This document shows positions 1-64,000 of a stretch of 64,000 nt of DNA, in pieces. Each line of letters opens with the position of its first letter. Within the stretch, counting starts at the first letter, position 1. This DNA comes from Patescibacteria group bacterium. Lineage in GTDB: Bacteria; Patescibacteriota; Patescibacteriia; S139-126; S139-133. The translations under genes and the position numbers were made by a program. A model generated the notes under the pieces. The model did no database searches. It was given only the letters and a program-made list of their open reading frames with translations, and was not told where the DNA came from. Location of the stretch: the NCBI GenBank assembly GCA_049604715.1, contig JBMYTV010000004.1, forward strand, positions 22,535 through 86,534, given 5' to 3'.

Positions 1-390
1 ATGTTTATATATGTGGATGCGTACGCATACACAGATGTGGTTATGCAAGATGTTGGTGATACATTTGATTATAAACTACTACTTAAACGAGAAGGCCATC
101 CGGATGTATTTACATACAAGGTAGAGAGCACAAGTGCGCATACAATCTTTGCAGATAAGGCAGGAAATATAGTAGTTGAAAATACAGCACCAGCTGCGGT
201 TGGTGACGGTACTACATTTACTGTAGAAGAATTTACTTTGTTCACACCATTTGTTCAGGACCAAGAGAATAGATCATTTGAGGCAGTAGAGGCAATTGTT
301 GAGGGCGATACTGTATCATTGGTGCTTGATAGTAAATGGCTTGATCAAGCGACATATCCGATCAGTATTCACTTTTCTATAGGTAAGTAA
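1..390 (+). CDS. C-terminal fragment of a larger protein running in from upstream of the window; hypothetical
   Basis: Open frame from position 1 to a stop at 390; no recognisable motif. Confidence 0.35.
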   Translation: MFIYVDAYAYTDVVMQDVGDTFDYKLLLKREGHPDVFTYKVESTSAHTIFADKAGNIVVENTAPAAVGDGTTFTVEEFTLFTPFVQDQENRSFEAVEAIVEGDTVSLVLDSKWLDQATYPISIHFSIGK

Positions 391-411
391 TAATCTGGTA
401 TTCGCCAGATT

Positions 412-882
412 TTGTTTTTACTATATACTATATATATGTTAGTTAAACAAATTATGACCAAAACGGTCATCACCGCAAAGCCTGATGATCGCATCAAAGA
501 CATTGCATCACTTTTATATAGACGCAACTTATCAGGCGTGCCTATTATAGATGACTCAAACAAAGTCATAGGAATTGTTACTGAGTTTGATTTTATAAAC
601 CCTGACTTAGAGGTGCATATTCCCACCTATGTTGATTTTTTGGATTCTTTGGAGGTTGATGACACAACCAACGAAATGGACGAGGCAGTTGACCGGCTAA
701 AAGAAGCGACCATTGATCAGATTATGACACGTGATGTAAAAACAGTTCTTGAAACAACAGATGTTAAAGAAGTGGTTAAAATGATCACAACGTATCGAAT
801 TAATCCAATCCCAGTTGTTGATAACCAAAATACACTTATTGGAATAGTTAGCAGAGCCGATCTCATAAAGATATTGGAATAA
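412..882 (+). CDS. CBS-domain pair protein
   Basis: Two tandem CBS-like segments (IMTKTVITAKPDD...GVPIIDD...IGIVTEFD and IMTRDVKTV...PIPVVDNQNTLIGIVSRADL). Confidence 0.7.
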   Translation: MFLLYTIYMLVKQIMTKTVITAKPDDRIKDIASLLYRRNLSGVPIIDDSNKVIGIVTEFDFINPDLEVHIPTYVDFLDSLEVDDTTNEMDEAVDRLKEATIDQIMTRDVKTVLETTDVKEVVKMITTYRINPIPVVDNQNTLIGIVSRADLIKILE

Positions 883-883
883 T

Positions 884-1105
884 ATGAAAAAAACTAAGCG
901 TGACATTGATAAAACCATTGTTCACTCACGAACCCTTTTGGAGGAGATGCGTGTTATTAGTGAAGCCAAATTACGGTTTTTTCATGTTTTGCTTATCGTG
1001 CTGTTTGTGGCTGGTTTTGTGAGCGCAATTACATGGACGTTATCAGCTGAGTATTTTTCAAAAGTTCTAGCAGCTGAGTATCATGTCGAAGAGGAGATGG
1101 AATAG
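884..1105 (+). CDS. small membrane protein, hypothetical
   Basis: 73 aa with one hydrophobic helix (FFHVLLIVLFVAGFVSAITWTL); start overlaps previous stop. Confidence 0.3.
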   Translation: MKKTKRDIDKTIVHSRTLLEEMRVISEAKLRFFHVLLIVLFVAGFVSAITWTLSAEYFSKVLAAEYHVEEEME

Positions 1106-1134
1106 TTTAAATAATGTGTACAGTTGTAATTACA

Positions 1135-1159
1135 AGCGCTAATGTTAGCGCTTTTTTTA
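1135..1159 (+). terminator. rho-independent terminator candidate
   Basis: AGCGCTAA-TG-TTAGCGCT hairpin followed by a T7 run. Confidence 0.5.
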
Positions 1160-1188
1160 TTGACTCCTCATGCCAAAAGAGCTAGTAT
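1160..1188 (+). promoter_or_regulatory. sigma70-like promoter candidate for ileS
   Basis: TTGACT, 17-nt spacer, TAGTAT; 27 nt upstream of the ileS ATG. Confidence 0.35.
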
Positions 1189-1215
1189 ACATATATTGAT
1201 TAAATACCTGAATTT

Positions 1216-4200
1216 ATGACTAAGATTTCATTCCCAGAGCTTGAGGAGAAGATGTTGGAGCTTTGGAGCGATAAAGATATTTTTCGTAAAACCCTAGAAA
1301 AGGAAGCGCCTCAGGGTGATTTTGTATTTTATGAAGGACCGCCAACTGCAAATGGCAAACCTGCCATTCACCATGTACTAGCGCGGTCATTTAAAGATGC
1401 TGTTCCACGGTACAAGACAATGCGAGGATATCGCGTTGGTCGTAAGGCTGGTTGGGATACACATGGACTGCCAGTGGAACTGCAGGTAGAAAAGGCTCTG
1501 GAGATTTCAGGTAAGCCTGATATTGAAAAATACGGCGTCAAAGAGTTTAACCAAAAGTGTAAGGAATCTGTTTGGCAATACAAAAATGATTGGGAGAAGT
1601 TGACCGAGCGTATGGGGTATTGGGTTGATATGGATGATCCTTATGTGACGTATGACAATGACTATATTGAAAGTTTGTGGTGGATCATGAAAGAAGTATC
1701 AAAAAAAGACCTGCTGTACTTGGGGCACAAAGTAGTGCCGCATTGTCCACGTTGTGGAACAGCTCTTTCATCACACGAGGTTGCTCAAGGGTACAAAGAA
1801 GTAAAAGATATTTCTGTTTATGTGAAATTTAAATTAAAAATAAACAATTCAAAATTAAAAATTGATGGACCGGTTTATATATTGTCTTGGACGACAACCC
1901 CTTGGACATTGCCAGGTAATGTAGGTTTGGCAGTTGGTGAGGATATAGAGTATGTTGGTATTGAGCAAGACGGTGATACTGTGTTTGTTGCCAAGAGTTT
2001 GGTTGAAAATATTTTTGAAGACCCTAAGGTTGTTAAAACTATAAAAGGCAAAGATTTGGTTGGTAGTTCGTATGAACCACTTTTTCCTGGTGCAATTCCA
2101 GAAACTGCTGACAATTATGACAATGCGTACAAAGTATGGGCAGCAGATTTTGTGACTACTGAAGATGGTACTGGTGTTGTGCATACAGCAGTCATGTATG
2201 GTGAGGATGACTATCAGCTTGGTGAGAAAGTTGGTTTACCAAAGCATCACACAGTGTCAGCAGATGGTAAGTTTTCTTTTGATGCAAAAGATGGCGTACT
2301 TGGTGAGCTTGATGGCATGCCAGTGAAACATAAAGATCCAGATGTTGAGATTGAGACTACAAAGGTTATTTTGCGTTTTCTAGCAGACAACAATATTTTA
2401 TTGAAAAAGGAAAAGTATACTCATGATTATCCGTTTTGTTGGCGCTGCGATACGCCACTATTATACTATGCTAAGGATTCATGGTTTATTGCCATGTCAA
2501 AGTTGCGTGATGAGTTAAAAGAAAACAACGATGCAGTAAACTGGGTACCAGGTCATATCAAATCAGGTCGTTTTGGTGAATGGCTTGATGGTGTAAAAGA
2601 TTGGGCTATTTCACGTGAGCGCTATTGGGGTACGCCATTGCCGGTGTGGACGAGCGAGGATAACTCAGAGATTGAGGTGATTGGCTCAAGAAAAGAACTA
2701 TATGAAAGAGCAACCAAAGAAACAAAGCCAACTCGTATTCTCATTATGAGGCATTGTGAAGGAGAGCAAAATCTCGAGGGTATTAGTTCAGATAAGCTTG
2801 AAGGATATGCATTGACTAAAAAGGGCGTAAGCCAGGCAGAGGCTTTGAGAGAGGATATAAAGAATCGAGAAATAGACTATATATATGTATCACCAATACA
2901 AAGAACAAAAGAAACAGCTGAACTTATCAATGCTGAGCTAAATGTTGAGCTTATAGAAGATGATCGTTTACTTGAGCAAGCAACAGGTGAATGGGAAGGT
3001 ATGACGCGGGCAGAGCGCAGAGAGGATCCGTATTATACCCAGCGCACTCAGTATTGGAACAGTAACGATGAAAAGGCATTTACTACAAACTTTGGCAAGA
3101 CTGGTGAGAGCTTTCAAGACGTTCAAAAGCGAATGCATGACTTGTTTAAGGACATAGCCAAAAAACATCAAGGCAAGACAGTGCTTCTTGTAACTCATCA
3201 GGCAAACCTAGTGACTGTCTTGCAGTCATCACATGGGTATTCTCCTGTGCTTACTCAAAGAATGTTCAAGCATGAGCGTACCGCGCCAGGAACTAAGCCA
3301 TTTGAATTTTACTTTAACGCAGATGGTTCAGAGTTTGATCTGCACAAGCCATTTATTGATGATGTTGTTATTGAATCAGAAAAAGGCACCAAGCTAACTC
3401 GAGACAGTGCTGTGCTTGATGTGTGGTTTGATTCAGGTGCTATGCCATATGCGCAGTGGCATTACCCATTTGAGCGCGCTGAGTATATAGACGAAGGTAG
3501 TAAGTTTCCTGCTGATTTTATTTGTGAGGCTATTGATCAAACGCGCGGATGGTTTTATACACTACTAGCAGTATCGACATTATTAGGCAAAGAGGCTCCA
3601 TATAAGAATGTGATTTGTTTGGCGCATATCAATGACAAGGAAGGAAAGAAAATGTCAAAGAGTCGCGGCAATGTAGTTGATCCATGGGAGATGATGAACA
3701 AGTATGGTATCGATGCAGTACGACTTCTCTTTTATACTATGAACCAACCAGGTGACACCAAGAATTTTGACCCAGACCTTGTTGAGCAGATTATGAAAAA
3801 GAATTTCCTGATTCTTTGGAATGTGTTGTCTTTTTATAATATGTACGTCAAAACTGTTGAGGGTAAATATCCAGCAGAACATTCTACCCATGTGCTTGAT
3901 GAGTGGATTATGGCAAAGACAAAGCAGCTCGCTCGAGAAGTTACAGAAAAAATGGAGAATTATGACTTAACCATGGCAGGTAGGGCAATTATTGAGTATA
4001 TTCAGGAGCTATCTACTTGGTATGTGCGTCGTTCTCGTGATCGATTTAAGGCTGGTGGTGAAACTTCAGCACAAGCAGTTAAAACCCTTGGGTTTGTACT
4101 TTATGAACTCAGTAAGCTGATGGCGCCACTTACACCATTCACAGCAGAAGGGTTGTATCAAGAGCTGACACAAAATCATCCTGATAAAGAAAAAGATTTC

Positions 4201-4743
4201 AAAGAGTCAATCCACCTAGAAGATTGGCCAGAAGCGCCAGAGCTTTCAAAAGAAGAAACAGCTGCGCTTGATGCTATGGAAAGTGCTCGAAAGGTTGTAG
4301 AAAAAGCATTGGCAGCGCGCGCAGAAGCAAAATTAAAGATTAGACAACCTCTTGCATCTGTGACAGTGCCGGGTAGTTTTTCTGATGATTTGAAAGCGAT
4401 TATAGCAGAAGAAGTTAATGTGAAAAAAGTTATAGACAGTGGTGAGGATGTTGTGCTTGATACTAACCTTACAGATGAGTTGAAGGCAGAAGGTTTGGTA
4501 CGTGAGACTGTAAGGTTTATTAACTCGCTACGAAAAGAGGCAAAGCTCACCATCAACGATAAAGTTACAACAGCGCTTGTAACAAAAGATGAGGTTCTGC
4601 ATAGGATTTATACAGATCACAGCGAGTCACTACAGTCAGCAACATTATCAAATACAATTGAGGTATCTGAGCTTTCAGATTATGACATAGAAAAAGTTGT
4701 AAGCATTGAAGGTGCTGACGTAAAGATTCAAATCAAGAAGTAA
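1216..4743 (+). CDS. ileS: isoleucyl-tRNA synthetase (type 2) with an inserted histidine-phosphatase-like domain
   Basis: PPTANGKPAIHHVL (HIGH), WCRCDTPL, WAISRERYWGTPLPVW, DLHKPFIDD, KMSKSRGNVVDP; 1175 aa, with an extra domain of about 190-200 aa at roughly nt 2731-3330. Confidence 0.9.
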   Translation: MTKISFPELEEKMLELWSDKDIFRKTLEKEAPQGDFVFYEGPPTANGKPAIHHVLARSFKDAVPRYKTMRGYRVGRKAGWDTHGLPVELQVEKALEISGKPDIEKYGVKEFNQKCKESVWQYKNDWEKLTERMGYWVDMDDPYVTYDNDYIESLWWIMKEVSKKDLLYLGHKVVPHCPRCGTALSSHEVAQGYKEVKDISVYVKFKLKINNSKLKIDGPVYILSWTTTPWTLPGNVGLAVGEDIEYVGIEQDGDTVFVAKSLVENIFEDPKVVKTIKGKDLVGSSYEPLFPGAIPETADNYDNAYKVWAADFVTTEDGTGVVHTAVMYGEDDYQLGEKVGLPKHHTVSADGKFSFDAKDGVLGELDGMPVKHKDPDVEIETTKVILRFLADNNILLKKEKYTHDYPFCWRCDTPLLYYAKDSWFIAMSKLRDELKENNDAVNWVPGHIKSGRFGEWLDGVKDWAISRERYWGTPLPVWTSEDNSEIEVIGSRKELYERATKETKPTRILIMRHCEGEQNLEGISSDKLEGYALTKKGVSQAEALREDIKNREIDYIYVSPIQRTKETAELINAELNVELIEDDRLLEQATGEWEGMTRAERREDPYYTQRTQYWNSNDEKAFTTNFGKTGESFQDVQKRMHDLFKDIAKKHQGKTVLLVTHQANLVTVLQSSHGYSPVLTQRMFKHERTAPGTKPFEFYFNADGSEFDLHKPFIDDVVIESEKGTKLTRDSAVLDVWFDSGAMPYAQWHYPFERAEYIDEGSKFPADFICEAIDQTRGWFYTLLAVSTLLGKEAPYKNVICLAHINDKEGKKMSKSRGNVVDPWEMMNKYGIDAVRLLFYTMNQPGDTKNFDPDLVEQIMKKNFLILWNVLSFYNMYVKTVEGKYPAEHSTHVLDEWIMAKTKQLAREVTEKMENYDLTMAGRAIIEYIQELSTWYVRRSRDRFKAGGETSAQAVKTLGFVLYELSKLMAPLTPFTAEGLYQELTQNHPDKEKDFKESIHLEDWPEAPELSKEETAALDAMESARKVVEKALAARAEAKLKIRQPLASVTVPGSFSDDLKAIIAEEVNVKKVIDSGEDVVLDTNLTDELKAEGLVRETVRFINSLRKEAKLTINDKVTTALVTKDEVLHRIYTDHSESLQSATLSNTIEVSELSDYDIEKVVSIEGADVKIQIKK

Positions 4744-4748
4744 CTACC

Positions 4749-5402
4749 ATGTCCACGTTTGTCACTCCAGCAATTCCACTGCGTATTGATCCCTTTATGC
4801 GTGATGATGAGGTTGTGACATTATATACTCGATCGCATGGAAAACTGCAAGCGCGTATTCGTGGTGGTCAGAAGCTAAGCAGTAAATTGTCACAGCGGTT
4901 TCATGTTATGCAAGAACTTGATGTTATGATTGCGCCCGGTAGACACATGGCAATAGTTGCCGGAGTGCAGACTAGGCGTATGCTGCCACAACTACAAACA
5001 GATGCACTTCGGCGGATGGTAGCACTTTGTGTAACTGATACGCTTAACCAAATTACAGCAGAAAATGACGCTGCAGTAGATGTATATGATTTTGTATCTT
5101 TTTGGCTAGCTAGTATTGCAAGCGAGGTGCCAGCTAGGTTGCATGGATCATATGTAGCACTTATTGTATGGAGATTGCTTAGCAAAACCGGGTTTGCTCC
5201 TGACACTACTAATCTTAAGCATGTTATACTAGCAGCGTTACAGGATGCGTCAATTGAGTCAGAAGCACACATACTTATACAGTCGCTCCCGTTTGCTGAA
5301 CAAGTAGAAGCCGGTAGAGAAGCCCTGCCTATTATAGAGAGTATTTTAGAACAAGAAATAAAAGGACTTCGCGTTTTGCGAGATACAACTATTAGTTTTT
5401 AG
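4749..5402 (+). CDS. recO: DNA repair protein RecO-like
   Basis: N-terminal OB-fold-like pattern (DEVVTLYTRSHGKLQARIRGGQKLSSKL...), 217 aa, tightly linked downstream of ileS. Confidence 0.55.
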   Translation: MSTFVTPAIPLRIDPFMRDDEVVTLYTRSHGKLQARIRGGQKLSSKLSQRFHVMQELDVMIAPGRHMAIVAGVQTRRMLPQLQTDALRRMVALCVTDTLNQITAENDAAVDVYDFVSFWLASIASEVPARLHGSYVALIVWRLLSKTGFAPDTTNLKHVILAALQDASIESEAHILIQSLPFAEQVEAGREALPIIESILEQEIKGLRVLRDTTISF

Positions 5403-5405
5403 TAT

Positions 5406-7199
5406 ATGCCAGCAAAAAATATACGCTCACGAGCGTCATCTTCAAAAAAATCAAACAGCCGTTTGGTGCGCAAGCCATTTCGTATGCGATGGCTTATTGG
5501 TGTTATAGTTGTCGGAGCTATTGTGTCATGGACTTTGGGTTGGTGGCAGTTTGATATTTCACAACCTTCATCTAGCGGAGTAAGTGTGGCTATTGATGCG
5601 CCTGACACAGTTGCATCAGGTGAGATTGTTAATTTACAGATACACATTACCAATGAAGAAAACGTTGCTATAGCAGAGGCTGATCTATCAATACAGTGGC
5701 CAGATGAATTACGTGTAATTGAAAGTAGTGTAGAGCCTCGTAGTATTGCCATGAGTAGCTGGACGCTTGATGAGATAGCAGTTGGTGAGAAAGTAACTAT
5801 TGATATTACAGCTCAAGCATTTGGTGAGGTGGGTGATGCAAAGGTAATTGACGCAACGCTTGTATATGAACTACAGAACTTTAGTTCGAACTTTTTTACA
5901 GAAGGAGTGCATAATTTTGTTATAGGTACAAAGATCGTTGACGTTGTATTTGATGAAACTGATGATCTGCCTCCACTGACAGAAAACGTATGGCGTATTG
6001 TTGTTACTAACGCTGATGATGAGACTCTTCCTTTGAGCTGGTTAAGAATTGTATTTCCACAGGGGTTTGAAGTAATTGAGATATCGCCTGAGCATGACGT
6101 GGTTGATTATGAGGAGTCAAAAGCAGCTATTGTGCCGCTTGATGGTATGGAAGTTGGTGAACAACAGGTACTAAAAATAACAGGGTTGTTTGCAGCTGGC
6201 ACACAAGGGAAATCAAATTTTGTTTGGCAGTATGGCATTGATACTGACGAAGATCCTCGCATTATCCAGGAAGGTTCATATGAGCAGTATGTGATTGGTG
6301 ATGAGGCTGAGGTTGAGGTTCTTTTAAACGGTGAAGAAGAACTTTCAGAACTTTCGTGGGGGGATGAGTTAGTTGTTAATTTGCGAGCACGTAACATCAC
6401 ATCAGAGGACCTAACTAATCTTGAGTGGTCACTTACTATCCCACCAAGTATGGTGACTTGGTCAGGTATACGTAGTGATTCGACGCTTTCTACTGATCAG
6501 TCAAGTGGTGTTGTGAGGCTTTTACCAGAAGATAATGACGTTTTGAAAATAATTCCAGCAGGTGATGAGCTAGAGCTTTCAGTGATTGTACCACTTGCTT
6601 CATCAGCTCAGTCACAAACATCATTTACAGGTTCAGCACGTTTGAGGTTAACGACTGAGAGCTCAGAAGAGCCATTGTCATTTACTAAAAGTTTTGGCCC
6701 CATCCAGCTTAGTGAAACAGTAAATTGGCATACAACAGCTCATTATTATTCAGATGAGGGCATTCAAGTTGGCTCTGGCCCATTGCCGCCACGAGTTGAT
6801 GACAATACAAATTACGAGATCAATTGGAATGTAGGAAGTGTTGCTGGGAATGTGGGGAGTCTCACAGTTCGTGCAACTTTGCCGCCTGATGTGAGGTGGA
6901 ATAACCAATTTTCAAGCAACCAAGGTAATGTGACTTATGTCGCCAGTACACGCCAGGTTGTTTGGTCTGTTAGTGACGTTTCTGGGTATGATTTTACTCT
7001 TGGCGAACTAGAGGCGAAGTGGGAAGCCGGCATAACTCCAAATGAGAGTGACCTTGGTACAGTCATTACACTTACTGGTGCAGCGCAAATAGAATTAACT
7101 ACAAGTGATGGTGAAATAGTTCGACTGACTAATCCGGCATTGACTACTGCACTCGAAGGTGATATTTTTGCACAGAATAAAGGAGTTGTTAGAGAGTAG
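5406..7199 (+). CDS. membrane-anchored surface protein with repeated beta-rich domains, hypothetical
   Basis: Basic N-terminus, one TM helix (WLIGVIVVGAIVSWTLGWW), then about 540 aa of acidic Ser/Thr-rich repeated segments. Confidence 0.45.
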   Translation: MPAKNIRSRASSSKKSNSRLVRKPFRMRWLIGVIVVGAIVSWTLGWWQFDISQPSSSGVSVAIDAPDTVASGEIVNLQIHITNEENVAIAEADLSIQWPDELRVIESSVEPRSIAMSSWTLDEIAVGEKVTIDITAQAFGEVGDAKVIDATLVYELQNFSSNFFTEGVHNFVIGTKIVDVVFDETDDLPPLTENVWRIVVTNADDETLPLSWLRIVFPQGFEVIEISPEHDVVDYEESKAAIVPLDGMEVGEQQVLKITGLFAAGTQGKSNFVWQYGIDTDEDPRIIQEGSYEQYVIGDEAEVEVLLNGEEELSELSWGDELVVNLRARNITSEDLTNLEWSLTIPPSMVTWSGIRSDSTLSTDQSSGVVRLLPEDNDVLKIIPAGDELELSVIVPLASSAQSQTSFTGSARLRLTTESSEEPLSFTKSFGPIQLSETVNWHTTAHYYSDEGIQVGSGPLPPRVDDNTNYEINWNVGSVAGNVGSLTVRATLPPDVRWNNQFSSNQGNVTYVASTRQVVWSVSDVSGYDFTLGELEAKWEAGITPNESDLGTVITLTGAAQIELTTSDGEIVRLTNPALTTALEGDIFAQNKGVVRE

Positions 7200-7204
7200 T
7201 AATT

Positions 7205-8329
7205 ATGAAGTATTCACTATCAAAATCATCTACTGTTTCTCAAGCACGCCGCGGCGTGCTTGAACTTTCGCATGGGAGTATAGAGGCGCCCTTTTTTATG
7301 CCTATTGCAACAAAGGGTGCTGTAAAGTCTATCACGACTACAGAGATGAGATTGCTAGGGGCACAGATTTTGCTCTCCAATACGTATCATCTATATCTTC
7401 GCCCTGGTACTGAAGTTTTGGACCAGGTGGGTGGACTACATACATTTATGGATTGGAAAGGACCCATTTTGACTGATTCGGGTGGTTTTCAGGTGTTCTC
7501 ACTGAGTGGTACTAAGTCACGCAAGGATAATCTAGTTAAAATATTTGATGATCGAGTAGAGTTTCAATCACATATTGATGGTTCAAAACATATATTTACA
7601 CCAGAAAAGGTACTTGATATTCAAAAGTCTATTGGTTCTGATGTAATGATGATTTTGGATGTGTGTACTGCTAACCCAGCAACACATGAACAGGCAATAC
7701 ATGACTTGGAGATCACAACTGCGTGGGCACGTCGAGCAAAAGAGCATTATGAAAAAGGAAGTTTTAAAGATCAATCAATGTTTGGTATTGTCCAAGGATC
7801 AACATATAGTGATTTGAGACAACAGTCAGCTCAAGATCTAGTAAGCTTGGATTTTGACGGATATGCTATTGGCGGTTTGGCTGTGGGAGAGTCTGAGGTG
7901 GATATGTACGCTATGCTTGATGTGACGACTCATCTTTTGCCTGAGGATGCGCCGCGGTATTTAATGGGAGTAGGAAAACCAGAGAATATTATAGAGGCAG
8001 TGAAGCGAGGTGTTGATATGTTTGATTGTGTTATTCCAACACGTGAGGCACGACATGGTCGTCTTTATCTTTGGCAGAACAAAGATGTAACAAAGCCTGG
8101 TTTTTATAAGACCGTTGCTATTACAAACGCATCATATGCTACTGACTTCACACCCCTGGTCGCTGACTCAAAAATTCCAGAACTACAAAATTTAACTAAA
8201 GCTTACTTGCATCATTTGTTTCGCACCTCAGAACCTTTAGCACTTCGTATTGCAAGTCTTATTAATATAGAATTTTATCTTACTCTTATGCAGCGTATTC
8301 GTGCTGCAATTGAAGCTGATCAACTGTAG
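7205..8329 (+). CDS. tgt: queuine tRNA-ribosyltransferase
   Basis: LLSNTYHLYLRPG, LTDSGGFQVFSL, GIVQGSTY, DGYAIGGLAVGE, MGVGKPENIIEAV, MFDCVIPTR; C-terminal CxCxxC zinc motif absent. Confidence 0.85.
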   Translation: MKYSLSKSSTVSQARRGVLELSHGSIEAPFFMPIATKGAVKSITTTEMRLLGAQILLSNTYHLYLRPGTEVLDQVGGLHTFMDWKGPILTDSGGFQVFSLSGTKSRKDNLVKIFDDRVEFQSHIDGSKHIFTPEKVLDIQKSIGSDVMMILDVCTANPATHEQAIHDLEITTAWARRAKEHYEKGSFKDQSMFGIVQGSTYSDLRQQSAQDLVSLDFDGYAIGGLAVGESEVDMYAMLDVTTHLLPEDAPRYLMGVGKPENIIEAVKRGVDMFDCVIPTREARHGRLYLWQNKDVTKPGFYKTVAITNASYATDFTPLVADSKIPELQNLTKAYLHHLFRTSEPLALRIASLINIEFYLTLMQRIRAAIEADQL

Positions 8330-8335
8330 AAATCG

Positions 8336-8344
8336 TGGTATACT
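8336..8344 (+). promoter_or_regulatory. extended -10 promoter element candidate (TGgTATACT)
   Basis: TG-N-TATACT 22 nt upstream of the 8366 ATG; no good -35. Confidence 0.25.
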
Positions 8345-8365
8345 ATATACAGTGATCATATTCCC

Positions 8366-8731
8366 ATGACATCTGTTTTTTTGCATACATTAAAATTACT
8401 CACTTGGGATTTACTACGTGATATATTGTATTTTCCCGTCTGGTGGTATACCGAAGGGCTTTTGTTGATGTGGCAGCGTTTTTTTACTGCTATTATGTCA
8501 TGGCAACATAGGCTTGGACTTGGTATATGGGTCAAGAATTGGTTCAAGCCTATGTATGCGCAATTTGATTGGCAGGGCCGGCTTATTAGCTTCTTCTTTC
8601 GTACACTTACTATTTTGTGGAAGACTATAGAGTTCTTCCTCGGTTTTGTGTTGATTATTTTAGGTTTCTTTTTGTATTTAGTTTTGCCATTTGTTGCAAT
8701 CGTATTGTTAGTATATTCATTCTTGGTATGA
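8366..8731 (+). CDS. small polytopic membrane protein, hypothetical; first gene of the Clp-like operon
   Basis: 121 aa, about 3 TM helices; its stop overlaps the next ATG (ATGA). Confidence 0.45.
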   Translation: MTSVFLHTLKLLTWDLLRDILYFPVWWYTEGLLLMWQRFFTAIMSWQHRLGLGIWVKNWFKPMYAQFDWQGRLISFFFRTLTILWKTIEFFLGFVLIILGFFLYLVLPFVAIVLLVYSFLV

Positions 8732-11463
8732 ACGAGAACCAACCACAAACAATTAATAGCGCAATTACACTAGTGTCATGTAAAAATGACAACGGTGATG
8801 CTGAGCACAAACGTTTGAGACGCAAGTGTGGTGGCCTTGATGTATATGCAACATGGAACAATGTAACTTTTACTTGGGGGCCAAAGTTTTCTGAAGGCGG
8901 CATGCGTGTGTGGGACATGGAGAGGGCGTTTTTCTGGTTTGTAAATATTGTACTGTTCTTCATGGCAGTTGCTGGTGTCGTAAATGCTGTTATTGTGATT
9001 ACTGTACAAGCACAGTTGATTCCTTGGCAGTACTTGTTATTCCTGCCTGAGCTTTCCTATACATGGGTTGGTATTTTAGCAGCATGTTTTGGTGCATATC
9101 GTATTTATCGCTATTCTGAAGCCAATGCTTCACTCGAGCACATTGCTCATGAGCAAGGAGCAAAAAAACAATCTGTTGAGCTCTCTAAGGTGATGAGTAA
9201 AGAAAGTTGGCAGATTCTGAGGGCGTTTTGGAAGTATTGCCATGGTCAGCAGATTGCCATAGCCCATCCTATTCATTTGTTTGCAGTTCTTTTGCAATAC
9301 CCTACGATTGGTTCGTTATTTGTGCGGCTGGGTGTTGATCAGATGAAGCTTGCTGAGATTACCAAAGCTATGGTCGCGCAGCAGTCACGTGTTCGTGAAG
9401 GTAGGGCAAGTTTGCAGATAGATCCAGTACTCAAAGAATGCTTGTTTAGAAGTGTTGGGCATGCATTGGACAAGCAACTTGATCATATCGAGCCACAGCA
9501 TTTGTTATTAGAAGTTATTGCCAAAACTCCTGTTATTCAAGATTTGTTTGATGAGCTTGATGTAAGTCAGCAAGAAATAGGTCAGATGATTGGGTGGTTT
9601 GATATTGAGCAAAAGCTACAAAGCAGATATGCACAGTTTAATCGTTTTTCAGCGCTTAGGCCAAAGTCAAACCTAAACAGATCAATGACTGCTATAGCAA
9701 CTCCTATATTGGATATGTTTTCACAGGACATTACCCAAATAGCAGCATCTGGTCGTTTGACATTCTGTATTGGCAGAAAAAGAGTTATTGATGAAGTGTT
9801 TAGACTTGCGGAAAGTGGCTCTACAAATATTGTACTAGTTGGTCCCGAGGGTGTTGGTAAATCTACGATCATTGGAGCGCTTGCTGAGCGTATGATCACA
9901 GAACAAGTTCCGGAGTTATTTAAAGATAAACGCCTTGTGGCTTTGTCTATCCCAAAGTTACTTGCAGGAGCAACTGCATCAGGTATGGTAGAGCAGCGAT
10001 TATTGGCAATCCGTGATGAGGTTATGCGATCAGGTAACATAATTTTGTTTATTGATAATGTGCATGACTTAGTAGGTGCAAGTGGTCAGGGAGATGCAGG
10101 TCTTGATACTTCAGAGTTAGTGGCACGTATTATGGAGCGCCATGAAATACCTGTGCTTGCTACAAGTAATCCAGTTGATCATCGCCGATTTATAGCAGGA
10201 AAGTCACTAGGTAGTGTACTTGAGCGAGTAGATGTGCCTGAGCCAACACCAGATGAGACAATGGCAATCATGCAGTCACAAACTAGTTTTTTTGAATACA
10301 AATATAAGGTCTACTTTTCTTTTAAATCAATGCAAAAGATTATAGAACTTGCTGATCGATATATGTATGAACATGTATTTCCAGAAAAAGCACTTCGCCT
10401 CATGGAGGAGATCGCAGTTCATATCAAAAACACACGCGGTGAAAAACAACTCATTACCGCAGAAGATGTAGCAGCTCTTGTGTCTGAGAAAGTGAATATG
10501 CCACTCACAGCAATTACGGAAACCGAAAGTGAGACATTGCTGAATTTAGAATCTATTATTCATGAGCGCCTTGTTAATCAAGAGCTTGCGGTCAAGGCTG
10601 TTGCTTCAGCGCTGAGGCGTGCCCGTACAGAGTTACGTGATACAGGTAGGCCTATTGTTAACCTCTTGTTCTTAGGCCCAACAGGTGTTGGTAAGACAGA
10701 GCTTGCAAAAACTGTTGCAGCTGTGTACTTTGGTGCTGAGTCAGAGCTACTCAGACTTGATATGTCAGAGTACCAAAACCAAAACTCGCTCGCGCGTCTT
10801 ATAGGTAGTGAGTCGGATCCAAATGGAGGATATTTAACCGAAGGCATAAAGCAAAAACCATATACAGTACTGCTTCTTGATGAGCTTGAAAAAGCACACC
10901 CTGATATTTTAAATGTATTCTTACAAGTTATGGATGATGGTCGCCTGACAGATTGGGCTGGTCAGACAGTAGATTTTACAAATGTAATTTTGATTGCAAC
11001 ATCAAATGCAGGTACGCAGTTTTTGCAAGATGAACTAAGAAAAAATACACCACTTGATGCAATCAAAGAGGCGCTTATACAAAACGAGTTAAAGGCATCA
11101 TACCGACCAGAATTTTTGAATCGTTTTGATAATATCATTGTGTTCAAACCACTAAGCCAAGAACATATCAAACAGGTTGCAGGCCTTATGCTGAAGAAAA
11201 ATGCAAAACGTTTACAAACCAAAGGAATTACTTTGGAAGTTACTGATGCTGCCCTTACTGAGATGGCGCGAGCTGGTTATGATCCACTTTACGGTGCTCG
11301 TCCAATGCGCCGGCTTATACAGGATACAGTCGATGATGCTATTGCTAAATTCCTATTGACTGGTAGTGTTAGTAGGAGAGATACTGTTGTTTTGGATGTA
11401 GGTGGCAAAATTAATGTGAAAAAGGGAAGAACCTTATACAACACATCTGCGAGGGGAACTTAA
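8727..11463 (+). CDS. membrane-anchored ClpA/ClpB-family double-AAA+ ATPase (unfoldase/disaggregase-like)
   Basis: Two N-terminal TM helices, two Clp_N-like repeats, D1 Walker A GPEGVGKST, D1 Walker B FIDNVH (E to N), D2 Walker A GPTGVGKTE, D2 Walker B LLLDELEKAHPD, sensor GARPMRRLIQD; no IGF/LGF ClpP loop. Confidence 0.8.
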
Positions 11464-11712
11464 ATGACACAACACGAGATTGATCTGGTGTATGATATTT
11501 TAGCTGATACTATTGGCTATAGCATACAAGTTATCAATCCTGATTATGTGCGCATTACCCGCTGTCCGTGTATAGTATGTCGCCGAGACATGTCAGCTAT
11601 GCGCATCGTATATATTGTTCGGCGTAACACGCCATATTTGGTTACGTATTATTGTCTAACATGTGGTTCTTTTACTGATCCAATTGATAACTATATAGAC
11701 TGCTCAAGGTGA
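11464..11712 (+). CDS. small Cys4 zinc-ribbon protein, hypothetical; translationally coupled to the Clp-like gene
   Basis: 82 aa with CPCIVC ... CLTCGS; its ATG immediately follows the TAA of the Clp-like gene. Confidence 0.4.
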   Translation: MTQHEIDLVYDILADTIGYSIQVINPDYVRITRCPCIVCRRDMSAMRIVYIVRRNTPYLVTYYCLTCGSFTDPIDNYIDCSR

Positions 11713-11726
11713 GCAGTCTTGTTTTT
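11698..11726 (+). terminator. rho-independent terminator candidate
   Basis: GACTGCTCA-AGG-TGAGCAGTC 9-bp stem followed by TTGTTTTT; overlaps the stop codon of the 11464 gene. Confidence 0.5.
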
Positions 11727-11829
11727 GGCTTGACAATATGAAACAAATATTGCAAAGATAATTAGGCTGTAACGCAGTATAGTTCTTTACTAAATAACTT
11801 AGTTCCACATTTTTCACGAGGCAAGATCC

Positions 11830-12885
11830 ATGAGATTATTTTTGCAGGTGTTGTTAATGGCAGTATTAGGGTTCAGCGTAATGGCTGATGAGTTAACGCA
11901 GCTCCAGGTGCTGCAGGGTGAAAGGGAGTCGCATTTTGGTTCTCGGATATCCACAGATAGCGGTCTGCTTGCGATAGCTGCGCCACTGAGTAATGTTGGC
12001 GGCACTGCGCATGTATATAAAATGATCAACTATGAGTACAAGAAAATAGCTGACATTTTTCGAAATAACATGCCTGGTTTTGCACTTTTTGCTCGATCAG
12101 TGTCTATACGCAAACAGTACGGTGACCAGCTTTTCTTGGCAGTGGTTGGACAAGGTGACCAGGCAGGTTTTCATCTGTATGTTGCCACAGACTTAACGCA
12201 TCGTAGTTCAGAGGATTGGCAGCTAATAAGCAGCCAGAAAATTCCTGATGGACTACAAGGTGCCCATGCAGCACAGACGTACAACAGGAACATATTTTCC
12301 AGGCCAGATCTTTCCGTCACATATGAGCTCAAAGCTGATGTTACTTTGCATGACTACTCTGTTACTACCGAGAAGGTAGACTTTGGAAATAAGCAGCGTA
12401 GATTCACTATTACCAGCGGGTTGTTTAACGGGTATTTAGTTGCCCAGGTTTTTGATAAAAAGATTTATATCAAGTACGAAGATACTGATCCGCATTTATT
12501 GGTTGACGCTGTTAGTGCTACTAGCCTAGGTCATTATATTGATGCAGATGCTACATATTTTGTTGTTACACGTGAAGAGGGCGGCGTGCATTTTGTTGAT
12601 TATTATCTTATCGCCGGTACAGCAGTTAGACGACTAGACGTTATCCGGTGTTACGAAAAACCGTATTCAGTTAGTATTGAAAACGGGCATATAGCTGTTG
12701 GGTACCGCGGCCGTTTTGATTTGTATAAGGCCAATATTTATAATAAAGTAACCCAACTTCTTACAAAAGGCGGATCAGGCAGATTCGGAGAAGAAACGCG
12801 TTTGCATTATTATTCTAAAACAATGTATGTGTTTGTTGGCAATGTGAGCAATGATACCGTGACAATTCTTAGTTTAAAGAAGTAA
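11830..12885 (+). CDS. secreted protein, hypothetical
   Basis: N-terminal signal peptide MRLFLQVLLMAVLGFSVMA; 351 aa. Confidence 0.5.
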   Translation: MRLFLQVLLMAVLGFSVMADELTQLQVLQGERESHFGSRISTDSGLLAIAAPLSNVGGTAHVYKMINYEYKKIADIFRNNMPGFALFARSVSIRKQYGDQLFLAVVGQGDQAGFHLYVATDLTHRSSEDWQLISSQKIPDGLQGAHAAQTYNRNIFSRPDLSVTYELKADVTLHDYSVTTEKVDFGNKQRRFTITSGLFNGYLVAQVFDKKIYIKYEDTDPHLLVDAVSATSLGHYIDADATYFVVTREEGGVHFVDYYLIAGTAVRRLDVIRCYEKPYSVSIENGHIAVGYRGRFDLYKANIYNKVTQLLTKGGSGRFGEETRLHYYSKTMYVFVGNVSNDTVTILSLKK

Positions 12886-12892
12886 GCTATAG

Positions 12893-12925
12893 GCAGTACC
12901 AAAGGTGCTGCTTTTATTGCTTTTA
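12893..12925 (+). terminator. terminator-like hairpin
   Basis: GCAGTACC-AAA-GGTGCTGC stem (one G.U pair) followed by TTTTATTGCTTTT. Confidence 0.35.
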
Positions 12926-12969
12926 AAAATTATTAGGTTTATTCTAATATTAGAGTATTAATTATTTTT

Positions 12970-14541
12970 ATGCCGGACAATCAACAATTAAAATCAGAGC
13001 CTAAGTTCAATACCGAACACGTAAATACAGAGTCAAAGTCACTTATTGAGCGAATGCCTCTATCAGTAACCTGGGCAGTATTTATTATATTGCTTAGTAT
13101 TTTGGGTGCGGTGGTTTATTTTGTCTTTTTTTCACCACAAAGTATGCAGTTCATGCGTAAGGACATGAGCATTTTCATTTCTGACAACTCAACAGATGTG
13201 ATGCAAGAGGACAATGCTGATGGGCAGCTAGAAGATTATGCTGAGAGCATGATTTTGTATGAAAAGCCAAAGTATCATATTTCATTTGATTATCCACAAG
13301 ATTGGACCATACAGGAAGATGATATAGACAATATATCAAATCCTGGGTTTAAAGTACGTTTAGAAAGCGCAGCTTCAGATGATAGTATGACAATTTCTGT
13401 AACAGAAAAGTATCCAAATACATTTGATTTTTTTGATCCAGTCTCTGCGCCTTCATTTGTGCCGGATGAGGAGCTATTTAAAAAGGAACATGAAAATGGT
13501 TTTTGCGACGTGTTAGCTTGTTCTGACCCATTTACCTCATTTTGGTTTGAGAAAAATGGTTATTTTTATACATTTGTAATTGATACACTAGAGCCTAGTA
13601 TGATTGATAATTTTATTTTCAAATCAGTGAAAGTAGATCCTGTATCTGGTTCTGAGTGGATTACATACACAAATGATGAATATGGATATTCTTTTGCATA
13701 CCCAGACAACTGGATATTAGAAAACGGACTAATAAACCCCACTGCAATACAGTACCATCCAATTGGCTCGAATACTGCTGCCATAAACTTTGGTGTGTAT
13801 TCTGAAAATCAGGAACTTTATAGATCAAGCGACTCAGTGTATGACTACAATCTTATAGCAAGTAGAATTGAAAAGTATGAAGATACAGCAATGGTTATAG
13901 AGTTTATCATAAATAATCATGTGTTTAGATCTTATGAGTATGTAGATGACGGTAGTCTTGAGGGCGATAGTGTTGGCGAAGTATATATGTTTGTAAGTGA
14001 TCCATTTGAAGTTGGTGGTGAAGAGTTTCGTTTGGCCTTATCCTGGATAGAGAATCCCGGGGGATACACAGAGAATCCATATGTAAAAAATACATTTATT
14101 GAGATGTTGTCTACTATCAAGATCAGTCCTGATCTACTTAAAGATGAAAGTGTGTTGTATACAAATAATAATTATGGCTTTGGTATTAATTTACCAAAGG
14201 GTTGGGAGATGCAAGAAGCATCAAGTGTTGATGGAGAGGGATTTTTTGTCTTAGAGGGAGACAAGGAAGTGCGTATACTCCCAAGTGGCGGCTTTGATAC
14301 TGGCATCACATGTTCTGCTCCTGGGGTAGGTTTTGTAGCAGGGAAGGAGACTAGAGCCACAAACTGTGATGTAAACGGAGTAATGGTTATTCATCATTTT
14401 CTCCCCAACGAAGACTTGCCGTCTGGTTGGGTTTCATGTACAGATGAGTACAAAAATTGTCACAGGATAGAGATTTATTCACCAAATGCAGGTGCTTCAA
14501 AAGAGCTTCTAGATATACTTGATACATTTACGCTTAACTAA
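12970..14541 (+). CDS. membrane-anchored extracytoplasmic protein, hypothetical
   Basis: TM helix at residues ~30-55 (WAVFIILLSILGAVVYFVFF) followed by about 470 aa of acidic sequence. Confidence 0.5.
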   Translation: MPDNQQLKSEPKFNTEHVNTESKSLIERMPLSVTWAVFIILLSILGAVVYFVFFSPQSMQFMRKDMSIFISDNSTDVMQEDNADGQLEDYAESMILYEKPKYHISFDYPQDWTIQEDDIDNISNPGFKVRLESAASDDSMTISVTEKYPNTFDFFDPVSAPSFVPDEELFKKEHENGFCDVLACSDPFTSFWFEKNGYFYTFVIDTLEPSMIDNFIFKSVKVDPVSGSEWITYTNDEYGYSFAYPDNWILENGLINPTAIQYHPIGSNTAAINFGVYSENQELYRSSDSVYDYNLIASRIEKYEDTAMVIEFIINNHVFRSYEYVDDGSLEGDSVGEVYMFVSDPFEVGGEEFRLALSWIENPGGYTENPYVKNTFIEMLSTIKISPDLLKDESVLYTNNNYGFGINLPKGWEMQEASSVDGEGFFVLEGDKEVRILPSGGFDTGITCSAPGVGFVAGKETRATNCDVNGVMVIHHFLPNEDLPSGWVSCTDEYKNCHRIEIYSPNAGASKELLDILDTFTLN

Positions 14542-14566
14542 AACTAAATATACACAGTTTAATTTC

Positions 14567-14608
14567 AATCACTGCAAGGATAGCCTTGCAGTGATTTTTG
14601 ACTTTTTT
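14567..14608 (+). terminator. rho-independent terminator
   Basis: AATCACTGCAAGG-ATAG-CCTTGCAGTGATT 13-bp stem followed by TTTGACTTTTTT. Confidence 0.6.
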
Positions 14609-14665
14609 GGCTAAAATTAGTATGATAGAAGCGAATACTTAAGTACGATAACGTACGTTTTTTAT

Positions 14666-15952
14666 ATGGTGATAGCAAAAATAGGAGATTACAAAGATAA
14701 ACAAGTAACAATAAAGGGGTGGGTTTATAATTTTCGTTCTTCAGGCAAGATCGCGTTTTTGCAAATCCGCGATGGTAGCGGCTTTATTCAGGCAATTGTT
14801 GAGAAGACAAGCGTAGACGAAGCATCATGGCAAGTAGTGCAGGAGCTAACCCAAGAATCAAGTGTATCTCTAACAGGACAGGTAAGTGAACATCCAAAAC
14901 AACCAGGTGTATATGAACTTCAAGTGACTAAGCTTGAGCTTATACAAAAAGCAGAAGAGTACCCAATTTCAAACAAAGAACATGGCCCAGAGTTTTTGCT
15001 TGATAACAGGCATTTGTGGTTGAGATCAAAAAAACAATGGGCAATTCAGCGTGTACGTAACATTATTATTAATGCTATGTACGAGTATTTGAACCAAGAA
15101 GGATTTATAAAGATCGACGCGCCTATTTTGACTCCAACATCATGCGAGGGAACAACTGAGCTTTTTGAGCTGGAATATTTTGATGAGCAAAAAGCATACC
15201 TTTCTCAGAGTGGTCAGCTCTACATAGAGGCTGGTATTTTCGCTCATGGTCGTGTGTTTGATTTTGGTCCAACTTTTCGTGCAGAAAAATCAAAAACACG
15301 TCGGCACTTATCTGAGTTTTGGATGATGGATGCAGAGGCTGCATTTGTTGAACATGCTGAGAATATGCAGATCCAGGAAGGCTTAATACAACATGTTGCC
15401 AAAAAAGTATTAGAATTAGGTTCAGAAGAACTAGCTATTTTGGAACGTGATACAGCGCCACTGGAAAAATTACAAAAACCTTTTAAGCGAATGACGCATG
15501 CAGAGGCTGTAGCATTTTTACAAAAAAACGGATCTGATATTGGCGACCGTGATGATCTTGGTGCAGATGATGAGACAAAATTAACAGAAAATAGCGATGT
15601 GCCAATTTTCGTAGAAAAGTGGCCAAAAGAAATAAAAGCATTTTATATGAAACGTGATGATAACGACGCCGATCTGGTGCTCGGGGCTGATTTGATAGCC
15701 ACCGAAGGATTTGGTGAAGTTATCGGCGGTTCCGAGCGTGAAACAGACTACTCCCTTCTTGTGAAACGAATGGAGGAAGAGAATTTGCCGCAAGAGCCGT
15801 TCCAGTGGTATTTGGATTTGCGAAAGTATGGTTCAGTCCCTCACTCAGGTTTTGGTGTCGGACTTGAGCGACTTGTCGCTTGGATGACTGGAACTCATCA
15901 TGTCCGTGAGACCATTCCATTTCCTCGTATGATTCATCGTTTAACTCCGTAA
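14666..15952 (+). CDS. asnS: class IIb aminoacyl-tRNA synthetase, most likely asparaginyl-tRNA synthetase
   Basis: N-terminal OB fold, motif 2 FRAEKSKTRRHLSEFWMMDAE, motif 3 GFGVGLERLVAWMTG; 428 aa; a bacterial-type aspS lies next door. Confidence 0.65.
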   Translation: MVIAKIGDYKDKQVTIKGWVYNFRSSGKIAFLQIRDGSGFIQAIVEKTSVDEASWQVVQELTQESSVSLTGQVSEHPKQPGVYELQVTKLELIQKAEEYPISNKEHGPEFLLDNRHLWLRSKKQWAIQRVRNIIINAMYEYLNQEGFIKIDAPILTPTSCEGTTELFELEYFDEQKAYLSQSGQLYIEAGIFAHGRVFDFGPTFRAEKSKTRRHLSEFWMMDAEAAFVEHAENMQIQEGLIQHVAKKVLELGSEELAILERDTAPLEKLQKPFKRMTHAEAVAFLQKNGSDIGDRDDLGADDETKLTENSDVPIFVEKWPKEIKAFYMKRDDNDADLVLGADLIATEGFGEVIGGSERETDYSLLVKRMEEENLPQEPFQWYLDLRKYGSVPHSGFGVGLERLVAWMTGTHHVRETIPFPRMIHRLTP

Positions 15953-15963
15953 TAATCATCCCC

Positions 15964-16458
15964 ATGATTAACCAAGCGCATTTTTCATACCCGTTTTTGT
16001 TAGCATTGCTTATTGCTATGCTTATAGGACATTCGTTTACTTTGGGGGAAGTCTTTGTCATTTTGACGGCTTCTGTTTTTCCTGATGTTGATTTTCTTTT
16101 TGGTATGTGGTCAGAGTTTAAACATCCGGAAAAGAAAGAAAGCCATCATGCGTATATTACGCATGCACCACTTGTATATGTACCGATCATTATAGTTCTT
16201 ATGGTTATTGAGATGAAACTGGGGTTACTTGTTATGTATGGGCTGCTTACACACTTTATTATGGATTCTCTTGTTGCGCCTGATGGTATTAGATGGTTAT
16301 ACCCTTTCAAGGACAAGTTTTATTTGTGGACAAAGATTACAAAAGACTTATACGGCTTTGCCTTTTTAAATAAGTATCGTAGTTTGCGTCTATACACAGT
16401 TGATAACATTGCATTTTTAGTGACGGTCGTTATTGTGGTGTACATGATAACTACTTAA
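15964..16458 (+). CDS. membrane protein, possibly metal-dependent hydrolase-like (YdjM/DUF457-like)
   Basis: 4 TM helices with conserved His and Asp positions (HSFTLG, HHAYITH, HFIMD). Confidence 0.35.
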   Translation: MINQAHFSYPFLLALLIAMLIGHSFTLGEVFVILTASVFPDVDFLFGMWSEFKHPEKKESHHAYITHAPLVYVPIIIVLMVIEMKLGLLVMYGLLTHFIMDSLVAPDGIRWLYPFKDKFYLWTKITKDLYGFAFLNKYRSLRLYTVDNIAFLVTVVIVVYMITT

Positions 16459-16468
16459 ATACATTTAT

Positions 16469-17872
16469 ATGAAAATTACTCGAAACATTGATGTAAACGA
16501 AAAAATTGGAGCAGAAGTTACGCTGTATGGCTGGGTGAACACCAGACGAAATATGGGCAAGATTGCTTTTATTGATTTACGTGATCGTAGTGCGCTTTTA
16601 CAAGTTGTACTTGTTCCAGCTGAACTTGATGAAACATCAGCAGCGCATATGCCTATGATTCGCCCTGAATATGTTTTAAAAATTACCGGCATTGTTCAAG
16701 AGCGAGGTGAAAAACAAAAAAATGCGGACCTTGCAACTGGTGGTGTAGAAGTTTTGGCAAAAAGCCTTGAGATCATAAATGAGGCTGAGACACCGCCATT
16801 TGAGATTGATAATGAAGACAGACAGGCCAATGAAGAGCTTCGTATGAAGCATCGCTATCTGGATCTCCGGCATGAGCGCATGAAAGATAATATGGTTTTG
16901 AGGCATGACATTATCAAGTATATGCGTGAGTTTTTCTATGATAAGGATTTTCTTGAAATAGAAACACCATTTATTTCTAAATCAACTCCAGAGGGTGCGC
17001 GTGACTTTTTGGTGCCATCACGAAACTGGCCAGGAAAGTTTTATGCACTCCCACAGTCACCTCAACAGTATAAGCAAATGCTTATGGTTGCAGGTATGGA
17101 AAGGTACTTCCAGATTGTTAGATGTTTCCGTGATGAAGATGCTAGAGGCGATAGGCAACCTGAGTTTACACAGCTTGATGTTGAGATGAGTTTTGTTGAA
17201 CAAGAAGATATTTTGCAGATGGTTGAGACATTGGTAAAGGGATTAGTTGAGTCAGTCACGCCAGATAAGAAGTTTACGTTTACGCCATTTAAGCGCCTTA
17301 CTTTTGACGAGGCTATGAAAGAGTATGGTACTGATAGGCCAGACCTTCGTAAAGATAAAAACGATCCAGATGAACTTGCATTTGCTTTTGTTCTAGATTT
17401 TCCTATGTTTGAGTATAAGGAAGGTGATGAGCGCTGGGGTGCAACACATCATCCATTTACATCACCACAAACAGATGACATTGAGAAACTAGATGACAAG
17501 GATAAGATGGGGGAGATTAAGGCATTTCAGTATGACTTAGTGGTAAATGGCTATGAAGTAGCTGGTGGTTCTATCAGAACGCATGATCCAAAGGTTCTAC
17601 AGCGAGTATTTGAGCTTCTTGGTCATACAGAAAAAGAAATAGAAGAACAGTTCGGTCACTTACTTGAGAGTTTCAAATACGGCGTGCCGCCACATGGAGG
17701 TGTTGCTTTTGGCCTTGATCGATTGATCATGGTTATGGCTGGCGAACCAAGCATCAGGGAGGTTATTGCCTTCCCAAAGACTACAGATAACCGTGACATT
17801 TTGATGGACGGCCCGTCTGAAGTGCCTCAAGAACAGCTTGATGAGCTTGGTCTTAGTATTAACAAGAAATAA
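16469..17872 (+). CDS. aspS: aspartyl-tRNA synthetase, bacterial type lacking the GAD insertion domain
   Basis: LPQSPQQYKQMLMVAGMERYFQIVRCFRDEDARGDRQPEFTQLDVEMSF, GGSIRTHD, GGVAFGLDRLIMVM; only 467 aa. Confidence 0.9.
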   Translation: MKITRNIDVNEKIGAEVTLYGWVNTRRNMGKIAFIDLRDRSALLQVVLVPAELDETSAAHMPMIRPEYVLKITGIVQERGEKQKNADLATGGVEVLAKSLEIINEAETPPFEIDNEDRQANEELRMKHRYLDLRHERMKDNMVLRHDIIKYMREFFYDKDFLEIETPFISKSTPEGARDFLVPSRNWPGKFYALPQSPQQYKQMLMVAGMERYFQIVRCFRDEDARGDRQPEFTQLDVEMSFVEQEDILQMVETLVKGLVESVTPDKKFTFTPFKRLTFDEAMKEYGTDRPDLRKDKNDPDELAFAFVLDFPMFEYKEGDERWGATHHPFTSPQTDDIEKLDDKDKMGEIKAFQYDLVVNGYEVAGGSIRTHDPKVLQRVFELLGHTEKEIEEQFGHLLESFKYGVPPHGGVAFGLDRLIMVMAGEPSIREVIAFPKTTDNRDILMDGPSEVPQEQLDELGLSINKK

Positions 17873-17873
17873 T

Positions 17874-18455
17874 ATGGGGCGTGTTAATAGGTTTGAGGGA
17901 GATTTTGGAAAAAATGTATCAGTTTCGCAAGAAACAGCCACTGAGAGTGCTGATGAGGTAATGAACAGAAGAATGTCAGAATTACTGGAAACAGTTTCTG
18001 AGAGTCTTGATACAGCTAGTGAAAAAGGAAAGAAAAGCTTGAGGTTGTTAATACAGACATTTGACAAGGCACAGTCAGATCATTTGTCTGGAACAGCTAG
18101 TATTCAGGATGTGGTGAGTAGTATTCTTGATATAGAAAAAAAGATGAAAGGTGCTACAGCAAAAAACATCTACTCGAATCTTATTAAGCGTGAGCACCAG
18201 ATCGCAAGTACTCTAAATAGTGTATATAAACAAAAACTGGACGAATTTGAAGTGCAGGCACAAGATGGTGCTCTTGATTTACAGGAGATTCGTGAGTGGA
18301 GTGCTGGCATAGCTCGAGATTTCAGTACGAGTGAACGTGAAATGATGGGAGATGAATACGATGCGCATGTTAAGCCAAGTCGTGAATGGTTTGAAAAAGA
18401 AGGTAATAAACGAGTGAGTGAAATTATTTTATTGCAATCTGAGGCTGCAGCATAA
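17874..18455 (+). CDS. hypothetical coiled-coil protein
   Basis: 194 aa from the internal ATG that follows the aspS stop; no motif recognised. Confidence 0.4.
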   Translation: MGRVNRFEGDFGKNVSVSQETATESADEVMNRRMSELLETVSESLDTASEKGKKSLRLLIQTFDKAQSDHLSGTASIQDVVSSILDIEKKMKGATAKNIYSNLIKREHQIASTLNSVYKQKLDEFEVQAQDGALDLQEIREWSAGIARDFSTSEREMMGDEYDAHVKPSREWFEKEGNKRVSEIILLQSEAAA

Positions 18456-18467
18456 TTATGTATTCCC

Positions 18468-19166
18468 ATGCATAGTCATATTATAAAATTACAAGCTTTT
18501 GAAGGTCCGCTGGATGCACTTTTGAAGATTATTGAGCAGCAAGAGCTTGATATATCAGAGGTGTCACTTGCGCAAGTAACTGACCAGTATTTGGCATACA
18601 TTGATACAGCAGATATTAATCCAACTGAAATAGCAGATTTTTTGCAGATAGCTGCTAAGCTTTTGCTTATCAAATCAAGAATACTCCTGCCTTTTACTGA
18701 TGAGCTTGAGGATGATGATATTCAGGACTTGGCAGAGCAACTCAAAGAACACAAAAAGTTTGTAGAGGCATCGCAGCACATAGCAAACCTCTGGTCTGAT
18801 GCAGCGCGTGCATATAGTAGAGACAAGCTTACATTACAACGACAGAGTGGATTTGTACCACCAAAGAGCGTGACCGTAGAAGTACTTTCTACAAGCATGA
18901 AACATCTTATTGATCGTTTGCAGCCAATTGTCAAACTTCCAGAAAAAACTATCCGCAAGGTTGTTTCTTTAAGAGAAAAAATCCAAGGCCTACTTACTAG
19001 GCTTGATAGTGAGAAGTCGGTTTATTTCCATGAGACATTGGAGGTGCAGGATGATTCTTCAGAAAAAATTGTGAGTTTCTTGGCTATGCTCGAACTAGTA
19101 AAGCAGCGTAAAGTAACTGTCAGTCAAGATAGCTTGTTTACTGATATAATTGTTAAAAGATTATAA
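18468..19166 (+). CDS. scpA: segregation and condensation protein A
   Basis: LQAFEGPLDALLKIIEQQELDISEVSLAQVTDQYLAYI at the N-terminus; followed by scpB. Confidence 0.8.
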   Translation: MHSHIIKLQAFEGPLDALLKIIEQQELDISEVSLAQVTDQYLAYIDTADINPTEIADFLQIAAKLLLIKSRILLPFTDELEDDDIQDLAEQLKEHKKFVEASQHIANLWSDAARAYSRDKLTLQRQSGFVPPKSVTVEVLSTSMKHLIDRLQPIVKLPEKTIRKVVSLREKIQGLLTRLDSEKSVYFHETLEVQDDSSEKIVSFLAMLELVKQRKVTVSQDSLFTDIIVKRL

Positions 19167-19168
19167 CC

Positions 19169-19723
19169 ATGTCTGAGCAAGTATCGGCAGCAGTAGAAGC
19201 ACTTTTGTTTGTTGCAGGCAAACCAATGAGTGTGAATCAGATAGCCAAGACTTTGTCTTTGAAACAGGCTGAAGTTGATGATGCTTTAAAAGAGCTACAT
19301 GATCGATATGAGCAAAGTCAGTCTGGATTGCAGCTTGTATTTACTGAAAAGAATGTACAATTATATGCGGCAGCTAAGCAACATGAGGCAGTTGAGTCAT
19401 ATATAGAGCAAGAAGAACATTCAGAATTGACAAAGCCGCAGCTTGAGACGCTTGCTATTATTGCTTACCGAGGCCCTGTCATAAAAGAAGAGCTTGAGTA
19501 TATTCGCGGTGTAAATTGTACCATCATTTTACGCAACCTTATGCTTCGAGGTCTTGTGACAGAACAACAAACTCAAGACGGGCTATTGTACGAAGTTTCG
19601 GGTGATTTTTTGGCACACCTTGGAATTGCTGCTGTAGAAGAATTGCCAGAGTATAGCTCGCTTCATGAGCATGAGCGTTTGGCTGATGTTATGGAAGAGA
19701 AAGAAGAAGTAACAACATCATAA
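19169..19723 (+). CDS. scpB: segregation and condensation protein B
   Basis: VEALLFVAGKPMS..., LETLAIIAYRGPVIKEELEYIRGV winged-helix repeats. Confidence 0.8.
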   Translation: MSEQVSAAVEALLFVAGKPMSVNQIAKTLSLKQAEVDDALKELHDRYEQSQSGLQLVFTEKNVQLYAAAKQHEAVESYIEQEEHSELTKPQLETLAIIAYRGPVIKEELEYIRGVNCTIILRNLMLRGLVTEQQTQDGLLYEVSGDFLAHLGIAAVEELPEYSSLHEHERLADVMEEKEEVTTS

Positions 19724-19726
19724 GCT

Positions 19727-20653
19727 ATGCCGCTTTTAAATGTTATCATTCCTATATTATTCTCGCTTGTACCAGTTTTTCAGACTGATGCCCTGGCATT
19801 TGGTAGTAGTGAAGTTGATGTATTGTCAGATGCATCAGTCGCTGGTGTCGAGGAGATCATAGAGCCACAAGTTGAGCGAGTGTATCAAACTCGAAGTGTA
19901 GGTGTTGAGGTTACGGCTCCTAGTAGTATTGTTCTTGATAGTGTCAGCGGAACAGTACTGTGGTCTGAGGATGAAGATACAAAGCGTTCTATAGCAAGCC
20001 TTACCAAGCTTATTACTGCAGCAGTGTTATTTGCAGAGCCTCGTGATATGGATGATGTTTTAACATTAACTGGCGCTGACCTCAGGCCAGAGGGTGGAAA
20101 TCGACATATTTACCTTGGTGAGCAAATCACAGTAGAGGAGGCATTGCATGCAATGCTTATTGCTTCGGATAATGAGGCAACTGTAGCGCTAGTGCGTCAT
20201 TTTGGATATACAGAGGAGACTTTTCAGCAGGCTGTGCAAAGTTGGCTTGAAACGCATTATTTATATGCAACTACTATTATTGAGCCAACAGGATTGCATG
20301 CGCTTAATGTCTCTACTGCACGTGAGATCGCTCTCATCACAGAGCTTGTGTTTCAAAATCCACGTTTAGCTGATATAGCAGAGAAGTCTTCATTTTCATT
20401 TGTTACACAAAATACTGGCAGGACTATTAAGCTCAATTCTACAAATATTTTACTTGATTCTGACTATAGGATACGTATGGGTAAGACAGGATACACTGAT
20501 GAGGCGGGTGGTTGTTTTGTTACAAGAGCCCAAACACCTGAGGGTCATGAAGTTATTAGTGTTGTTCTTGGATCTGCGTCACGGTCAGAAAGGTTTTTAG
20601 ATACTAAAGCTATTTTGTACTGGGTGTATGAAAATTACCGCTGGAATTATTAA
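19727..20653 (+). CDS. D-alanyl-D-alanine carboxypeptidase (S11 penicillin-binding protein family)
   Basis: Signal peptide; SxxK (SLTK), SxN (SDN), KTG (GKTGYT) motifs. Confidence 0.8.
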   Translation: MPLLNVIIPILFSLVPVFQTDALAFGSSEVDVLSDASVAGVEEIIEPQVERVYQTRSVGVEVTAPSSIVLDSVSGTVLWSEDEDTKRSIASLTKLITAAVLFAEPRDMDDVLTLTGADLRPEGGNRHIYLGEQITVEEALHAMLIASDNEATVALVRHFGYTEETFQQAVQSWLETHYLYATTIIEPTGLHALNVSTAREIALITELVFQNPRLADIAEKSSFSFVTQNTGRTIKLNSTNILLDSDYRIRMGKTGYTDEAGGCFVTRAQTPEGHEVISVVLGSASRSERFLDTKAILYWVYENYRWNY

Positions 20654-20662
20654 TATAATTTT

Positions 20663-21421
20663 ATGAAAAAGTATTTTATAGCAAATTGGAAAATGAATCT
20701 GTTGAAAGATCAGCAAGCTGATTTAGTAAATCATATTCGATCGCTTACTTTTTCAAAAGATGATGTGTCAGTTATTGTATGTCCTTCATATCCAAATATA
20801 CCAGCTGCAGCTGAAATGCTTAAAAGCACCGCGATAGAGTTAGGTGCCCAGGACGTATCATGGGAAGCAGAAGGTGCTATGACCGGTGAGGTGTCAGCAG
20901 AAATGCTTAAGAGTTTTGGTGTTGAGTATGTGGTGATTGGTCATTCAGAGCGTCGTCATAAAATGAATGAGGACAATGATATGGTGCACAAAAAGATTGC
21001 AACTGCAATTGCAAGTGGCCTTACACCTATTTTGTGTGTAGGTGAGACATTTGATCAGCGCAAACAGGGCATTACTGATACTGTACTTATTGAACAGATA
21101 CAGACTGCGTTTGCAGGCATTACACTTCGCTCTCATCAAACATGCATTGTTGCGTACGAGCCAGTATGGGTTATTGGCACAGGTCAGGCGGTAGATCCAA
21201 AGGAGGCCTTTCATAGCGTGGCTGTGCTAAGGGAGACGCTGCATGATGTGTTGCATGAGACAGAAGCTAATCATTTGGATATTCCTATATTGTATGGTGG
21301 TAGTGTGCATGCTGATAATGTAAAGGATTTTTTAAAAGATGATATAAAGGGCGTGCTTGTAGGTGGTGCTAGTCTCAAAGAGGATGAATTTGCGGCCATG
21401 GTTAAGGCGCTGCATGATTAA
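20663..21421 (+). CDS. tpiA: triosephosphate isomerase
   Basis: IANWKMN, VVIGHSERR, ILCVGE, AYEPVWVIGTG, ILYGGSV. Confidence 0.9.
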   Translation: MKKYFIANWKMNLLKDQQADLVNHIRSLTFSKDDVSVIVCPSYPNIPAAAEMLKSTAIELGAQDVSWEAEGAMTGEVSAEMLKSFGVEYVVIGHSERRHKMNEDNDMVHKKIATAIASGLTPILCVGETFDQRKQGITDTVLIEQIQTAFAGITLRSHQTCIVAYEPVWVIGTGQAVDPKEAFHSVAVLRETLHDVLHETEANHLDIPILYGGSVHADNVKDFLKDDIKGVLVGGASLKEDEFAAMVKALHD

Positions 21422-21490
21422 AACTTGCGGCTAGACTTTTTTACTAAGGTGCGGTATATATAACAGACGGGTTGTACTAACAAGATTTTT

Positions 21491-22378
21491 ATGGTCTGGT
21501 ATGAAATATTATTGTTAGCATTAGTGGCAGCATCAATTGTTGCTGTTTTTGTTGTGTACATGCGGCATTTACCAAAAATAGCTGCTATAAATGTGCGCGA
21601 GATGAGTGATGAGAAGCAACGGCAGGTAAAGGCTATTATGGCTGAGCAGCGATTAGCTCGTAAGCTTCGTAAATACATACGCCAAGGTTTGTCAGTATTT
21701 AAACCAGTTGCGTCATTATTAAAGACAGTTACAAGCTCATGGAAAGCAAAGATTCAGGATATTGAAGAGCGTTATAAGATCGAGCGCATGAACGTCAAAT
21801 CAGTTACAGAGCGTGGTCAAGAATCTCTACAGCAAAAGATTGCGCAACTACTCAAAAAAGCTGAAGGATATGCACATGCAACTGAGTATGCTCAGGCAGA
21901 GGAAGTCTATATATCAATTATTAAACTTGATCCACAGTCTATTGATGCTTATGAAGGATTAGGTGAAGTGTATGCTGAACAAAAGAAATATAATGAAAGT
22001 CTTGAAGTTTATGGATATATGTTGAAATTACTTCAGGATACAGACATAGCACAGCAGCATTTATCAGCTCTATTAGAGCTAAAAGATGATGATTCTTCAG
22101 AGGTTTCAGCTGTAATTAGAGCAACCAAGGCACGTATTACCTTTGAAATGGCTATGATCAATAAAGAACTAGAATTTTTTGATACTGCAGTAAATTTACT
22201 ACAGGATGTGCTAAGCTTAGAGGAGTCAAATCCCAAATACCTTGACGCTTTGCTTGATATCAGTATAATAAAAAAAGACAAAAAATTAGCTAATGAAGTC
22301 TTTCTTAAGCTAAAAACTGTCAATCCAGAGAACAAGAAAATCAATGATTTTGAAGAGCAGATTGCTGCTCTTAAATAA
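21491..22378 (+). CDS. membrane-anchored TPR-like repeat protein, hypothetical
   Basis: N-terminal TM (ILLLALVAASIVAVFVVY) then helical repeats with TPR-like AYEGLGEVYAEQKKYNESLEVY. Confidence 0.45.
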   Translation: MVWYEILLLALVAASIVAVFVVYMRHLPKIAAINVREMSDEKQRQVKAIMAEQRLARKLRKYIRQGLSVFKPVASLLKTVTSSWKAKIQDIEERYKIERMNVKSVTERGQESLQQKIAQLLKKAEGYAHATEYAQAEEVYISIIKLDPQSIDAYEGLGEVYAEQKKYNESLEVYGYMLKLLQDTDIAQQHLSALLELKDDDSSEVSAVIRATKARITFEMAMINKELEFFDTAVNLLQDVLSLEESNPKYLDALLDISIIKKDKKLANEVFLKLKTVNPENKKINDFEEQIAALK

Positions 22379-22476
22379 GTGTTGCCGTTGTAGCTTCCGC
22401 CCAAGGCGGACCACCCGTAGGGTGGCAGATGTAATGGTAAGTAAGTACAATTACAATACAATCAAAAAAGCAACAC

Positions 22477-22552
22477 GCCGTTGTAGCTCAGTTGGTAGAG
22501 CGCATCCATGGTAAGGATGAGGTCTCGGGTTCAAACCCCGACAACGGCTCCA
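22477..22552 (+). tRNA. tRNA-Thr (anticodon GGU)
   Basis: Cloverleaf folded by hand: acceptor GCCGTTG/CAACGGC, D-arm GCTC/GAGC, anticodon arm CATCC-ATGGTAA-GGATG, T-arm TCGGG-TTCAAAC-CCCGA, CCA encoded. Confidence 0.8.
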
Positions 22553-22556
22553 TTGG

Positions 22557-22642
22557 GGGTCGGTACCGAAGCGGTCAAACGGGGCAGACTGTAAATCTGC
22601 TGGCATACGCCTTCGTAGGTTCGAATCCTGCCCGGCCCACCA
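22557..22642 (+). tRNA. tRNA-Tyr (anticodon GUA), long variable arm
   Basis: Acceptor GGGTCGG/CCGGCCC (one G.U), anticodon arm GCAGA-CTGTAAA-TCTGC, long variable arm, T-loop TTCGAAT, CCA encoded. Confidence 0.75.
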
Positions 22643-22655
22643 TACCAAATATACT

Positions 22656-22731
22656 GCCACCCTAGCTCAGCTGGTAGAGCAACGGTTTTGTAAACCGTAG
22701 GTCATCGGTTCGAATCCGATGGGTGGCTCCA
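22656..22731 (+). tRNA. tRNA-Thr (anticodon UGU)
   Basis: Acceptor GCCACCC/GGGTGGC, anticodon arm ACGGT-TTTGTAA-ACCGT, T-arm ATCGG-TTCGAAT-CCGAT, CCA encoded. Confidence 0.8.
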
Positions 22732-22765
22732 CTTTCCCTTGCAATTTATAGTTAATCTAAGTGTT

Positions 22766-22951
22766 ATGTCACAAGACAACTTGATAAAGCTTGTATCTGA
22801 AGGTGATGATCAGGGCCGTGGGAAAGGTCATGTCATTCATACATTTAAGAACAAGAAGAATCGTGAACCACTTCGTATCAAAAAGCACAACCCTGAAGCA
22901 GGTGAAGAAGGTAAGGGTGCGCACACATGGTACAAAGAAGTTAAAAAATAA
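22766..22951 (+). CDS. rpmG: ribosomal protein L33-like, Cys-less (non-zinc) form
   Basis: HTFKNKKNREPLRIKKHNPEAGEEGKGAHTWYKEVKK matches the L33 pattern; no Cys pairs; start taken at the internal Met (MSQDN...). Confidence 0.45.
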   Translation: MSQDNLIKLVSEGDDQGRGKGHVIHTFKNKKNREPLRIKKHNPEAGEEGKGAHTWYKEVKK

Positions 22952-23349
22952 TGAATTATCGGCTTTTATTACTCATTGTATTAAGCGCCAGTGTATTATC
23001 TGGTTGCTTTAGTCTTGATAGTCTTGATAAGACAGTGATTGAAAAGAATAAAGAGTTATCAGAAAAAGCAGAGGAGCACGTCGGTGATGACATAGAGGCA
23101 GGTAAGGAGAGGATAAAAGAATATACCAAGCAGCAAATTGCAGGTATTGCTGAATCACTGACTGAGACGGCAAAGAATGAGATAGAGAACTGGCTTTTAG
23201 AAAATAGTCTTAATCAGTATGGTGATGCTGAAGGTACGATGTATACTGGCGGCACACCACTCTTTGATGAGGCTACTGGTGCGTCGCAAGATCGGTTTGA
23301 ATATATCTTAGAAAAGCACCCAGAGCTTATTGAGCAACTTGGATTATAA
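22951..23349 (+). CDS. lipoprotein, hypothetical
   Basis: Signal peptide with lipobox LSGC; acidic 132-aa protein. Confidence 0.5.
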   Translation: MNYRLLLLIVLSASVLSGCFSLDSLDKTVIEKNKELSEKAEEHVGDDIEAGKERIKEYTKQQIAGIAESLTETAKNEIENWLLENSLNQYGDAEGTMYTGGTPLFDEATGASQDRFEYILEKHPELIEQLGL

Positions 23350-23377
23350 ATACATGGGAGCGCCTGTAAAATGGCTA

Positions 23378-23405
23378 CATGTCACTCATGAGTGACAGCA
23401 CATAG
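23378..23405. repeat. small palindromic insertion 1, flanked by a TA duplication
   Basis: Core TGTCACTCATGAGTGACA is a perfect 18-nt palindrome; it interrupts GGCTA|TCACC relative to tRNA-Trp. Confidence 0.4.
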
Positions 23406-23420
23406 TATCACCACGGTCTC

Positions 23421-23444
23421 ACATGTCAGTCGTGACTGACATGT
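23421..23444. repeat. small palindromic insertion 2, flanked by a GTCTC duplication
   Basis: ACATGTCAGTC-GT-GACTGACATGT, an 11-bp-arm hairpin; it interrupts GGTCTC|CAAA relative to tRNA-Trp; shares CATGTCA...TGACATG with insertion 1. Confidence 0.4.
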
Positions 23445-23476
23445 GTCTCCAAAGCTAATTAAATGAGGAGGGGAAT

Positions 23477-23728
23477 ATGTTTTATGTATACGTATTGAAA
23501 GTAGAGGGAATCGCGAATAAAAGATACTATATAGGTTATACTGCAAATTTACAGCGTCGAGTAAGTGAACATCAAAAAGGGTTGGTAAAAACAACCAAAA
23601 ATAAAAAACCGCAACTGGTTTATTATGAAGCGTATAGCAATAAGTACTTAGCACTACGGCGTGAAAAAGGTTTGAAATCAAGCGGTTCAGTAAAAATGGC
23701 GCTTTATAAAAGATTAAAATTAGAATAG
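23477..23728 (+). CDS. small GIY-YIG nuclease-domain protein
   Basis: YVYVLKV...YYIGYTANLQRRVSEHQKG GIY-YIG motif; GGAGG RBS 7 nt upstream. Confidence 0.75.
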   Translation: MFYVYVLKVEGIANKRYYIGYTANLQRRVSEHQKGLVKTTKNKKPQLVYYEAYSNKYLALRREKGLKSSGSVKMALYKRLKLE

Positions 23729-23740
23729 TAAGTATATTAT

Positions 23741-23815
23741 GGGGGTGTAGTGAAATGGCTATCACCACGGTCTCCAAAACCGTTATTCTAGGTTCGAGTC
23801 CTAGCACCCCTGCCA
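23741..23815 (+). tRNA. tRNA-Trp (anticodon CCA)
   Basis: Acceptor GGGGGTG/CACCCCT (one G.U), D-arm GTGA/TCAC, anticodon arm ACGGT-CTCCAAA-ACCGT, T-arm CTAGG-TTCGAGT-CCTAG, CCA encoded. Confidence 0.85.
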
Positions 23816-23895
23816 TCAAACTTTTTTATCGAGCAACCGAGAAGGTAGTGGGTCGTGACCTGCTATAGTACTAGACCGAGGTAAAGAAGTTTTTA

Positions 23896-23921
23896 CAAAA
23901 ACACGGGAAACCGTGTTTTTG
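23896..23921 (+). terminator. rho-independent (possibly bidirectional) terminator
   Basis: CAAAAACACGG-GAAA-CCGTGTTTTTG. Confidence 0.55.
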
Positions 23922-23960
23922 TGTTTCTGGGTGATTAGCGATTTGACTAAATAAATACTA

Positions 23961-23989
23961 TTGTATACAATGTATACGTTGTAATACAG
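23961..23989 (+). promoter_or_regulatory. candidate operator/promoter upstream of the RHH regulator gene
   Basis: TTGTATACAATGTATACGTTGTAATACAG: TGTATAC direct repeat with embedded palindrome TGTATACA and -10-like TAATAC; 15 nt upstream of the ATG. Confidence 0.3.
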
Positions 23990-24003
23990 TAAGTCATAAA
24001 CAT

Positions 24004-24363
24004 ATGTCTAAGAAAAAAGTTATCAATACTCGTGTATCTGAAGAGCTATACGATAAAATATCTAAAAAGGCCGAAGAGCATCGTGTCACGGTCTCTAACC
24101 TAGTAAGAAACCTAGTCGAAGACGTTGTTGAGATACATGGCGATCTTTCTGATGTGTTCGACAAAAAATTAAGAAAGACATTGTTTGATAAAGATGAAGA
24201 CAGTATTTTAGGTCATCAAGAAATAACTCTCAATAAAAACACAGATTGCGACGTGTGTGAAAAACAAGTCAAAAAAGGCGCTAAAGCCTTTGTTGAGATT
24301 TACGAACAGTCAAACAGTAAAAGTGTTGTTTGTGAGGCTTGTAAAAAGAAAAGGGTAAAGTAA
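24004..24363 (+). CDS. ribbon-helix-helix (CopG/Arc/MetJ-type) DNA-binding protein with C-terminal Cys4 zinc ribbon
   Basis: INTRVSEELYDKISKKAEEHRVTVSNLVRNLV RHH pattern; CDVCEKQ...CEACKKK. Confidence 0.6.
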   Translation: MSKKKVINTRVSEELYDKISKKAEEHRVTVSNLVRNLVEDVVEIHGDLSDVFDKKLRKTLFDKDEDSILGHQEITLNKNTDCDVCEKQVKKGAKAFVEIYEQSNSKSVVCEACKKKRVK

Positions 24364-24369
24364 AAAAAT

Positions 24370-25752
24370 ATGATAAAAAGATTTTTTATCATTTTGAATA
24401 TTCTAGGCAAATGGTATTGGCGTTCATTCATTAGAATACGCTCTGCTGATGATGTATCTAACCAAAAAAGAGCGCAGACACTTCGTGAATCACTTGAGCA
24501 TCTTGGCTCAGTTTTTGTGAAGTTTGGGCAGCTACTTGCCATGAGACCTGATATACTTTCTCGTGCTTACTGTCGAGAGCTTTTTTATTTACTTGATGAT
24601 GTTCCGCCTTTTTCATCAGAGATTATCAAAAGAACCATAGTAGAAGATTTTGGTAAGAGCCCAGAGTTTTTATTCGAATCATTTGACGAATCGCCAATTG
24701 CAGCAGCTTCCTTTGGTCAAGTCCATACAGCAGTTACTAGAGATAAAGAGAAAGTAGCAGTGAAAGTACAGCGACCCAATATAGAATTTATAGTAGAAAG
24801 AGATATAAAGTTGATGAAAGTTCTGGCACGAGTGATAGATGTGTTTCGAGTTGGGGTGAATAAGTTAGCTCCAATAGTTAAGGAATTTGAGATGTGGACC
24901 AGAGAAGAGCTTGATTATGAAGTTGAAGCAAATTACACACAAAGATTTCATAAGCAGACTTCGAGCGATGGCATTTATGCTCCTAAGGTGTATAAAGACT
25001 TATCATCCAAACGAGTTTTGACGGCTGAATATGTACCAGGAGCTGCTCTTAGTAAAATTTTAATAGCATATAGAGATCAAAACACAAAGACCATGGAACA
25101 GGTTGAGGACTGGGGATTTTCTCGAAAGGATGTGGCTTTCCAGTTGCTTCGCAATTCAACCAAGCAAATTTACCTTGAAGGCTTCTTTCATGCAGATCCC
25201 CATCCAGCAAATATTATCTTTACTCCTGAAAAGAAGCTCGTATACATTGATTTTGGAATTGTAGGGGAGCTTGGTAGGAGGGAGCGGCTAAAATGTCTCC
25301 GTTACACTAGGTCCGCTATGTATGGCGAGGAGGATCACTCTTTCGATGCGTTAGTTGAACTGTGTGATACAAGCAAGGTTAAGGACATGAATAAATTCAA
25401 GGAAGAGCATTCGGAAATAATTAGAAAAACTTTACAGATGTTCAACAAAGCTAAAGAGACAGGAACGTCTCAAATAGTAGGTAAGAAGTTAGTTGCTACA
25501 CTTCAGCTGCTTCAAAAGCATGGCGCTAGAATACAGACCAATACTATGAGATATTTCCGAACGCTACTCGCAGTAGATAGTTTGATTCTTGAGGTATACC
25601 CCGAAATGGAGCTTAAAGATATAGCACGGAGGTTTCGCAATGTCTCCATTGCAAATATAATTCAAGAATTACCAGATCATTTAGACGCCGAGACATTTGA
25701 AAAAGATATTCTTAAATGGTTGAGTATACTTGAAACCGAGTTGATTAAATAG
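24370..25752 (+). CDS. ABC1/UbiB-family atypical protein kinase
   Basis: FGQLLAMRPDIL, AAASFGQVHTA, KVQRP, FFHADPHPANI. Confidence 0.8.
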   Translation: MIKRFFIILNILGKWYWRSFIRIRSADDVSNQKRAQTLRESLEHLGSVFVKFGQLLAMRPDILSRAYCRELFYLLDDVPPFSSEIIKRTIVEDFGKSPEFLFESFDESPIAAASFGQVHTAVTRDKEKVAVKVQRPNIEFIVERDIKLMKVLARVIDVFRVGVNKLAPIVKEFEMWTREELDYEVEANYTQRFHKQTSSDGIYAPKVYKDLSSKRVLTAEYVPGAALSKILIAYRDQNTKTMEQVEDWGFSRKDVAFQLLRNSTKQIYLEGFFHADPHPANIIFTPEKKLVYIDFGIVGELGRRERLKCLRYTRSAMYGEEDHSFDALVELCDTSKVKDMNKFKEEHSEIIRKTLQMFNKAKETGTSQIVGKKLVATLQLLQKHGARIQTNTMRYFRTLLAVDSLILEVYPEMELKDIARRFRNVSIANIIQELPDHLDAETFEKDILKWLSILETELIK

Positions 25753-27031
25753 CGAGTTTAACTTTTCTATCCAACAAGGTTAACCGATTTCTCAGACAAG
25801 AGAGCAGTTCACGCTTCTCGACAATGTTTCCATTTGTAAGAATATATTTTGCATAATTTTTCATATCGGTTTCCTTGCTCAGTTTTGGTTTAGCTTCATC
25901 TAGCCCGAACACACTTTGTCTAAATTTGTAGTACCGTTCCACTTCTTGCTGGAGTTTGTTTTGTATCCCGAGTTTGTCAATAGTGAGTCTATCTATTAGC
26001 TCAAGTATTTGGTTTACCAAATTTTCTTCTCTTATATATAGTGCCTCACACTTCTTATCTCTCGATCTCGTACAGCCATAATATACATACCTATTCTTGG
26101 TTCCGTCTTTACGATACTTAAACTTTTCTTGCGCTGTAATGCCGGATCCACACTTTCCACAAACCATGAGTCTGGTAAAAGCAAACTCTTTGCTACGATA
26201 CTGAAACTCGTGATGTACTTTTATCTGTGCTTGCACTTGATCGAACAGTTCTTTTGAAACTAGAGGAGTATGTATGCCTGTATACCAGTTACCACTTTTT
26301 CTAGGATATTCAAATACTCCGTAGTAGAAGGTGTTTTTGAGTATGATATAGATATTACTGAGTGATAAATGTTTTCCGTTTTTAGTTTTGAAGTTTATTT
26401 CATCTCTGAGCCAGTAAAACAACTTCCTGCCGCTCCATTTTTCGTGTGCTACTTTTTCAAACATTTGCTTGATAATATGCCCTCGTTCCGGGTCTACCAT
26501 CATATGACATTTCCTATCACTACGTTTCTCATTTAGATACCCCGTAGGAGCAACTCCTGGTCGCAAACCCATTTCTGCTTTTGCTTTCATGCCTCTTTTA
26601 ACGTTAAGACCTCTATTATCATTCTCAAGCTTCGCTTGACTACCAAGAATCATCAGTAGAAACTTCTCATTAGGGGAGTTAGTAAATGTTTGCCCGTACG
26701 TTCTGATCTCTAGAAGATGCTTTCTATCCATGAGGTCGACCACAGATCCCAAATCCCCAGCATTACGAGCTAGTCTATCAGGCGCCCATGTCAGTATTCC
26801 GTTGAATTGGCCTTTGCCAATATCTACTAGTAGCTGGTTGTATACTGGTCGCTTACCGGACTCTTTGGCTGAATGTGCCTCTTGTCTTATTTCAACTACA
26901 TTCAGGTTTTCTCGTTTTGCCAGAGTGGTCATTTCCTTGATCTGTGAATCAATGGAAAGGGCTTGTTTTTCATCACTCTCGCTTGATTTACGAGCATACA
27001 AACAGTACTTAATTTGGGGTTGTTCAGTCAT
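25745..27031 (-). CDS. large serine recombinase (integrase/resolvase family)
   Basis: N-terminal catalytic YARKSSESDEKQALSIDSQ, recombinase domain, Cys4 zinc ribbon CGKCGS...YYGC...KKCEA, C-terminal coiled coil; 428 aa; convergent 8-bp overlap with the kinase gene. Confidence 0.85.
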   Translation of the reverse strand: MTEQPQIKYCLYARKSSESDEKQALSIDSQIKEMTTLAKRENLNVVEIRQEAHSAKESGKRPVYNQLLVDIGKGQFNGILTWAPDRLARNAGDLGSVVDLMDRKHLLEIRTYGQTFTNSPNEKFLLMILGSQAKLENDNRGLNVKRGMKAKAEMGLRPGVAPTGYLNEKRSDRKCHMMVDPERGHIIKQMFEKVAHEKWSGRKLFYWLRDEINFKTKNGKHLSLSNIYIILKNTFYYGVFEYPRKSGNWYTGIHTPLVSKELFDQVQAQIKVHHEFQYRSKEFAFTRLMVCGKCGSGITAQEKFKYRKDGTKNRYVYYGCTRSRDKKCEALYIREENLVNQILELIDRLTIDKLGIQNKLQQEVERYYKFRQSVFGLDEAKPKLSKETDMKNYAKYILTNGNIVEKRELLSCLRNRLTLLDRKVKLAI

Positions 27032-27102
27032 ACTATTTTGGTTAGTTATTAATTTCTAACCACATTGATGACGCAACCCTGCTAGTGAGTCCAGGATACT
27101 TG

Positions 27103-27122
27103 AGTCGATAAACTGTTGGTAA
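27103..27122. repeat. 20-bp direct repeat, copy A (AGTCGATAAACTGTTGGTAA)
   Basis: 19/20 identical to 37704-37723; lies 72 bp upstream of the recombinase start. Confidence 0.5.
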
Positions 27123-27172
27123 GTTTTAAGCCTTGATGTGGGTTATCAATCTGTCCCTTGTAACTATTTCAT

Positions 27173-27201
27173 TCGACAAATAGCATTGTTTTGACTATAA
27201 T
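27173..27201 (+). promoter_or_regulatory. sigma70-like promoter candidate
   Basis: TCGACA, 17-nt spacer, TATAAT; 28 nt upstream of the 27230 ATG. Confidence 0.4.
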
Positions 27202-27229
27202 GTTAAACAACTCATCAAAGTAGAAATAT

Positions 27230-27880
27230 ATGTTTAATAACAAAACCAAATCACAATTTAAGAAACTGACCATACTCTCAACAGTAGTTGCTGGGATACT
27301 ACATGTAACTTTGGCTTCTTCTCAGCACTCTGCAATACCACCAGAGATGGTTTTCTTTATTTTGGCAGGACTAGCACAGGTTGCTTGGGCGATTGTTTTC
27401 ATGAAGAAACAATCTGATGTGATGTACTACTTTGGCATAGTTATTAATGGTGGCTTATTGGTTGTCTGGGCACTTACTCGTATTTTACCTGCACCATTTT
27501 TAAACGAACCTGAGCATATAGGTACGCTGGATCTAATCATAGCGTTGATCGAAGGGTTAGCAATCTTCACTTTGGTTGTATGGCATGAAAAAGTAAGCCA
27601 TTTACCATCTTTGGTAGTCCGCTTTTCATTAGCAGCTTTGATAGCTTTGGTAATCGGATTTTTTGGATATTATTCAAGCATGGCTGCTACTAGATTTTTT
27701 CCAGATATAGAGGTGGTTGATCACCATGGGGTTGAAATAGGTGATAAACATGCAGATGATGGCCACGATAATGAGAACGAGGTTGACGAAATGCATGAAG
27801 TTGTGGATAATAAAGCTGATTCTACACAGGAGGTAGGGGATGATCAGAGGCATGATGATACAGATGATCATCATGATTAA
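27230..27880 (+). CDS. polytopic membrane protein with His/Asp-rich C-terminal tail (putative metal-binding)
   Basis: 5-6 TM helices; tail HHGVEIGDKHADDGHDNENEVDEMHEV...QRHDDTDDHHD. Confidence 0.45.
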   Translation: MFNNKTKSQFKKLTILSTVVAGILHVTLASSQHSAIPPEMVFFILAGLAQVAWAIVFMKKQSDVMYYFGIVINGGLLVVWALTRILPAPFLNEPEHIGTLDLIIALIEGLAIFTLVVWHEKVSHLPSLVVRFSLAALIALVIGFFGYYSSMAATRFFPDIEVVDHHGVEIGDKHADDGHDNENEVDEMHEVVDNKADSTQEVGDDQRHDDTDDHHD

Positions 27881-27887
27881 TATTCAT

Positions 27888-28304
27888 ATGGCAAGTAAAA
27901 ATACCTACAATTTATACGGTATCGCATTGACTGCTTGTTTTATATTGGCAGCGATTATATTACCTATGTGCCAGACGTACATGATGGATCATGCTAATAT
28001 GGCGCATACAGAACAGGCACAATGCTGTGGTGCTGACGAGTCAAATAGCGAGCTGGTCGCAGCTCATCACATTGCTTACTTCAAGACAATGTATAATGGG
28101 TTAGCAAGTAAGGGCACATTCGCTTTACTTCTTGGATTGGCAGCTTTATTTTTCGTATCGGCATTCCTGGTCTGGTCGCGTAAAGATTTCTCTCATGTAT
28201 TTCAACGGTTAGAACACCATTCAAAACTACCAGAGATACCACTGTGGAATTTTCTACAGATGGCGTATGCTCAAGGGATAGTTCAGAGTAAGCACTTGGA
28301 TTAA
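27888..28304 (+). CDS. membrane protein, hypothetical
   Basis: 2-3 TM helices; CC pair; start taken at the internal ATG after the previous stop. Confidence 0.4.
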   Translation: MASKNTYNLYGIALTACFILAAIILPMCQTYMMDHANMAHTEQAQCCGADESNSELVAAHHIAYFKTMYNGLASKGTFALLLGLAALFFVSAFLVWSRKDFSHVFQRLEHHSKLPEIPLWNFLQMAYAQGIVQSKHLD

Positions 28305-28379
28305 CAATATACGTTCACGTTTTTTAGTTGTGTCAGTTTTTTTGCTGATACACATCTTTATTAATCTAACGTAACGTAT

Positions 28380-29153
28380 ATGGACAAACCAAGTGTTTTT
28401 GACGTTATAGGGCCTGGGAAAACCTTTGGTCTCGGTATCGTCACTGCGATCCTCATAATTTGTACTATTGGATTTTTCGTTCTTTTGAGCGGTAAGTTCG
28501 ACGGCACAGCTACAGCCAAAAGTACAGATACCACTCAAGTAGTAAAAACTGGAACTCAACCAACGCCAACACAACCAACCGCACCACAGCCTGCAGGAAC
28601 TGGTGAAATACAATTAGCAGCTGTCACTGAAAGTGATTGGGTAAAAGGAAACCGTAATGCAAAAATCAGCATTGTGGAGTTTTCTGATACAGAATGTCCT
28701 TTTTGTAAACGATTCCACCCAACCATGCAGCAAGTCATTGATACGTATGGTGATGATGTGAATTGGGTCTATCGGCATTTTCCGCTAGATTCTCTTCATC
28801 CAACTGCACGTAAGGAAGCAGAAGCTACTGAATGTGCAGGTGAACTTGCTGGCAATGATGGTTTCTGGGCATATCTTGATCGATTGTTTGAAGTTACTCC
28901 ATCAAATAATGGTTTACAGCTTTCACAACTCCCGCAAATTGCTGAAGATGTAGGAATTAATAGAGCAAAGTTTGAAGAGTGTCTTGATTCAGGAAGGCAC
29001 GCTAATGCGGTACAAGAAGAATATCAGCAGGCCGTAGCTGCCGGAGGAAGAGGTACTCCTTATTCAGTATTGGTGGTTGGTGATGAAAATATACCAGTTT
29101 CAGGTGCAGTGCCATTTGAACAGTTGAAATCAATTATTGATTCTCAATTATAA
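28380..29153 (+). CDS. DsbA-like thiol:disulfide oxidoreductase, membrane-anchored
   Basis: N-terminal TM, Pro/Thr-rich linker, thioredoxin-fold active site CPFC. Confidence 0.75.
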   Translation: MDKPSVFDVIGPGKTFGLGIVTAILIICTIGFFVLLSGKFDGTATAKSTDTTQVVKTGTQPTPTQPTAPQPAGTGEIQLAAVTESDWVKGNRNAKISIVEFSDTECPFCKRFHPTMQQVIDTYGDDVNWVYRHFPLDSLHPTARKEAEATECAGELAGNDGFWAYLDRLFEVTPSNNGLQLSQLPQIAEDVGINRAKFEECLDSGRHANAVQEEYQQAVAAGGRGTPYSVLVVGDENIPVSGAVPFEQLKSIIDSQL

Positions 29154-29162
29154 ACTTAAGAG

Positions 29163-29738
29163 ATGATGAAGAAATACATTTCACAAGTAGTAACTGCAAT
29201 GAAGCAAGTATTTAGTACGTGGCAGTACTGGTTAGTAAGTCTTGGAGTGGCAGCAATGATAGTTCTGATAACAATTTTGCTTTCACAATACCAATTCATT
29301 GCTACCATTCTTGATTCAGAGCTGTTTGATTCAAAAGTGAAATTCAAAGCAATACTCAGTTCTTTGGGATCTTTCCAAACTAATTTGACGCTAGAAGATC
29401 AAGTCTTTGCTGTGGCCATAGCATTACTTTCGGGAGTTACTATGGCAATTGTTGTGTATTACTTTAAGCATAGATTTTCCCTTCAAATGGCAACTGGTAC
29501 GAGCTTTTTGGGAGTCTTGGTTGGATTGTTTGGTGTGGGATGTTCTGCGTGCGGATCGGTAGTTGTTTCTACTATTTTTGGAATCGGAGCAGCAAGTGCT
29601 TTTTTAGGAGCATTGCCATTCAAAGGAACTGAGATAAGTATATTGAGCATACTGATATTACTTGGCTCAATATACATGATTGCAAAGAAAATAGTTTCAC
29701 CAGATGTGTGTGAAATAAAACCTTCTTCATCGTCTTGA
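29163..29738 (+). CDS. membrane protein with Cys-rich motif, hypothetical
   Basis: 4 TM helices; GVGCSACGS motif. Confidence 0.4.
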   Translation: MMKKYISQVVTAMKQVFSTWQYWLVSLGVAAMIVLITILLSQYQFIATILDSELFDSKVKFKAILSSLGSFQTNLTLEDQVFAVAIALLSGVTMAIVVYYFKHRFSLQMATGTSFLGVLVGLFGVGCSACGSVVVSTIFGIGAASAFLGALPFKGTEISILSILILLGSIYMIAKKIVSPDVCEIKPSSSS

Positions 29739-29759
29739 GACACTTTAAAGACGAATTAT

Positions 29760-30581
29760 ATGAAAAATAAGAAATACTTTATTGGAGGAATAGTAGTCCT
29801 TGTGCTTATCATTGGCGCTTTTATGTTAGGTAAAGGTGAGACCAATGAAGCGCAGGCACAGGGCAAGTTAGAAGTAGCTGAAACACATTATGACTTTGGT
29901 ACAATTGGTCTTGATAATGTAACCCATCCTTTTACTGTGAAGAATATTGGTGCAGGACCTCTAACCATTGAACGAGTATCAACATCATGTGGCTGCACTA
30001 CAGCCCAACTTAAGCAGGGTAGCAAAACCAGTGTTCAGTTTGGTATGGACCATGGAAATTTGCCAAAGGCCAACATGACCTTGCAGCCAGGCGAAGAAAC
30101 CGAAGTATTAGTGACATATAACCCACTAGCACATGGATTAAATAACGCAGCAGGACATTTTCGCAGAATTGTTTATATTCAGACCAGTAATCCTAAAGAA
30201 GAACATGAACTCATAGTTGAGATGACGGTTGATCCTGATAAAAAAACAGCACAGGAAGCTCAAATAGAATTTGATAAGCAGTCGTATGACTTTGGTCAAA
30301 TTCCAAAAGAGGGTGGTGTAGTAGAAACGACATTCACTGTATTTAATCGGGGTGGAGAAAGTCTGGCTATCAGTGATATCACCACTTCATGTGGGTGTAC
30401 TAGTGCGGAAATTGCATCAGAAAATATCCGGCCTAATGGTTCTACTAAACTAACTGTTCGGTTTGATCCTGATTTTCACGATGAACCACAAGGCAAGCTA
30501 GAGAGAATAGTCACGCTATTTACCAATGACCCAGAAAACCCTGAGGCTAATGTAGAAATATATGCTGAAATTATTGAATAA
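29760..30581 (+). CDS. DUF1573-like repeat protein (two CGC-containing beta domains), membrane-anchored
   Basis: Duplicated YDFG...STSCGCTTAQ / YDFGQ...TTSCGCTSAE modules. Confidence 0.55.
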   Translation: MKNKKYFIGGIVVLVLIIGAFMLGKGETNEAQAQGKLEVAETHYDFGTIGLDNVTHPFTVKNIGAGPLTIERVSTSCGCTTAQLKQGSKTSVQFGMDHGNLPKANMTLQPGEETEVLVTYNPLAHGLNNAAGHFRRIVYIQTSNPKEEHELIVEMTVDPDKKTAQEAQIEFDKQSYDFGQIPKEGGVVETTFTVFNRGGESLAISDITTSCGCTSAEIASENIRPNGSTKLTVRFDPDFHDEPQGKLERIVTLFTNDPENPEANVEIYAEIIE

Positions 30582-31785
30582 GCTCATAGTCTTTGTCGGT
30601 ATTGGCTTTTTGTTGGCGACCCCTGCTTTTGTTTCTGCTCAACAATCATTTTCTTCAGCTGAAGTTTATTACAACGAAGCATGTGGTGGGTGTAATGTCT
30701 ATTTGCAGGAAAAGTTAATCCCATATCTTGAAGAGCAGGGGTTAGTCGTAGAAATGCATGATTATGTAAACGACAAACAGGCTCGTAAAGACATGAATGC
30801 ATTTCAGGAACGTCTTGGAATTCCGTATGAGCTGCAAAGCCATATCATGACCTTTGTTGATAATGGAAAGTTGGTAATTGGTGGTCATGTGCCACTGGAA
30901 AGGGTAGAGGAGCTGTTTGCTGCAGGTGCATTACCTGACCAACTTGTAGTGTACCAAGATCAGATGCTTGAAATGGGGATCAACCCTGATACGGTGTCGT
31001 ACACGATTTGGCAACCTGATGTTGAAGTAAAAGAGTATGAATTAAATGAACCACTAACTACTTATTTGAGTGAGTGGGAAGTAGGGTCCCTGCAGCCAAG
31101 TAAATGGCAAGAAAAATCATTGTTACCGTTGGTACTGACGACCGGGTTGGTAGACGGATTGAATCCATGTGCATTTGCAGTACTGCTATTTTTTATAGCG
31201 TTCCTGTATTCAATCAGACGGTCGACCAGGCAAGTTTGGTTGATGGGCGCAACGTATATTGCTGGAATTTATCTGATTTATCTCAGTATTGGTCTTGGGT
31301 TATTTCAAGCAGTTACCATTTCCAGTCAACCTCACTTTATTGCTAAAGTGGCAGCGTGGTTAATTATTGGATTAGGTGGTTTGACGGTAACACAACATTT
31401 GTTCCCGCAGTTACCATTTAGATTTCGATTACCATCTTTTTCCAAAGTCACCATTAAAGAATGGCTAACAAAAGCTACCTTACCAGCCAGCTTTATTGCT
31501 GGTGTGATAGTGGGGTTGTGCACATTTCCGTGCTCAGGAGGGATTTATGTAGCAGTTGTGAGTATGTTGACTACGCAGAGTACGTTTGCGAAAGGATTAG
31601 GCTACTTAGCTGTGTACAATGTGATGTTTGTGGTACCACTTATTGCCATTTTGCTCGCGGTTGGGAATAAAAAGTCAGTTGAAAAGGTTGAAACATGGGA
31701 AAAGAAAAAAGCCGGGATGTTCAAATTAATCAGTGGTGTAGTTATGGTTTTGTTGGGACTTAGCATTTTGATTTGGTTTGTTTGA
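30562..31785 (+). CDS. thioredoxin-like domain fused to a CcdA/DsbD-type transmembrane thiol-disulfide transporter
   Basis: N-terminal CGGC; TM core with LNPCAFAVLLFF and TFPCSGG motifs. Confidence 0.7.
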   Translation: MLKLLNKLIVFVGIGFLLATPAFVSAQQSFSSAEVYYNEACGGCNVYLQEKLIPYLEEQGLVVEMHDYVNDKQARKDMNAFQERLGIPYELQSHIMTFVDNGKLVIGGHVPLERVEELFAAGALPDQLVVYQDQMLEMGINPDTVSYTIWQPDVEVKEYELNEPLTTYLSEWEVGSLQPSKWQEKSLLPLVLTTGLVDGLNPCAFAVLLFFIAFLYSIRRSTRQVWLMGATYIAGIYLIYLSIGLGLFQAVTISSQPHFIAKVAAWLIIGLGGLTVTQHLFPQLPFRFRLPSFSKVTIKEWLTKATLPASFIAGVIVGLCTFPCSGGIYVAVVSMLTTQSTFAKGLGYLAVYNVMFVVPLIAILLAVGNKKSVEKVETWEKKKAGMFKLISGVVMVLLGLSILIWFV

Positions 31786-32236
31786 TGATAACTATATGAC
31801 AGTTGTATTTATTTCACTAACAGTCATACTGGCAATTTACTTCATCATAGCCTTTTCTCCACTTAAGGTGTGTGCGATTTGTTCTGCGGTGAGCATGACA
31901 TGGCTTGGCTTGTTGTTAACGTATATGCTTGGCATGCATGAAGAGATAGTTTGGTTGGGAGTACTCATGGGGGGAAGTGTAGTTGGATTGATGTACAAGC
32001 TTGATAGTTACTGGAAAGAGAAAAAGTATTCAGGTACATGGCTGCTCAAACTAACAATTATTGTGTTTGGTTTTTTGACCGTCTATGTAGTCGTGAACAC
32101 ACTGTGGACAGATTTTTTCTGGCTTGTGCCATCCATGGTTGTTGTGAGCACGATCGGGGTCATGCTTCTCAGAAGTAATAAGGAAGACAATGTATCTTCA
32201 AAATTACAAAGTAAACTTGATCATTGTTGTGATTAA
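31778..32236 (+). CDS. membrane protein, hypothetical
   Basis: 4 TM helices; CAICS motif. Confidence 0.35.
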   Translation: MFDDNYMTVVFISLTVILAIYFIIAFSPLKVCAICSAVSMTWLGLLLTYMLGMHEEIVWLGVLMGGSVVGLMYKLDSYWKEKKYSGTWLLKLTIIVFGFLTVYVVVNTLWTDFFWLVPSMVVVSTIGVMLLRSNKEDNVSSKLQSKLDHCCD

Positions 32237-32255
32237 GAATGTAATCTACTGAACT

Positions 32256-32528
32256 ATGGTAACAAAAGACCAAACAAATAAAGAAAAAGCACTTGATAGT
32301 ATTGGATGCGCCAAAGCCAAAGTAAGTAAGATGTTGGTTATGATTGAACACAATGATGATGTGATGACGATAATCCATGAGTCAGAAGCTACCAGACGGG
32401 CATTAAAACGTGCTGACCGCATGATCATCAAACGACATCTGGAGAAAGTTGCGTATGAACAACGTGGTCATACGGGCCAAGCCACTGCACGGGAGTTATT
32501 ATCGTTACTCAAATTTTGGCTAGATTGA
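32256..32528 (+). CDS. CsoR/RcnR-family (DUF156) metal-sensing transcriptional repressor-like
   Basis: 90-aa helical protein with conserved Cys (IGCAK) and His (IIHES) positions in the CsoR-like pattern; heads the copper operon. Confidence 0.45.
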   Translation: MVTKDQTNKEKALDSIGCAKAKVSKMLVMIEHNDDVMTIIHESEATRRALKRADRMIIKRHLEKVAYEQRGHTGQATARELLSLLKFWLD

Positions 32529-32552
32529 TTACTAACCTTAAATAGCTATGTT

Positions 32553-33134
32553 ATGAATTTCAAATTACTAATTATTTTGCTGCTCATCATAGGCGGACTC
32601 GGTGTGCTCTGGTCAGTTAGTAGTTTCTTTAGTAGTAAAGGAAATGATAAGTTGGTTCAAAATCAGGAGAACTTTGAGCGAGCAATAAATGCTGAACTCC
32701 CTGATAAGTGTCAGACACCTGTAGGGTATACTAATGATGAATGGCTGGGACATATGTCGCATCATCCAGATAGGTATCAAGAATGTTTGCAGGAAGTTGA
32801 TCTGGATGCTATAGCACGTAAAGATATAGGTTCACAAGATCTGGCATTAATGCTTGAACAAAAAGACTTTGTGTTAATTGATACTCATATTCCAGAGCAA
32901 AAACACATTCCCGGAACTGACGTGTTTATTTCTTTTAACGAAATTACAGACCAACTTTCGCAGTTGCCTCAGGATAAGAATGCAAAGATCGTATTATATT
33001 GCCGTAGCGGCAATATGAGTGAGCGCGCTTCTCAGGATTTGATTGAGCTGGGTTACACCAATGTATACAATTTAGTTGGTGGAACAAATGCTTGGCAACA
33101 GGCTGGTTACTTGGTTGAGGATGTTTCACTATAA
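32553..33134 (+). CDS. rhodanese-domain sulfurtransferase, membrane-anchored
   Basis: Active-site loop YCRSGNMS; NLVGGTNAWQQAGY. Confidence 0.75.
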   Translation: MNFKLLIILLLIIGGLGVLWSVSSFFSSKGNDKLVQNQENFERAINAELPDKCQTPVGYTNDEWLGHMSHHPDRYQECLQEVDLDAIARKDIGSQDLALMLEQKDFVLIDTHIPEQKHIPGTDVFISFNEITDQLSQLPQDKNAKIVLYCRSGNMSERASQDLIELGYTNVYNLVGGTNAWQQAGYLVEDVSL

Positions 33135-33139
33135 TAGGC

Positions 33140-33592
33140 ATGAAAAAAGAACTTAGAAACAAAGCTTTATTGTGGGGAGTTATAGCAATACTTGGTATGA
33201 CATTGTTTTATATAGTGATCATGTTACTAACCATGTCACCCAGTGAAGCTTGGTTAAATTTTATTAGCCTCTGGCACTATATCGTAGGAATTATTGTTGG
33301 TTTTGGAATACAGGTTGGATTGTGGGTATATATAAAGAACTGTGGTAAGAGTAGCGCTCATGGAGCAATGCCAGGAGCAAGTGGCACCATGTCTGGCACG
33401 GCCATGGTTGCGTGTTGTGCGCATCATTTAACAGAAGTATTGCCAGTATTTGGGTTAACTGGAGCGACTATATTTCTTACGCAGTATCAAAAACCCTTTC
33501 TCATACTCGGTGTATCAATTAATATTCTTGGTATTGCATATATGCTTCAAATCCTACAGAAGCACCAAAAAATAACTATTAACAGTGAATAA
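33140..33592 (+). CDS. membrane protein with CC-HH motif, hypothetical
   Basis: 4 TM helices; MVACCAHH. Confidence 0.35.
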   Translation: MKKELRNKALLWGVIAILGMTLFYIVIMLLTMSPSEAWLNFISLWHYIVGIIVGFGIQVGLWVYIKNCGKSSAHGAMPGASGTMSGTAMVACCAHHLTEVLPVFGLTGATIFLTQYQKPFLILGVSINILGIAYMLQILQKHQKITINSE

Positions 33593-33983
33593 TTGTATGT
33601 CCAACTACGGATATTCCAAACGATTACAAGTTTCTTTTGATGAAGCGGTTGAACGAGCAGTAACTGCACTCAAAGAGCAAGGGTTTGGTATACTGACAGA
33701 TATAGACGTAAAGGAGACATTGAAGAAAAAATTAGACGTGGATTTTAAACAGTATCGCATTTTAGGAGCATGCAATCCACCTCAAGCGTATAAGGCATTG
33801 CAGTTAGAGGAAGAGCTTGGCTTGTTGTTGCCGTGTAATGTGATTGTGTATGAAAAAGATAGTGATGTAATAGTGTCTGCTTTAAAGCCGAGCGTTGCGT
33901 TCACAATTGTAGAAAATACACAACTTGAGTCAGTAGCTTCAGAGGTTGAACAAATATTAAAACAAGTGATTGATAACGTATAA
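33585..33983 (+). CDS. DUF302-family protein
   Basis: [25 protein letters not shown]...ILGACNP pattern. Confidence 0.5.
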
Positions 33984-36222
33984 AAATATGGCAAAGAAAA
34001 TACAACTAAATATTGAAGGAATGCATTGTGCGTCGTGTGTTGCACATATTGAAGGAGACCTTAAGAAAAAAGAGGGTGTTAAAAGCGCACGAGTCAATTT
34101 TGCAACTGAAACAGGGCAAGTTGAATTTGATGAATCACAGGTTAGCCAAGAAGACATTGTCCAGACAATAAAAAAGACTGGTTATAGCGCAACTCCTTTG
34201 GAAGAACCGTCACATGCTCATCATACGGAACATGGCCATGACAATTCTCATGACCATTCAGCTAGTTCTGGGCAGGATCATTCTGCTCACGCAAGTGCTG
34301 AAAGTGACCGTCAGGTAAAGGACAGGTTGAAGAAAGTAGTTATCGCAGGGGTATCGACTATAGGCATTCTTATTTTGATGGCGGTGCATATCGAGAACGG
34401 GATGTTTATCATGCTGTTGCTTTCATTAGGCGCTCTCTGGGCTGGACAAGAGTTTTTCAAAGTTGGATTTCCGGCACTACTGCGGGGTAGGCCAGATATG
34501 AATACATTGGTTGCACTTGGTGTAACAGCTGCCTTTTTATACTCAACCTACGCAACATTGTTCAATCCAGAACTTGGCGAATACTTTATGGACGTTGGTA
34601 TCATTACTACGTTTATTTTACTTGGACGCTACTTGGAAGCGCGGGCAAAAGGAAAGGCTTCAGAAGCAATTAAAAAGTTATTACAGTTATCTGCCAAAGT
34701 TGCACATAAAGTCGTGCGAGAAAATACAACACAAGATATTCCAGTTGATCAGGTTCAAAAAGGTGATGTGTTGCTCGTCAAGCCAGGAGAGAAAATTCCA
34801 GTTGATGGTGAAATAGTAAAAGGTACCGCAACGGTTGACGAATCAATGGTCACTGGCGAAAGTATTCCAGTTGATAAAAAGGAGAAAGATCAGGTGATAG
34901 GCGCTACTATCAATGGAAATCAGACATTTACTATGAAAGCTCGGAAAGTTGGTTCTGAAACAGTGCTCGCTCATATAGTGAAGCTAGTGCAAGAAGCTCA
35001 AATGTCCAGGGCACCAATACAAAAGCTGGTTGATAAAGTTTCAAAGTATTTTGTCTGGGGAGTGATCATCATAGCTATTGCTACGCTTGCAGGATGGATT
35101 AGTTTTTCAGGCGAAGCAGCACGCGCTTTGATTTACACTGTTGCTGTCCTGATTATTGCCTGCCCCTGCGCTTTAGGTCTGGCAACTCCAATATCTATTG
35201 TAGTTGGTACTGGTCGCGGTGCGTCTTTGGGTATTTTGATTAAAAATGCTGAGGCTCTTGAGAAAATGCATAAAATAACAGTGGTTGCTTTTGATAAAAC
35301 TGGAACAATTACTAAAGGACATCCAGAAGTGCAAGAATGGGTACAGATAAGCAAAGATGCTGATGCGTTACTTCCGGCAGCGCTATCTCTCGAGTCTCAG
35401 TCAGAACACCCACTGGCCAAAAGTATTGTGGACTGGTTTGCTAAGGAGAAGAATGCACTAAAACCATACAACCTTTCTGAGGTTAAGGCAGTCACAGGTA
35501 AAGGTATTGAGGGTAAAGATGAGAATAAAATCTATCGAGTTGGTAGCATAAAGTTTTTATTAGAAAGCAAAGTTACTGTTACTAAAGAGAACAAAAACAA
35601 CATTGAGACCTATGCACAAAAAGGACATACCATCATAGGCTTTGCCAAAGATGGGGAATTGGTAGGTTTCTTTGCTGTTCAGGATGGGCTCAAGGAATCT
35701 TCTGTTGAAGCTATTACTATTCTCAAAAACAGAGGCATCAAAACAGTTATGCTAACAGGAGATAATGAGGCAGTGGCAAAAGAAATAGCTCGTCAGGTGG
35801 GTATTGATGAGGTTAGGGCTGAAGTCATGCCAGAGGATAAAGTGAGCGTTATCAAAGAACTGCAAGACAAGGGTGAATTTGTAGCAATGGTCGGTGATGG
35901 TATTAACGATTCACCGGCACTTGCACAAGCGAATGTCGGTATTGCTATGGGTACAGGAACTGATGTTGCAGTAGAGACAGGAGACGTTGTGTTGGTTAAG
36001 GGTGATCTTATGAAAGCAGCTGAAGCAATCGGTCTATCTGAGGCTACACTTAAAAACATTAAGCAAAATCTTTTTTGGGCTTTTATATACAATACAGTTG
36101 GTATCCCGATTGCGGCTTTGGGATTCTTAAGCCCAGCGTTCAGTGCTGCTGCTATGGCTTTTAGCAGTATTTCAGTTGTATTAAATGCTTTGCGGTTAAA
36201 GAAGGTTAAGATGACAAAATAA
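33970..36222 (+). CDS. copA: copper-translocating P1B-type ATPase
   Basis: [11 protein letters not shown], His-rich linker, [30 protein letters not shown]. Confidence 0.9.
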
Positions 36223-36226
36223 TTTC

Positions 36227-37699
36227 ATGAAATTCAGAGCTATTATTAGTATTGTCGTATTTGCATTGATTGCAGGAGGTGGTGTGTGGTTGTATAAAAA
36301 TCAACAAAATACGGAAGGTGTTATTCGGCAAACAAATAGCGATATCAGTAACATCAAACAAGGTTTGCGCAAAGAATTTGCAGATGCTTATGAGAAAGAC
36401 AGCGTACCAAGTGGAAAGGTGGTAGCTTTTGACATGATTGCTGAGCCTAGTACTGTTGAATTATTTACTCAAGATGATGTGGGACTGGAGTTAGATGATT
36501 ATACAACCAGTGTGTGGACCTATAATGGTACGGTGCCAGGTCCTGAGATTAGGATAAAGCTTGGTGATACATTACGACTCAATTTTACTAATAATTTACC
36601 ACAAGAAACGACAGTGCATTTTCATGGCGTGCGAGTGCCAAATGCTATGGATGGAGTGCCAGGAATAACGCAAGAACCTATACAACCGGGCGATAGTTTT
36701 GTATATGAATTTACTCCAAAAGACGCAGGTACCTTCTGGTTTCATCCACATGTGAAGACATCAGAGCAGATGGAACGAGGACTATATGGAACACTGATTG
36801 TCGAGGACGAGATAGACGATCAATACACTCAAGATGTCACATGGGTAATAGACGATTGGAGAATTGGACAAGATTTGCAAATAGATCCAAACTTTAATAC
36901 CATGCATGATTTAATGCATGATGGCAGGTGGGGAAATGTTGTTACAGTTAATGGGAAGCTAGACGAGAAGCTATATGTTAAACCCGGTGAGAGAATCCGT
37001 CTTCGCCTGGTAAACACATCGAATGGACGAGTTTATGTGCCTGTTTTTGCTGGGCTAAAACCTATGGTGATAGCAGTTGATGGAATGTACGTCAAAGAAC
37101 CATTCTTGCTAGATAGATTTGAGCTAGCGCCAGGCAACCGACTTGATATTGATATTACAATTCCGGATAATGAAAGGACGTTCATTGTTTCTGACTATTT
37201 TGGACGTAATGTAAATCCATTAGGTGAGATTATTTCAGAAGGTGCAGTAGTAGCTACACCAGATTTTGAGTATCCGCATAATGATAAAGTTCCTGAATGG
37301 AATGATGTTGCTATTCTCCCTATAAATAAAGAGTATCGATTAAACGCTCGTCGCAAAAGCGGTCATGGCGTGATGGGTGGTATTGAATGGACCATCAATG
37401 ATAAAGCGTTTCCCGAATATGATCCATTTACTTTTGCCTATGATGAAATAAATATCTTTCAGTTTACTAACGAGTCTGCACGCTTGCACCCAATGCATCT
37501 ACATGGACAATTTTTCAAAGTTATTTCCAAAAATGGCCAGATAGCTAATGAAGAATATTTTCGTGATACAGTCTTAGTAGGATCAAAAGAAACAGTAGTT
37601 TTGGCTACCGTACCTCTCGATAAGGGTTCATGGGTTAACCACTGCCATACTCTTGAACACGCTGAAGCTGGGATGCTAACTGTTGTAGAAGTAGAATAA
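36227..37699 (+). CDS. multicopper oxidase
   Basis: HFHGVRVP, WFHPHV, HPMHLHG, HCHTLEHAEAGM copper-site motifs; N-terminal TM/signal. Confidence 0.85.
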   Translation: MKFRAIISIVVFALIAGGGVWLYKNQQNTEGVIRQTNSDISNIKQGLRKEFADAYEKDSVPSGKVVAFDMIAEPSTVELFTQDDVGLELDDYTTSVWTYNGTVPGPEIRIKLGDTLRLNFTNNLPQETTVHFHGVRVPNAMDGVPGITQEPIQPGDSFVYEFTPKDAGTFWFHPHVKTSEQMERGLYGTLIVEDEIDDQYTQDVTWVIDDWRIGQDLQIDPNFNTMHDLMHDGRWGNVVTVNGKLDEKLYVKPGERIRLRLVNTSNGRVYVPVFAGLKPMVIAVDGMYVKEPFLLDRFELAPGNRLDIDITIPDNERTFIVSDYFGRNVNPLGEIISEGAVVATPDFEYPHNDKVPEWNDVAILPINKEYRLNARRKSGHGVMGGIEWTINDKAFPEYDPFTFAYDEINIFQFTNESARLHPMHLHGQFFKVISKNGQIANEEYFRDTVLVGSKETVVLATVPLDKGSWVNHCHTLEHAEAGMLTVVEVE

Positions 37700-37703
37700 G
37701 CGC

Positions 37704-37723
37704 AGTCGACAAACTGTTGGTAA
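37704..37723. repeat. 20-bp direct repeat, copy B (AGTCGACAAACTGTTGGTAA)
   Basis: 19/20 identical to 27103-27122; 4 nt after the multicopper oxidase stop. Confidence 0.5.
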
Positions 37724-37997
37724 CTCGCCTTCGCAAGAAGGTGAGAATGAGCTAGTATACACTGGACTTTTAGGTCTATTAGAGCTAAAATGTCATTGAC
37801 AATTGAGATTACCTAACCCCATAAATATTCGTGTTTATGGGCATGGTAGAAAGACTCGTGAAAGATACTGAACCCTGCGTTCAGCGCTTTCACGAGCCAT
37901 ATGGGGAAACTCATATGGGTCCGCAAGGACCAGCTGGCGTGGGGCTTTGTGTTTCCATAGCCAGCGAGCTTAATAATAGTCTACTAACTACACATCT

Positions 37998-39059
37998 ATG
38001 GATACACTATTCCTCCTCTTAATGTTTGGATCAGTTATCTCTTTAATGATCGGACTGATCAAACCTAGTATATTTGAAAAATTATTCAAAAGCATTCCCA
38101 CTAGAAAAAAATTAGCTGGCATCTTTGGTGGAGCAACCATCTTTTTCTTTATTGCTTTCGGCATTACAACTCCTCCAGTTGAACCAACCGAAGAGAACGC
38201 TACTAATATTACTCAACAGGAAGCAGCGGTTGAGACTCCTGAACCAAATAAGATTACTGAATCTGAGGAAGTTATAGATGATACTTCAGAGGCACCTACT
38301 CAGGTCAATAACAGTTTGCAAACGAGTGACGCTAATGAATTAGTTAACAGTCAAAAGTCACAACAAGAAAACACTGAAAACCAAGTACAGCCAGTAGAAA
38401 GTAATAATGAACAATTCTATTCAGTAACCAGCGTAGTAGATGGTGATACAGTAAAAGTAAATATCAATGGAACTACAGAAACCCTCCGCCTCATAGGTAT
38501 AGACACTCCAGAAACCGTCCATCCCTCAAAACCAGTTGAGTGTTTTGGAAACGAGGCGTCAAACAAAGCTAAAGAATTGCTTAGTAACAAACAGGTAAGA
38601 CTGGAATCGGATGTTTCTCAAGGCGAACGTGACGTATATGGTAGATTGCTATCGTATGTATTTTTACCTGACGGCACTAACTTCAACCAACTCATGATCC
38701 AAGAGGGATATGCGTATGAATACACCTACAATATTCCATACAAATATCAATCAGCATTTAAACAGGCACAAACAGACGCACAAAATAACAAACGTGGTTT
38801 GTGGGCAGATGGTGTATGTGACGAATACGAAGACGAGCCAGTAGCAGTTGAACCAGAAGAAACAACTCCACCACCAACTGAGCCAGCTTCAGATGGATAT
38901 AAGTGGTATGTGAGTAGTCACCATAGCTCTAAGCAATACTACTGCGAAACAGATGATGGTTGGAGAGGGTTATCTGAAAGTTATCTGAAAGAATACACTT
39001 CAGAAGCGGCACTTCTAGCAGACTTTCCTAATCACACACTCAATGAGCCATGCAAATAG
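37998..39059 (+). CDS. membrane-anchored thermonuclease (staphylococcal nuclease-like) with C-terminal extension
   Basis: VVDGDTVKV...LRLIGIDTPE...ECFGNEAS...RLESDVSQGERDVYGRLLSYVF...EGYA SNase pattern. Confidence 0.75.
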   Translation: MDTLFLLLMFGSVISLMIGLIKPSIFEKLFKSIPTRKKLAGIFGGATIFFFIAFGITTPPVEPTEENATNITQQEAAVETPEPNKITESEEVIDDTSEAPTQVNNSLQTSDANELVNSQKSQQENTENQVQPVESNNEQFYSVTSVVDGDTVKVNINGTTETLRLIGIDTPETVHPSKPVECFGNEASNKAKELLSNKQVRLESDVSQGERDVYGRLLSYVFLPDGTNFNQLMIQEGYAYEYTYNIPYKYQSAFKQAQTDAQNNKRGLWADGVCDEYEDEPVAVEPEETTPPPTEPASDGYKWYVSSHHSSKQYYCETDDGWRGLSESYLKEYTSEAALLADFPNHTLNEPCK

Positions 39060-40550
39060 TTAAAACGTCATGTCTCGTATACCAGCCATTATGGGTCTGC
39101 AGTTTTTAGTCATAAGACGATCCCAGTTAATTCTGGCTCTAGTTATCCCAAGCGCATAATTAGCTGCCATAACAAACGCATCTACTAAATCATCATATCG
39201 CTCTGAACCAAAGAAGAGTATTTGATTAATCAACTCTTCAGCACCTTCTTCGGGGAATACAATAACACCTTCTTTTATTGCAACACTTATTTCTGCTAAG
39301 CGAGATCGTTTGTCCATGCCTTGTGGTGAGACTCCTTTGGCTGGATAACCTTCTCTGCCCAGGTCATCAACCAGCCAAGCCTGGGCAGCCACATCTTCAA
39401 TCAATAGTTTGGATAAGTTTTCACCACCGAGTTGTTCAGACAATGCTTTTGCTTGGGTGCGAATATCAGAAATATTCAATCGCTTGTTGATGGGATTTGG
39501 TAGCACATAGATCCTAAAGTTTTCGTCATAGCCATAGACCTTTACAGAAACCATGGCTGTTTTGTCTGCTGAATCCTTTAATGATATAGCAGGATCAATA
39601 GCTGTGACTACTTGTCTAAATGGTCGTTTGTCATCTGTATCAGACGGCAGACTCTTGAAATAGTGTATCCATTCAGGCAACACCACTCTGCTGGCATCTG
39701 AAATGAAGTTGAGCATGTATTCACGTTGGAACGTAACTTCATTACCGGTTTTAAGTTTCAGTGACTCAATAGATTTTTGATCAGTAAACTTACCTGACCA
39801 CAACACTTTGTTTTCGTTATTGACTAGTGGATATTCTTTAAAGATCCCATTCATTTTGCGTGATTCAATACCTCGTCTGAGTCTCATGATAACAGAGTCT
39901 TCGTGGAGCAAGTTGCCAATGATTACAATATTGGTATCCTGATCTCCAGCAGGAAATACATCACCCAAAAGCCAGTTATATAACTTGTCCCGTGAGTCTC
40001 TGTTTTTCATGGAATTCAGATCTTCGATATCATCTGCAATGATAAGATCAGGTCTGTGTTCATAATGTCGTATACCACGAATACTTTGATCTGATGAAGC
40101 GACAGTAATTCGAGCATTGTATTGAGGAATGACAATAGAATACGAACCCCATTCTTCATTGGACTCTTCAAATGGTCCAAGGTCGCTTTTGAGTAGTAGA
40201 TTATGCTCAAGTTCCTGCTTTAGATTCATCATCATTTGTTTTGCTTTTTGTTGGGTTTGAGCAAGTATTACTATGAACTTCTTTTGTAGTTTTCCTAAGA
40301 TTGCCCAGATGGGCAGAGAAGTGGAGATAATAGTAGACTTGCCTGATCCTCTGAATGCGACAATAACTGCCAGAGGGATCTTGCCATCTTCGGTAATACT
40401 AAAGATTTCTTTTTGGAATGAAGCGGTTGGGTATTTCACGTAATGAGCAAAGTAGATGTTAAAAAACCAATAATGACTTTCATGTGCTAGAGATCTACGA
40501 ACTATTGGATCTTTCATAACTCGCTCAGCTACTTGTTTAGGATTTGTCAT
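39060..40550 (-). CDS. phage terminase large subunit
   Basis: Walker A AFRGSGKST, Walker B-like LIIADDIED, C-terminal nuclease-like half; 496 aa. Confidence 0.75.
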   Translation of the reverse strand: MTNPKQVAERVMKDPIVRRSLAHESHYWFFNIYFAHYVKYPTASFQKEIFSITEDGKIPLAVIVAFRGSGKSTIISTSLPIWAILGKLQKKFIVILAQTQQKAKQMMMNLKQELEHNLLLKSDLGPFEESNEEWGSYSIVIPQYNARITVASSDQSIRGIRHYEHRPDLIIADDIEDLNSMKNRDSRDKLYNWLLGDVFPAGDQDTNIVIIGNLLHEDSVIMRLRRGIESRKMNGIFKEYPLVNNENKVLWSGKFTDQKSIESLKLKTGNEVTFQREYMLNFISDASRVVLPEWIHYFKSLPSDTDDKRPFRQVVTAIDPAISLKDSADKTAMVSVKVYGYDENFRIYVLPNPINKRLNISDIRTQAKALSEQLGGENLSKLLIEDVAAQAWLVDDLGREGYPAKGVSPQGMDKRSRLAEISVAIKEGVIVFPEEGAEELINQILFFGSERYDDLVDAFVMAANYALGITRARINWDRLMTKNCRPIMAGIRDMTF

Positions 40551-40962
40551 ATGTTTCTTTGTTAGTGGTTAAAGATGCCAGTTCTAAGGCTTTTTCAACG
40601 ATTGCCTGTTGTTCAGGACTCAGTTCTTTTATTTCTCGTTTGAGTTTGGCTGTAACTTCTACTTTAGTGGCATACATAGGGTGGTGATGCTTGAGCCAGA
40701 AGATAATAGCGGTCATGTTTCTATCTTTGATAGCATCAAGTAACTTAGCCTCTGCCATATCATTGACTAGATCAGCACCATGTTTAATTGCTTCACCCGT
40801 GGCTTTAGCAAATTCAGGATCTTCTTTACGCCAGCGATAGTAGGTAGCACGACTGACATTTTCACGACCACAAGCGTATTGAACAATTGGTGTTTTACGT
40901 AAGCGTTCAAGTAATGCTTGTTTGTTTTTCTCTTTTCGTTCGTTAATAGTTTGATTACTCAT
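40537..40962 (-). CDS. phage terminase small subunit-like HTH protein
   Basis: HTH ...CGRENVSRATYYRWRKEDPEF...; overlaps terL by 14 nt. Confidence 0.5.
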   Translation of the reverse strand: MSNQTINERKEKNKQALLERLRKTPIVQYACGRENVSRATYYRWRKEDPEFAKATGEAIKHGADLVNDMAEAKLLDAIKDRNMTAIIFWLKHHHPMYATKVEVTAKLKREIKELSPEQQAIVEKALELASLTTNKETYDKS

Positions 40963-42277
40963 ATTTCTTACGTTTAAGACCAGTTAATTTCTCCCATCTA
41001 TTCATGATTACTTCAGCATAGACGGGTGATTTTTCCATGAGATAGCACCGGCGTTTCATCTTGGTAGCTGCAATCAAAGTAGATCCACTACCACCAAAGG
41101 GTTCTACAATTAGGTCGTCACGTTTGGTTAAGACCTTTATGTAGGGGATTAATATCTCCACTGGCTTTGTGCCAAAGATGATTCCTTGACCAGATGACTG
41201 TTCGTCACTGGCTTTGTAATCAATAAAATCAGTTGGTGCGTATTTTTTACCCTTCTTGTATCCTTCCCAATGTGGTTTGCCTGAAATAGCAAACAAAGCC
41301 GTCTCATATTCTTCTTGTAGTAATGTTTCTTCAGATTCTTGATTCAGTGTTCGTTCTCCGCTAGTGCCAACCATGGCAATGTCATGTTTTGAGAAGAATT
41401 TGTACTTAGCTGCAAATCCTTGTGTTCTATTAGGTAGGCGCCACACAATCATATTTTTAACCTTCCAATGCTTTTCCATTTCGTTCCAGATCGTACGTAT
41501 GTTCTTCCAGTTCTCATACACGATGATTGAGAAGTCGTTCTTTGCCACTTGAGTAATGTTGTTCATCCATAGCTCCGTAAAATTATCTGGTAGTACATCT
41601 GTCTCTAAATACCTACGATCACGTTTGTATCCAAACCCTTCATTCTTTTTGTTTTTCTTTTTACCTTTGAGGTAGTCGAGAATATATGGAGGGTCGGTGA
41701 AGCACATATCAGCTTGCTTTCCATTCATAAGCTTCAGGACATCTGCTTCAACAGTAGAGTCACCACACATGAGCTTTGAGTCACCAAGCTGATACACATC
41801 ACCTTTTTTTACTTTGACTTCTGTGATGTTCAGTTTTTCCAACTCTTTTTTTAAGTCAAATTCTTCTGGATTGTCGTCGATATCAAATACATTATCCAGT
41901 TCCTCGCTGGAGAACCCGACATCTGAAAGAAACGACTCATCAAACTTAGCTAACAGATCAAAGTCAAATTCACCAGTATTTTTGTTGAGTCGGATATTCA
42001 GCTCTTTTTCTTTTTCAAGATCTGGAATGTTGACGTAGACAACTGGAATTGAATCAACACCCAAGTCCTTTGCAATTTTGAGCCTAAAGTGACCTCCGAT
42101 AACTATGTTCATTCTGTCTGGAGCAGAGTTACATATTATTGGGTCAACTAGCCCAAAGCGTTTGATGCTTTCAGTTAGTTGAGCAATGGCATCCTCACTC
42201 CATTTACGTGGATTATATGTTGCGACCTTGAGGTCTTTGGCAGGGAGGTATACAACCTCCATTTTTGCGTTTTGCAT
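40955..42277 (-). CDS. ParB-like nuclease domain fused to a beta-class DNA (N6-adenine/N4-cytosine) methyltransferase
   Basis: N-terminal ParB/Srx (DPIICN...IVIGGHFRLKIAKDLG); motif IV FTDPPY precedes motif I EPFGGSGST. Confidence 0.8.
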   Translation of the reverse strand: MQNAKMEVVYLPAKDLKVATYNPRKWSEDAIAQLTESIKRFGLVDPIICNSAPDRMNIVIGGHFRLKIAKDLGVDSIPVVYVNIPDLEKEKELNIRLNKNTGEFDFDLLAKFDESFLSDVGFSSEELDNVFDIDDNPEEFDLKKELEKLNITEVKVKKGDVYQLGDSKLMCGDSTVEADVLKLMNGKQADMCFTDPPYILDYLKGKKKNKKNEGFGYKRDRRYLETDVLPDNFTELWMNNITQVAKNDFSIIVYENWKNIRTIWNEMEKHWKVKNMIVWRLPNRTQGFAAKYKFFSKHDIAMVGTSGERTLNQESEETLLQEEYETALFAISGKPHWEGYKKGKKYAPTDFIDYKASDEQSSGQGIIFGTKPVEILIPYIKVLTKRDDLIVEPFGGSGSTLIAATKMKRRCYLMEKSPVYAEVIMNRWEKLTGLKRKKYE

Positions 42278-42607
42278 AAGCGTATATGGTTAGTAATTAA
42301 TAAACAAACAAAAAAGGGCCTAAAACAAACCCACTTAACGCAAATAATGCGAAATAGATTTATTTTAGGCCCCGGTCAACGAACAGGAACGAGATGTTCC
42401 CACGCCTTCATACGCCGCAGAGTCTATACGATAACCAACCGCCAGGCTACAAAGCCTTGTATGGCGCCGGTTGATTAAAGATTAATTGTAATGTCCTAGT
42501 ATTAGGGTAGCATATTGCTCAATAACGTTCAAGTCTTGACTGTTGGGGATAAAAAGAGTATGCTAGCAATAACAACAAATGACAAGAAATGATAACAAGT
42601 AACAAGA

Positions 42608-42619
42608 CCTGTTAACAGG
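42608..42619. promoter_or_regulatory. perfect 12-bp palindrome CCTGTTAACAGG, candidate operator of the LexA-like repressor
   Basis: Seen directly, 12 nt upstream of the repressor ATG; CTGT..ACAG half-sites. Confidence 0.4.
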
Positions 42620-42631
42620 CTATTTGCTCAT

Positions 42632-43282
42632 ATGCATATACTCCAACAAAGAATTCTAAATTTAGCTCAACAAGTAGACCTATCAAAACTAGGCTTACGA
42701 AAGCTAGGTAATCTACTCCATGAGAAATGGCCACAGAAGGTGAAGCACCATTTGCTGCAGTTGGAAGAGAACGGTTATGTGAAATTGGATACCAACAAGA
42801 GCCGGGTTATAAAAGTTTTAAAAAAGGGAAAACCAGCTCAGGGCTCAAAATTATTCAGGATCCCCATCTTGGGTTCTGCAAATGCTGGACCTGCTACTAT
42901 ATATGCGGATCAAGATGTTCAGGGTTATTTGCCAATATCTCAAACGGTTTTAGGCAGAAATAGCACCGATGGTTTGTTTGCCATCAGAGTAGTGGGCGAT
43001 TCTTTAAATAGAGCCACGGATGTTAAAGGTGGTCCAGTTAATAATGGTGATTATGTTGTTGTAGATAGTAAAGTAACAAAACCAAGTAATGGTGATTATG
43101 TGCTATCAGTGATTGACCAAGTGGCAAACCTGAAGCGATACTATGAAGATCCTAAGCATCGTGAGATACGACTAGTGTCGGAATCTAGTTTAGACATACC
43201 TCCTATTGTGTTACATGAGAAGGATTTTGATTCATCAGACTATTTAGTTAATGGAAAAATAATTAAAGTTGTAAAGAGTTAG
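42632..43282 (+). CDS. LexA/CI-like repressor (winged-helix N-terminus plus S24 peptidase domain)
   Basis: LexA-like DNA-binding (LLQLEENGYVKL), Ala-Gly cleavage site (SANAGPA), GDSLN serine and LKRY lysine dyad. Confidence 0.75.
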   Translation: MHILQQRILNLAQQVDLSKLGLRKLGNLLHEKWPQKVKHHLLQLEENGYVKLDTNKSRVIKVLKKGKPAQGSKLFRIPILGSANAGPATIYADQDVQGYLPISQTVLGRNSTDGLFAIRVVGDSLNRATDVKGGPVNNGDYVVVDSKVTKPSNGDYVLSVIDQVANLKRYYEDPKHREIRLVSESSLDIPPIVLHEKDFDSSDYLVNGKIIKVVKS

Positions 43283-43285
43283 AGT

Positions 43286-43990
43286 ATGAATATATTTAAC
43301 GAGTATACTTTGAAAGCTAGGATTGTTCCCGCGTGTATTACTTTAATACCTATTTTGGTTTTATATAATTTTTTTCTTCAGTTATATATTAATGATTTTG
43401 TAAATTTCGTAAATAATTTTTTTATACTAGCCAGTAACGTCTCTCTGGCTATAATCATGATTTTTGTTTTTGCTCAATTTGGTAGATCAGTTGGCAAGTT
43501 CTTGTTTGAAAAAATACACTTTAAGGATCAGTTACAATTCCCAACAACTGATTTTCTTTTGTATCAAAATGATAAATTGAGTAAAGAATATAAAGAAAAA
43601 ATCAGACAACAAATTGAGAATGATTTTCAAATAAAGCTTCTGGATCAAAAAGAAGAGAATGCTGATATTGATTCAGCAAGAAAGAAAATAGTAGAAGCAG
43701 TTGGCTTGGTTAGAAATAAAGTAAAGGACGGGAGGTTATTATTACAGCATAATATAGAGTATGGTTTTTATAGAAATGTTGTTGGTGGATCGGTAATTGC
43801 CACTGCTATCTCGATATTGAATATGCTTCTTTTTTTAATTTATTTGCCAAATGAAATTGCGCTTACCTTATCAGTGATTTTGTTTGTAGTTTATTTAATG
43901 CCAATAATATTTAGTAAAAAAATTTTAAATACGCATGGACATAAATACGCAGAACTACTTTTTCAAGAATATCTTTCTAACACAAATTAA
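43286..43990 (+). CDS. membrane protein, hypothetical
   Basis: 234 aa, 3-4 TM helices, Lys-rich central segment. Confidence 0.4.
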   Translation: MNIFNEYTLKARIVPACITLIPILVLYNFFLQLYINDFVNFVNNFFILASNVSLAIIMIFVFAQFGRSVGKFLFEKIHFKDQLQFPTTDFLLYQNDKLSKEYKEKIRQQIENDFQIKLLDQKEENADIDSARKKIVEAVGLVRNKVKDGRLLLQHNIEYGFYRNVVGGSVIATAISILNMLLFLIYLPNEIALTLSVILFVVYLMPIIFSKKILNTHGHKYAELLFQEYLSNTN

Positions 43991-44001
43991 TATTAATTAA
44001 T

Positions 44002-44922
44002 ATGACAAGGATACACTTTTTAAATGTTGGGGCCGGAGACTGTGCAATTATACACTTTCCTCCAAGAGAAATAACTGATGCTAGTGGTCGTTTAATAAAA
44101 ACTAAAAATGAAAGGATCATGATGATTGATATGAATCATCATGATAGCCACGATGAATACGAAGACGTTATTAGCTACTATAAGTTACATTTCGGCACAA
44201 AACCTATATTTAGGTTTATTTGCACGCACCCACATCACGATCATATATGTGGATTACATAAAATTTTTGCAGATCAGGATATAGAAATTTTAAATTTTTG
44301 GGACGTCATTCATGGCTTTGCACCCGAAAGTTTTGACGGTCATACTTGGCATAAAGCTGATTGGGACACATATCAACATTTGAGGAGTGACAGTACCCAA
44401 ACTCCGAAAACGATAAATGTTCTTAGAGAGACTGCTCCTTTTGCTTTTTGGGATGATAGTGAGGATAGGATCAGTGTATTGTCGCCAACTTTAGATATGA
44501 TTAAAGAGTTGCATGGACCTAAGCAGGATGGAAGTAAGCGTGAAGCTCACGAGGTGGATATTGATGATTTATCTTATGCTCTATTGCTTAAGATTGGTCC
44601 TATTAAGGTGGTTTTTGCCGGAGACGGACGTGAACAGGTTTGGAATGATATAGTTGAGAATTGCGGCTCTTTAATACAAAATACTCATATATTAAAGGCT
44701 GGTCATCATGGACATGAGTCAGGTTTTCATGAGGAAGCTATTAAGTTAATGGATCCAGAATTTATTATTTTTTCGAATAGTGCTAATGAAGATGGTAAAA
44801 ACGGGGCTAGTTCATTGTATGAAACAGCTGTGCCAGGAGTTGATGTATATAAGACGTTCGAACTAGGTAATATCATTGCTAACTGTGATTACGACGGATC
44901 AATAGAGTTTGAATATAGTTAA
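44002..44922 (+). CDS. metallo-beta-lactamase-fold hydrolase (ComEC-like MBL domain), standalone
   Basis: HFLNVGAGDCAII, THPHHDHICG (HxHxDH), KAGHHGHESG. Confidence 0.65.
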   Translation: MTRIHFLNVGAGDCAIIHFPPREITDASGRLIKTKNERIMMIDMNHHDSHDEYEDVISYYKLHFGTKPIFRFICTHPHHDHICGLHKIFADQDIEILNFWDVIHGFAPESFDGHTWHKADWDTYQHLRSDSTQTPKTINVLRETAPFAFWDDSEDRISVLSPTLDMIKELHGPKQDGSKREAHEVDIDDLSYALLLKIGPIKVVFAGDGREQVWNDIVENCGSLIQNTHILKAGHHGHESGFHEEAIKLMDPEFIIFSNSANEDGKNGASSLYETAVPGVDVYKTFELGNIIANCDYDGSIEFEYS

Positions 44923-44942
44923 GACATATACTTAAAAAAATT

Positions 44943-45977
44943 TTGACCAGTATGGCAATTTTTATACCAGATAAAAACATAAAATCTAATGATAGCTTTG
45001 GTCAAGCTGTTAATAAAGCGCATTTAGACTATATAAATTCAGAGCTCAAAAACAGGAAACTGAAAGGTTTCACAGTTGCTGGTGTTGAAATAATTTTGAG
45101 CGGTAAGCATAAAGTTTACTTTGATGGGGAAGTACAAATGTCAATTGAGTTCAAAGATAAAAAACTCAAACCGTCGGATAAGGGGAAAAACATTAGCTTA
45201 AATTTACATGATATTAAAGATATTAAATGGCAGGACCCTAAGTTAAAAAAGAATGCTGCTAGAATACTCATCTGGCGCTTTAATAACGACTGGTGGATTT
45301 GGGATGCTGATTTTAAGCAAAACAAAAAGCTTGAGGAAAGTTTTAAAATTTCTAGAAGTTTTGCTGTGCGAGGTGGAGGTTACATGCCTCTGAGTTTACG
45401 ACGAAAAGAAAGACCTGATTTCATCAGTGGGTGGAAAGATGGATTGGATAAAGAGCTCTCAGCAATGTGGAGGCGACATATAACGGTTTCGCAGCGCTAT
45501 CGAGGGGTAATAGTATATGATGGTAACTATTTCGATCTATTTTCTCATGCCCAAGAACTTTATGTATTAGGTTATTATTATTCGTCGATAGTGATATGTC
45601 GTACTGCTGCAGAGCAGGCGTTAATTCAGATATTACGAAAATCTGGAAAGGGATTTGAGATATACAAAAGAAATAAAGGAAAGAAAAAGTTAAAAAGTAT
45701 TGAGCAGTTAACCACGGCTTGTCGTAGTTATGCCTTATTTCATAAAAAATATCCAATTAATAAAACGGCTGCACGTAAAGCGAATGAGATATCTGTAATA
45801 GCAGGAAATTTAGTACATCCTAAGACCGGTTTAAAAGAATTGGATGTGTATAAAGAGGACGCATTAAAGTGCATGGATAACTTGCAGTATATAATAAAGA
45901 ACCATTTAAATTTTATCAAAGATACTGGAGTTGTATCTGGTTATAAAATAACAGGTTCTTCTAAGCGATTAAAATAG
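44943..45977 (+). CDS. hypothetical protein
   Basis: 344 aa, Lys-rich, no recognised motif; tightly spaced within the operon. Confidence 0.4.
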   Translation: MTSMAIFIPDKNIKSNDSFGQAVNKAHLDYINSELKNRKLKGFTVAGVEIILSGKHKVYFDGEVQMSIEFKDKKLKPSDKGKNISLNLHDIKDIKWQDPKLKKNAARILIWRFNNDWWIWDADFKQNKKLEESFKISRSFAVRGGGYMPLSLRRKERPDFISGWKDGLDKELSAMWRRHITVSQRYRGVIVYDGNYFDLFSHAQELYVLGYYYSSIVICRTAAEQALIQILRKSGKGFEIYKRNKGKKKLKSIEQLTTACRSYALFHKKYPINKTAARKANEISVIAGNLVHPKTGLKELDVYKEDALKCMDNLQYIIKNHLNFIKDTGVVSGYKITGSSKRLK

Positions 45978-45996
45978 GTATTTTTTAATTAATAAC

Positions 45997-47097
45997 ATGA
46001 AACCTCATCTCAAAGAACATCAATATTACTCCGACCTATACGACCGTCATACAGTCGAAAATTGTCGCGGGATAGAATCAAGATATAACGAATCTATCAA
46101 GAACAGAGTTGGCAAGAAAATGACAGAGAAAGACAGTGCTAACCTAACAGCTCATAGGCTGATAATGTACTTTGAAACTGGAGAGCGATACATCAAGAAA
46201 CAAAAAACTATAGATGAATGGATAGCTAGAGATACAGCCAGAGATGATTTATATAATTCAGCTCAAGCCTCAGAGGAAATACGCTGTTTAACGTGCAGTA
46301 CATTAATGACAGTTACTTTAAAAGATTTACAGATTTCAATACTTGAAGATTCTAAAGATAGAATACTATTCATGTATGATTGTCCTAACAAATGCCTACC
46401 CAGACGGGCTTTTTTTGATAATGGTGAAGAATGGAAACCAAAAGTACATTTATGCCCTAAATGTAATACTGAACTAGAATCTTCTAATGAAAGAAAGGGA
46501 GATAAAGTAATAACTACCGAGACTTGTAATCAATGCGATTATTCAAATGTAGATGAATTAGATTTGTCTGCTAAAAAAGAAAAACCCAAAATAGATAAAG
46601 ATTTTGAAAAAGATAGAGCTAGGTTTTGTTTAAGTGAAGAAGAAGGGCAGAAGTATATTCAAGCAAAAACAAATATGGAGCAAATGAAGCACTTGGTTGA
46701 TGAAATGAAAGAACGAGAAAAGAATAAGGATACTTATGATAAAGTCGCCAAGCTCAAAAAACTCACCTTAGTTCAATTAGAAAACACTCTGACCCCAGAG
46801 CTTGAAAAGAATGGCTATATAAAATTAGAATTAGCCACTCCAGAAATGGATAAAGATGTAATAGTAGGTTTTACGGTCAGGGAAAGCAAAGATGATCGAG
46901 AAGAATATGATAGCAAAAATCAACTTAAGAAGTTGGTCCAGAATTTACTCAAAGATACCAACTGGCGATTGATGAGTGATGGGATTCATTATAGATTAGG
47001 TATCCTCCAGGGGAGACTCAGGGCTTACGAGAGGGAAGGAGATTTGAAGAAACTTGTTTTATCACAACTGCGACAGAAGAGTAAAGAAGTTGTATAA
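45997..47097 (+). CDS. hypothetical protein with two Cys4 zinc-ribbon-like motifs and a central coiled coil
   Basis: CLTCST...CPNKC and CPKCNT...CNQCD; KE-rich helical middle. Confidence 0.4.
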   Translation: MKPHLKEHQYYSDLYDRHTVENCRGIESRYNESIKNRVGKKMTEKDSANLTAHRLIMYFETGERYIKKQKTIDEWIARDTARDDLYNSAQASEEIRCLTCSTLMTVTLKDLQISILEDSKDRILFMYDCPNKCLPRRAFFDNGEEWKPKVHLCPKCNTELESSNERKGDKVITTETCNQCDYSNVDELDLSAKKEKPKIDKDFEKDRARFCLSEEEGQKYIQAKTNMEQMKHLVDEMKEREKNKDTYDKVAKLKKLTLVQLENTLTPELEKNGYIKLELATPEMDKDVIVGFTVRESKDDREEYDSKNQLKKLVQNLLKDTNWRLMSDGIHYRLGILQGRLRAYEREGDLKKLVLSQLRQKSKEVV

Positions 47098-47104
47098 TAT
47101 ATTC

Positions 47105-47581
47105 ATGAAGTCAAGAGAAATATTAAAACTTATTCTTGCCATAGGTATTTCACAGCTCGCAGGAATTATAGGATCGCTCTTTACCGCATCATCAATTCCT
47201 AACTGGTATGCAACTATTGAGAGGCCAGCACTGAATCCGCCGAGTTGGGTATTCGGTCCTGTCTGGACAACGCTTTATGCCCTCATGGGAATTGCTGCTT
47301 TTTTAGTCTGGAAGCAAGGCTGGGAGAAAAAGAAAGTGAAAATAGCTCTTGGAATGTTTGGTGTCCAGCTATTTTTAAACTCTATATGGTCTATTATCTT
47401 TTTCGGGTTAAATAATCCTGGTTGGGCGTTGGTTGATATCGTACTCCTGTGGTTTGCAATTGTCTGGACTATGGTTGTTTTCTATAAGATCTCAAAACCA
47501 GCTATGTATCTCCTTGTTCCATACATCCTCTGGGTATCATTTGCAACCTACTTAAACTATGCTATTTGGGCTCTCAATTAA
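47105..47581 (+). CDS. tspO: TspO/MBR-family tryptophan-rich membrane protein
   Basis: WYATIERPALNPPSWVFGPVWTTLYALMGIAAFLVW; 5 TM helices. Confidence 0.7.
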   Translation: MKSREILKLILAIGISQLAGIIGSLFTASSIPNWYATIERPALNPPSWVFGPVWTTLYALMGIAAFLVWKQGWEKKKVKIALGMFGVQLFLNSIWSIIFFGLNNPGWALVDIVLLWFAIVWTMVVFYKISKPAMYLLVPYILWVSFATYLNYAIWALN

Positions 47582-47594
47582 TTGGCTTGATGTT

Positions 47595-48032
47595 ATGGGG
47601 CTATTTGTATTCCTCGCTGGATTTGTAATTGGTCTAGGTGCAGTCACCGTAATTGACATTCACGGATTCCTCGGAAGAAAATCATCGTACTGGACCGAAG
47701 CAACTACAAGGACGCACAAAGTCACCAAGCCCATGATCTGGGCTGGCATATTTCTTGCCATAATCGGTGGGCTTATATTTTATCGGGGTGAATCGTTTAC
47801 AGGCATACCATTAATTCACACAATAATAGCTATCGTCCTTATCCTCAACGGCATTTTCCTATCATCCAAAGTCAGTCCATATCTTCTAAAGCGAGAACAA
47901 GAAGGTAAAGAGAAAGAACTGTTGCCACAATCGTGGCAAAACAAGATCATGGTCAGTCTCATAGTATCAGATATTGGTTGGTGGGGTGGGTTATTTCTTT
48001 TAGTAATCTATTTGATTACTCGTAATTTGTAA
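47595..48032 (+). CDS. membrane protein, hypothetical
   Basis: 4 TM helices; start taken at the first ATG after the tspO stop. Confidence 0.4.
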   Translation: MGLFVFLAGFVIGLGAVTVIDIHGFLGRKSSYWTEATTRTHKVTKPMIWAGIFLAIIGGLIFYRGESFTGIPLIHTIIAIVLILNGIFLSSKVSPYLLKREQEGKEKELLPQSWQNKIMVSLIVSDIGWWGGLFLLVIYLITRNL

Positions 48033-48042
48033 TATTACTAGC

Positions 48043-48813
48043 ATGATACTCTTAACAAGTTTAGGTATAGCACTTGGTATCAACATGCTCATGTTTATAC
48101 CTGCGTATATTTTCCGTACTGACAAACTGACAGATATTTCGTATGCAATTACGTTTGTAGTATTAGCTCTCTATGGATTTATCCTCAGTGCGGGGAATAT
48201 ATTTACAGGGATTCTCTTGGCTATAATTAGTATTTGGGCAGCGAGATTGGGTGGGTATTTGCTAATACGAATTAGAAAGACGGGAAAAGATAAACGATTC
48301 GATACGATGCGGAATAACTTCTGGAAGTTTATTCGCTTTTGGATCTTGCAAGGATTTACGGTATGGGCAGTGCTTATACCAAGCATTTTATTTTTTGGTA
48401 ATCATCCAAAACAGATATCGTCATTCGCATATATAGGAATAGGTGCTTGGATGATTGGATTGCTCATAGAAGCATTTGCAGATATACAGAAGTACCGATT
48501 CATAAATGATCTGAACAACAAAGGTAAGTGGATTGACACTGGATTGTGGAAATACTCCAGGCATCCAAACTATTTTGGCGAAATACTACTCTGGGTTGGA
48601 GTGTATGTATATACGGTTTTTGGATTATCAACCGGACAGGCAGTACTTGGCTTAATTGGACCTCTGTATATCGCTTGTCTGATTATTTTTGTAAGCGGAA
48701 TACCATTACTTGAAAAAGCGGCTGACAAGCGATGGGGTAGTGATCAAAACTACCAGCAGTACAAAAAAAGAACGAGCGTGCTTATACCGCTTCCACCTAA
48801 AAACATTTCTTAA
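48043..48813 (+). CDS. DUF1295 / steroid-5-alpha-reductase-like membrane protein
   Basis: WKYSRHPNYFGEILLWVGV signature; 6-7 TM helices. Confidence 0.55.
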   Translation: MILLTSLGIALGINMLMFIPAYIFRTDKLTDISYAITFVVLALYGFILSAGNIFTGILLAIISIWAARLGGYLLIRIRKTGKDKRFDTMRNNFWKFIRFWILQGFTVWAVLIPSILFFGNHPKQISSFAYIGIGAWMIGLLIEAFADIQKYRFINDLNNKGKWIDTGLWKYSRHPNYFGEILLWVGVYVYTVFGLSTGQAVLGLIGPLYIACLIIFVSGIPLLEKAADKRWGSDQNYQQYKKRTSVLIPLPPKNIS

Positions 48814-48818
48814 GTTTT

Positions 48819-49331
48819 ATGCGAAAGAAAACAATCACTGTGAATGACAAGATGCAGAAGAATTATAAATATCAACTCACTGAACCTGTGGGCAAAAATT
48901 TTGATCCTGTGTTTAAGCCAGAACTTACGCCAAAGCAGATGCTTGACTTAGGGGTATTTGGTGGACACTATATGTCTGACTGCAAAAAGGAGTTTCCTAA
49001 AGACTGGTTTACAAAAGCCAAGATGAATCCGGAAAAGCACGATGATTCACTCAACTATTTCCACAAACATGCATCTCAACCACTCAAGATATGGCAGAAA
49101 AAAGGCTGGATTAATGAAAAGCATGATCCCAGAGGCTGGTTTCAGTGGTACTGTAGGTACTACATGGGTAGGCGCTTGCCGGAAGAAGATGCTAGGCAGA
49201 TCAAACGTTGGAAAGCTATCCAAAGGCATGTTGCTCAGGTCAAGAAGAACTGCAAGAAAGGTGATATGACCTGTCGTCCGCGACAACGACAAGTGCTTCT
49301 ACATTGGGCGTATGATGCGAGGAAGATATAG
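48819..49331 (+). CDS. hypothetical basic protein
   Basis: 170 aa, Trp/Lys-rich (GWFQWYCRYYMGRR); no motif recognised. Confidence 0.4.
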   Translation: MRKKTITVNDKMQKNYKYQLTEPVGKNFDPVFKPELTPKQMLDLGVFGGHYMSDCKKEFPKDWFTKAKMNPEKHDDSLNYFHKHASQPLKIWQKKGWINEKHDPRGWFQWYCRYYMGRRLPEEDARQIKRWKAIQRHVAQVKKNCKKGDMTCRPRQRQVLLHWAYDARKI

Positions 49332-49816
49332 GGAAGTTAGAGTTCTAGACCGAGGTATGAATGAGACATCGAATACTCTCTTTTTATAGCGTCTCATTTG
49401 TCTCATTTACCCCGACCGAGAAGGGTTGTTTACCTGCTTGAAATCCTTCTAGATTTGCCCTAAGGTTACTGTAGGGGACAGGTTCTAGACCGAACTGTCC
49501 TGCCATAGAAATAACCCTTACCTTAGGGGTTATTTTTAGTTGGGGAGGTGGGATGATAGAACTGAGTAGTGTATAATTAAATCATGCTAGAAAAGAAACA
49601 GTCAGGCGACTATATAATATTTTGTGTAAGAAGTTAAGTGGGGTATTTGTTATGTCTCGTAAGTATATTGTTAATACCAAAAGTTCTCCATGGATTCCAC
49701 GTGGGTGGCGAGTAAAAGAGCATCAAAAAGGACTGGGAATTTTGGATTTACAAAGAGTTACTATCAAGCAGATAATTCTCTTTAAGTAAAGAAACAGTAT
49801 TGTCTATGGTAAGGCT

Positions 49817-50068
49817 ATGATTGAAATGTTGAATAACTGGGACTGTTTAAATGCGAATGTATTGGATTTTTTGCTAGAGCACCCACACTTGATTCCTAAT
49901 GGATGGAAAAAGAAAAATGTCTGTTTTTGGGGCACCATCTATAAAGACATAAATCCACTGCCTTCAGTTCGTTATTTGTATTGGAAATGTGAACAATGGC
50001 ACTGGACTCATTCATGGCTACATCGAAGTTTTAATACAAGTTTTTCAGCCGCAGTTTTGAAAAAATAG
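49817..50068 (+). CDS. small hypothetical protein
   Basis: 83-aa ORF in an otherwise non-coding 1-kb stretch; Trp/Cys-rich; weak support. Confidence 0.2.
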   Translation: MIEMLNNWDCLNANVLDFLLEHPHLIPNGWKKKNVCFWGTIYKDINPLPSVRYLYWKCEQWHWTHSWLHRSFNTSFSAAVLKK

Positions 50069-50195
50069 GTAGTTTCCATAAATGTCCATTTATTTTTTCT
50101 ATTAACACAGCACAGCTCACGTTTAATACCAACCTTGCGTGAGTTTTTTATTGGAGATTTTTAGTAGAGGAGTGTAGGGTGCTGCGTTTTAGGGG

Positions 50196-50224
50196 TTGAC
50201 ATTTTTTGACAAATCATATATTAT
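50196..50224 (+). promoter_or_regulatory. sigma70-like promoter candidate
   Basis: TTGACA, 17-nt spacer, TATTAT; about 110 nt upstream of the 50338 ATG. Confidence 0.35.
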
Positions 50225-50337
50225 ATGGCTTTATATAGAACATTAAAAGTATAGTTTAAGTCAGTAGTACAATAGGTATTCAGTTTATATAAATTGTTAA
50301 ATTCAAAAAAGCGGAATCTATCCGCAGGGAGTCAGTC

Positions 50338-50826
50338 ATGAAACAAGTTATGTTTTTGGTTGCAATTATGATGTTGTTATTTTTTGCTTTCAGTTGCAAC
50401 AATCAGGCAAGCCAAGACGTGAGTGCTGAAATTGCAGGTGGTGCAGCTGAAACTACGCTCGCACAAGTTTTTTATAACGGCAGGTATTTGCGACTTGCTG
50501 GTAATGTCGGGCCAGATGTTGTAAATAAGTTTTTTCATGAAATTAGAAAAAGACAAGTGCAGCTTCCTGATAGTACGGAAATTGTTTACCTGGGGCTCTG
50601 GCCTGTAAACAGCCTGACTTCTTATAGAAAGTCATTGACGTTTATGTGCTTGCAGGATCAGCCCTCTCGTTGGGGAGATCGCACTTCGTACACTTTAATC
50701 TCTCCTAGTGGAGATGAGAGAGATTGCCGGGTTTTGCTCGAGTTTAGTGCATCTCGAAGTTATGTCGGGTACTGGATTGATGAAAAAATTGATGACATGG
50801 CAACAGAAATTGCCAACAAACTCTAG
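50338..50826 (+). CDS. lipoprotein, hypothetical
   Basis: Signal peptide with lipobox AFSC; 162 aa. Confidence 0.5.
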   Translation: MKQVMFLVAIMMLLFFAFSCNNQASQDVSAEIAGGAAETTLAQVFYNGRYLRLAGNVGPDVVNKFFHEIRKRQVQLPDSTEIVYLGLWPVNSLTSYRKSLTFMCLQDQPSRWGDRTSYTLISPSGDERDCRVLLEFSASRSYVGYWIDEKIDDMATEIANKL

Positions 50827-50845
50827 GGGTGTTTGACCGTTTTAT

Positions 50846-50897
50846 CCCCACTGCATTGTTCACTTAATTTGGACAATGTAGTGGGGTTATTTTTTTT
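50846..50897 (+). terminator. rho-independent terminator
   Basis: CCCCACTGCATTGT...ACAATGTAGTGGGG 14-bp stem (one mismatch) followed by TTATTTTTTTT. Confidence 0.55.
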
Positions 50898-51007
50898 GTC
50901 CATTATTTTATTGCTTGATTTTCATTATATATAGTTCTGTACATGATTTAACAAAAAATTAATTAAAAAATGTGTTATAATACAATAAATACTATTAGAA
51001 TATCATT

Positions 51008-51382
51008 ATGCCAGATCTGAATAAGACAATCCTTATTGCGGAGGATGAGGTGCCTATGGCACGAGCGCTTGATTTGAAGCTGTCTTCTGAAGGGTTTACT
51101 GTTCATGTAGCCCATAATGGCGAGGAGGCGATTGAGCTTTATAAGGAACACAAGCCAGACCTAATCTTACTTGATTTGATCATGCCTAAAAAGGATGGTT
51201 TTATGGTACTTGATGAGCTTAAAGAGCTTGGTAATACAGCGCCAGTGCTTGTAGCGAGTAATTTAAGTCAAAAAGTTGATCAAATGAAAGCTGAAGAAAA
51301 AGGCGCAAAAGAGTATTATGTAAAATCAGATACTCCGCTGGTAAAAATTGTAGAAAAAGTACGCGGAAATTTGGGACTATAA
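51008..51382 (+). CDS. single-domain response regulator (CheY-like receiver)
   Basis: ILIAEDE...DLILLDLIMPKKDG...KxY pattern; 124 aa. Confidence 0.75.
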   Translation: MPDLNKTILIAEDEVPMARALDLKLSSEGFTVHVAHNGEEAIELYKEHKPDLILLDLIMPKKDGFMVLDELKELGNTAPVLVASNLSQKVDQMKAEEKGAKEYYVKSDTPLVKIVEKVRGNLGL

Positions 51383-51400
51383 ATATCCCTTTTCAATCTC

Positions 51401-53086
51401 ATGCCACTTAACAATCAGACAATAAAAGATATTTTGGTACGCCAAAATTATATTACAGCAGAGGATGCTGAAGCAGCTGAGCGACATGCTGCTGAACAAG
51501 GCGGAAGCATTGATAGCTACCTTTTATCTAATAATATTATTTCAAAACAACTACTCGGCCAGGCAATAGCCGAGCATTTTGGGGTGAAATACCAAAATCT
51601 AGAAAAGCAAAAAGTAGATGATGATATATTTTTCAAAGTTCCAGAGATAGTTGCGCGCAATCAGCATGTAGCGGCAATTGAGCATAAGGGTGATGTTATT
51701 AAAGTTGTTACCTCAGATCCTGAAAATATTAACACTCAGTATGCGCTGGAGAAGGTTTTTGGTGTGCCTGTTGATGTGCACTATACCGGAGACGATGATT
51801 TGGAAGAATTACTTCGAAAGTACCAAACTGATATTCGTTCTGAAATAGAAAAGCTTGATGCTGCGTGGGAGAATGGCGATGATGATATTAGGGATGAAAC
51901 AATTATCGATATTGTAAAACTTATTTTCAATACAGCCATTACAAACAAAGCCTCTGATATTCACCTAGAACCAGAACGTGAGACAGTGCAAGTGCGCTTT
52001 CGTATTGATGGTATTTTGCATGATGTGGTTGAACTTCGTTCTGATATCTACGCTTCTGTTTTGTCTCGTATAAAGATTTTGGGAAAACTTCGGACTGATG
52101 AACATCGTGCAGCCCAAGATGGTAAGTATCGTTTTTCTGATGATAGTGACGAATTTTATGACATCCGTATTTCAGTAGTGCCTACAAAAAATACCGAAAA
52201 TGTTGTTATGCGTGTGCTTTCTGCGCATAACCGTCAGCTGGGGCTTCGTGATGTTGGTTTTTCTGAAGGTGATTTGAAAAAGGTAGAAAAAGCAATAAAA
52301 AACCCGCATGGCATGATTTTGGTTACAGGTCCTACAGGAAGTGGTAAAACAACAACCGTTTATGCCATGATGAATAAACTAAACAGGCGCGAAGTGCACG
52401 TGGCAACTATTGAGGATCCAATTGAATATGATATTCATGGTGTTACGCAGATTCAAGTAAACGAGAGAACAAATTTAACATTCTCTGAAGGATTACGTGC
52501 AATTGTCAGGCAAGATCCAGACATTATTATGGTAGGTGAGATTCGCGATCAAGAAACAGCAGGTATTGCTGTTAACTCTGCATTGACCGGTCACTTGGTG
52601 TTATCAACGCTTCATACTAATGACGCGCCTACCACACTTCCTCGTCTTCGCGATATGGGAGTTGAGCCGTTCTTGATTGCATCAACTGTTGAGATAATTA
52701 TTGCACAGCGCTTGGTAAGAAAGATTTGTAGCAACTGCGTGAGTAGCTATACTTTGACTGATGCTGAGCGCAATACATTGAAAGACAATGAAGCGTTTTT
52801 GCAAGTACTTGAAAAACAAAAAGTTACACTTGATGATCTTCATTTGTATAAGGGCAGCGGATGTTCAGTGTGCGGTGATACAGGATACGCAGGGCGTGCT
52901 GGTATATTTGAGACACTTCATATGGATGATGAAATAAGAAAGGCAGTAATGCAGCACGCACATGCTGATGACATACGGGAGCTGGCTATCAAAAATGGCA
53001 TGAATACTATGTTTGAAGATGGCGTGCAAAAAGCCCTTAGCGGGGTTACTACTCTTGAGGAGGTTATGCGTGTAACTATCGCATAA
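51401..53086 (+). CDS. pilB: type IV pilus assembly ATPase PilB (GspE family)
   Basis: N-terminal GSPII domain, Walker A GPTGSGKTTT, MVGEIRD, His box, tetracysteine CSNC...CSVC. Confidence 0.85.
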   Translation: MPLNNQTIKDILVRQNYITAEDAEAAERHAAEQGGSIDSYLLSNNIISKQLLGQAIAEHFGVKYQNLEKQKVDDDIFFKVPEIVARNQHVAAIEHKGDVIKVVTSDPENINTQYALEKVFGVPVDVHYTGDDDLEELLRKYQTDIRSEIEKLDAAWENGDDDIRDETIIDIVKLIFNTAITNKASDIHLEPERETVQVRFRIDGILHDVVELRSDIYASVLSRIKILGKLRTDEHRAAQDGKYRFSDDSDEFYDIRISVVPTKNTENVVMRVLSAHNRQLGLRDVGFSEGDLKKVEKAIKNPHGMILVTGPTGSGKTTTVYAMMNKLNRREVHVATIEDPIEYDIHGVTQIQVNERTNLTFSEGLRAIVRQDPDIIMVGEIRDQETAGIAVNSALTGHLVLSTLHTNDAPTTLPRLRDMGVEPFLIASTVEIIIAQRLVRKICSNCVSSYTLTDAERNTLKDNEAFLQVLEKQKVTLDDLHLYKGSGCSVCGDTGYAGRAGIFETLHMDDEIRKAVMQHAHADDIRELAIKNGMNTMFEDGVQKALSGVTTLEEVMRVTIA

Positions 53087-53092
53087 AATAAT

Positions 53093-54184
53093 ATGAAAAA
53101 AGGTAAAGTAAAAAAATCATCATTATCAACAGAAATTGCACTGGGAGGTGTGAAGCTTCTTGATAAAGCAACATTTGCCAAGCACTTAGCAACGCTTTTG
53201 AAAGCTGGTATTGGTATTGTTGAGGCTCTTGATATTACTTATGGTGCAGCAAGTGGAAAGATGAAAAAGGTAATAGGCGAAGTGCGTGAGTCAGTTGCCG
53301 CGGGTAACGGCTTAGCTGCTTCGTTTGCGGAGCATCCGAAGGTTTTTACGAATTTACTTGTTCATGTGACTGAGGCGGGTGAGCTTTCTGGTACATTGGT
53401 TGAAAATCTAGAAAATATTGCAACACAATTGCAAAAAGAGTATGACCTTCATGCCAAGATCAAGAGCGCTATGACATATCCTATAGTGGTATTGGTTGCA
53501 GCTATTATCTTAGCTTTAGCAATGGCGTATTATGTGCTTCCGCAAATTACACCACTTTTTGCCGGTCTAAAAGTAGAGCTTCCGCTAACAACTCGTATTG
53601 TTCTATGGTTTTCTGATGTCATGCGAGCACATGGCGGCATTATTGCAAGTGTAGTGGTGGCTCTTTTGATAGCTATTCCTTGGGTTATTCGTAAGCCATT
53701 TGTTTATCCATTTACACATTGGGTGCTATTGAGAATGCCACTTTTTAAGACAATTGTACGTGATGCTAATATCACTAGGTATACTCTCACACTTGGGCTT
53801 TTATTAAAAAGTGGTTTGAATGTAGATGAAGCTCTTCGTATTACACAGTCAACTGTACCAAACTACTATTATCAAAAACACTTGCATGATGTTCTTGACC
53901 GTGTGCAACACGGCGGAACCATCTCTGAAGTACACAAACATGACACACGTTTATTTACTAGGCTTGTTATTAGTATGATTCGTGTCGGTGAAGAGTCAGG
54001 TACGCTTGATGAAACACTCTTGTACTTGGCTACGTTTTATGACAGTGAGGTAGAGGGAAACACCAAGCGCCTCACAACAGCACTCGAACCGATCATGCTT
54101 GTTATTATCGGCGCTGTTGTTGCAACACTTGCACTAGCTATTATTACTCCAATATATGAAATCACCGGTAACATCCGGCGCTAG
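53093..54184 (+). CDS. pilC: type IV pilus platform protein PilC (GspF family)
   Basis: Two GspF repeats, 3 TM helices, 363 aa. Confidence 0.8.
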   Translation: MKKGKVKKSSLSTEIALGGVKLLDKATFAKHLATLLKAGIGIVEALDITYGAASGKMKKVIGEVRESVAAGNGLAASFAEHPKVFTNLLVHVTEAGELSGTLVENLENIATQLQKEYDLHAKIKSAMTYPIVVLVAAIILALAMAYYVLPQITPLFAGLKVELPLTTRIVLWFSDVMRAHGGIIASVVVALLIAIPWVIRKPFVYPFTHWVLLRMPLFKTIVRDANITRYTLTLGLLLKSGLNVDEALRITQSTVPNYYYQKHLHDVLDRVQHGGTISEVHKHDTRLFTRLVISMIRVGEESGTLDETLLYLATFYDSEVEGNTKRLTTALEPIMLVIIGAVVATLALAIITPIYEITGNIRR

Positions 54185-54665
54185 CCGGTATTCCCGGTTT
54201 AACGCGTTTTATAAAATATATATACATAACCGCGGGGTGACCATGCTCGAAGTACTTATTGTTATGGGTATTTTGTCCATTGTACTTGGTAGTAGCTTGG
54301 CAATTAGCGGTAATACAGACCTGGTGAGCCAGCGGCAAGATGTACGTGACCAAGTGAAAAGTCATATTTATACAGCTCAGATTAGGGCTAGGGCTGGGGT
54401 AAACAGCACTTCGCATGGTGTATATATAGCACCGCATGCTATTACGGTTTTTCAGGGTGGGTCATATGCAACTCGTGATACTGACTATGACCTAGTAACT
54501 ACATTTCCTGATGCTGTGACACTTACTGCTGAGGAAAGTGAAGTTATTTTTTCATATGGGCGTGGTTTGCCAAGTGCAACAACCACGTTGGTTATAAGTC
54601 ATGCTATTTCCGGGCGTCATGATTTGTATATTAATGAACATGGAGCTGTAGAGCACAATGATTAG
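54156..54665 (+). CDS. prepilin-type pseudopilin/minor pilin
   Basis: Class III signal ...NRG|VTMLEVLIVMGI (Glu at +5); start codon uncertain (possibly the ATG at 54243). Confidence 0.55.
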   Translation: MKSPVTSGASRYSRFNAFYKIYIHNRGVTMLEVLIVMGILSIVLGSSLAISGNTDLVSQRQDVRDQVKSHIYTAQIRARAGVNSTSHGVYIAPHAITVFQGGSYATRDTDYDLVTTFPDAVTLTAEESEVIFSYGRGLPSATTTLVISHAISGRHDLYINEHGAVEHND

Positions 54666-57600
54666 TTTTTCTGATATACAAAAAAATAAATACGGAGTTT
54701 CATTGTTTGAGGCTGTTATTGCAATGGCGCTATTTGCGCTTGTGGCTGCAAGTTTAGTTAGTCTTGGGCTTGGTGGTTTTCAAGGGCTGCAGTATGCAGG
54801 TAATTATGCACAGGCTGAAGGAATTGCGACTGAAGGATTTGAAGTACTTCGTGCTCTTCGGCATGAAGCTATGAATCAGTTTACATATACGACAAGTTCA
54901 GTTAGTTTTTCTGCAAGCGATTGGGATTTTGATGGTGAAGGAACAACAGAAGTGATTGGGCCTTATACACGTATTATAGCTATAGAAGATGTTTGTCGAG
55001 ATGGGTCTGATGATATTACTACGTGTCCGGGTACATATACTGACGAGACAAGTAAGTTTGTAACTGTCACGGTTACATGGAATTCATTTTTTGGTAAATC
55101 TCAGACGGTTGTTAGGCAGGCGCTTATTACAAACTGGGATTCAAATGATTGGACACAAACAGACTGGTCAGGTGGGTCAGGACAGGCTATTTGGAGTAGT
55201 AGTGATGAGTATGATAGTGATGATACTAATGTAGATGTAAGCACTGCAGGGGAGGTATCACTGGTTAACAATGGTGTTGGGTGCGGAGATTATTCATGGC
55301 GATTTGACTCATCAGGAGATTACTCATTTGATAATGACTTTATTGAGGTGACTGGCAGCAACGCGCAACTTGTCTCGTCTAGCGGAGGTGGTAATAGTGA
55401 TAGCTACCCATACACAAGTGATAGTGAAGGTTGGGTGTATGCTGATTGGGATGAAGGTGGTGGAGAGGTGAATGTAACTGGCACACATAATGCTTCAGGT
55501 GGCAATCCATCTGGATGGCTTGATATAAATGTACCATCAGGTAAGAACGATGAGGTTGGTGGATACTGGTATGATGCCCTTGTCACCACCTCAACAGCAA
55601 GTAGCGCAACACTTTCTTTTGATTATACTGTGACTCAATATGATACAACGCCTGAGACATTTCAAATATATGCATTTATTGATGCTGGTTCAGGAGAGCC
55701 GACTATAGGACAAGAAGTATGGTCATCTGGTGAACTTACAACTACAGCTAGCTGGACTGGAAGTGGCAGCATTGATGTGTCTTCAGACATTACAGCTGCT
55801 GGTACGTATTATATAAAACTTGCGGTATGGGTTGAGACTCCAGGTGGTCCTGGTACTGGGCCATTTGAAATAGGTTTTGATAATACTGATATTTCTTGGA
55901 TAGGAGCAGCGAGTTATCCTACCTCTAACCCATCTGTTAACCCGGTTTCTGGTTACATACCATCTGGTGTAGACACATGGACTGGTTTTACTGAGACAGC
56001 CTCCAAAGATAGTGGAGAAATATATTACCAACTATCTAATGACTCTGGGTCTACCTGGGAATATTGGAGCGGCAGTGCATGGGTGACAGCAGGTGCATCA
56101 AACTACAACACTGCATCAACAATCAATACAAATATAAGCAGTTTTGCAACATCATCTGGCTCAATACTGTTCAGGGCGTTTTTAGAAAGTGACGGCACCC
56201 AATTTGTGCAGCTTGATGAAGTAAGTATATCGTGTGAGCAGTCATATGCCTGGCCATTTACTACACCTAGTAATTACACTTATGATCCAGGAGATATAGA
56301 AGTCACAGGGGGTGTTGCACAGCTTATAGCATCAGGCGGAGGAGGAGAGGTGTTCAGAGTTCAAGAATATTATATTGGATCTGGTCAGTTTACCGGGAAC
56401 ACGTATACACTGCAGCTCAACCAAGATTTGGTATCAAATTATTTCACCCTTGTGCAAGGTAGTGATGGTAATGGAACAAATGGAAGTAACCGTGGTCCAG
56501 ATGAAAACTACGCTATGATTGTGTCTGATCCATTTGGCACTGGTGACCTGAGTACATCAGGAGTGAGTAATGAGATAGTATTACAACGGGGAAATAGTGT
56601 TGATGATTGGATCGGAGTTGTGACAGTTATTGAGTGCATTAGTAATTGCACAACAGATGGTTTTCAGCTACACGATATTCAACGAGTAACACATGGCACA
56701 GGAAATGCTACAGGCAGTGATACGAGTGGTACTGCATGGAGTGATATTAATCAAGTCATGCTATTTGGTGGGTTTAATGGTCCTGGGTGTTTGACTGCTG
56801 AAAACTCAAATGGTGAACATGATGTATGTCATGTGCGTATCTACCCATCAGGTAGTGACACCATAGAATGGGCACGGAATTTTACTGCCAATTCATCAGA
56901 AAGTGCAGTGCAAGTACTTGAGTGGGGTAGTAACTGGACAGTACAGCGAGAAACAGTCACAGGTACCAATGGTGGTAACGGGGTAAATGCAACAGGAGAG
57001 TATAACACAGCTAGTATAACGTCGGTAGCGCGAGACAATACTTGGGTTTGGGGTGTCGGGTACACGTCAGATGATGGTATTGGTGATTCATCAGAGGGTG
57101 TTGTGATTACGCTTGGTGATGGGGTAAATCAAAATGCATCTGAAACCAGTGTAGCAGTAGGTATGGAGTATACGGATAGTAAGTTTTTTGAAGTATACGC
57201 ACTTACACACGATAGCCTTGCAGTTGATTATCGGTTTAAAACTGATGGTGATAGCGGCAACTTAACAGTAGACGTGACTGTTGATACAGCAGCATCATCT
57301 ACGGCGCGTATGGCACTTTCCTACAATACTCAAAATGGTACTGGTGGAGCATTTCCACGACCCATGATGTCAGCAAGGTATACTGCAGATACAACCGTAA
57401 GACTTGAGCGTCGGCGCTCTGGTCAAAATTTTGCCGCTTGGGTGCAGGGTATTGATTTCTCTGGGTTTAATTCGTATGCATCGTATCCAACTGATCTGCC
57501 AACCGTCCAACCAGCAAGTTCATACACACAAGGTGCTGTTGATACTTGGAATAGTTTTACAGAAATCTCTACAAAAAATGGTGGAGAGATTTATTATCAA

Positions 57601-58161
57601 TTATCAAACGATGATGGCTCTACCTGGCAGTACTGGAACGGTGGTGCATGGGCTACGGCTGGTGCGTCAAATTACAATACCGCAAGTACGGTAAATACTA
57701 ACATTAGTGGCTTCGCTACATCTAGTGGAGACCTACTTTTCAGAGCATTTTTAGAAAGTGATGGTACACAGCTTGTGCAACTAGATAACATCTCAGTGAC
57801 ATGGGGTGAGGGCTTGGGTGGTGGAAGTGGATATGAAACTAGCGGGTATCTTGTTTCATCGGCATTTAATATGAGTAATGCATCACCAGTGCAATTTATT
57901 TCCTGGTCAGAAGATGTGTCATGTAGTCCAAGCTGTGATATCCAACTACAGTTAAGGACTGCGCCTGATAGTGGTGGTTCCCCTGGTACCTGGACGAGCT
58001 GGACGGGTGCTGATGGTGTTGGTACGTATTTTGCAACATCAACTACGACTATGGTGCCTACATCGCTGAATGATAACCAATGGGTCCAGTATCGTGCTGA
58101 ACTATCTGGCGATGGGTCTGTTACGCCAATTCTATATGACGTAACCGTAAATTATAAATAA
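54658..58161 (+). CDS. giant pilin-like protein (1167 aa) with prepilin N-terminus and internal duplicated domain
   Basis: KYG|VSLFEAVIAMALF prepilin signature; Ser/Thr/Gly-rich; two ~110-aa repeats (...GEIYYQLSNDxGSTWxYW...LFRAFLESDGTQxVQLD...). Confidence 0.6.
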   Translation: MISFSDIQKNKYGVSLFEAVIAMALFALVAASLVSLGLGGFQGLQYAGNYAQAEGIATEGFEVLRALRHEAMNQFTYTTSSVSFSASDWDFDGEGTTEVIGPYTRIIAIEDVCRDGSDDITTCPGTYTDETSKFVTVTVTWNSFFGKSQTVVRQALITNWDSNDWTQTDWSGGSGQAIWSSSDEYDSDDTNVDVSTAGEVSLVNNGVGCGDYSWRFDSSGDYSFDNDFIEVTGSNAQLVSSSGGGNSDSYPYTSDSEGWVYADWDEGGGEVNVTGTHNASGGNPSGWLDINVPSGKNDEVGGYWYDALVTTSTASSATLSFDYTVTQYDTTPETFQIYAFIDAGSGEPTIGQEVWSSGELTTTASWTGSGSIDVSSDITAAGTYYIKLAVWVETPGGPGTGPFEIGFDNTDISWIGAASYPTSNPSVNPVSGYIPSGVDTWTGFTETASKDSGEIYYQLSNDSGSTWEYWSGSAWVTAGASNYNTASTINTNISSFATSSGSILFRAFLESDGTQFVQLDEVSISCEQSYAWPFTTPSNYTYDPGDIEVTGGVAQLIASGGGGEVFRVQEYYIGSGQFTGNTYTLQLNQDLVSNYFTLVQGSDGNGTNGSNRGPDENYAMIVSDPFGTGDLSTSGVSNEIVLQRGNSVDDWIGVVTVIECISNCTTDGFQLHDIQRVTHGTGNATGSDTSGTAWSDINQVMLFGGFNGPGCLTAENSNGEHDVCHVRIYPSGSDTIEWARNFTANSSESAVQVLEWGSNWTVQRETVTGTNGGNGVNATGEYNTASITSVARDNTWVWGVGYTSDDGIGDSSEGVVITLGDGVNQNASETSVAVGMEYTDSKFFEVYALTHDSLAVDYRFKTDGDSGNLTVDVTVDTAASSTARMALSYNTQNGTGGAFPRPMMSARYTADTTVRLERRRSGQNFAAWVQGIDFSGFNSYASYPTDLPTVQPASSYTQGAVDTWNSFTEISTKNGGEIYYQLSNDDGSTWQYWNGGAWATAGASNYNTASTVNTNISGFATSSGDLLFRAFLESDGTQLVQLDNISVTWGEGLGGGSGYETSGYLVSSAFNMSNASPVQFISWSEDVSCSPSCDIQLQLRTAPDSGGSPGTWTSWTGADGVGTYFATSTTTMVPTSLNDNQWVQYRAELSGDGSVTPILYDVTVNYK

Positions 58162-58164
58162 CGC

Positions 58165-58683
58165 ATGAAGAGCAAAAGTAAAAATCAAGGATTTACACTT
58201 ATCGAGGTAATTATCTATGTCGCTATTGCGGGTATTATTGCGTCAACTTTGATTCAGTATTCAGTAACTATTTCACAATCCCGTAACAAGCAGTTTGTTA
58301 TGCGTGAGGTTGAGCATAATACGCGTGCAGTAATTGGTTTTCTTGAGCAATATATTCGTGAGTCAGATAGCATAGCGACCTCAACTTCAGTATTTGGTTC
58401 AGATCCTGCAACTTTGGTACTTAATAGAGCTGCTGTAGCAGAGCAGCCTACAACCATTACGCTTACTGAAGACAATGGCGTGGTAACTATATTACAAGGA
58501 AGTGGTACAACCACGGCTATTATGAGCGATACAGTGAGTGTGCCAGATTTTCGTATGGAATACGTTACAGCAGGCGATAGAGAAGGTGTGCGCATTTTTA
58601 TGACTGTAGCTGGCGCGAGAGCGTCTGATGTATATTTTGAGTATACATTGACTACAACATCAACAATTTTACTGAGACAATGA
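58165..58683 (+). CDS. prepilin-type minor pilin
   Basis: KNQG|FTLIEVIIYVAIAGIIAS. Confidence 0.65.
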   Translation: MKSKSKNQGFTLIEVIIYVAIAGIIASTLIQYSVTISQSRNKQFVMREVEHNTRAVIGFLEQYIRESDSIATSTSVFGSDPATLVLNRAAVAEQPTTITLTEDNGVVTILQGSGTTTAIMSDTVSVPDFRMEYVTAGDREGVRIFMTVAGARASDVYFEYTLTTTSTILLRQ

Positions 58684-59069
58684 GAAAAACACCTGACAAC
58701 CAAAATGGACTAGCTTTACTTGTAGTGGTTATTATTATTGCATTTACAGCATTAACATATTCACTTGGTACAAGCTTGCTTGGTATAGCAGCCCTTGAGC
58801 ATGGTGTTCGTAGTGATGCTGCGGCAGAGGTCCATGGATATACAGAAAGTTGCATTGAAGAAGGCCTAGGACGTCTTCGTACGGACAATTCATACAGTGG
58901 AGGTTCGTTGAGTATCGGCTCTGGTTCTTGTATACTAAGTGTAACGGGCGCTGGTTCCACGCGTACACTAGTCGCAACAGGAACAATTGATATTTTTTCT
59001 CGTGTTCTTGAGGTAGATGTAACACTTGGCGCTTCAACTATAACTGTTGATTCTTGGAACGTACAGTAA
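58680..59069 (+). CDS. pilin-like protein lacking Glu5 (PilX/GspK-like minor pilin candidate)
   Basis: QNG|LALLVVVIIIAF hydrophobic N-terminus with no Glu at +5. Confidence 0.45.
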   Translation: MRKTPDNQNGLALLVVVIIIAFTALTYSLGTSLLGIAALEHGVRSDAAAEVHGYTESCIEEGLGRLRTDNSYSGGSLSIGSGSCILSVTGAGSTRTLVATGTIDIFSRVLEVDVTLGASTITVDSWNVQ

Positions 59070-60339
59070 TATGCGTATGTCTATGAAATCATTATCAATA
59101 GGTTTAGACATCTCTGATGATACTATAGAGCTAGTAGCAGCACGTCGCAAGGGAAAGGACGTGTCTTTTGAGGTGGCGCTTCACAAAGCAGTGCCAAAGG
59201 GAAGTATAAAGCAAGGTCGTATAAAAAAACCTGAAATAGTAAAAAAGTTTTTACATGATGTTTTTAGTGAAGCTGAGCGCTTAGGCGAAATAAAAATAAA
59301 AGATATAAATCTTATTTTGCCAGATAGTGCAGTTTTTACTCATGTTTTTCGTTATGACCATGCGTATATAGAAAAAGAATCACTTGAAGAGGCAGTACCA
59401 AAAAGTATTCAGAAAATAGTACCACTACGTCCACAAGAGCTAAGGTACATGTATACTGTGCAGAAAGAGACAAAAGAGATGACCGATGTGCTTGTCATTG
59501 CAACTAGTAGCAAGGTACTTGATCAGTGGCAGTCAATGCTAGCATCACTGCATGTGAGTATAAAGTATTTAGACACAGTATCACTCGCGCATGCACGGGA
59601 GTTGTTTCCGAAAGTAACTGAGCCAACAGCTGTGATTGACTGTGGTGCAAGCTCTACGACATTGACTATACTCGATTCATCTGGACTGCGGTATAGCCAG
59701 CAAATATATATGGCTGGTAACGCAATAACTGATGGTATAGCAAGTGCGCTTGGGATGTCTGTTGATGAAGCTGAACAACTAAAAGTATCACAGGGTATGA
59801 CTAGTGGTGCAGATGACTATAAAACAGCTGTAGCTGATGTAGTACAAAAGATAGGCGCAGAACTTCAAAAAAATCTTATTCATTTTGAGCAGTTTTATAC
59901 AGAGGAGATAACATCAACACATGTGACAGGTGGAACAGCCTACCTAACAGGCTTTACAGAATACTTAGATAGTATTCTGAAGCGCTCTCTTAAGCTGGCA
60001 ACTCCGCGATTTTCTGTTGGTCATGTTGATTTGTTGTATGTAGCTGCTGCTGGCTCTGCGCGAAGAGGGCTAGAGTCTACATATGGATTATCATTGTCAT
60101 TTAAGCAGTTAGATGAAGTAGCAGAAAAGCAGCCAAAGAAAAAAAGAAAATCAACAAAACGCATGGATGACCAAGAAGGAAAGTCAGTTAAGAAGCAAAT
60201 CATTATTTTAGTAACTATACTAGTGCTTGGTGCATTGCTTATTGTTGCTGCATGGAGCGCTAAAAATAACGACGCTGTTTCTGAAAGCGATGCTGCTCGG
60301 CAACAATCACTTGATCAGCTTGAACAGTTACCTGAGTAA
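59047..60339 (+). CDS. pilM: PilM-like actin-fold protein with C-terminal PilN-like TM segment (fusion)
   Basis: SIGLDISDDTIELV actin-like ATPase start; C-terminal TM QIIILVTILVLGALLIVAAW. Confidence 0.65.
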   Translation: MILGTYSNMRMSMKSLSIGLDISDDTIELVAARRKGKDVSFEVALHKAVPKGSIKQGRIKKPEIVKKFLHDVFSEAERLGEIKIKDINLILPDSAVFTHVFRYDHAYIEKESLEEAVPKSIQKIVPLRPQELRYMYTVQKETKEMTDVLVIATSSKVLDQWQSMLASLHVSIKYLDTVSLAHARELFPKVTEPTAVIDCGASSTTLTILDSSGLRYSQQIYMAGNAITDGIASALGMSVDEAEQLKVSQGMTSGADDYKTAVADVVQKIGAELQKNLIHFEQFYTEEITSTHVTGGTAYLTGFTEYLDSILKRSLKLATPRFSVGHVDLLYVAAAGSARRGLESTYGLSLSFKQLDEVAEKQPKKKRKSTKRMDDQEGKSVKKQIIILVTILVLGALLIVAAWSAKNNDAVSESDAARQQSLDQLEQLPE

Positions 60340-60374
60340 AAAAGTATGATATAATATTCATATAGAAAAATCCC

Positions 60375-60881
60375 ATGTCTATACACACAAAAAAAGGTTT
60401 TACCCTCATAGAACTACTTTTGGTTATCGCTATTATTGCGATTTTAGCGGCAGTAGTTTTTGTTGCGCTCGATCCTTTGCGTCGTTTTCAAGATTCACGT
60501 GACTCTTCACGCTGGCAAGATGTTGCTGCGGTTGTCTCAGCCATCAAGGTGGATCAGGTTGATAACGGAGGGGAATACTTGAGTGACATTGATTCACTTA
60601 CATATGGCAGTGTTTATATGATTGTTGATGGTAGTACCTCGAGTGGATGTGATGATCAAAATGCTTTTTGTGACGAAAATGTCTCTGGTGATAGTTATTG
60701 TGTAGATTTGTCAGGGCTGGTTGATCAGGGGTACTTAAGTGATGTGCCTGTTAGTCCAGAAGGTGATGGTACATGGACGAGTGATATTAGTGGTTATACA
60801 TTAACTGCTTCGTCCACAGGGCAGATAACAGTCCGTGCGTGCGAATCAGAAAATAGTACAGATATTTATATAACAAGATAA
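60375..60881 (+). CDS. type IV pilin (major pilin candidate), paralog 1
   Basis: KKG|FTLIELLLVIAIIAILAAV; C-terminal Cys pairs. Confidence 0.75.
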   Translation: MSIHTKKGFTLIELLLVIAIIAILAAVVFVALDPLRRFQDSRDSSRWQDVAAVVSAIKVDQVDNGGEYLSDIDSLTYGSVYMIVDGSTSSGCDDQNAFCDENVSGDSYCVDLSGLVDQGYLSDVPVSPEGDGTWTSDISGYTLTASSTGQITVRACESENSTDIYITR

Positions 60882-60894
60882 TTAAAAAATATAC

Positions 60895-61386
60895 GTGTAT
60901 ATGAAACACACTAAAGGTTTTACGCTCATTGAGCTTCTTATCATTATCGCGATCATCGCAATTTTGGCTGCTGTTGCATTTGTATCACTGGATCCTTTGA
61001 CTCGTTTTCGTGATTCGCGTGATGCAGCTCGCTGGTCAGATATTTCTGCTGTTTTGACTGCATCTAAAGTTGATCAGGTTGATAATGAAGGTAGTTATTT
61101 ATCAGCTATTGATAGTTTGACAACTAGCACTAACTACATGATCGGTACTGCAGGTAGTGGCTGTGATGCAACGCCGTGTGATGTGTCTATCAGTGGTAGT
61201 AACTGCGTTGATCTTACAGGTCTTGTAACTGAGGGGTATCTTGCGTCTGTACCTATTAGTCCGAATGGTAGTGGTAGTTGGGATGCTACACTAACTGGAT
61301 ATTATATGGTGAAATCAACTACAGGCGCATTGACAGTTGGAGCATGCGAGTCAGAAAATACTACATCTATTAGTATACAGCGTTAA
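60895..61386 (+). CDS. type IV pilin, paralog 2
   Basis: TKG|FTLIELLIIIAIIAILAAV; collinear similarity to the 60375 product. Confidence 0.75.
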   Translation: MYMKHTKGFTLIELLIIIAIIAILAAVAFVSLDPLTRFRDSRDAARWSDISAVLTASKVDQVDNEGSYLSAIDSLTTSTNYMIGTAGSGCDATPCDVSISGSNCVDLTGLVTEGYLASVPISPNGSGSWDATLTGYYMVKSTTGALTVGACESENTTSISIQR

Positions 61387-61399
61387 TATTGTATGGAGG

Positions 61400-62677
61400 A
61401 TGACAGACAATCATACTGATTTACAAAAAAAGTACTTAGAAAGTGAGCAGCGGTTTCAGGGAGCATTTGAAACCGCTGCTATTGGTATGGCGCTAGTTGC
61501 GCCAGATGGTGCGTGGCTTGAGGTGAATAAGTCGCTTTGTGATATGGTTGGATATTCTAAGGACGAGCTTATGAACAAAACATTTCAAGATATCACGCAC
61601 CCAGATGATCTAGATGCAGATCTTGAGTATGTAAAGCAAATGCTAGATGATAAGATCCAAACATATCAGATGGAAAAGAGATATTTTCATAAAAGTGGGA
61701 GAATTGTTTGGATTCTTTTGAGCGTGTCTCTTGTACGTGATGAAAATAATAAACCCCTTTACTTTGTTTCGCAGATTTCTAACATTACAAAACGAAAATT
61801 GCTTGAGTATGAGATGGAGGTTAAGCTTGAAGAGTTTCAATTGTTGGTTGGAAATCTAACTGATGTTGTCTCGCGTCACGATTCTTTTGCAGTGTATACA
61901 TATGTTACCCCTTCGGTTAAAGCAGTGCTTGGATATAAGCCAAGTGAGCTTATAGGTAAATCAGCATACGATTTGTTTCATAAAGATGACATACCAAATG
62001 TACAAAAGTCACACGCTGCTGACCTGAAGGCTAATGAAGTCAATACGGTTGTGTACCGCATACGCCGTAAAGATGGTGAATATATATGGTTTGAATCAAC
62101 ACATCGTGCTGTCTATGATGATGAAGGTAAGATCCGAGAGATTATAGTAGTATCTCGTGATATAACTGAGCGTAAGAATCTGGAAGAGCGTCTTGAGTAT
62201 GCACTGCAGGGCGCACGTGATGGGTTGTGGGACTGGCTTATCCAAGACGATAAGGTGTTTTTTTCTCCTAGATGGAAGGAAATGCTTGGGTATAAGGACA
62301 AAGAAATCAATAACGTTTTTGCTGAGTGGGAAAAATTACTTCACCCAGATGATTTGGTAACTGCAAAAAAATATATTGATGATTTTTTCAAAAATAGTGA
62401 CAGCGATGATTACGAGCAGATATTTCGCATGCGAAGAAAAGATGGTGACTATGCAACAATTTTATCTCGTGGTCACTTGATACGGGATGTAAAGGGTAAG
62501 CCTTATCGTATGGTAGGTACCCATACAGATATTTCTGCCCAGAAGAAGCTAGAGTTCACTTTAAAAGCAAAGATCGACGAGTTAGAAAAAATTAACTCTG
62601 TTGCAGTTGAACGGGAGCTTAAAATGATCGAGCTCAAAAAAGAGATAGAGGTATTTAAAAAAACTCAGACTAGGTAG
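61400..62677 (+). CDS. multi-PAS-domain protein with no recognisable output domain
   Basis: Three PAS/PAC-like repeats then a C-terminal coiled coil; start set at the ATG preceded by GGAGG. Confidence 0.6.
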   Translation: MTDNHTDLQKKYLESEQRFQGAFETAAIGMALVAPDGAWLEVNKSLCDMVGYSKDELMNKTFQDITHPDDLDADLEYVKQMLDDKIQTYQMEKRYFHKSGRIVWILLSVSLVRDENNKPLYFVSQISNITKRKLLEYEMEVKLEEFQLLVGNLTDVVSRHDSFAVYTYVTPSVKAVLGYKPSELIGKSAYDLFHKDDIPNVQKSHAADLKANEVNTVVYRIRRKDGEYIWFESTHRAVYDDEGKIREIIVVSRDITERKNLEERLEYALQGARDGLWDWLIQDDKVFFSPRWKEMLGYKDKEINNVFAEWEKLLHPDDLVTAKKYIDDFFKNSDSDDYEQIFRMRRKDGDYATILSRGHLIRDVKGKPYRMVGTHTDISAQKKLEFTLKAKIDELEKINSVAVERELKMIELKKEIEVFKKTQTR

Positions 62678-62682
62678 TATAT

Positions 62683-64000
62683 GCATATATCAAAAATGGG
62701 ATTACATACAAAAATAGTTATCCTGGGCATTGTGTCTGTCATTGGTATTTTTGTTATCCTTTCTTTTTTTGTTAATTACACATTTTCAAATGTTATTATT
62801 TCGCGGGAGCTAGATAATTATCAGCAAAGAGTATTGTTGACAAGGGACGTTTTTGAGCTCAGGCTGTCTCAAATCAGAAATGATATCAAGATTATCAGTG
62901 GCTTACCGCCGATTCAAGGGATTATCAGAGCCCAAGACAATGGCGGTGTAGATCCACTTGATGGTTCTAGTCTTACTTTGTGGCGAGGCCGATTAGAGCA
63001 AATATTTTACCAATATGCCACTGAGCACACGGATTATGTTCAGATGCGTATGATTGATGAGACAGGGAAAGAGTTAGTTCGTGTAGATCATAATGGTGTT
63101 ATACAAATAGTGCAAGGTAATGACTTACAGGACAAGTCTGATAGACATTACTTTATTGAGAGTATGGCGCGTGAGCCTAGCTCACATTATATTTCAGCAA
63201 TTGACCTGAATAAAGAGGGTTCGCCTCCGTTGATTGAGATACCGCACAAGCCAGTTATCAGGTATGGAATGCCAGTAAATGATGCTAAGGGACTTAAGAA
63301 TAGGGCTGTGGTGTTTATTAATGTGGCATTGGGTAATTTTTTGGAAAATGTTAAAAAAGATAATAACGAAACTTTATTCTTTATAATCGACCAGGATGGG
63401 TATTATATTTCTCATTCAGTGGCGACAAAAGAGTGGGGTAGTCCAAGAGATCTCAATACAGAAGAGAATGTTTATAATGATTACCCAGAATTGGCAAGAG
63501 ATTTGTTAACAGCAAATAGGCAGGTCATTGAGTCGGCGGATAACTATTTTATAAAGGCCAAGGTATCGCTTGATGGGGTGGATGATAAGCACTTTCATTT
63601 AGTAAAAGTGGTACCAAAAAGTGTGATCCAGTATCAGACAAATACCATAGTATATATTATTTTGTATGCCATTGGAATATTCTTATTGATGTTTCTTTTG
63701 ATGTTAACTTACCTGCTCAATACATTTACAAAACCACTGAAGCTTATAACAAATGCTGCTGTACAAATTGAAGAAGGGAATTTTGAAACACAACTACCCC
63801 ATAGCGGTGATAAAGACACCCATAAGCTGGTCGATGCATTTACACTTATGCAAAAAAGTTTGAAAAAGAAGCAGCAAGAGTTAGAGGATCAAATTGTACA
63901 TCAACAAGAGCGTATTGAAGTTGCAAAAGAAGAACTGAAAGAGCAATATCAAGAGTCAGAAAAGATGAACGAGCTTATGGTTAATCGTGAAATTAAGATG
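62683..64000 (+). CDS. membrane sensor protein, N-terminal part (TM, periplasmic Cache-like, second TM, HAMP-like); truncated by the window end
   Basis: Open frame from the ATG at 62683 to the window end; TM at residues ~12-35 and ~325-345; HAMP-like segment after the second TM. Confidence 0.45.

Follow-up and report, generated by a model that had tools for sequence, protein, structure and literature searches.

The question raised by this locus is whether the roughly 25.5 kb that follow a tRNA-Trp gene in an uncultured Patescibacteria genome form a discrete mobile element and, if so, by what means it came to lie there. The initial annotation of the window (the whole stretch analysed, 64,000 nucleotides) had proposed an accessory island downstream of this tRNA gene, with a 13-mer at 23871 and 49345 as candidate att-like boundaries, and had cautioned that short exact repeats are expected by chance. 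Two exact copies of CTAGACCGAGGTA are present in the window, one at 23871-23883, 55 nt past tRNA-Trp, the other at 49345-49357, 13 nt past the ORF of a 170-aa protein; the extended match (23862-23883 against 49336-49357) is 19/22, as had been noted. The caution was well placed: exact direct repeats of 13 nt or longer number 84 in the window and are present in 36% of 188-nt tiles, and a local alignment of the two boundaries scores 16, a value reached by 12% of random segments. The left intergenic region has further 13-mer matches at 12367 and 50984. The 9-mer CTAGACCGA is seen just three times in the whole window, always at one of the two boundaries and never inside the island. A related sequence, described as part of an imperfect palindrome at 49482, was found there as GTTCTAGACCGAAC, within the hairpin GGACAGGTTCTAGACCGAACTGTCC. 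The sites concerned are:

23741..23815, + strand: tRNA-Trp (CCA), the host gene beside the insertion site (ARAGORN, Rfam)
23871..23883: left direct repeat, attL core CTAGACCGAGGTA, an exact copy of 49345-49357
23894..23924, + strand: terminator-like hairpin ACAAAAACACGG-GAAA-CCGTGTTTTTGT followed by a T-rich tail, just inside attL (folding)
49345..49357: right direct repeat, attR core CTAGACCGAGGTA, followed by sequence homologous to the post-core flank of L087
49358..49470, + strand: host flank (B' side) with a conserved long hairpin, AATGAGAC...GTCTCATT (post-core match of L087)
49476..49506, + strand: third, partial core copy GTTCTAGACCGAAC in a hairpin ending TGCCA, absent from L087

An empty site, which the initial annotation had proposed to look for in related genomes, was found in L087, an island-free relative. 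Its tRNA-Trp is identical to that of the window (75/75), synteny with the window is kept upstream of this gene, and a single copy of the core, CTAGACTGAGGT, is present. L087 is a family-level relative and the flank homology spans only about 130 nt after the core; the best match of these nucleotides in the whole window is at 49359-49468, directly past the right repeat, with a score of 37, as against 22 for the next unrelated match and a median of 11. The long hairpin of 49358-49470 folds in both sequences alike. With the post-core flank of L087 matching immediately beyond the right repeat, the island is a 25,474-bp insertion at the core, and the comparison with the unoccupied site shows the repeats to be the real junctions. 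In four family-level relatives the upstream synteny is kept and all resemblance to the window ends immediately past tRNA-Trp, the point at which an abrupt change in gene content had been reported; in one relative, a tyrosine integrase is found at this locus. The view that there is no island at all, and that chance 13-mers frame ordinary chromosomal gene content, could draw on the abundance of such repeats, including the two additional matches of the left intergenic region, and on the normal composition of much of the region. It is barely credible, however, with L087 joining both flanks across a single core, with synteny gone after tRNA-Trp in all relatives and with the island shared with a distant host, L232 (see below). 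Our preferred reading, to which we assign a probability of about 0.8, is that 23884-49357 (25,474 bp) constitutes a single integrated mobile element, inserted site-specifically at the 13-bp core and belonging to a family with a large serine recombinase (LSR).

Several features of the boundaries deserve description. The hairpin just inside attL has a free energy of -20 kcal/mol (z-score -4.9), is conserved in L232 and has a similar counterpart at equal distance from tRNA-Trp in another genome; it is supplied by the island. The third, partial core copy at 49476..49506 may be an old att scar; its region matches the 3' end of tRNA-Trp at 20 of 32 positions (at 49477), equal to background, and a search allowing up to three mismatches gave no further copy of the 3' end of tRNA-Trp. 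The heptamer GGAAGTT, directly left of the attR core, is closer than attL to the left side of the L087 site. The gene-poor end of about 1 kb that had been reported corresponds to 49332-50337, where only small ORFs are present.

The genes listed in the initial annotation (RHH, ABC1, LSR, Dsb/copper module, SNase, TerL, TerS, ParB-methyltransferase, S24, TspO and DUF1295) were all reproduced with Pfam, PHROGs or PADLOC. From attL to attR, the island contains:

24004-24363, + strand: RHH/NikA-like regulator (Pfam)
24370-25752, + strand: ABC1/UbiB-type kinase (Pfam)
25745..27031, - strand: LSR, with Pfam Resolvase (E = 8.6e-22), Recombinase (3.1e-13) and Zn_ribbon_recom (2.5e-10) domains; phrog_95 integrase, E = 1.9e-62
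27230..37699, + strand: cargo of the slot between TerL and LSR (Pfam)
37810..37931, + strand: LOOT RNA (RF03000), ahead of the SNase gene (Rfam; 85.8 bits, gathering score 46.4)
37998..39059, + strand: staphylococcal-nuclease-type nuclease (SNase), secreted or membrane-anchored (Pfam SNase, E = 1.3e-26; PADLOC SNc+LTD model)
39060..40550, - strand: terminase large subunit, TerL (phrog_38, E = 7.7e-73)
40537..40962, - strand: terminase small subunit-like protein, TerS (phrog_309, phrog_4044, phrog_1482; weak Pfam Sf6_terminase match)
40955..42277, - strand: ParB-N domain fused to an N6/N4 DNA methyltransferase (Pfam; phrog_498, E = 4.8e-82)
42632..43282, + strand: S24 (LexA/CI-like) self-cleaving repressor (Pfam Peptidase_S24; phrog_4 repressor)
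43286..47097, + strand: low-GC cargo operon (GC 0.33-0.35)
47105..49331, + strand: distal cargo, namely TspO, a 157-aa membrane protein, DUF1295 and a 170-aa conserved protein (Pfam)

The RHH and ABC1 genes form a cargo pair between attL and the LSR gene, on which they converge. The slot between TerL and LSR encodes membrane proteins, DsbA, DUF1573, a DsbD-like protein, a CsoR-type repressor, a rhodanese, DUF302, a CopA P-type ATPase and a multicopper oxidase; DsbA and CopA homologues are found at two other loci. SNase homologues are also present at two loci, in one of which (L186) a LOOT RNA again lies 5' of the operon of the homologue. The S24 gene is divergent from the methylase-terminase operon, and a 54%-identical homologue occupies the same divergent position at another locus. 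The low-GC operon codes for a 234-aa membrane protein, a metallo-beta-lactamase-fold protein that matches PADLOC PDC-M48B (1.8e-16), a 344-aa protein and a 366-aa Zn-ribbon protein. We regard this operon as a candidate defence cassette; the 234-aa and 366-aa families recur at five other loci. LSR is the only recombinase, with no Phage_integrase match in any island ORF (Pfam), and the LSR, TerL, TerS and methyltransferase genes are all full length with their domains confirmed. Neither a primase, helicase or Rep domain (Pfam) nor a replication gene or recombination directionality factor was identified in the island. A check of GC and k-mer composition, also proposed in the initial annotation, set the island apart only in part: the 42-48 kb segment is atypical (GC 0.33-0.35, tetranucleotide z-score up to 5.2) and 22-27 kb reaches a z of about 2, but the Dsb/copper part is indistinguishable from the flanks. 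Most of the island, including the TspO-to-170-aa block inside the repeats, is host-like.

The beginning of the island is also found in L232, a distant genome collinear with 23741-28669 of the window, from tRNA-Trp to DsbA, at 84% nucleotide identity. Amino acid identities are 91% for RHH, 88% for ABC1 and 93% for LSR, and L232 has the same core and the same sequence to its right. The L33 gene and the 5' part of tRNA-Trp of L232 are very unlike those of the window. This copy with the same core points to horizontal spread to the same site. Near-identity begins inside the tRNA, however, with 52 of 52 nt from the T-loop on, a stretch on the left side of the core in which L087 resembles the window much less; a simple crossover at the core does not account for this identity.

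A family of related elements was defined from IMG/VR loci, in which the LSR has 60 relatives at 45-69% identity; 56 of these related loci were analysed for gene layout. In 38 of the 56, as in the window (all on the minus strand), the methyltransferase, TerS and TerL genes are co-directional, in this order, upstream of LSR. Widely shared gene families are limited to the methyltransferase (55 loci), TerL (44) and TerS (41). The ParB-methyltransferase of the island is up to 73% identical to its homologues, and its TerL is 40-51% identical to the TerL beside related LSRs, as against 25-29% for that of isolated Mu-like phages. The gap between TerL and LSR measures 12,028 bp in the window and 0-9.1 kb in the 38 related loci. 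A tRNA gene lies 0.1-5.6 kb downstream of LSR in 16 loci and is convergent with it in 16/16; in the window, tRNA-Trp (+) and LSR (-) converge at a distance of 1.9 kb. This convergent geometry is a family trait. Neither an excised circle nor an attP junction was observed. Tandem arrays occur among related elements, and one related contig of circular appearance proved to be such an array, its ends being 93% and not 100% identical. The terminase genes belong to a conserved four-gene core and are no stray remnant.

These data bear on whether the island could instead be a decayed prophage, that is, an LSR-integrated temperate phage that lost its structural genes, gained cargo and is now fixed and immobile. 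Of the island proteins compared with Pfam (30) or PHROGs (20), none was recognised as a portal, capsid, tail or lysis protein; very divergent structural proteins could escape such scans, and the 344-aa and 366-aa proteins carry no annotation. A remnant would also suit the host-like composition of most of the island and the association implied by L232, which at only 84% identity is not very recent. We nevertheless consider this history improbable. The same four genes recur intact and in the same order in at least 38 loci and no structural gene family is common to the 60 related loci, so that independent decay to the same remnant is unlikely; moreover, both repeats are intact (13/13) and none of the four genes is truncated.

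Somewhat less improbable, though still unlikely, is a composite island built by separate acquisitions at a tRNA hot spot, only part of which would still be mobile. The blocks would be the RHH-ABC1 pair, the LSR element, the Dsb/copper block, the low-GC operon and the TspO-to-170-aa block. Composition is indeed heterogeneous; elsewhere, the RHH-ABC1 pair stands without LSR and adjoins tRNA-Asn, and the 157-aa and 170-aa genes are adjacent, without DUF1295, in an unrelated, non-element context at two loci. The family itself is mosaic (L216 and L228 share 92% identity from the start of LSR on and differ upstream) and forms tandem arrays, and a tyrosine integrase occupies the same locus in one relative. 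Against this, the 25.5 kb as a whole lie between a single pair of core repeats and contain no further copy of the core 9-mer, and tRNA-Trp, RHH, ABC1, LSR and the first part of the Dsb block are shared with L232 as a collinear unit. Accretion of cargo within one element, in turn, fits the single-element reading and is no true alternative to it.

As a single integrated element, the island would have entered by site-specific recombination at the 13-bp core CTAGACCGAGGTA, which in the unoccupied state lies some 55 nt past tRNA-Trp, with the tRNA on one side and the conserved hairpin on the other. The likely integrase is the element's own LSR (25745-27031), 1.9 kb from attL and pointing towards the tRNA; we infer that it catalyses both integration and excision at the core. 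Serine recombinases require just a 2-bp overlap, so that a shared core of 13 bp is compatible with an LSR without being diagnostic of one. Cargo is found at three sites: the attL-LSR interval (RHH and ABC1 kinase), the TerL-LSR slot (12 kb of Dsb/copper-resistance genes, the LOOT RNA and SNase) and a divergent region upstream of the methylase (S24, the low-GC candidate defence operon, and TspO to the 170-aa protein). The S24 repressor would hold the methylase-terminase operon silent until induction, upon which TerS and TerL could package element DNA into helper-phage capsids in the manner of satellites or, alternatively, package in situ and carry flanking DNA along. In-situ packaging with flanking DNA, if true, would explain why L232 shares the 3' half of the tRNA and the trailer of the window. 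More tentatively, and at somewhat less than even odds for the claim as a whole, the island may be a complete, repeat-bounded member of a widespread, undescribed class of capsid-less elements with an invariant core (ParB-methyltransferase, both terminase subunits and LSR), inserting beside tRNA genes with recombinase variants paired with different tRNAs, carrying restriction-modification, defence or copper/Dsb cargo in fixed slots, and spreading through their own terminase, by loading helper capsids or by in-situ packaging.

The initial interpretation as an island is supported, with three refinements: the likely integrase is the LSR, convergent with the tRNA as in the family, the composition is not uniform and the terminase genes belong to a conserved core. 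Among known systems, a classical tRNA-gene island does not fit, with no tyrosine recombinase at the tRNA-proximal end and a repeat that is no copy of the tRNA 3' end. The island has a three-domain LSR and, relative to the unoccupied site, an insertion with the core at both junctions, as an LSR integrative element should. LSR-integrating temperate phages (phi105, phiC31/Bxb1 type, Wolbachia WO) share the Resolvase, Recombinase and Zn ribbon domains and the location of the recombinase gene near one end of the integrated element. They are, however, complete phages whose recombinases are only about 26% identical to the island LSR, whereas the island has the terminase, integrase and repressor of a prophage without identified portal, major capsid, tail or lysis genes, and in the basic layout of its family LSR directly follows TerL. 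SCCmec-type elements, in which Ccr serine recombinases, direct repeats of about 15 bp, a fixed chromosomal site and tandem accretion are found, resemble the island as serine-recombinase cargo islands between short direct repeats; SCC elements use the 3' end of rlmH as their target, encode ccrAB or ccrC and are without terminase genes.

Phage satellites (PICI/SaPI, Vibrio cholerae PLE) share with the island an integrase, which in PLE is an LSR, as well as a repressor, packaging gene(s), the lack of a complete set of virion genes and anti-phage cargo, in the island the candidate defence operon. To our knowledge, satellites have at most TerS or capsid-remodelling genes, plus replication modules; the island differs in combining TerS, TerL and ParB-methyltransferase, in having no identified replicase or replication module of its own and in its 25 kb of largely metabolic/resistance cargo. 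The tycheposons of Prochlorococcus, tRNA-proximal cargo elements, rely for the most part on tyrosine recombinases and have partial tRNA copies at their flanks, and their labelled hallmarks include replication genes and TerS, TerL not being named in the figure legends (bioRxiv 10.1101/2020.12.28.424599). The island, in contrast, has an LSR, a repeat 55 nt past the tRNA and ParB-methyltransferase, TerS and TerL, with no recognised replication gene. Like the present family, tycheposons are described as cargo-carrying integrative elements beside tRNA genes, with integrase variants paired with tRNAs, tandem occurrence, phage-parasite-like forms and a proposed capture of flanking DNA (bioRxiv 10.1101/2020.12.28.424599). 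We read the island as a satellite-like integrative element, from an apparently undescribed family that combines a methylase, two phage packaging genes and a serine integrase and lacks capsid genes.

The accessory island that the initial annotation placed beside tRNA-Trp, about 25.5 kb long and bounded by candidate att-like 13-mers, is a discrete insertion at a 13-bp core next to this tRNA gene. The 13-mer, CTAGACCGAGGTA, occurs exactly at 23871 and 49345 and at no other site in the window, and the 19/22 extended match that had been reported for it is correct. The caution attached to these repeats was also justified, as the pair is by itself unremarkable: exact direct repeats of 13 nt or longer number 84 in the window and occur in about a third of 188-nt tiles, and for the left intergenic region two further 13-mer matches were seen, at 12367 and at 50984. 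The local alignment score of the left against the right boundary region is reached by 12% of random segments. The 9-mer CTAGACCGA is found in the window at three sites only, 23871, 49345 and 49485.

The collections searched contained no close genome (best TIM, 40% identity among genome contigs; best PilB, 51% in metagenomes), no PilB metagenome match carried information on right-flank synteny, and exact-protein look-ups of the flank genes matched only the source sample. Using the TPR protein as query, we found family-level relatives (about 50% identity). Gene order is kept in these genomes (ClpB-like ... AsnRS ... AspRS, ScpA, ScpB, S11 peptidase, TIM, TPR, tRNAs, L33, lipoprotein, tRNA-Trp), with the GIY-YIG gene present in one of them, L087, and missing from another, L083; in all of them, similarity to the window ends directly after tRNA-Trp. 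A third relative, L084, has a tyrosine integrase at this locus, which is therefore a hot spot. Also in L084, inserts of about 200 nt apparently split the tRNA genes that follow the TPR gene (10900-11560); 5' halves of tRNAs and one 3' end can be made out, ARAGORN calls no tRNA there, and these may be intron-containing tRNAs.

The empty site was found in L087 (GCA_964590655.1). Its tRNA-Trp is identical to that of the window (75/75) and is followed, about 57 nt further on, by a single copy of the core, CTAGACTGAGGT. The sequence beyond is homologous to window positions 49358-49470, with which it has in common a long hairpin (AATGAGAC...GTCTCATT), the motif GACC.AGA..GGTTG and CTAAGGTTA. When the 131 nt after the L087 core were compared with both strands of the whole window, the best match was 49359-49468 with a score of 37, against 22 for the next unrelated match and a median of 11. 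L087 therefore joins at one core the flanks that in the window are separated by a 25,474-bp insertion with a core on either side. We hold with high confidence that the island is discrete and, equally, that its ends are the two core copies listed here.

23741-23815, tRNA-Trp, preceded in order by tRNA-Thr, tRNA-Tyr, tRNA-Thr, an L33-like gene, a lipoprotein gene and a small GIY-YIG gene
23871-23883, left core copy (attL)
25745-27031, minus strand, large serine recombinase (LSR), the putative integrase
49345-49357, right core copy (attR)
23870|49358, predicted junction of the restored attB, tRNA-...GCTATAGTA-core-TGAATGAGAC
49344|23884, predicted junction of the circular attP, ...GAAGTTAGAGTT-core-AAGAAGTTTTTAC

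Two other placements of the ends were considered and rejected. A right end near 47.1 kb had been suggested by the return of GC to normal there, by the lack of counterparts in LSR loci for the genes from TspO through a 170-aa protein, and by the occurrence elsewhere of the 157-aa and 170-aa protein pair in a host-like context; L087 puts the junction at the right core copy instead. Integration inside the tRNA gene, which would have moved the original tRNA 3' end to the far side of the island, is contradicted by the absence of such a copy, a tRNA-like relic at 49477 being no better than background. A GC and k-mer survey, which had been proposed as a check, bears the island out in part: 42-48 kb is strongly atypical (GC 0.33-0.35, z up to 5.2), the only strong deviation within the island, and 22-27 kb is mildly so, but the Dsb/copper block has the composition of the core genome. 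Moreover, 54-59 kb, which is core genome (the pilus locus), is as atypical as some stretches of the island (tetranucleotide z up to 3.7). Boundaries set from composition alone would have been wrong. The pilus-locus anomaly is centred on a 1167-aa ORF (54658-58161).

The window, at about 40% GC, resembles a Patescibacteria (CPR) chromosome, and positions 1-22.4 kb carry housekeeping genes. Within the island, Pfam, PHROGs and PADLOC reproduced the earlier gene calls, i.e., the RHH regulator, ABC1 kinase, LSR, Dsb/copper block, SNase-type nuclease, terminase subunits TerL and TerS, ParB-methyltransferase fusion, S24 repressor, un-annotated operon, TspO and DUF1295; Rfam additionally found a LOOT RNA at 37810-37931 (+). 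The LSR gene is intact and close to the tRNA-proximal end. A promoter-like site precedes the RHH gene, and directly inside attL the island supplies a terminator-like hairpin, in the position of the conserved host hairpin that follows the core in L087. Portal, capsid, tail and lysis families had no match among the island proteins scanned and none was common to related loci; no replication gene was recognised in the island. The nearest isolated-phage proteins are distant, at 25-29% identity for TerL (Mu-like phages) and about 26% for the LSR (phi105 and WO).

Several further features of the region were recorded. Twice the LOOT RNA (RF03000) immediately precedes a gene or operon for an SNase-type nuclease, in the window (85.8 bits) and at 5309-5430 (-) of L186, an unrelated element (83.5 bits), and it may be a cis-acting leader of such genes rather than a free-standing sRNA. 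The 170-aa protein (48819-49331) has no Pfam or PDB match, yet 8,000 of 8,000 database candidates scored significant and the best 120 of these are 71-91% identical, so that this unnamed protein is unusually well conserved; in L233 and L234 it directly follows the 157-aa membrane protein homologue, whereas in the window DUF1295 lies between them. Upstream of the true tRNA-Trp, between the lipoprotein and GIY-YIG genes, a piece resembling the tRNA-Trp D and anticodon arms (23380-23450; TATCACCACGGTCTC...TCTCCAAA) is split by a perfect 24-nt palindrome (ACATGTCAGTCGTGACTGACATGT). The gene-poor stretch to the right of the island contains, at 49652-50068, two small ORFs of 45 and 83 aa with a common IP.GW motif, which may stem from a single disrupted gene or form a small paralogous family. 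Finally, in an independent short-read assembly of the same sample, two Logan contigs (L001 and L002) end at window positions 23805, in the tRNA-Trp 3' end, and 43935, in the low-GC operon; strain heterogeneity at the island could be the cause.

The left part of the same island is present in L232, a 5.7-kb contig from a different sample (SRR14610177), which is collinear with window positions 23741-28669 at 84% DNA identity (proteins: RHH 91%, ABC1 88%, LSR 93%) and carries the same core followed by the same terminator-like hairpin. Upstream of its tRNA-Trp, L232 encodes a Zn-ribbon L33 that is not alignable with the Zn-free L33 conserved in the family of the window, and the 5' 56 nt of the tRNA differ at 14 positions; the L232 host is therefore no close relative. 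The island has therefore moved between lineages, and it occupies the same place in both. From the tRNA T-loop to 33 nt beyond the tRNA, however, L232 and the window are identical (52/52); this stretch lies to the left of the core, where L087 is identical at 24/30 positions and then unalignable. We infer that flanking DNA was co-transferred in this case, with recombination inside the tRNA after imprecise excision or packaging; for tycheposons, such capture of flanks has been proposed (bioRxiv 10.1101/2020.12.28.424599). Between ABC1 and LSR, L232 has about 285 bp (2507-2790) more than the window, where the two genes overlap by 8 bp; the attL-side hairpin occurs a second time in this extra DNA, along with a small Zn-ribbon ORF that has a GDCCVxC-type motif, and the window has neither of these additions. 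In a third genome, L231 (742-2724; ABC1 82% aa identity), an RHH-ABC1 pair stands without tRNA-Trp or LSR and has a convergent tRNA-Asn 140 nt beyond its end; the pair therefore appears to be a two-gene module that moves separately.

Sixty LSR relatives, at 45-69% identity, were retrieved from IMG/VR. ORF clustering of their loci gave four widely shared families only: LSR (60 loci), ParB-MTase (55), TerL (44) and TerS (41). Of 56 loci, 38 have TerL upstream of the LSR and in the same orientation, the gap being below 300 bp in 17, between 0.3 and 3 kb in 12 and from 3 to 9.1 kb in nine. The window has the family order (ParB-MTase, TerS, TerL, LSR, all on the minus strand) with a gap of 12,028 bp, filled by plus-strand cargo (Dsb/copper genes, LOOT RNA and SNase). 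The reading of this 12-kb block as non-element DNA, with attP between TerL and LSR, was rejected: the LSR side is the element end because in L198 and L209 the LSR stop is no more than 200 nt away from a tRNA and a SAM riboswitch follows the tRNA in L218; L232, collinear across the region upstream of the LSR, also contradicts it. A tRNA (Ser, Gln, Glu, Asp, Trp or Arg) is located 0.1-5.6 kb downstream of the LSR in 16 loci and is convergent with it in all 16, as in the window; an exact-pattern scan of IMG/VR for the tRNA trailer gave no match.

The recurrent cargo of the family, as we read it from the sequences, is defence-like: type I R-M M, S and R subunits, type III Res and Mod, an OLD-like ATPase, a reverse transcriptase, and an SNF2 helicase with an Eco57I-like methylase. 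Of the island genes, the S24 repressor recurs in L180, where its divergent position is the same; also recurrent in these loci are the 234-aa protein (L184), the 366-aa protein (L182, L195, L212 and L228), SNase (L186 and L192), DsbA (L222) and CopA (L219). Mosaicism around the TerL-LSR junction and tandem arrangements are seen among related elements. Some have two tandem TerL genes, and in several contigs a complete methylase-terminase-LSR module is followed head to tail by a second one at 7-17 kb; one or both features were seen in L192, L197, L199, L200, L205 and L230, and in L173/L195, L176/L177, L187, L204/L210, L212/L214 and L228/L229. A circularity test of whole contigs detected no circular contig; the ends of L187 are 93% identical, indicating a tandem array. 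Flanking repeats were also sought in 16 related loci and none was seen in the DNA covered, which stops short of their far ends.

Our confidence is good that the LSR is the enzyme that would recombine attP and attB, both with the 13-bp core. For the following satellite mechanism our confidence is moderate to low. Until cleaved, the S24 repressor would silence the methylase-TerS-TerL operon, from which it is divergently oriented; upon induction the element would excise, and its own terminase would package it into helper-phage capsids. Alternatively, packaging could begin in situ, dragging flanks along. The methylase may protect the transferred DNA against restriction.

For this genome, the 25.5-kb island now has base-precise ends, and its copper-resistance and disulfide-bond genes, the nuclease preceded by a LOOT RNA and the candidate defence operon are shown to be mobile cargo of a Patescibacteria lineage; the mobile elements of this group are poorly charted. 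The methylase-TerS-TerL-LSR core without virion genes is present in dozens of contigs catalogued as "viral", many rich in restriction or defence genes, which suggests that many of them represent a satellite-like element class rather than phages; should the family prove a distinct satellite class, the significance of the island would rise. Large serine integrases are in use for genome engineering, and if these LSRs do recognise short sites by particular tRNA genes, they would form a natural set of differently targeted enzymes.

In our classification the island is an LSR element that bears terminase genes but lacks capsid genes. As an integrative island next to a tRNA gene it is familiar in kind. 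No description of the methylase-TerS-TerL-LSR core turned up in text searches, whose literature coverage is incomplete and leaves its absence unproven. The nearest mechanistic parallels are the LSR-driven PLE and SCC elements. The features of the island are neither those of a classical tyrosine-integrase tRNA island nor those of an autonomous prophage; some are those of phage satellites, but a satellite-type replication module is lacking. The nearest concept is the tycheposon (bioRxiv 10.1101/2020.12.28.424599).

Follow-up and report, generated by a model that had tools for sequence, protein, structure and literature searches.

A copper-resistance module probably inserted as cargo at the conserved site of an adjacent large serine recombinase in an ultra-small bacterium

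A group of copper and thiol genes lies beside a serine recombinase gene in the window, the whole 64,000-nt stretch of Patescibacteria DNA analysed here, and is bracketed by two short direct repeats. The question raised by this locus is whether the repeats are the edges of a cassette tied to the recombinase, as the original prediction proposed. Exactly two matches to the 20-mer AGTCGATAAACTGTTGGTAA are present in the window at up to three mismatches, both on the + strand. The proximal repeat, DR1 (27103–27122), matches without mismatch; the distal repeat, DR2 (37704–37723, AGTCGACAAACTGTTGGTAA), differs from DR1 at one base (T>C at position 7). The pair is therefore 19/20-identical, direct and intergenic at both positions, as predicted, with the edge of DR1 approximately 71–72 nt from the recombinase start codon and DR2 beginning 4 nt past the stop of the multicopper oxidase (37699). 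The 20-mer is made up of two tandem units of about 10 nt; on the recombinase strand, DR1 reads unit 1 (TTACCAACAG) and then unit 2 (TTTATCGACT). The sole mismatch between DR1 and DR2 falls in unit 2, and unit 1, which is the only part that is generally duplicated (the core), is identical in both copies.

Markov simulations of the window give 0.2–0.5 direct 19/20 pairs per 64 kb by chance, in line with the earlier estimate (0.1–0.3), so that, taken alone, the repeat is not significant. One further 19/20 direct pair (24349/53097) is A-rich and trivial. Only 5.4% of the window is intergenic, so that about 0.001 chance pairs would be expected with both copies intergenic. The 20-mer is no genome-wide motif: the window has no further copy, and the single match in 596 Gb of species-representative genomes lies within a coding region of an unrelated Sulfuricurvum MAG. 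Predicted promoter hexamers and terminators in the window do not overlap DR1 or DR2.

The segment between the repeats (27123–37703, + strand) contains 13 co-oriented ORFs. They encode two membrane proteins of unknown family (27230–27880 and 27840–28304), a DsbA-like protein (28380–29153), an ORF product (29163–29738), a DUF1573 protein (29760–30581), a CcdA/DsbD_TM-like protein (30562–31785), a second ORF product (31778–32236), a CsoR-like protein (32256–32528), a rhodanese (32553–33134), a third ORF product (33140–33592), a DUF302 protein (33585–33983), CopA, a P1B-type ATPase with an HMA domain (33970–36222), and the multicopper oxidase (36227–37699). Pfam confirms the gene list given originally, with a weak match for CcdA/DsbD_TM and five ORFs without a family. 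A predicted promoter (27173–27201, + strand; TCGACA-17-TATAAT, 11/12 matches) sits within the cassette, downstream of DR1, so an outside promoter would not be needed by the cargo. The GC content of the cargo matches that of the flanks, which points away from a recent insertion. In another CPR genome a related copper module, with an oxidase 72% identical, adjoins a tRNA; that 21-kb locus has no LOOT, no core motif and no left-arm motif.

The recombinase (25745–27031, − strand, 428 aa) is located outside the repeat-bounded segment. It has the full large-serine-recombinase set of Pfam domains (Resolvase, Recombinase and Zn_ribbon_recom), matches the integrase family phrog_95 (1.9e-62) and carries the catalytic-serine motif YARKSS at its N-terminus; the nearest solved relative is SPbeta SprA/YokA. 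The gene is present in a single copy, and no second recombinase is found in the window. The family is very large (more than 8000 homologues scored). The 114 homologues listed below the six closest relatives show 61–68% identity, and those with source names are mostly from Patescibacteria. The repeat motif recurs approximately 55–85 nt upstream of the recombinase start in relatives, against a background rate for the core of 1.4e-4 per nt. At 93, 82 and 79% protein identity it lies 72–73 nt upstream while the neighbours differ, and the same motif is found upstream of the recombinase in many relatives at 59–66% identity. The right arm of the site, together with the recombinase upstream region (27061–27102, − strand; CAAGTATCCTGGACTCACTAGCAGGGTTGCGTCATCAATGTGG on the minus strand), aligns through the CTGGACTC...TTGCGTCATC blocks with the recombinase-proximal sequence of relatives, whether empty-site, insert-bearing or type B.

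The other flank is formed by a gene for LOOT, an orphan structured RNA (37810–37933, + strand; Rfam RF03000, 85.8 bits against a gathering score of 46.4) that starts 86 nt past DR2. Our own model scores it at 100.9 bits. On 55 copies from recombinase loci, 97.5% of cells pair, and both sides have changed in 23 of 26 pairs; the covariation score of 0.912 compares with 0.25 for shuffles and no more than 0.17 for slid structures. DR2 belongs to the LOOT upstream region. It is followed by a left-arm hairpin (37724–37745, + strand; CTCGCCTTCGCAAGAAGGTGAG), which includes the family-wide CTTCGCAA (TTGCGAAG on the other strand) and is a conserved feature between LOOT and the site in relatives with an empty site as well as in those with an insert. 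Several type B loci without an upstream LOOT have a comparable element (TTTTCGAAGG / TTTTTGAGGG) beside the core. A LOOT promoter is predicted at 37763–37791 (+ strand; TGGACT-17-TAAAAT), and both of its hexamer blocks are conserved in the alignment of relatives. The original prediction did not include LOOT or its upstream region at DR2, the two-unit make-up of the 20-mer or the position of the recombinase outside the cassette.

LOOT accompanies the recombinase in 43 of 80 metagenomic loci and 19 of 60 loci on IMG/VR viral contigs. In 19 metagenomic loci the two genes are divergent and 138–262 nt apart, with one copy of the site between them (the empty layout). Deleting 27123–37723 (10,601 bp) from the window recreates this arrangement colinearly, and the join of 27020–27122 with 37724–37819 aligns on both sides of the 20-mer with the empty sites L008, L009, L013, L032 and L054. 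The distances match as well: in the window the core is 85 nt from LOOT (52–111 nt in empty sites, mostly 83–100) and 81 nt from the recombinase ATG (40–152 nt, mostly 40–104). The copper module is thus an insertion relative to a widespread single-copy layout, placed exactly at the conserved site with duplication of the site.

Other cargo is found at the same point in relatives. The gap between LOOT and the recombinase is 0.5–6.5 kb in 14 metagenomic and 6 IMG/VR loci, and the annotated subset of inserts encodes a Gabija-like OLD ATPase with a UvrD helicase, type III and type II restriction-modification, AAA_13, HNH and M23 peptidase proteins, and ParB-methylase/terminase modules. The core GTTACCAACAG is present at both junctions of several of these loci, in the order left arm, unit 1, insert on the LOOT side and insert, unit 1, unit 2, right arm on the recombinase side; the same anatomy therefore recurs with unrelated cargo. 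The core occupies its expected slot on the LOOT side in 12 and on the recombinase side in 7 of 21 insert-bearing loci. The empty locus L039 shares synteny on both flanks with L030, which is occupied by 3.9 kb and has a 49-nt direct repeat; one 24-nt stretch of L039 matches both repeat copies of L030. The palindrome TGCATAGCTATGCA is restricted to the L030/L039 subgroup; no clear dyad was found in the site of the window's subgroup, which appears as two tandem direct units.

We consider it probable that the two 20-mers are attL/attR-like junction copies of one conserved site belonging to the adjacent large serine recombinase, and the evidence likewise favours the copper-resistance genes being a 10.6-kb cargo inserted at this conserved site, of which thousands of ultra-small (CPR) bacteria normally have one copy, flanked by the recombinase and LOOT genes. 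The link between repeats and recombinase that was originally proposed is upheld by the distance of the motif from the start of its homologues. Both repeats are also conserved 19/20 in a relative at approximately 84% nucleotide identity, in which the adjacent cassette-side flanks have diverged; in it and in the window strain, all differences between DR1 and DR2 fall in unit 2 and none in unit 1. The basic layout would hold a single copy of the site in a spacer of approximately 140–260 nt, with divergent LOOT on one side and the recombinase on the other, in the order LOOT, LOOT promoter, left-arm hairpin with TTGCGAAG, unit 1 (GTTACCAACAG), unit 2, right arm CTGGACTC..TTGCGTCATC and recombinase ATG. 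A circular DNA with a partner site carrying the same unit 1 would have recombined with the resident site; in the case of the window the partner may also have had a unit-2-like stretch. Such an event would leave the 10,601-bp module between two direct hybrid sites with a common core. Catalysis would fall to the adjacent recombinase, with the crossover presumably within unit 1. The direct orientation of the copies would let the recombinase excise the module as a circle, leaving the single-copy layout behind, and the cassette may still be mobile today; homologous recombination between the 20-nt repeats is a possible route, although not needed. With its own promoter and CsoR-like repressor and no recombinase encoded, the module would be a passenger cassette on which the resident enzyme acts in trans.

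Several observations count against this explanation. Excision by the recombinase probably needs a directionality factor, and none was identified. The shared stretch is 10–49 nt here, whereas classical att sites of large serine recombinases have only a 2-bp crossover in common, with dyad symmetry. The recombinase lies outside the repeats, unlike in phage, ICE and SCC elements. A strict match to the core on both sides is found in only 5 of the 21 insert-bearing loci (variant cores are present in further loci). The relative at approximately 84% nucleotide identity retains the cassette, both repeats and LOOT. The conserved blocks could also serve the LOOT and recombinase promoters.

A possible but unlikely alternative keeps the repeats as att sites and dispenses with capture by a resident platform. 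The LOOT–recombinase pair would be the end of an integrative element of a prophage-like or satellite-like kind that carries terminase and ParB-methylase genes. The copper module would be what is left of a second, decayed element that had integrated in tandem at that att site with a recombinase of its own, in the manner of CIME/ICE accretion or pseudo-SCC elements. Terminase and ParB-methylase genes do adjoin LOOT here, as a ParB-methyltransferase (40955–42277; Pfam, PHROGs phrog_498 methyltransferase), a small terminase (40537–40962; Pfam, small-terminase families in PHROGs) and a large terminase (39060–40550; Pfam, phrog_38, 7.7e-73), all on the − strand. This block (39060–42277) is co-oriented with the recombinase and is not within the repeat-bounded cassette, so that it provides context only. 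ParB-methyltransferase modules fill the LOOT–recombinase gap itself in L006, L023, L026, L059 and L066; the first three of these have a confirmed terminase gene. Sixty relatives are on IMG/VR viral contigs, several of which have two recombinase copies, and the insert-side arm of some recombinase-side junctions resembles the platform left arm (e.g. TTTTCGCAAAAA in L023), which suggests that incoming sites derive from like sites. The second recombinase that this reading calls for is missing from the window, however, and no resolvase or integrase domain is present in the 30 insert ORFs scanned (of 45 called). The terminase in the window is not followed by a portal, capsid or tail gene, and many of the empty-site pairs come from long contigs (up to 188 kb) that show one recombinase and one LOOT in 21 kb.

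A purely regulatory reading of the tandem units is also doubtful and on balance improbable. They would then act as an operator or upstream element of two divergent promoters, those of LOOT and of the recombinase, and the recombinase might bind them as an autoregulator. The cargo would have come otherwise, for example through homologous exchange in the conserved flanks on the LOOT and recombinase sides, and each promoter would have kept or regained its own copy, the repeats not being crossover products. The motif precedes the LOOT −35 hexamer by about 40 nt and is likewise located upstream of the recombinase, in blocks conserved throughout, and both copies are kept in the diverged relative. An arrangement of direct units in tandem, spaced by one helical turn, is typical of sites bound by regulators, and the dyad symmetry of a crossover site is not evident. 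This leaves unexplained how independent loci carrying unrelated cargo came to have a duplication of 10–49 nt precisely at the point of insertion, and why one copy serves both promoters in empty sites; hotspots filled by homologous recombination make no flanking repeats. Chance similarity of functionless repeats is very improbable: although such pairs, including the trivial one, are expected at the simulated rate, the joint expectation for two intergenic copies is low, dozens of relatives keep the motif at the same positions and both copies are kept across strains, so the comparative data contradict it.

Insertion of a cassette at the recombinase's own site has partial counterparts in known systems. 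In the SCC elements of staphylococci, large serine recombinases put cargo at one fixed site with flanking direct repeats of roughly 15–18 nt that contain the integration sequence, recombinase-less cassettes (ccr-less pseudo-SCC) gather there as well, moved by an enzyme supplied in trans, and metal-resistance cargo including multicopper oxidase is known (composite islands, the copper/mercury COMER element). As interpreted here, the locus would resemble SCCmec, pseudo-SCC and COMER in these respects. It differs in that the ccr genes are inside the SCC element and the recombinase here is outside the repeats; the SCC target is the 3' end of rlmH, here replaced by the recombinase's own upstream spacer, with LOOT as the other flank and Patescibacteria as hosts. 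As in integrons, the recombinase stays beside its primary site, recombinase-less cargo inserted there is transcribed away from its gene, and similar platforms hold differing cargo. Integrons, however, use a tyrosine recombinase and folded single-stranded attC, and their arrays of single promoterless genes are driven by Pc; the inserts here are 0.5–11 kb, often multigene, with no cassette arrays seen, and that of the window has its own predicted promoter. As in CIME/ICESt-type accretion, non-autonomous DNA with att-type direct repeats lies beside a recombinase-bearing unit, an arrangement that allows three related sites to coexist. Accretion of that type relies on tyrosine integrases and targets a host gene or tRNA, and conjugation genes are absent from this locus. 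The enzyme belongs to the family of phiC31, Bxb1 and SprA, and a site close to the recombinase gene with terminase genes nearby is shared with phage and prophage integrases of this family; their attL and attR have only 2 bp in common, the integrase gene is part of the prophage and a fixed RNA-gene neighbour is lacking.

A structured non-coding RNA as fixed neighbour of a recombinase, beside the site, recalls the bridge (seek) RNA of IS110/IS1111, whose enzymes are DEDD/RuvC-like with a Tnp domain and thus of a different family; the likeness is a lead only. In a crude test, LOOT and the site showed no locus-specific complementarity. Downstream of LOOT, an SNase-domain protein with a hydrophobic N-terminus is encoded (37998–39059, + strand; Pfam SNase). 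In relatives an ORF usually begins 40–96 nt past LOOT on the same strand, and 20 such downstream products, including that of the window, cluster by BLASTP.

The 20-mer AGTCGATAAACTGTTGGTAA is located at 27103–27122 on the forward strand (DR1), and a direct copy identical at 19 of 20 positions (T to C at position 7) lies at 37704–37723 on the same strand (DR2). Both were retrieved by a motif search of the window, and no third copy within three mismatches is present elsewhere in the 64 kb. DR1 ends 71 nt from the start codon of the minus-strand ORF 25745–27031; DR2 begins 4 nt past the stop codon of ORF 36227–37699. This is the pair described in the original prediction, with both copies intergenic and placed around a set of copper and thiol genes. 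The chance estimate made there is fair: Markov-simulated windows contain 0.2–0.5 direct 19/20 pairs each, and the real window holds one other such pair, which is A-rich and trivial. The repeat pair is unusual by its position, because both copies are intergenic while intergenic DNA makes up 5.4% of the window. Pfam agrees with the genes first listed for the interval, with DsbA-like, DUF1573, CsoR-like, rhodanese, DUF302, CopA-type ATPase (including an HMA domain), and multicopper oxidase families and a weak CcdA/DsbD_TM match; five ORFs without a family are also present. The search for further copies proposed at the same time leaves the two repeats on their own. In 185,579 species-representative genomes (596 Gb, one genome per species), AGTCGAYAAACTGTTGGTAA has a single match, in a coding region of an unrelated Sulfuricurvum MAG, and a dispersed or genome-wide motif is therefore rejected. 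A promoter or terminator element fails as well, as the predicted promoters sit downstream of both copies (27173–27201 for the cargo and 37763–37791 for the next transcription unit, the structured RNA gene LOOT) and no terminator is predicted at either. A break in the Logan contigs at 37760–37775, in the gap between DR2 and LOOT, says nothing about heterogeneity of the population, as the cassette and the tRNA contain comparable breaks.

The ORF at 25745–27031 (−) encodes a large serine recombinase of 428 residues with Resolvase, Recombinase, and zinc-ribbon domains. The N-terminal resolvase domain (PF00239, 8.6e-22) contains the catalytic motif YARKSS at residues 12–17, which aligns to YLRRSR of SPbeta SprA, the closest relative of solved structure. 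The Recombinase domain (PF07508, 3.1e-13) and then the zinc ribbon (PF13408, 2.5e-10) follow; these, together with the resolvase domain and its catalytic serine, place the protein among the large serine recombinases. The phage-family match is the phrog_95 integrase (1.9e-62), and the database source name of the protein is ‘MAG: Patescibacteria group bacterium’. The family is very large, with more than 8000 homologues scored; the 114 listed after the six closest are 61–68% identical, and their named sources are mostly CPR (Patescibacteria) lineages. On the contigs of the closest relatives (93, 82, and 79% identity), a copy of the 20-mer is found 72–73 nt upstream of the start codon, reading CGTCGATAAACTGTTGGTAA, GATTGGTAAAGTGTTGGTAA, and AGTAGACAAATTGTTGGTAA, respectively, and the genes on the motif side are wholly different among the three. 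In many of 80 further metagenomic relatives (59–66% identity), the core of the motif is found within ~150 nt upstream of the recombinase, with a background frequency of 1.4e-4 per nt in the same loci. These comparisons indicate that the motif belongs to the recombinase. Several predicted viral contigs (24–55 kb, IMG/VR) have two copies of the recombinase family (those behind the locus pairs L093/L094, L090/L112, L121/L127, L106/L128, L129/L131, and L145/L146), which may reflect tandem units.

An empty site was reconstructed by joining 27020–27122 (the recombinase flank through DR1) to 37724–37819 (the sequence after DR2). It aligns colinearly with the short spacers of five loci with recombinase relatives (L008, L009, L013, L032, and L054). 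On the recombinase strand the aligned spacers run from LOOT through the LOOT promoter blocks, a hairpin with TTGCGAAG, GAG-TTACCAACAG-TTTATCGACT, and CTGGACTCnCT...GGGTTGCGTCATC to the recombinase ATG. In the window, 85 nt separate the core from LOOT and 81 nt separate it from the ATG; the corresponding distances of the single core in empty sites are 52–111 nt (mostly 83–100) and 40–152 nt (mostly 40–104). The tie between the cassette edges and the adjacent serine recombinase, put forward in the original prediction, is upheld in substance and extended: the core is conserved upstream of recombinase relatives, and the alignment indicates that the copper module is an insertion at a conserved site.

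By alignment, the 20-mer is made up of two tandem units of ~10–11 nt, of which unit 1 is the core (AGTTACCAACA-AGTTACCAACG in locus L084 and GTTGCCAACAT-GTTGCCAACAG in L048). In occupied relatives, conservation at the LOOT-side junction covers the LOOT-side (left) arm and unit 1 and ends there; at the recombinase-side junction, the insert is followed by unit 1, unit 2, and the right arm. As the LOOT side keeps only unit 1 and the recombinase side has both units, unit 1 is the duplicated part. The insert of the window, and less exactly that of L023, also brings in a unit-2-like stretch; in the window the repeat thereby reaches 20 nt. The junction core is GTTACCAACAG in the window and relatives; under a strict match, defined as at most two mismatches to this sequence in the expected slot, 12 of 21 loci have it at the LOOT junction and 7 at the recombinase junction, 5 of the 21 having it at both. 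In further loci, the core at both junctions is a variant one; examples are AGTTGTCTAC (L059) and the 49-nt repeat of L030. The occupied L030 and the empty L039 are syntenic on both sides (70–82% identity), and both copies around the 3.9-kb insert of L030 match one and the same 24-nt stretch of L039. The 49-nt direct repeat is imperfect and includes the 14-bp palindrome TGCATAGCTATGCA, a feature confined to the L030/L039 subgroup. In the subgroup of the window, the site consists of two tandem direct units between conserved, non-symmetric arms, with no dyad seen by eye. The shared junction sequence is 10–20 nt in this subgroup and 10–49 nt over the relatives.

Insert cargo, annotated in a subset only, is unrelated between loci. 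It includes a Gabija-like pair (OLD-family ATPase and UvrD helicase, L070), type III (L034) and type II (L056) restriction-modification, an AAA_13 protein (L067), an HNH nuclease (L076), an SMC-like protein (L024), and an M23 peptidase (L030). ParB-methylase modules are located between LOOT and the recombinase in L006, L023, L026, L059, and L066, with a terminase gene confirmed in the first three. Among the 30 insert ORFs scanned (45 called), none has a resolvase or integrase domain. Another CPR genome has a related copper module (oxidase identity 72%) next to a tRNA; no LOOT, core motif, or left-arm motif was found in that 21-kb locus, so copper cargo is not intrinsically tied to the platform.

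A relative of ~84% nucleotide identity from another sample (L003, L150) has the same flanking genes, both repeats, LOOT, and at least the beginning and end of the cassette; the insertion is therefore old. Each repeat is 19/20 identical between the two strains, in contrast to the diverged sequence next to it on the cassette side. All differences between DR1 and DR2, in either strain, fall in unit 2 and none in unit 1, a pattern that fits a crossover in unit 1 with unit-2 copies of different origins. The GC content of the cassette equals that of its surroundings.

Across these loci, the sequence data show a conserved single-copy site, insertion exactly there with duplication of the core, recurrence with unrelated cargo, and a fixed linkage to the recombinase. 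The two repeats are very probably the junction copies of a conserved insertion site, and the whole account, catalysis by the adjacent recombinase included, seems to us reasonably likely. The exchange would be performed by the adjacent recombinase, with the crossover predicted inside unit 1 (CTGTTGGTAA on the + strand); an RHH protein (24004–24363) is a candidate small partner. The direct copies would still permit excision of a 10,601-bp circle, which would leave the empty-site junction ...TCCAGGATACTTGAGTCGAYAAACTGTTGGTAACTCGCCTTCGCAAGAAGG...; the junction of the circle would read ...GTAGAAGTAGAATAAGCGCAGTCGAYAAACTGTTGGTAAGTTTTAAGCCTTGATG....

Among known systems, SCC elements have serine recombinases, one fixed site, ~15–18-nt direct repeats that contain the integration sequence, and recombinase-less cassettes moved in trans, with COMER as an example with copper cargo. 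The locus resembles them in the short direct repeats at both ends (20 nt, 19/20; 10–49 nt in relatives). However, SCC elements have their recombinase gene(s) inside the repeats, whereas here the recombinase (25745–27031) lies outside 27103–37723 and the cassette contains no recombinase domain; the SCC target is the 3′ end of rlmH (orfX), as opposed to the LOOT–recombinase intergenic spacer. The att sites of large serine recombinases are ~40–50 bp long with an imperfect dyad around a 2-bp crossover, and attL and attR share little else. The locus fits a textbook serine integrase of this kind poorly: the shared sequence is 10–49 nt rather than 2 bp, no dyad symmetry is seen in the window's subgroup (although L030/L039 has a palindrome), the enzyme lies outside the repeats, and the conserved arms could serve the two divergent promoters as well. 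Integrons likewise have a resident recombinase beside its site, but the enzyme is the tyrosine recombinase IntI instead of a serine recombinase. Integron cassettes are each bounded by attC sites; the junctions in the window and relatives carry the core. CIME/ICE accretion is another near precedent, and none of SCC, integrons, and CIME/ICE accretion fits as a family. We regard the locus as a variant of the known systems for site-specific cassette insertion; its RNA neighbour was unexpected, and the bacterial group in which it occurs is poorly understood.

The LOOT RNA (Rfam RF03000) is located at 37810–37933 (+) and begins 86 nt past DR2. The Rfam scan places it at 37810–37931 and gives 85.8 bits against a gathering threshold of 46.4 over model positions 1–121; the score extends over the full model and the structure has compensatory changes, as expected of the LOOT family. 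Rfam confirms LOOT in all 15 loci tested (68–96 bits). As a single-sequence nhmmer query, the LOOT of the window matches in more than 20 of 80 metagenomic loci. With a covariance model built from 16 copies, 43 of the 80 loci prove to have LOOT, as do 19 of 60 relatives from IMG/VR viral contigs and the 79%-identity relative. The structure has very strong covariation support over 55 copies: 97.5% of cells pair, both-side changes occur in 23 of 26 pairs, and the covariation score is 0.912 (0.25 for shuffles and ≤0.17 for slid structures). The alignment was fitted to the model, which tilts these values somewhat towards the structure. The orphan LOOT is a fixed neighbour of the serine recombinase family. 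In 19 metagenomic loci, LOOT and the recombinase are divergent and 138–262 nt apart; in 14, a gap of 0.5–6.5 kb (10.8 kb in the window) lies between them, with LOOT on the recombinase's strand in one. In 10 further loci, LOOT comes after the stop codon of the recombinase, in the same orientation and, in nine of them, 36–66 nt away; the recombinase ORF of the tenth was mis-called. Loci of this last layout (L010, L011, L012, L014, L020, L025, L033, L055, and L087) have a TATAAT-like box in the gap, and the core is still upstream of the recombinase, in some together with a left-arm-like element. A strict LOOT pattern scan of viral contigs, aimed at LOOT copies lacking a recombinase, returned only four loci, two of them already known, one with a 38%-identity recombinase relative, and one without a recombinase. 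In three viral loci, LOOT is ~6 kb downstream and convergent. An ‘open’ arrangement, with the recombinase and LOOT as the inward-facing ends of an integrated element, was set aside: in the L110/L111 element (loci with recombinase relatives), the recombinase-side sequence does not match the core beside LOOT, and the LOOT junction looks as if it belonged to a further unit, cut off by the contig end.

LOOT has a conserved promoter of its own and is usually followed, 40–96 nt further on, by the start of an ORF in the same orientation. These ORFs encode varied proteins, many of which, going by the N-terminal sequence, look membrane-anchored or zinc-ribbon; 20 of the products, including the SNase-domain nuclease of the window, form one BLASTP cluster. 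LOOT may act as leader of the downstream gene, stand alone as a small RNA, or work with the recombinase. In a speculative reading that we consider rather unlikely, LOOT, the insertion site, and the serine recombinase would operate together as a single unit, a widespread CPR platform for cargo capture that is integron-like but of different parts; LOOT would then take an active part in recombination (as regulator, directionality cofactor, or aid to site selection) and be more than a neighbour or the leader of the next gene. A bridge-RNA-like guide is unsupported, because a crude test gave no locus-specific complementarity, the longest exact LOOT–site matches in either orientation being no better within loci (means 6.2–6.4) than between them (5.9–6.4). 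A conserved hairpin follows LOOT at about 37934–37970 (GCTGGCG...GCTTTGTGTT...GCCAGC).

CPR genomes are tiny, and the route by which they gain accessory traits is poorly understood. The locus points to a recurrent, precisely placed gene entry point served by one very widespread recombinase family, holding copper resistance here and Gabija-like, restriction-modification, and terminase modules in relatives. In the literature searched, LOOT appears only in its discovery list and in one structural remark, and no paper links it to recombinases or describes the CPR recombinase family. The orphan RNA thus gains its first concrete genomic partnership, an earlier mention in the supplement of the 2017 discovery paper being possible. 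The system is experimentally tractable, with a single recombinase (~430 aa), a ~90-bp site, and ~125 nt of RNA, and a serine recombinase with a 10–20-nt common core and possibly an RNA partner would interest genome engineers.

The surrounding DNA is chromosomal and from a CPR MAG, with IleRS, a ClpB-like ATPase, a tRNA cluster, and two class II aminoacyl-tRNA synthetases of the D/K/N family. The IleRS-like protein (1216–4743, +, 1175 aa) has a His_Phos_1 (histidine-phosphatase) domain inserted at residues 508–682. The gene after LOOT, on the same strand and within 37934–39059, encodes the SNase-domain nuclease, which has a hydrophobic N-terminus. Beyond it, genes for the large terminase, small terminase, and ParB-methyltransferase occupy 39060–42277 on the recombinase's strand (−), and an S24 repressor-like gene is next after the ParB-methyltransferase. 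Apart from the recombinase, these four were the only genes found of a complete prophage with a serine integrase; a structural module (portal, capsid, and tail) was not found. Among the ORFs tested at 43.3–50.8 kb, none matches a portal or capsid family; ORF 44002–44922 has a weak tail-family match (phrog_7043, 1.5e-06). The ParB-methyltransferase and terminase trio, lacking portal and capsid genes, could be a satellite-like packaging module. Upstream of the ParB-methylase, a non-coding stretch of ~350 nt (42278–42631) has GC-rich inverted repeats, which may form a structured leader. A decayed third copy of the site (about 42526–42548 or 42608–42621) was considered and rejected; it is core-like by eye, weak, and unconvincing when aligned to relatives. 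The stretch 43000–47100 is low in GC (0.30–0.36 versus ~0.40 elsewhere) with four ORFs lacking a significant Pfam family, and may be further foreign DNA beside the S24 repressor-like gene. Pilus assembly genes (T2SSE and T2SSF) lie further on, at 51.4–54.2 kb. A 264-nt direct repeat of 71% identity (55954–56217 and 57523–57786) is located inside the 1167-aa ORF 54658–58161 and suggests a duplicated protein domain.

Follow-up and report, generated by a model that had tools for sequence, protein, structure and literature searches.

A mobile island of CPR bacteria carrying terminase genes, a serine recombinase and variable cargo but no capsid genes

Relationship to described satellites, phages and cassettes

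Capsid-forming PICIs (cfPICI) are integrated phage satellites that encode both terS and terL of phage origin, and they are defined by also carrying capsid, portal, head-tail adaptor and connector genes, together with a primase-replicase (PMC10085698). PICI/SaPI and the marine VEIME/PICMI-type minimal satellites are small integrated islands with an integrase, a regulatory switch, frequent defence cargo and their own terS, which redirects helper packaging. VEIMEs are 5-6 kb, some use serine recombinases, and they are packaged as concatemers without remodelling the capsid (PMC9618062). We analyzed a 64-kb stretch of a Patescibacteria (CPR) genome (the window; 64,000 nucleotides, contig JBMYTV010000004.1 of assembly GCA_049604715.1, positions 22,535 to 86,534), which holds terminase genes but no portal, capsid or tail gene. 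In comparison with cfPICIs, the capsid-related genes and the primase-replicase were not found here, the integrase is a large serine recombinase, and the host range is different. In comparison with PICI/SaPI and VEIME/PICMI-type satellites, which rely on the TerL of the helper, the family described here always brings its own; a ParB-MTase is a fixed core gene, no primase/rep or AlpA was found, and encapsidation is unproven.

The nearest real phages are temperate Caudoviricetes of CPR bacteria known from metagenomes (loci L131, L133, L145 and L149 among those retrieved here). Their terL proteins are 35-43% identical and their terS is of the same type, and L145 has the same ParB-MTase, terS, terL order. 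However, in these phages terL is followed by portal, protease/scaffold and HK97 capsid genes in a long co-oriented operon, while in the element family it is followed by a recombinase or by cargo. The SCC elements of staphylococci are also recombinase-bounded cassettes with variable cargo (metal resistance, R-M), two copies can lie on one contig, and they have no transfer machinery of their own. The recombinase of the window scored best against CcrB in NCBIfam (3.9e-39), but the score (134.7 bits) was far below the CcrB cutoff of 900, so it is not a Ccr orthologue; in addition, SCC elements carry no terminase and the target gene differs. We found no description of this element type in the literature that could be searched.

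The packaging module and its divergent repressor

First, the four genes of the module were examined by profile searches. The terL gene (39060-40550, minus strand) encodes a 496-aa protein that matched phrog_38 'terminase large subunit' (E=7.7e-73) over residues 16-470, which includes both the ATPase and nuclease halves, and its Walker A motif reads AFRGSGKST. The terS-like gene (40537-40962, minus strand), whose end overlaps the terL start, encodes a 141-aa HTH protein that matched the small terminase families phrog_309 (8.4e-11) and phrog_4044 (8.9e-10), although Pfam Sf6_terminase scored 22.9 bits, below the cutoff of 27. The AlphaFold model of this protein was all-helical, and its best structural neighbours were the phBC6A51 protein and the Sf6 gp1 small terminase, but the E-values were weak, so the predicted fold is consistent with this identity but gives only weak support. 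A search for homologues returned 1133 clusters, named 'phBC6A51 family HTH' by NCBI. The first gene of the operon (40955-42277, minus strand) encodes a fusion of ParB-N (nuclease-type) and a beta-class N6A-N4C DNA methyltransferase (Pfam ParB_N and N6_N4_Mtase, 3.3e-10 and 1.6e-20; phrog_498, 4.8e-82), in which DPPY precedes FGGSGST, the beta-class motif order.

Divergent from this operon is a LexA-like gene (wHTH + S24; 42632-43282, plus strand), which encodes an autocleavable repressor (Peptidase_S24, 1.7e-13). TIGR00498 lexA scored 77.5 bits, below the cutoff of 110.95. However, alignment to T. maritima LexA (3k2z) showed that the wHTH domain, the Ala-Gly cleavage site, the Ser (GDS) and the Lys (LKR) are kept. 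The divergent control region (42278-42631) contains a terminator-like hairpin on the minus strand (42332-42316), a GC-rich stretch (42370-42480), a promoter-like site (42536-42564) overlapping the palindrome TCAAGTCTTGA, and the palindrome CCTGTTAACAGG (42608-42619). The latter lies 12 nt before the S24 start codon and is unique in the window, but one perfect 12-nt palindrome in a 354-nt spacer is only weakly unexpected (about 0.09 by our estimate of 354/4^6), and it is not conserved in other S24-bearing loci, so its role as operator is unproven. The region as a whole was not conserved at sequence level in other loci.

Structural genes were then sought. Portal and major-capsid profiles built from the nearest real phages hit nothing in the 64-kb window, which holds 21.7 kb upstream and 39 kb downstream, while the recombinase profile run as a control hit at 2e-206. 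PHROGs found no structural category among the island ORFs or the ten largest other ORFs. The initial annotation was correct in the gene identities, the operon structure, the divergent autocleavable repressor and the absence of structural genes. However, the phage immunity layout that it proposed was overstated, because a divergent S24 gene accompanies the triad in only 10 of 76 relatives with enough upstream sequence.

The recombinase, the cargo bay and the LOOT RNA

The initial annotation covered 4.2 kb, but the element is about 17.5 kb or more. A large serine recombinase (LSR) of 428 aa (25745-27031, minus strand), the integrase of the element, lies 12 kb downstream of terL on the same strand (Pfam Resolvase 8.6e-22, Recombinase 3.1e-13 and Zn_ribbon_recom 2.5e-10) and is 64% identical to the copy in L009, a related locus. 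Synteny with L166, a relative without the recombinase, stops at 25745, which supports the left junction.

Between the recombinase and terL is a 12-kb cargo bay. The part from 27032 to 37809 (plus strand) is transcribed opposite to the core module, and Pfam searches showed that it contains unknown ORFs and genes for a DsbA-like thioredoxin (28380-29153), DUF1573 (29760-30581), a DsbD-like protein (30562-31785), a rhodanese (32553-33134), DUF302 (33585-33983), a Cu P-type ATPase (33970-36222) and a multicopper oxidase (36227-37699). The related locus L006 carries similar copper-resistance genes after its terL. In pairs of closely related elements, 0 to about 8 kb of unrelated DNA sits between the terL stop and the recombinase start, which shows that this junction is a hotspot where cargo comes and goes.

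The bay also holds a LOOT RNA (Rfam RF03000; 37810-37931, plus strand), detected at 85.8 bits against a gathering score of 46.4. LOOT is known as a strongly covarying RNA of about 120 nt with six helices and no known function (PMC7657543), and no genomic context for it was given in the text that could be read. It lies 66 nt upstream of a gene for a membrane-anchored or secreted staphylococcal-type nuclease (37998-39059, plus strand; Pfam SNase 1.3e-26; PADLOC candidate C3a212 'SNc+LTD' 1.7e-48), which converges on terL with no gap, and it is probably the 5' leader of this cargo gene. The same placement of the RNA was seen in the related loci L009, L030, L056, L062 and L075, and the same convergent position of the nuclease gene in L009, L024, L030, L038, L039, L055, L056 and L075. 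A covariance model found LOOT in 41/133 element loci and in 0/19 phage loci, 42 of 46 times on the strand opposite terL.

On the other side of the repressor is a low-GC block (0.30-0.36; 43286-47097, plus strand) of four genes, encoding a membrane protein, an MBL-fold protein (44002-44922), a 344-aa ORF and a 366-aa ORF. The MBL protein matched PADLOC candidate PDC-M48B (1.8e-16), and the 366-aa protein belongs to a family found upstream of the triad in 5 other loci, but the membership of this block in the element is uncertain.

Conservation of the element and competing explanations

Next, we investigated the distribution of the module. More than 3000 terL homologues were found, several on contigs of 0.4-0.6 Mb, and in three chromosome-sized contigs the triad appeared with terL as its last gene. 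We retrieved 165 loci, and 133 dereplicated relatives from CPR metagenomes were compared. The terS gene was present in 129/129 relatives and the ParB-MTase, in some split into two genes, in 100/103. In family clustering the LSR occurred in 87/137 loci at a median of +1694 nt, on the same strand in 83/90, and in the final counts it was present in 58/71 loci with at least 5 kb downstream. The portal and capsid profiles hit only 19 phage loci, the LSR profile hit 95 loci, and no locus had both; portal (phrog_2662, 1e-119) and capsid (phrog_10, 6e-90) were confirmed in the phage relatives L131 and L149. Walker A, Walker B, the coupling motif and the nuclease residues were near-invariant in 143 portal-less terL proteins, and terL dN/dS had a median of 0.05 and a maximum of 0.114, which indicates strong purifying selection. 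The flanks were not co-oriented with terL (12% and 33%, against 85% and 100% in phages). The plan that recurs is an optional repressor divergent from ParB-N/MTase, TerS and TerL, followed by a variable cargo bay, mostly transcribed the other way and often opening with a LOOT RNA leader, and then by the large serine recombinase and host DNA.

We favour, with moderate confidence, an integrative, capsid-less, satellite-like element that supplies its own terminase; its packaging into the capsids of a helper phage is inferred. The initial annotation had offered a decayed prophage or a PICI-like satellite. The satellite remains the best functional reading, but a PICI-like family assignment did not survive testing, because no primase/replicase was found, the integrase is a serine recombinase and a terL is present. 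However, there was no direct evidence of excision, circular forms or encapsidation: no contig had terminal overlaps and no att repeat was found. No replication gene was detected in the core or among recurrent neighbours, so concatemer formation is unexplained. In addition, phage copies were basal on the terL tree and at most 43% identical to the terL of the window, and the element terLs form an old, largely self-contained clade, so docking on a helper portal is not guaranteed, and no helper phage has been identified for this genome.

A less likely possibility is a packaging-interference (defence) island, which moves only by its recombinase plus whatever transfer route is available and keeps the terminase module because it sabotages incoming phages, for example by occupying their procapsids or cutting their concatemers. 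The defence genes in the cargo bay of relatives (Type I and IIG R-M, reverse transcriptase, SNF2+PLD, nucleases), the PADLOC candidates matched by the MBL protein and the SNase, and the absence of detected replication genes are in favour of this reading, and known satellites combine interference with spread (PMC9618062). However, terL and terS matched no PADLOC model, and a pure decoy would not need an intact nuclease, TerS and a methyltransferase all conserved together. Interference and self-packaging are not mutually exclusive.

It is doubtful that the terminase has been recruited for a non-packaging job, such as processing or translocating element DNA during transfer between the episymbiont and neighbouring cells without any capsid. 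No capsid genes and no helper are known, and a secreted nuclease is a recurrent neighbour. However, no precedent is known for a TerL working without a portal, the nearest relatives with known context are ordinary phage terminases followed by portal and capsid genes, and the TerS/TerL pair and the packaging motifs are unchanged. Similarly improbable is a domesticated or split transfer agent (GTA-like) whose head and tail genes lie elsewhere in the genome. The purifying selection and the wide distribution in CPR chromosomes would fit, and only 64 kb of this genome and about 20 kb around each relative could be inspected. In contrast, the module is linked to a recombinase and a variable cargo bay and sits in different genomic contexts in close relatives, which is the behaviour of a mobile element and not of a fixed host locus; several contigs carry two diverged copies, and no structural gene lies within 10 kb in any of the 133 loci.

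A decayed prophage remnant is rejected at family level. The triad is the normal start of the late operon in related phages such as L145, and no structural genes follow it here, but the same truncation recurs in 133 independent loci with a recombinase in place of the portal, terL is under selection with its catalytic motifs intact, and no pseudogenised structural fragments were detected by the portal and capsid profiles. A complete prophage split at an att site between terL and the portal gene is very unlikely, even though the recombinase lies next to terL in compact copies, because the 21.7 kb upstream in the window is transcribed the other way and holds no structural gene, upstream arms of relatives are only 12% co-oriented against 85% in phages, and in close pairs similarity ends about 2.5 kb upstream of terL.

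In the inferred mechanism, the element descends from a temperate CPR phage and kept only the packaging-initiation module and the integrase, and the serine recombinase excises and integrates it. In this copy the LexA-like repressor would hold the packaging operon off until it self-cleaves, on DNA damage or helper infection; the S24 switch is present in only about 13% of relatives, so SOS induction cannot be the general trigger. TerS would then bind a pac site on the element, and TerL would cut and pump element DNA into procapsids made by a co-infecting or co-resident helper phage. The compact form is only about 5.4 kb, so this would have to be as concatemers or by headful packaging running into the cargo bay. 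The ParB-MTase would methylate the DNA so that it survives restriction in the next host. Competition for procapsids would at the same time interfere with the helper, which fits the defence genes that fill the cargo bay in relatives. The packaging genes are the conserved, selected core of a small mobile island that recurs in ultra-small (CPR/Patescibacteria) bacteria and probably spreads by borrowing the capsids of a helper phage.

The packaging operon and its relatives

First, the four ORFs proposed in the initial annotation, a packaging operon of terL, a terS-like gene and a ParB-methyltransferase fusion with a divergent LexA/CI-like S24 repressor, were examined, and all four were present. 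The terL gene (39060-40550, minus strand, 496 aa) matched PHROG family 38 (phrog_38), 'terminase large subunit', at E=7.7e-73 over residues 16-470, so that both the ATPase and the nuclease halves were covered, and its Walker A motif reads AFRGSGKST. Terminase_6C is annotated on homologues of this protein. The 141-aa ORF at 40537-40962 overlaps the terL start. It matched three PHROG small-terminase families at 1e-10 to 1e-5 (PHROG terS families at 1e-10 to 1e-11), and Pfam Sf6_terminase below threshold, and its fold neighbours were phBC6A51 and Sf6 gp1, although these were statistically weak. The 440-aa ORF at 40955-42277 is a ParB_N plus N6_N4_Mtase fusion (phrog_498, 4.8e-82), in which the motif order, DPPY before FGGSGST, is beta-class. 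On the other strand, 42632-43282 encodes a winged-helix plus Peptidase_S24 protein, which keeps the Ala-Gly cleavage site and the Ser/Lys dyad when aligned to Thermotoga LexA. No portal, capsid or tail gene was found by PHROGs in the island ORFs or the ten largest other ORFs, or anywhere in the 64-kb window with profiles built from the nearest real phages. Host-like genes at 14666-15952 and 16469-17872 (phrog_19509, 7.8e-72 and 1.1e-143) and at 1216-4743 (phrog_12710, 3e-186) gave very strong hits to PHROG families of unknown function, but these are probably cellular genes that also occur in phages, and none is structural.

The exact terL protein is on record from a 'Patescibacteria group bacterium' MAG. 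It has more than 3000 homologues, and the best 120 are all 49-56% identical apart from three closer relatives. One homologue (51% identical, 99% coverage) is labelled 'Candidatus Heimdallarchaeaceae archaeon' by NCBI, which is most likely a binning artefact. Several homologues lie on contigs of 0.4-0.6 Mb, which is chromosome size for CPR bacteria. In three such contigs the same ordered triad (ParB-MTase, small ORF, terL) appeared; terL was always its last gene, unrelated genes followed it, and large serine recombinases lay nearby. We then collected 165 loci around terL relatives from metagenomes, IMG/VR and one genome (designated by L numbers), and analyzed them by ORF calling (greedy longest-ORF calls with genetic code 11), phmmer with the proteins of the window, all-against-all clustering and family profiles. 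After dereplication and removal of loci carrying portal or capsid genes, 133 loci remained. The terS-like gene was upstream of terL in 129 of 129 loci with enough upstream sequence, the ParB-MTase (fused or split in two) was present in 100 of 103, and a large serine recombinase was present in 58 of 71 loci with at least 5 kb downstream. Since the loci were collected by similarity to terL, these frequencies describe terL neighbourhoods and not genomes, and IMG/VR membership of many loci probably reflects the terL gene itself and is not evidence of virion origin. In the clustering, the recombinase family sat at a median of +1694 nt from the terL start, which is directly after terL, and was on the same strand in 83 of 90 cases.

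The more distant terL relatives (L131-133, L145, L149-154; 35-43% identity to the window) are ordinary phages, in which terL is followed at once by a portal (phrog_2662, 9.8e-120), a protease/scaffold gene and an HK97-type major head protein (phrog_10, 5.7e-90). One of these phage loci, L145, has the full order ParB-MTase, terS, terL, portal, capsid. Profiles of these structural families hit only those loci and nine far-outgroup phages, whereas the recombinase profile hit 95 loci, and no locus had both. On a terL tree, which is neighbour-joining only, the phage copies were basal or near-basal and the recombinase-linked copies formed the large crown that contains the window. Gene orientation separated the two classes as well: around phage terLs, 85% of upstream and 100% of downstream coding sequence was co-oriented with terL, in comparison with 12% and 33% around element terLs. 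Deposited phage and plasmid genomes held nothing closer than 29% identity. Among solved structures only a T7-type ATPase domain was matched, at 1e-5, which allows no inference on pac versus cos packaging.

Across 143 portal-less terL copies, Walker A (FRGS[GA]KST), Walker B with its catalytic Glu (DLIIxDD[VI]E), the coupling motif (GNLLHED) and the acidic residues of the nuclease (D/E/DK/DD) were nearly invariant. Between pairs 70-97% identical in protein, dN/dS had a median of 0.05 and a maximum of 0.114 (45 pairs with unsaturated dS). Some loci (L043, L090, L092, L097, L098, L099) even carry two tandem full-length terL genes, for example at 2581-4179 and 4200-5732 in L043, which are only 52-64% identical to each other; these are old paralogues, both kept, between terS and the recombinase. 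In addition, single contigs of 25-55 kb (the IMG/VR contigs behind L117+L120, L091+L122 and L124+L125, and L140 with copies at 872-2077 and 9989-11521) carry two diverged copies of the whole module (75-93% identical), each with recombinase genes nearby, which suggests accretion of several elements in one region.

The recombinase, the cargo bay and the borders

The window has no recombinase directly after terL, but one lies 12 kb further downstream on the same strand, at 25745-27031. This 428-aa protein has Resolvase, Recombinase and Zn_ribbon_recom domains, all above the Pfam cutoff, is 64% identical to the recombinase of the relative L009, and was hit by the family profile at 2e-206. Pairwise comparison of loci with closely related terLs showed that this arrangement is normal. 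A block from about -2.5 kb to the terL stop was conserved, and so was the recombinase, but between them 0 to about 8 kb of unrelated DNA was present or absent. The recombinase was at +7941 in L003 and +1564 in L007, at +1487 in L059 and +9318 in L102, and at +5470 in L069 and +1634 in L083. Similarity stopped at the 3' end of the recombinase. The terL-recombinase junction is therefore a cargo bay, and the compact form of the element is about 5.4 kb.

In the window the bay (27.0-39.06 kb) is transcribed opposite to the core module and holds a DsbA-like thioredoxin, DUF1573, a DsbD-like protein, a rhodanese, DUF302, a copper P-type ATPase and a multicopper oxidase. Another relative, L006, carries similar copper-resistance genes after its terL. 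In other relatives the bay holds Type I and Type IIG restriction-modification systems, a reverse transcriptase, SNF2+PLD and ResIII+TnsA-like proteins, and DUF2779/Cas4-like proteins. PHROGs and Pfam searches of ten unknown recurrent families gave no replication or structural function.

The borders were then investigated through the flanking ABC1 kinase gene. A locus with a relative of this gene (L166, 82% identical protein) was collinear with the window up to position 25745, the recombinase stop codon, and then continued into genes that are absent from the window. A closer relative (L167, 88%) has the same recombinase and the next cargo genes. These data support a left junction at about 25745. 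L167 has an extra 285 nt (2507-2791) between the kinase gene and the recombinase, holding a terminator hairpin and a small CxxC...CxxC zinc-ribbon ORF, which the window lacks; there the two genes overlap by 8 nt (25745-25752). We compared this overlap, and the 0-nt abutment of terL and the SNase gene, with other convergent pairs in these genomes, and found that such pairs are tight throughout (median 33 nt, 44% at 22 nt or less; Fisher p 0.017 but Mann-Whitney p 0.27). Neither is therefore used as evidence. A cluster of four tRNA genes (Thr, Tyr, Thr, Trp) and a small NikA/RHH-like protein (below the Pfam cutoff) lie just left of the kinase gene, at 22477-23815 and 24004-24363. The right junction was not found, and a search for direct or inverted repeats of the left-junction sequence elsewhere in the window gave only chance 11-12-mers. 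From the pairwise comparisons, the conserved core should end within about 1 kb upstream of ParB-MTase, around the end of the S24 gene at 43.3 kb. However, the next four genes (43286-47097) form a low-GC block (0.30-0.36), and one of them belongs to a family seen upstream of the triad in five other loci, so the element could extend to 47 kb or beyond. This block includes an MBL-fold protein (44002-44922, plus strand) that matched the PADLOC candidate defence family PDC-M48B (1.8e-16) and, weakly, the NCBIfam 'anti-phage 6A-MBL system' protein; its neighbours (344 aa and 366 aa) have no annotation. The TspO/MBR gene just right of the block (47054-47581, plus strand) has a 57% identical homologue about 5.5 kb upstream of the triad in the locus L143 (323-823). 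It may also be cargo, so the right border could lie beyond 47.6 kb.

LOOT RNA and the divergent control region

A search with Rfam found a LOOT RNA (RF03000; 85.8 bits against a gathering score of 46.4) at 37810-37931 on the plus strand, 66 nt upstream of the staphylococcal-type nuclease gene (37998-39059, plus strand) that converges on terL. This secreted or membrane-anchored SNase matched PADLOC candidate C3a212 'SNc+LTD' (1.7e-48), and nucleases of this type converge on terL in at least eight other loci. The same arrangement of LOOT appeared in five of nine relatives tested with Rfam (L009 13139-13258, L075 7230-7355, L056 2526-2643, L062 9753-9875 and L030 12682-12812, all on the minus strand). 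A covariance model built from these copies found LOOT in 41 of 133 element loci, in 21 of 48 loci with at least 5 kb on both sides, and in 0 of 19 phage loci. In 42 of 46 hits it lay on the strand opposite terL, and it usually sat 50-85 nt upstream of a variable small gene. These genes mostly encode secreted or membrane proteins, such as SNase, DUF4352, a 'membrane-flanked domain' protein and others. In about 20 loci it lay 100-170 nt from the start of a divergent recombinase gene, or 38 nt after a co-oriented one. LOOT is known as a strongly covarying RNA of about 120 nt with six helices and no assigned function (PMC7657543), and its fixed place in this element family is, as far as we can tell, a new observation. 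The simplest reading is a 5' leader of the first cargo gene: in the window a promoter-like site lies about 19 nt upstream of it, and no terminator follows it.

The S24 protein is LexA-like in architecture, but it scored below the LexA equivalog cutoff (TIGR00498, 77.5 against 110.95 bits). A divergent S24 gene accompanied the triad in only 10 of 76 relatives with enough upstream sequence, a linkage that argues for an element-borne paralogue, and others have small XRE-type HTH genes, an excisionase-like HTH, or unknown co-oriented genes in that region. The repressor is therefore an exchangeable regulatory module and not a core gene. The palindrome proposed as its operator in the initial annotation, CCTGTTAACAGG, is real and lies at 42608-42619, 12 nt before the start codon of the S24 gene, but it is not conserved; another relative, L028, has CTGT-CA-ACAG at the same place. 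A second palindrome, TCAAGTCTTGA (42529-42539), of the form TCAAG(N)CTTGA, is shared with the closest S24 relative (L123, about 86 nt upstream of its S24 gene) and in the window overlaps a promoter-like -35 box; it is an alternative operator candidate. A GC-rich stretch followed by a terminator-like hairpin (42332-42316, minus strand) and a T-run lies at 42316-42480 (minus strand), just upstream of the ParB-MTase start codon, which suggests a leader and may be a transcribed leader or attenuator of the packaging operon. It is not conserved at sequence level elsewhere, and nhmmer with the 354-nt control region against all loci found only the window's own Logan copy (L001).

Possible mechanism and comparison with known elements

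The data showed an integrated element with a serine recombinase at one end, a selected and intact TerS/TerL/ParB-MTase operon, a variable cargo bay and no structural genes, which is inferred to be derived from phages that have the same operon followed by portal and capsid genes. We infer that the element excises by its recombinase and uses its own TerS and TerL to load its DNA into procapsids of a helper phage, that competition for those procapsids would interfere with the helper, and that the MTase protects the transferred DNA from restriction. This is how satellites with their own terS work (PMC9618062). However, no replication gene was found in the core or among recurrent neighbours, no circular or concatemeric contig was seen in a terminal-overlap test, no helper has been identified, and the element terLs are an old clade only 35-43% identical to the nearest phage enzymes. 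We therefore regard this satellite-type mechanism as at best slightly more likely than not, whereas we hold the architecture and the family membership with much greater confidence.

Of the other explanations, a defence-only role for the terminase module survives best but is unlikely; terL, terS, S24 and the recombinase had no PADLOC hits, and ParB-MTase matched only generic MTase_II models. A non-packaging role for the terminase is more unlikely still. A split GTA-like system, with head and tail genes under host control and an immobile locus, is about as improbable, because the locus is mobile and variable and no structural genes were found within reach, although this does not extend to the rest of the genome. 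A decayed prophage is very unlikely, since the ORFs are full length, and a one-off deletion remnant cannot explain 133 independent loci with the same plan and this level of constraint. A complete prophage with distant structural genes is the least likely.

On the inferred mechanism, the element would work most like a phage satellite. It lacks defining features of PICI, in that no primase-replicase was found and it has its own terL instead of using that of the helper. Among described satellites only cfPICIs carry terL, and they do so together with capsid, portal and head-tail adaptor/connector genes (PMC10085698); here terS and terL are present, but capsid and portal genes are absent. The element resembles VEIME/PICMI-type minimal satellites in size and, for some, in recombinase type, but it brings a complete terminase. 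It resembles SCC cassettes in being a recombinase-bounded cargo carrier, and its recombinase scored best against CcrB, but far below the cutoff. No description of a ParB-MTase/terS/terL/serine-recombinase element in CPR bacteria was found in the literature that could be searched, which is not proof that none exists. Satellites that bring their own terS are already known, and what is unusual for a satellite here is the design of terL without capsid.

CPR/Patescibacteria make up a large share of bacterial diversity, but their phages, satellites and routes of gene exchange are almost unknown. The element family is abundant (more than 1000 distinct terS clusters and more than 3000 terL homologues), carries defence and resistance cargo, and has a simple, recognisable plan, so it can be searched for systematically. 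The compact recombinase-plus-cargo-bay layout may also be of practical interest, as a source of large serine recombinases with natural cargo sites. The family would extend the satellite concept to elements that bring the whole packaging motor but nothing structural, a testable prediction about how TerL-portal specificity can be exploited. It also gives the orphan LOOT RNA a concrete genomic context, a fixed position in a mobile element upstream of variable secreted or membrane protein genes, which makes the function of this RNA approachable for the first time. Tentatively, and somewhat less likely than not, the family may be a previously unrecognised class of phage satellite that is common in CPR/Patescibacteria, with a minimal core of about 5 kb that integrates by a serine recombinase, a complete terminase (TerS + TerL) and a ParB-methyltransferase but no capsid proteins, and a swappable cargo bay (defence systems, metal resistance). 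LOOT would then be its signature structured RNA, either a leader controlling the surface or secreted 'moron' gene in the bay, or a factor in the packaging cycle itself. If so, the element would be a main route of gene exchange in a bacterial radiation for which almost no mobile-element biology is known.
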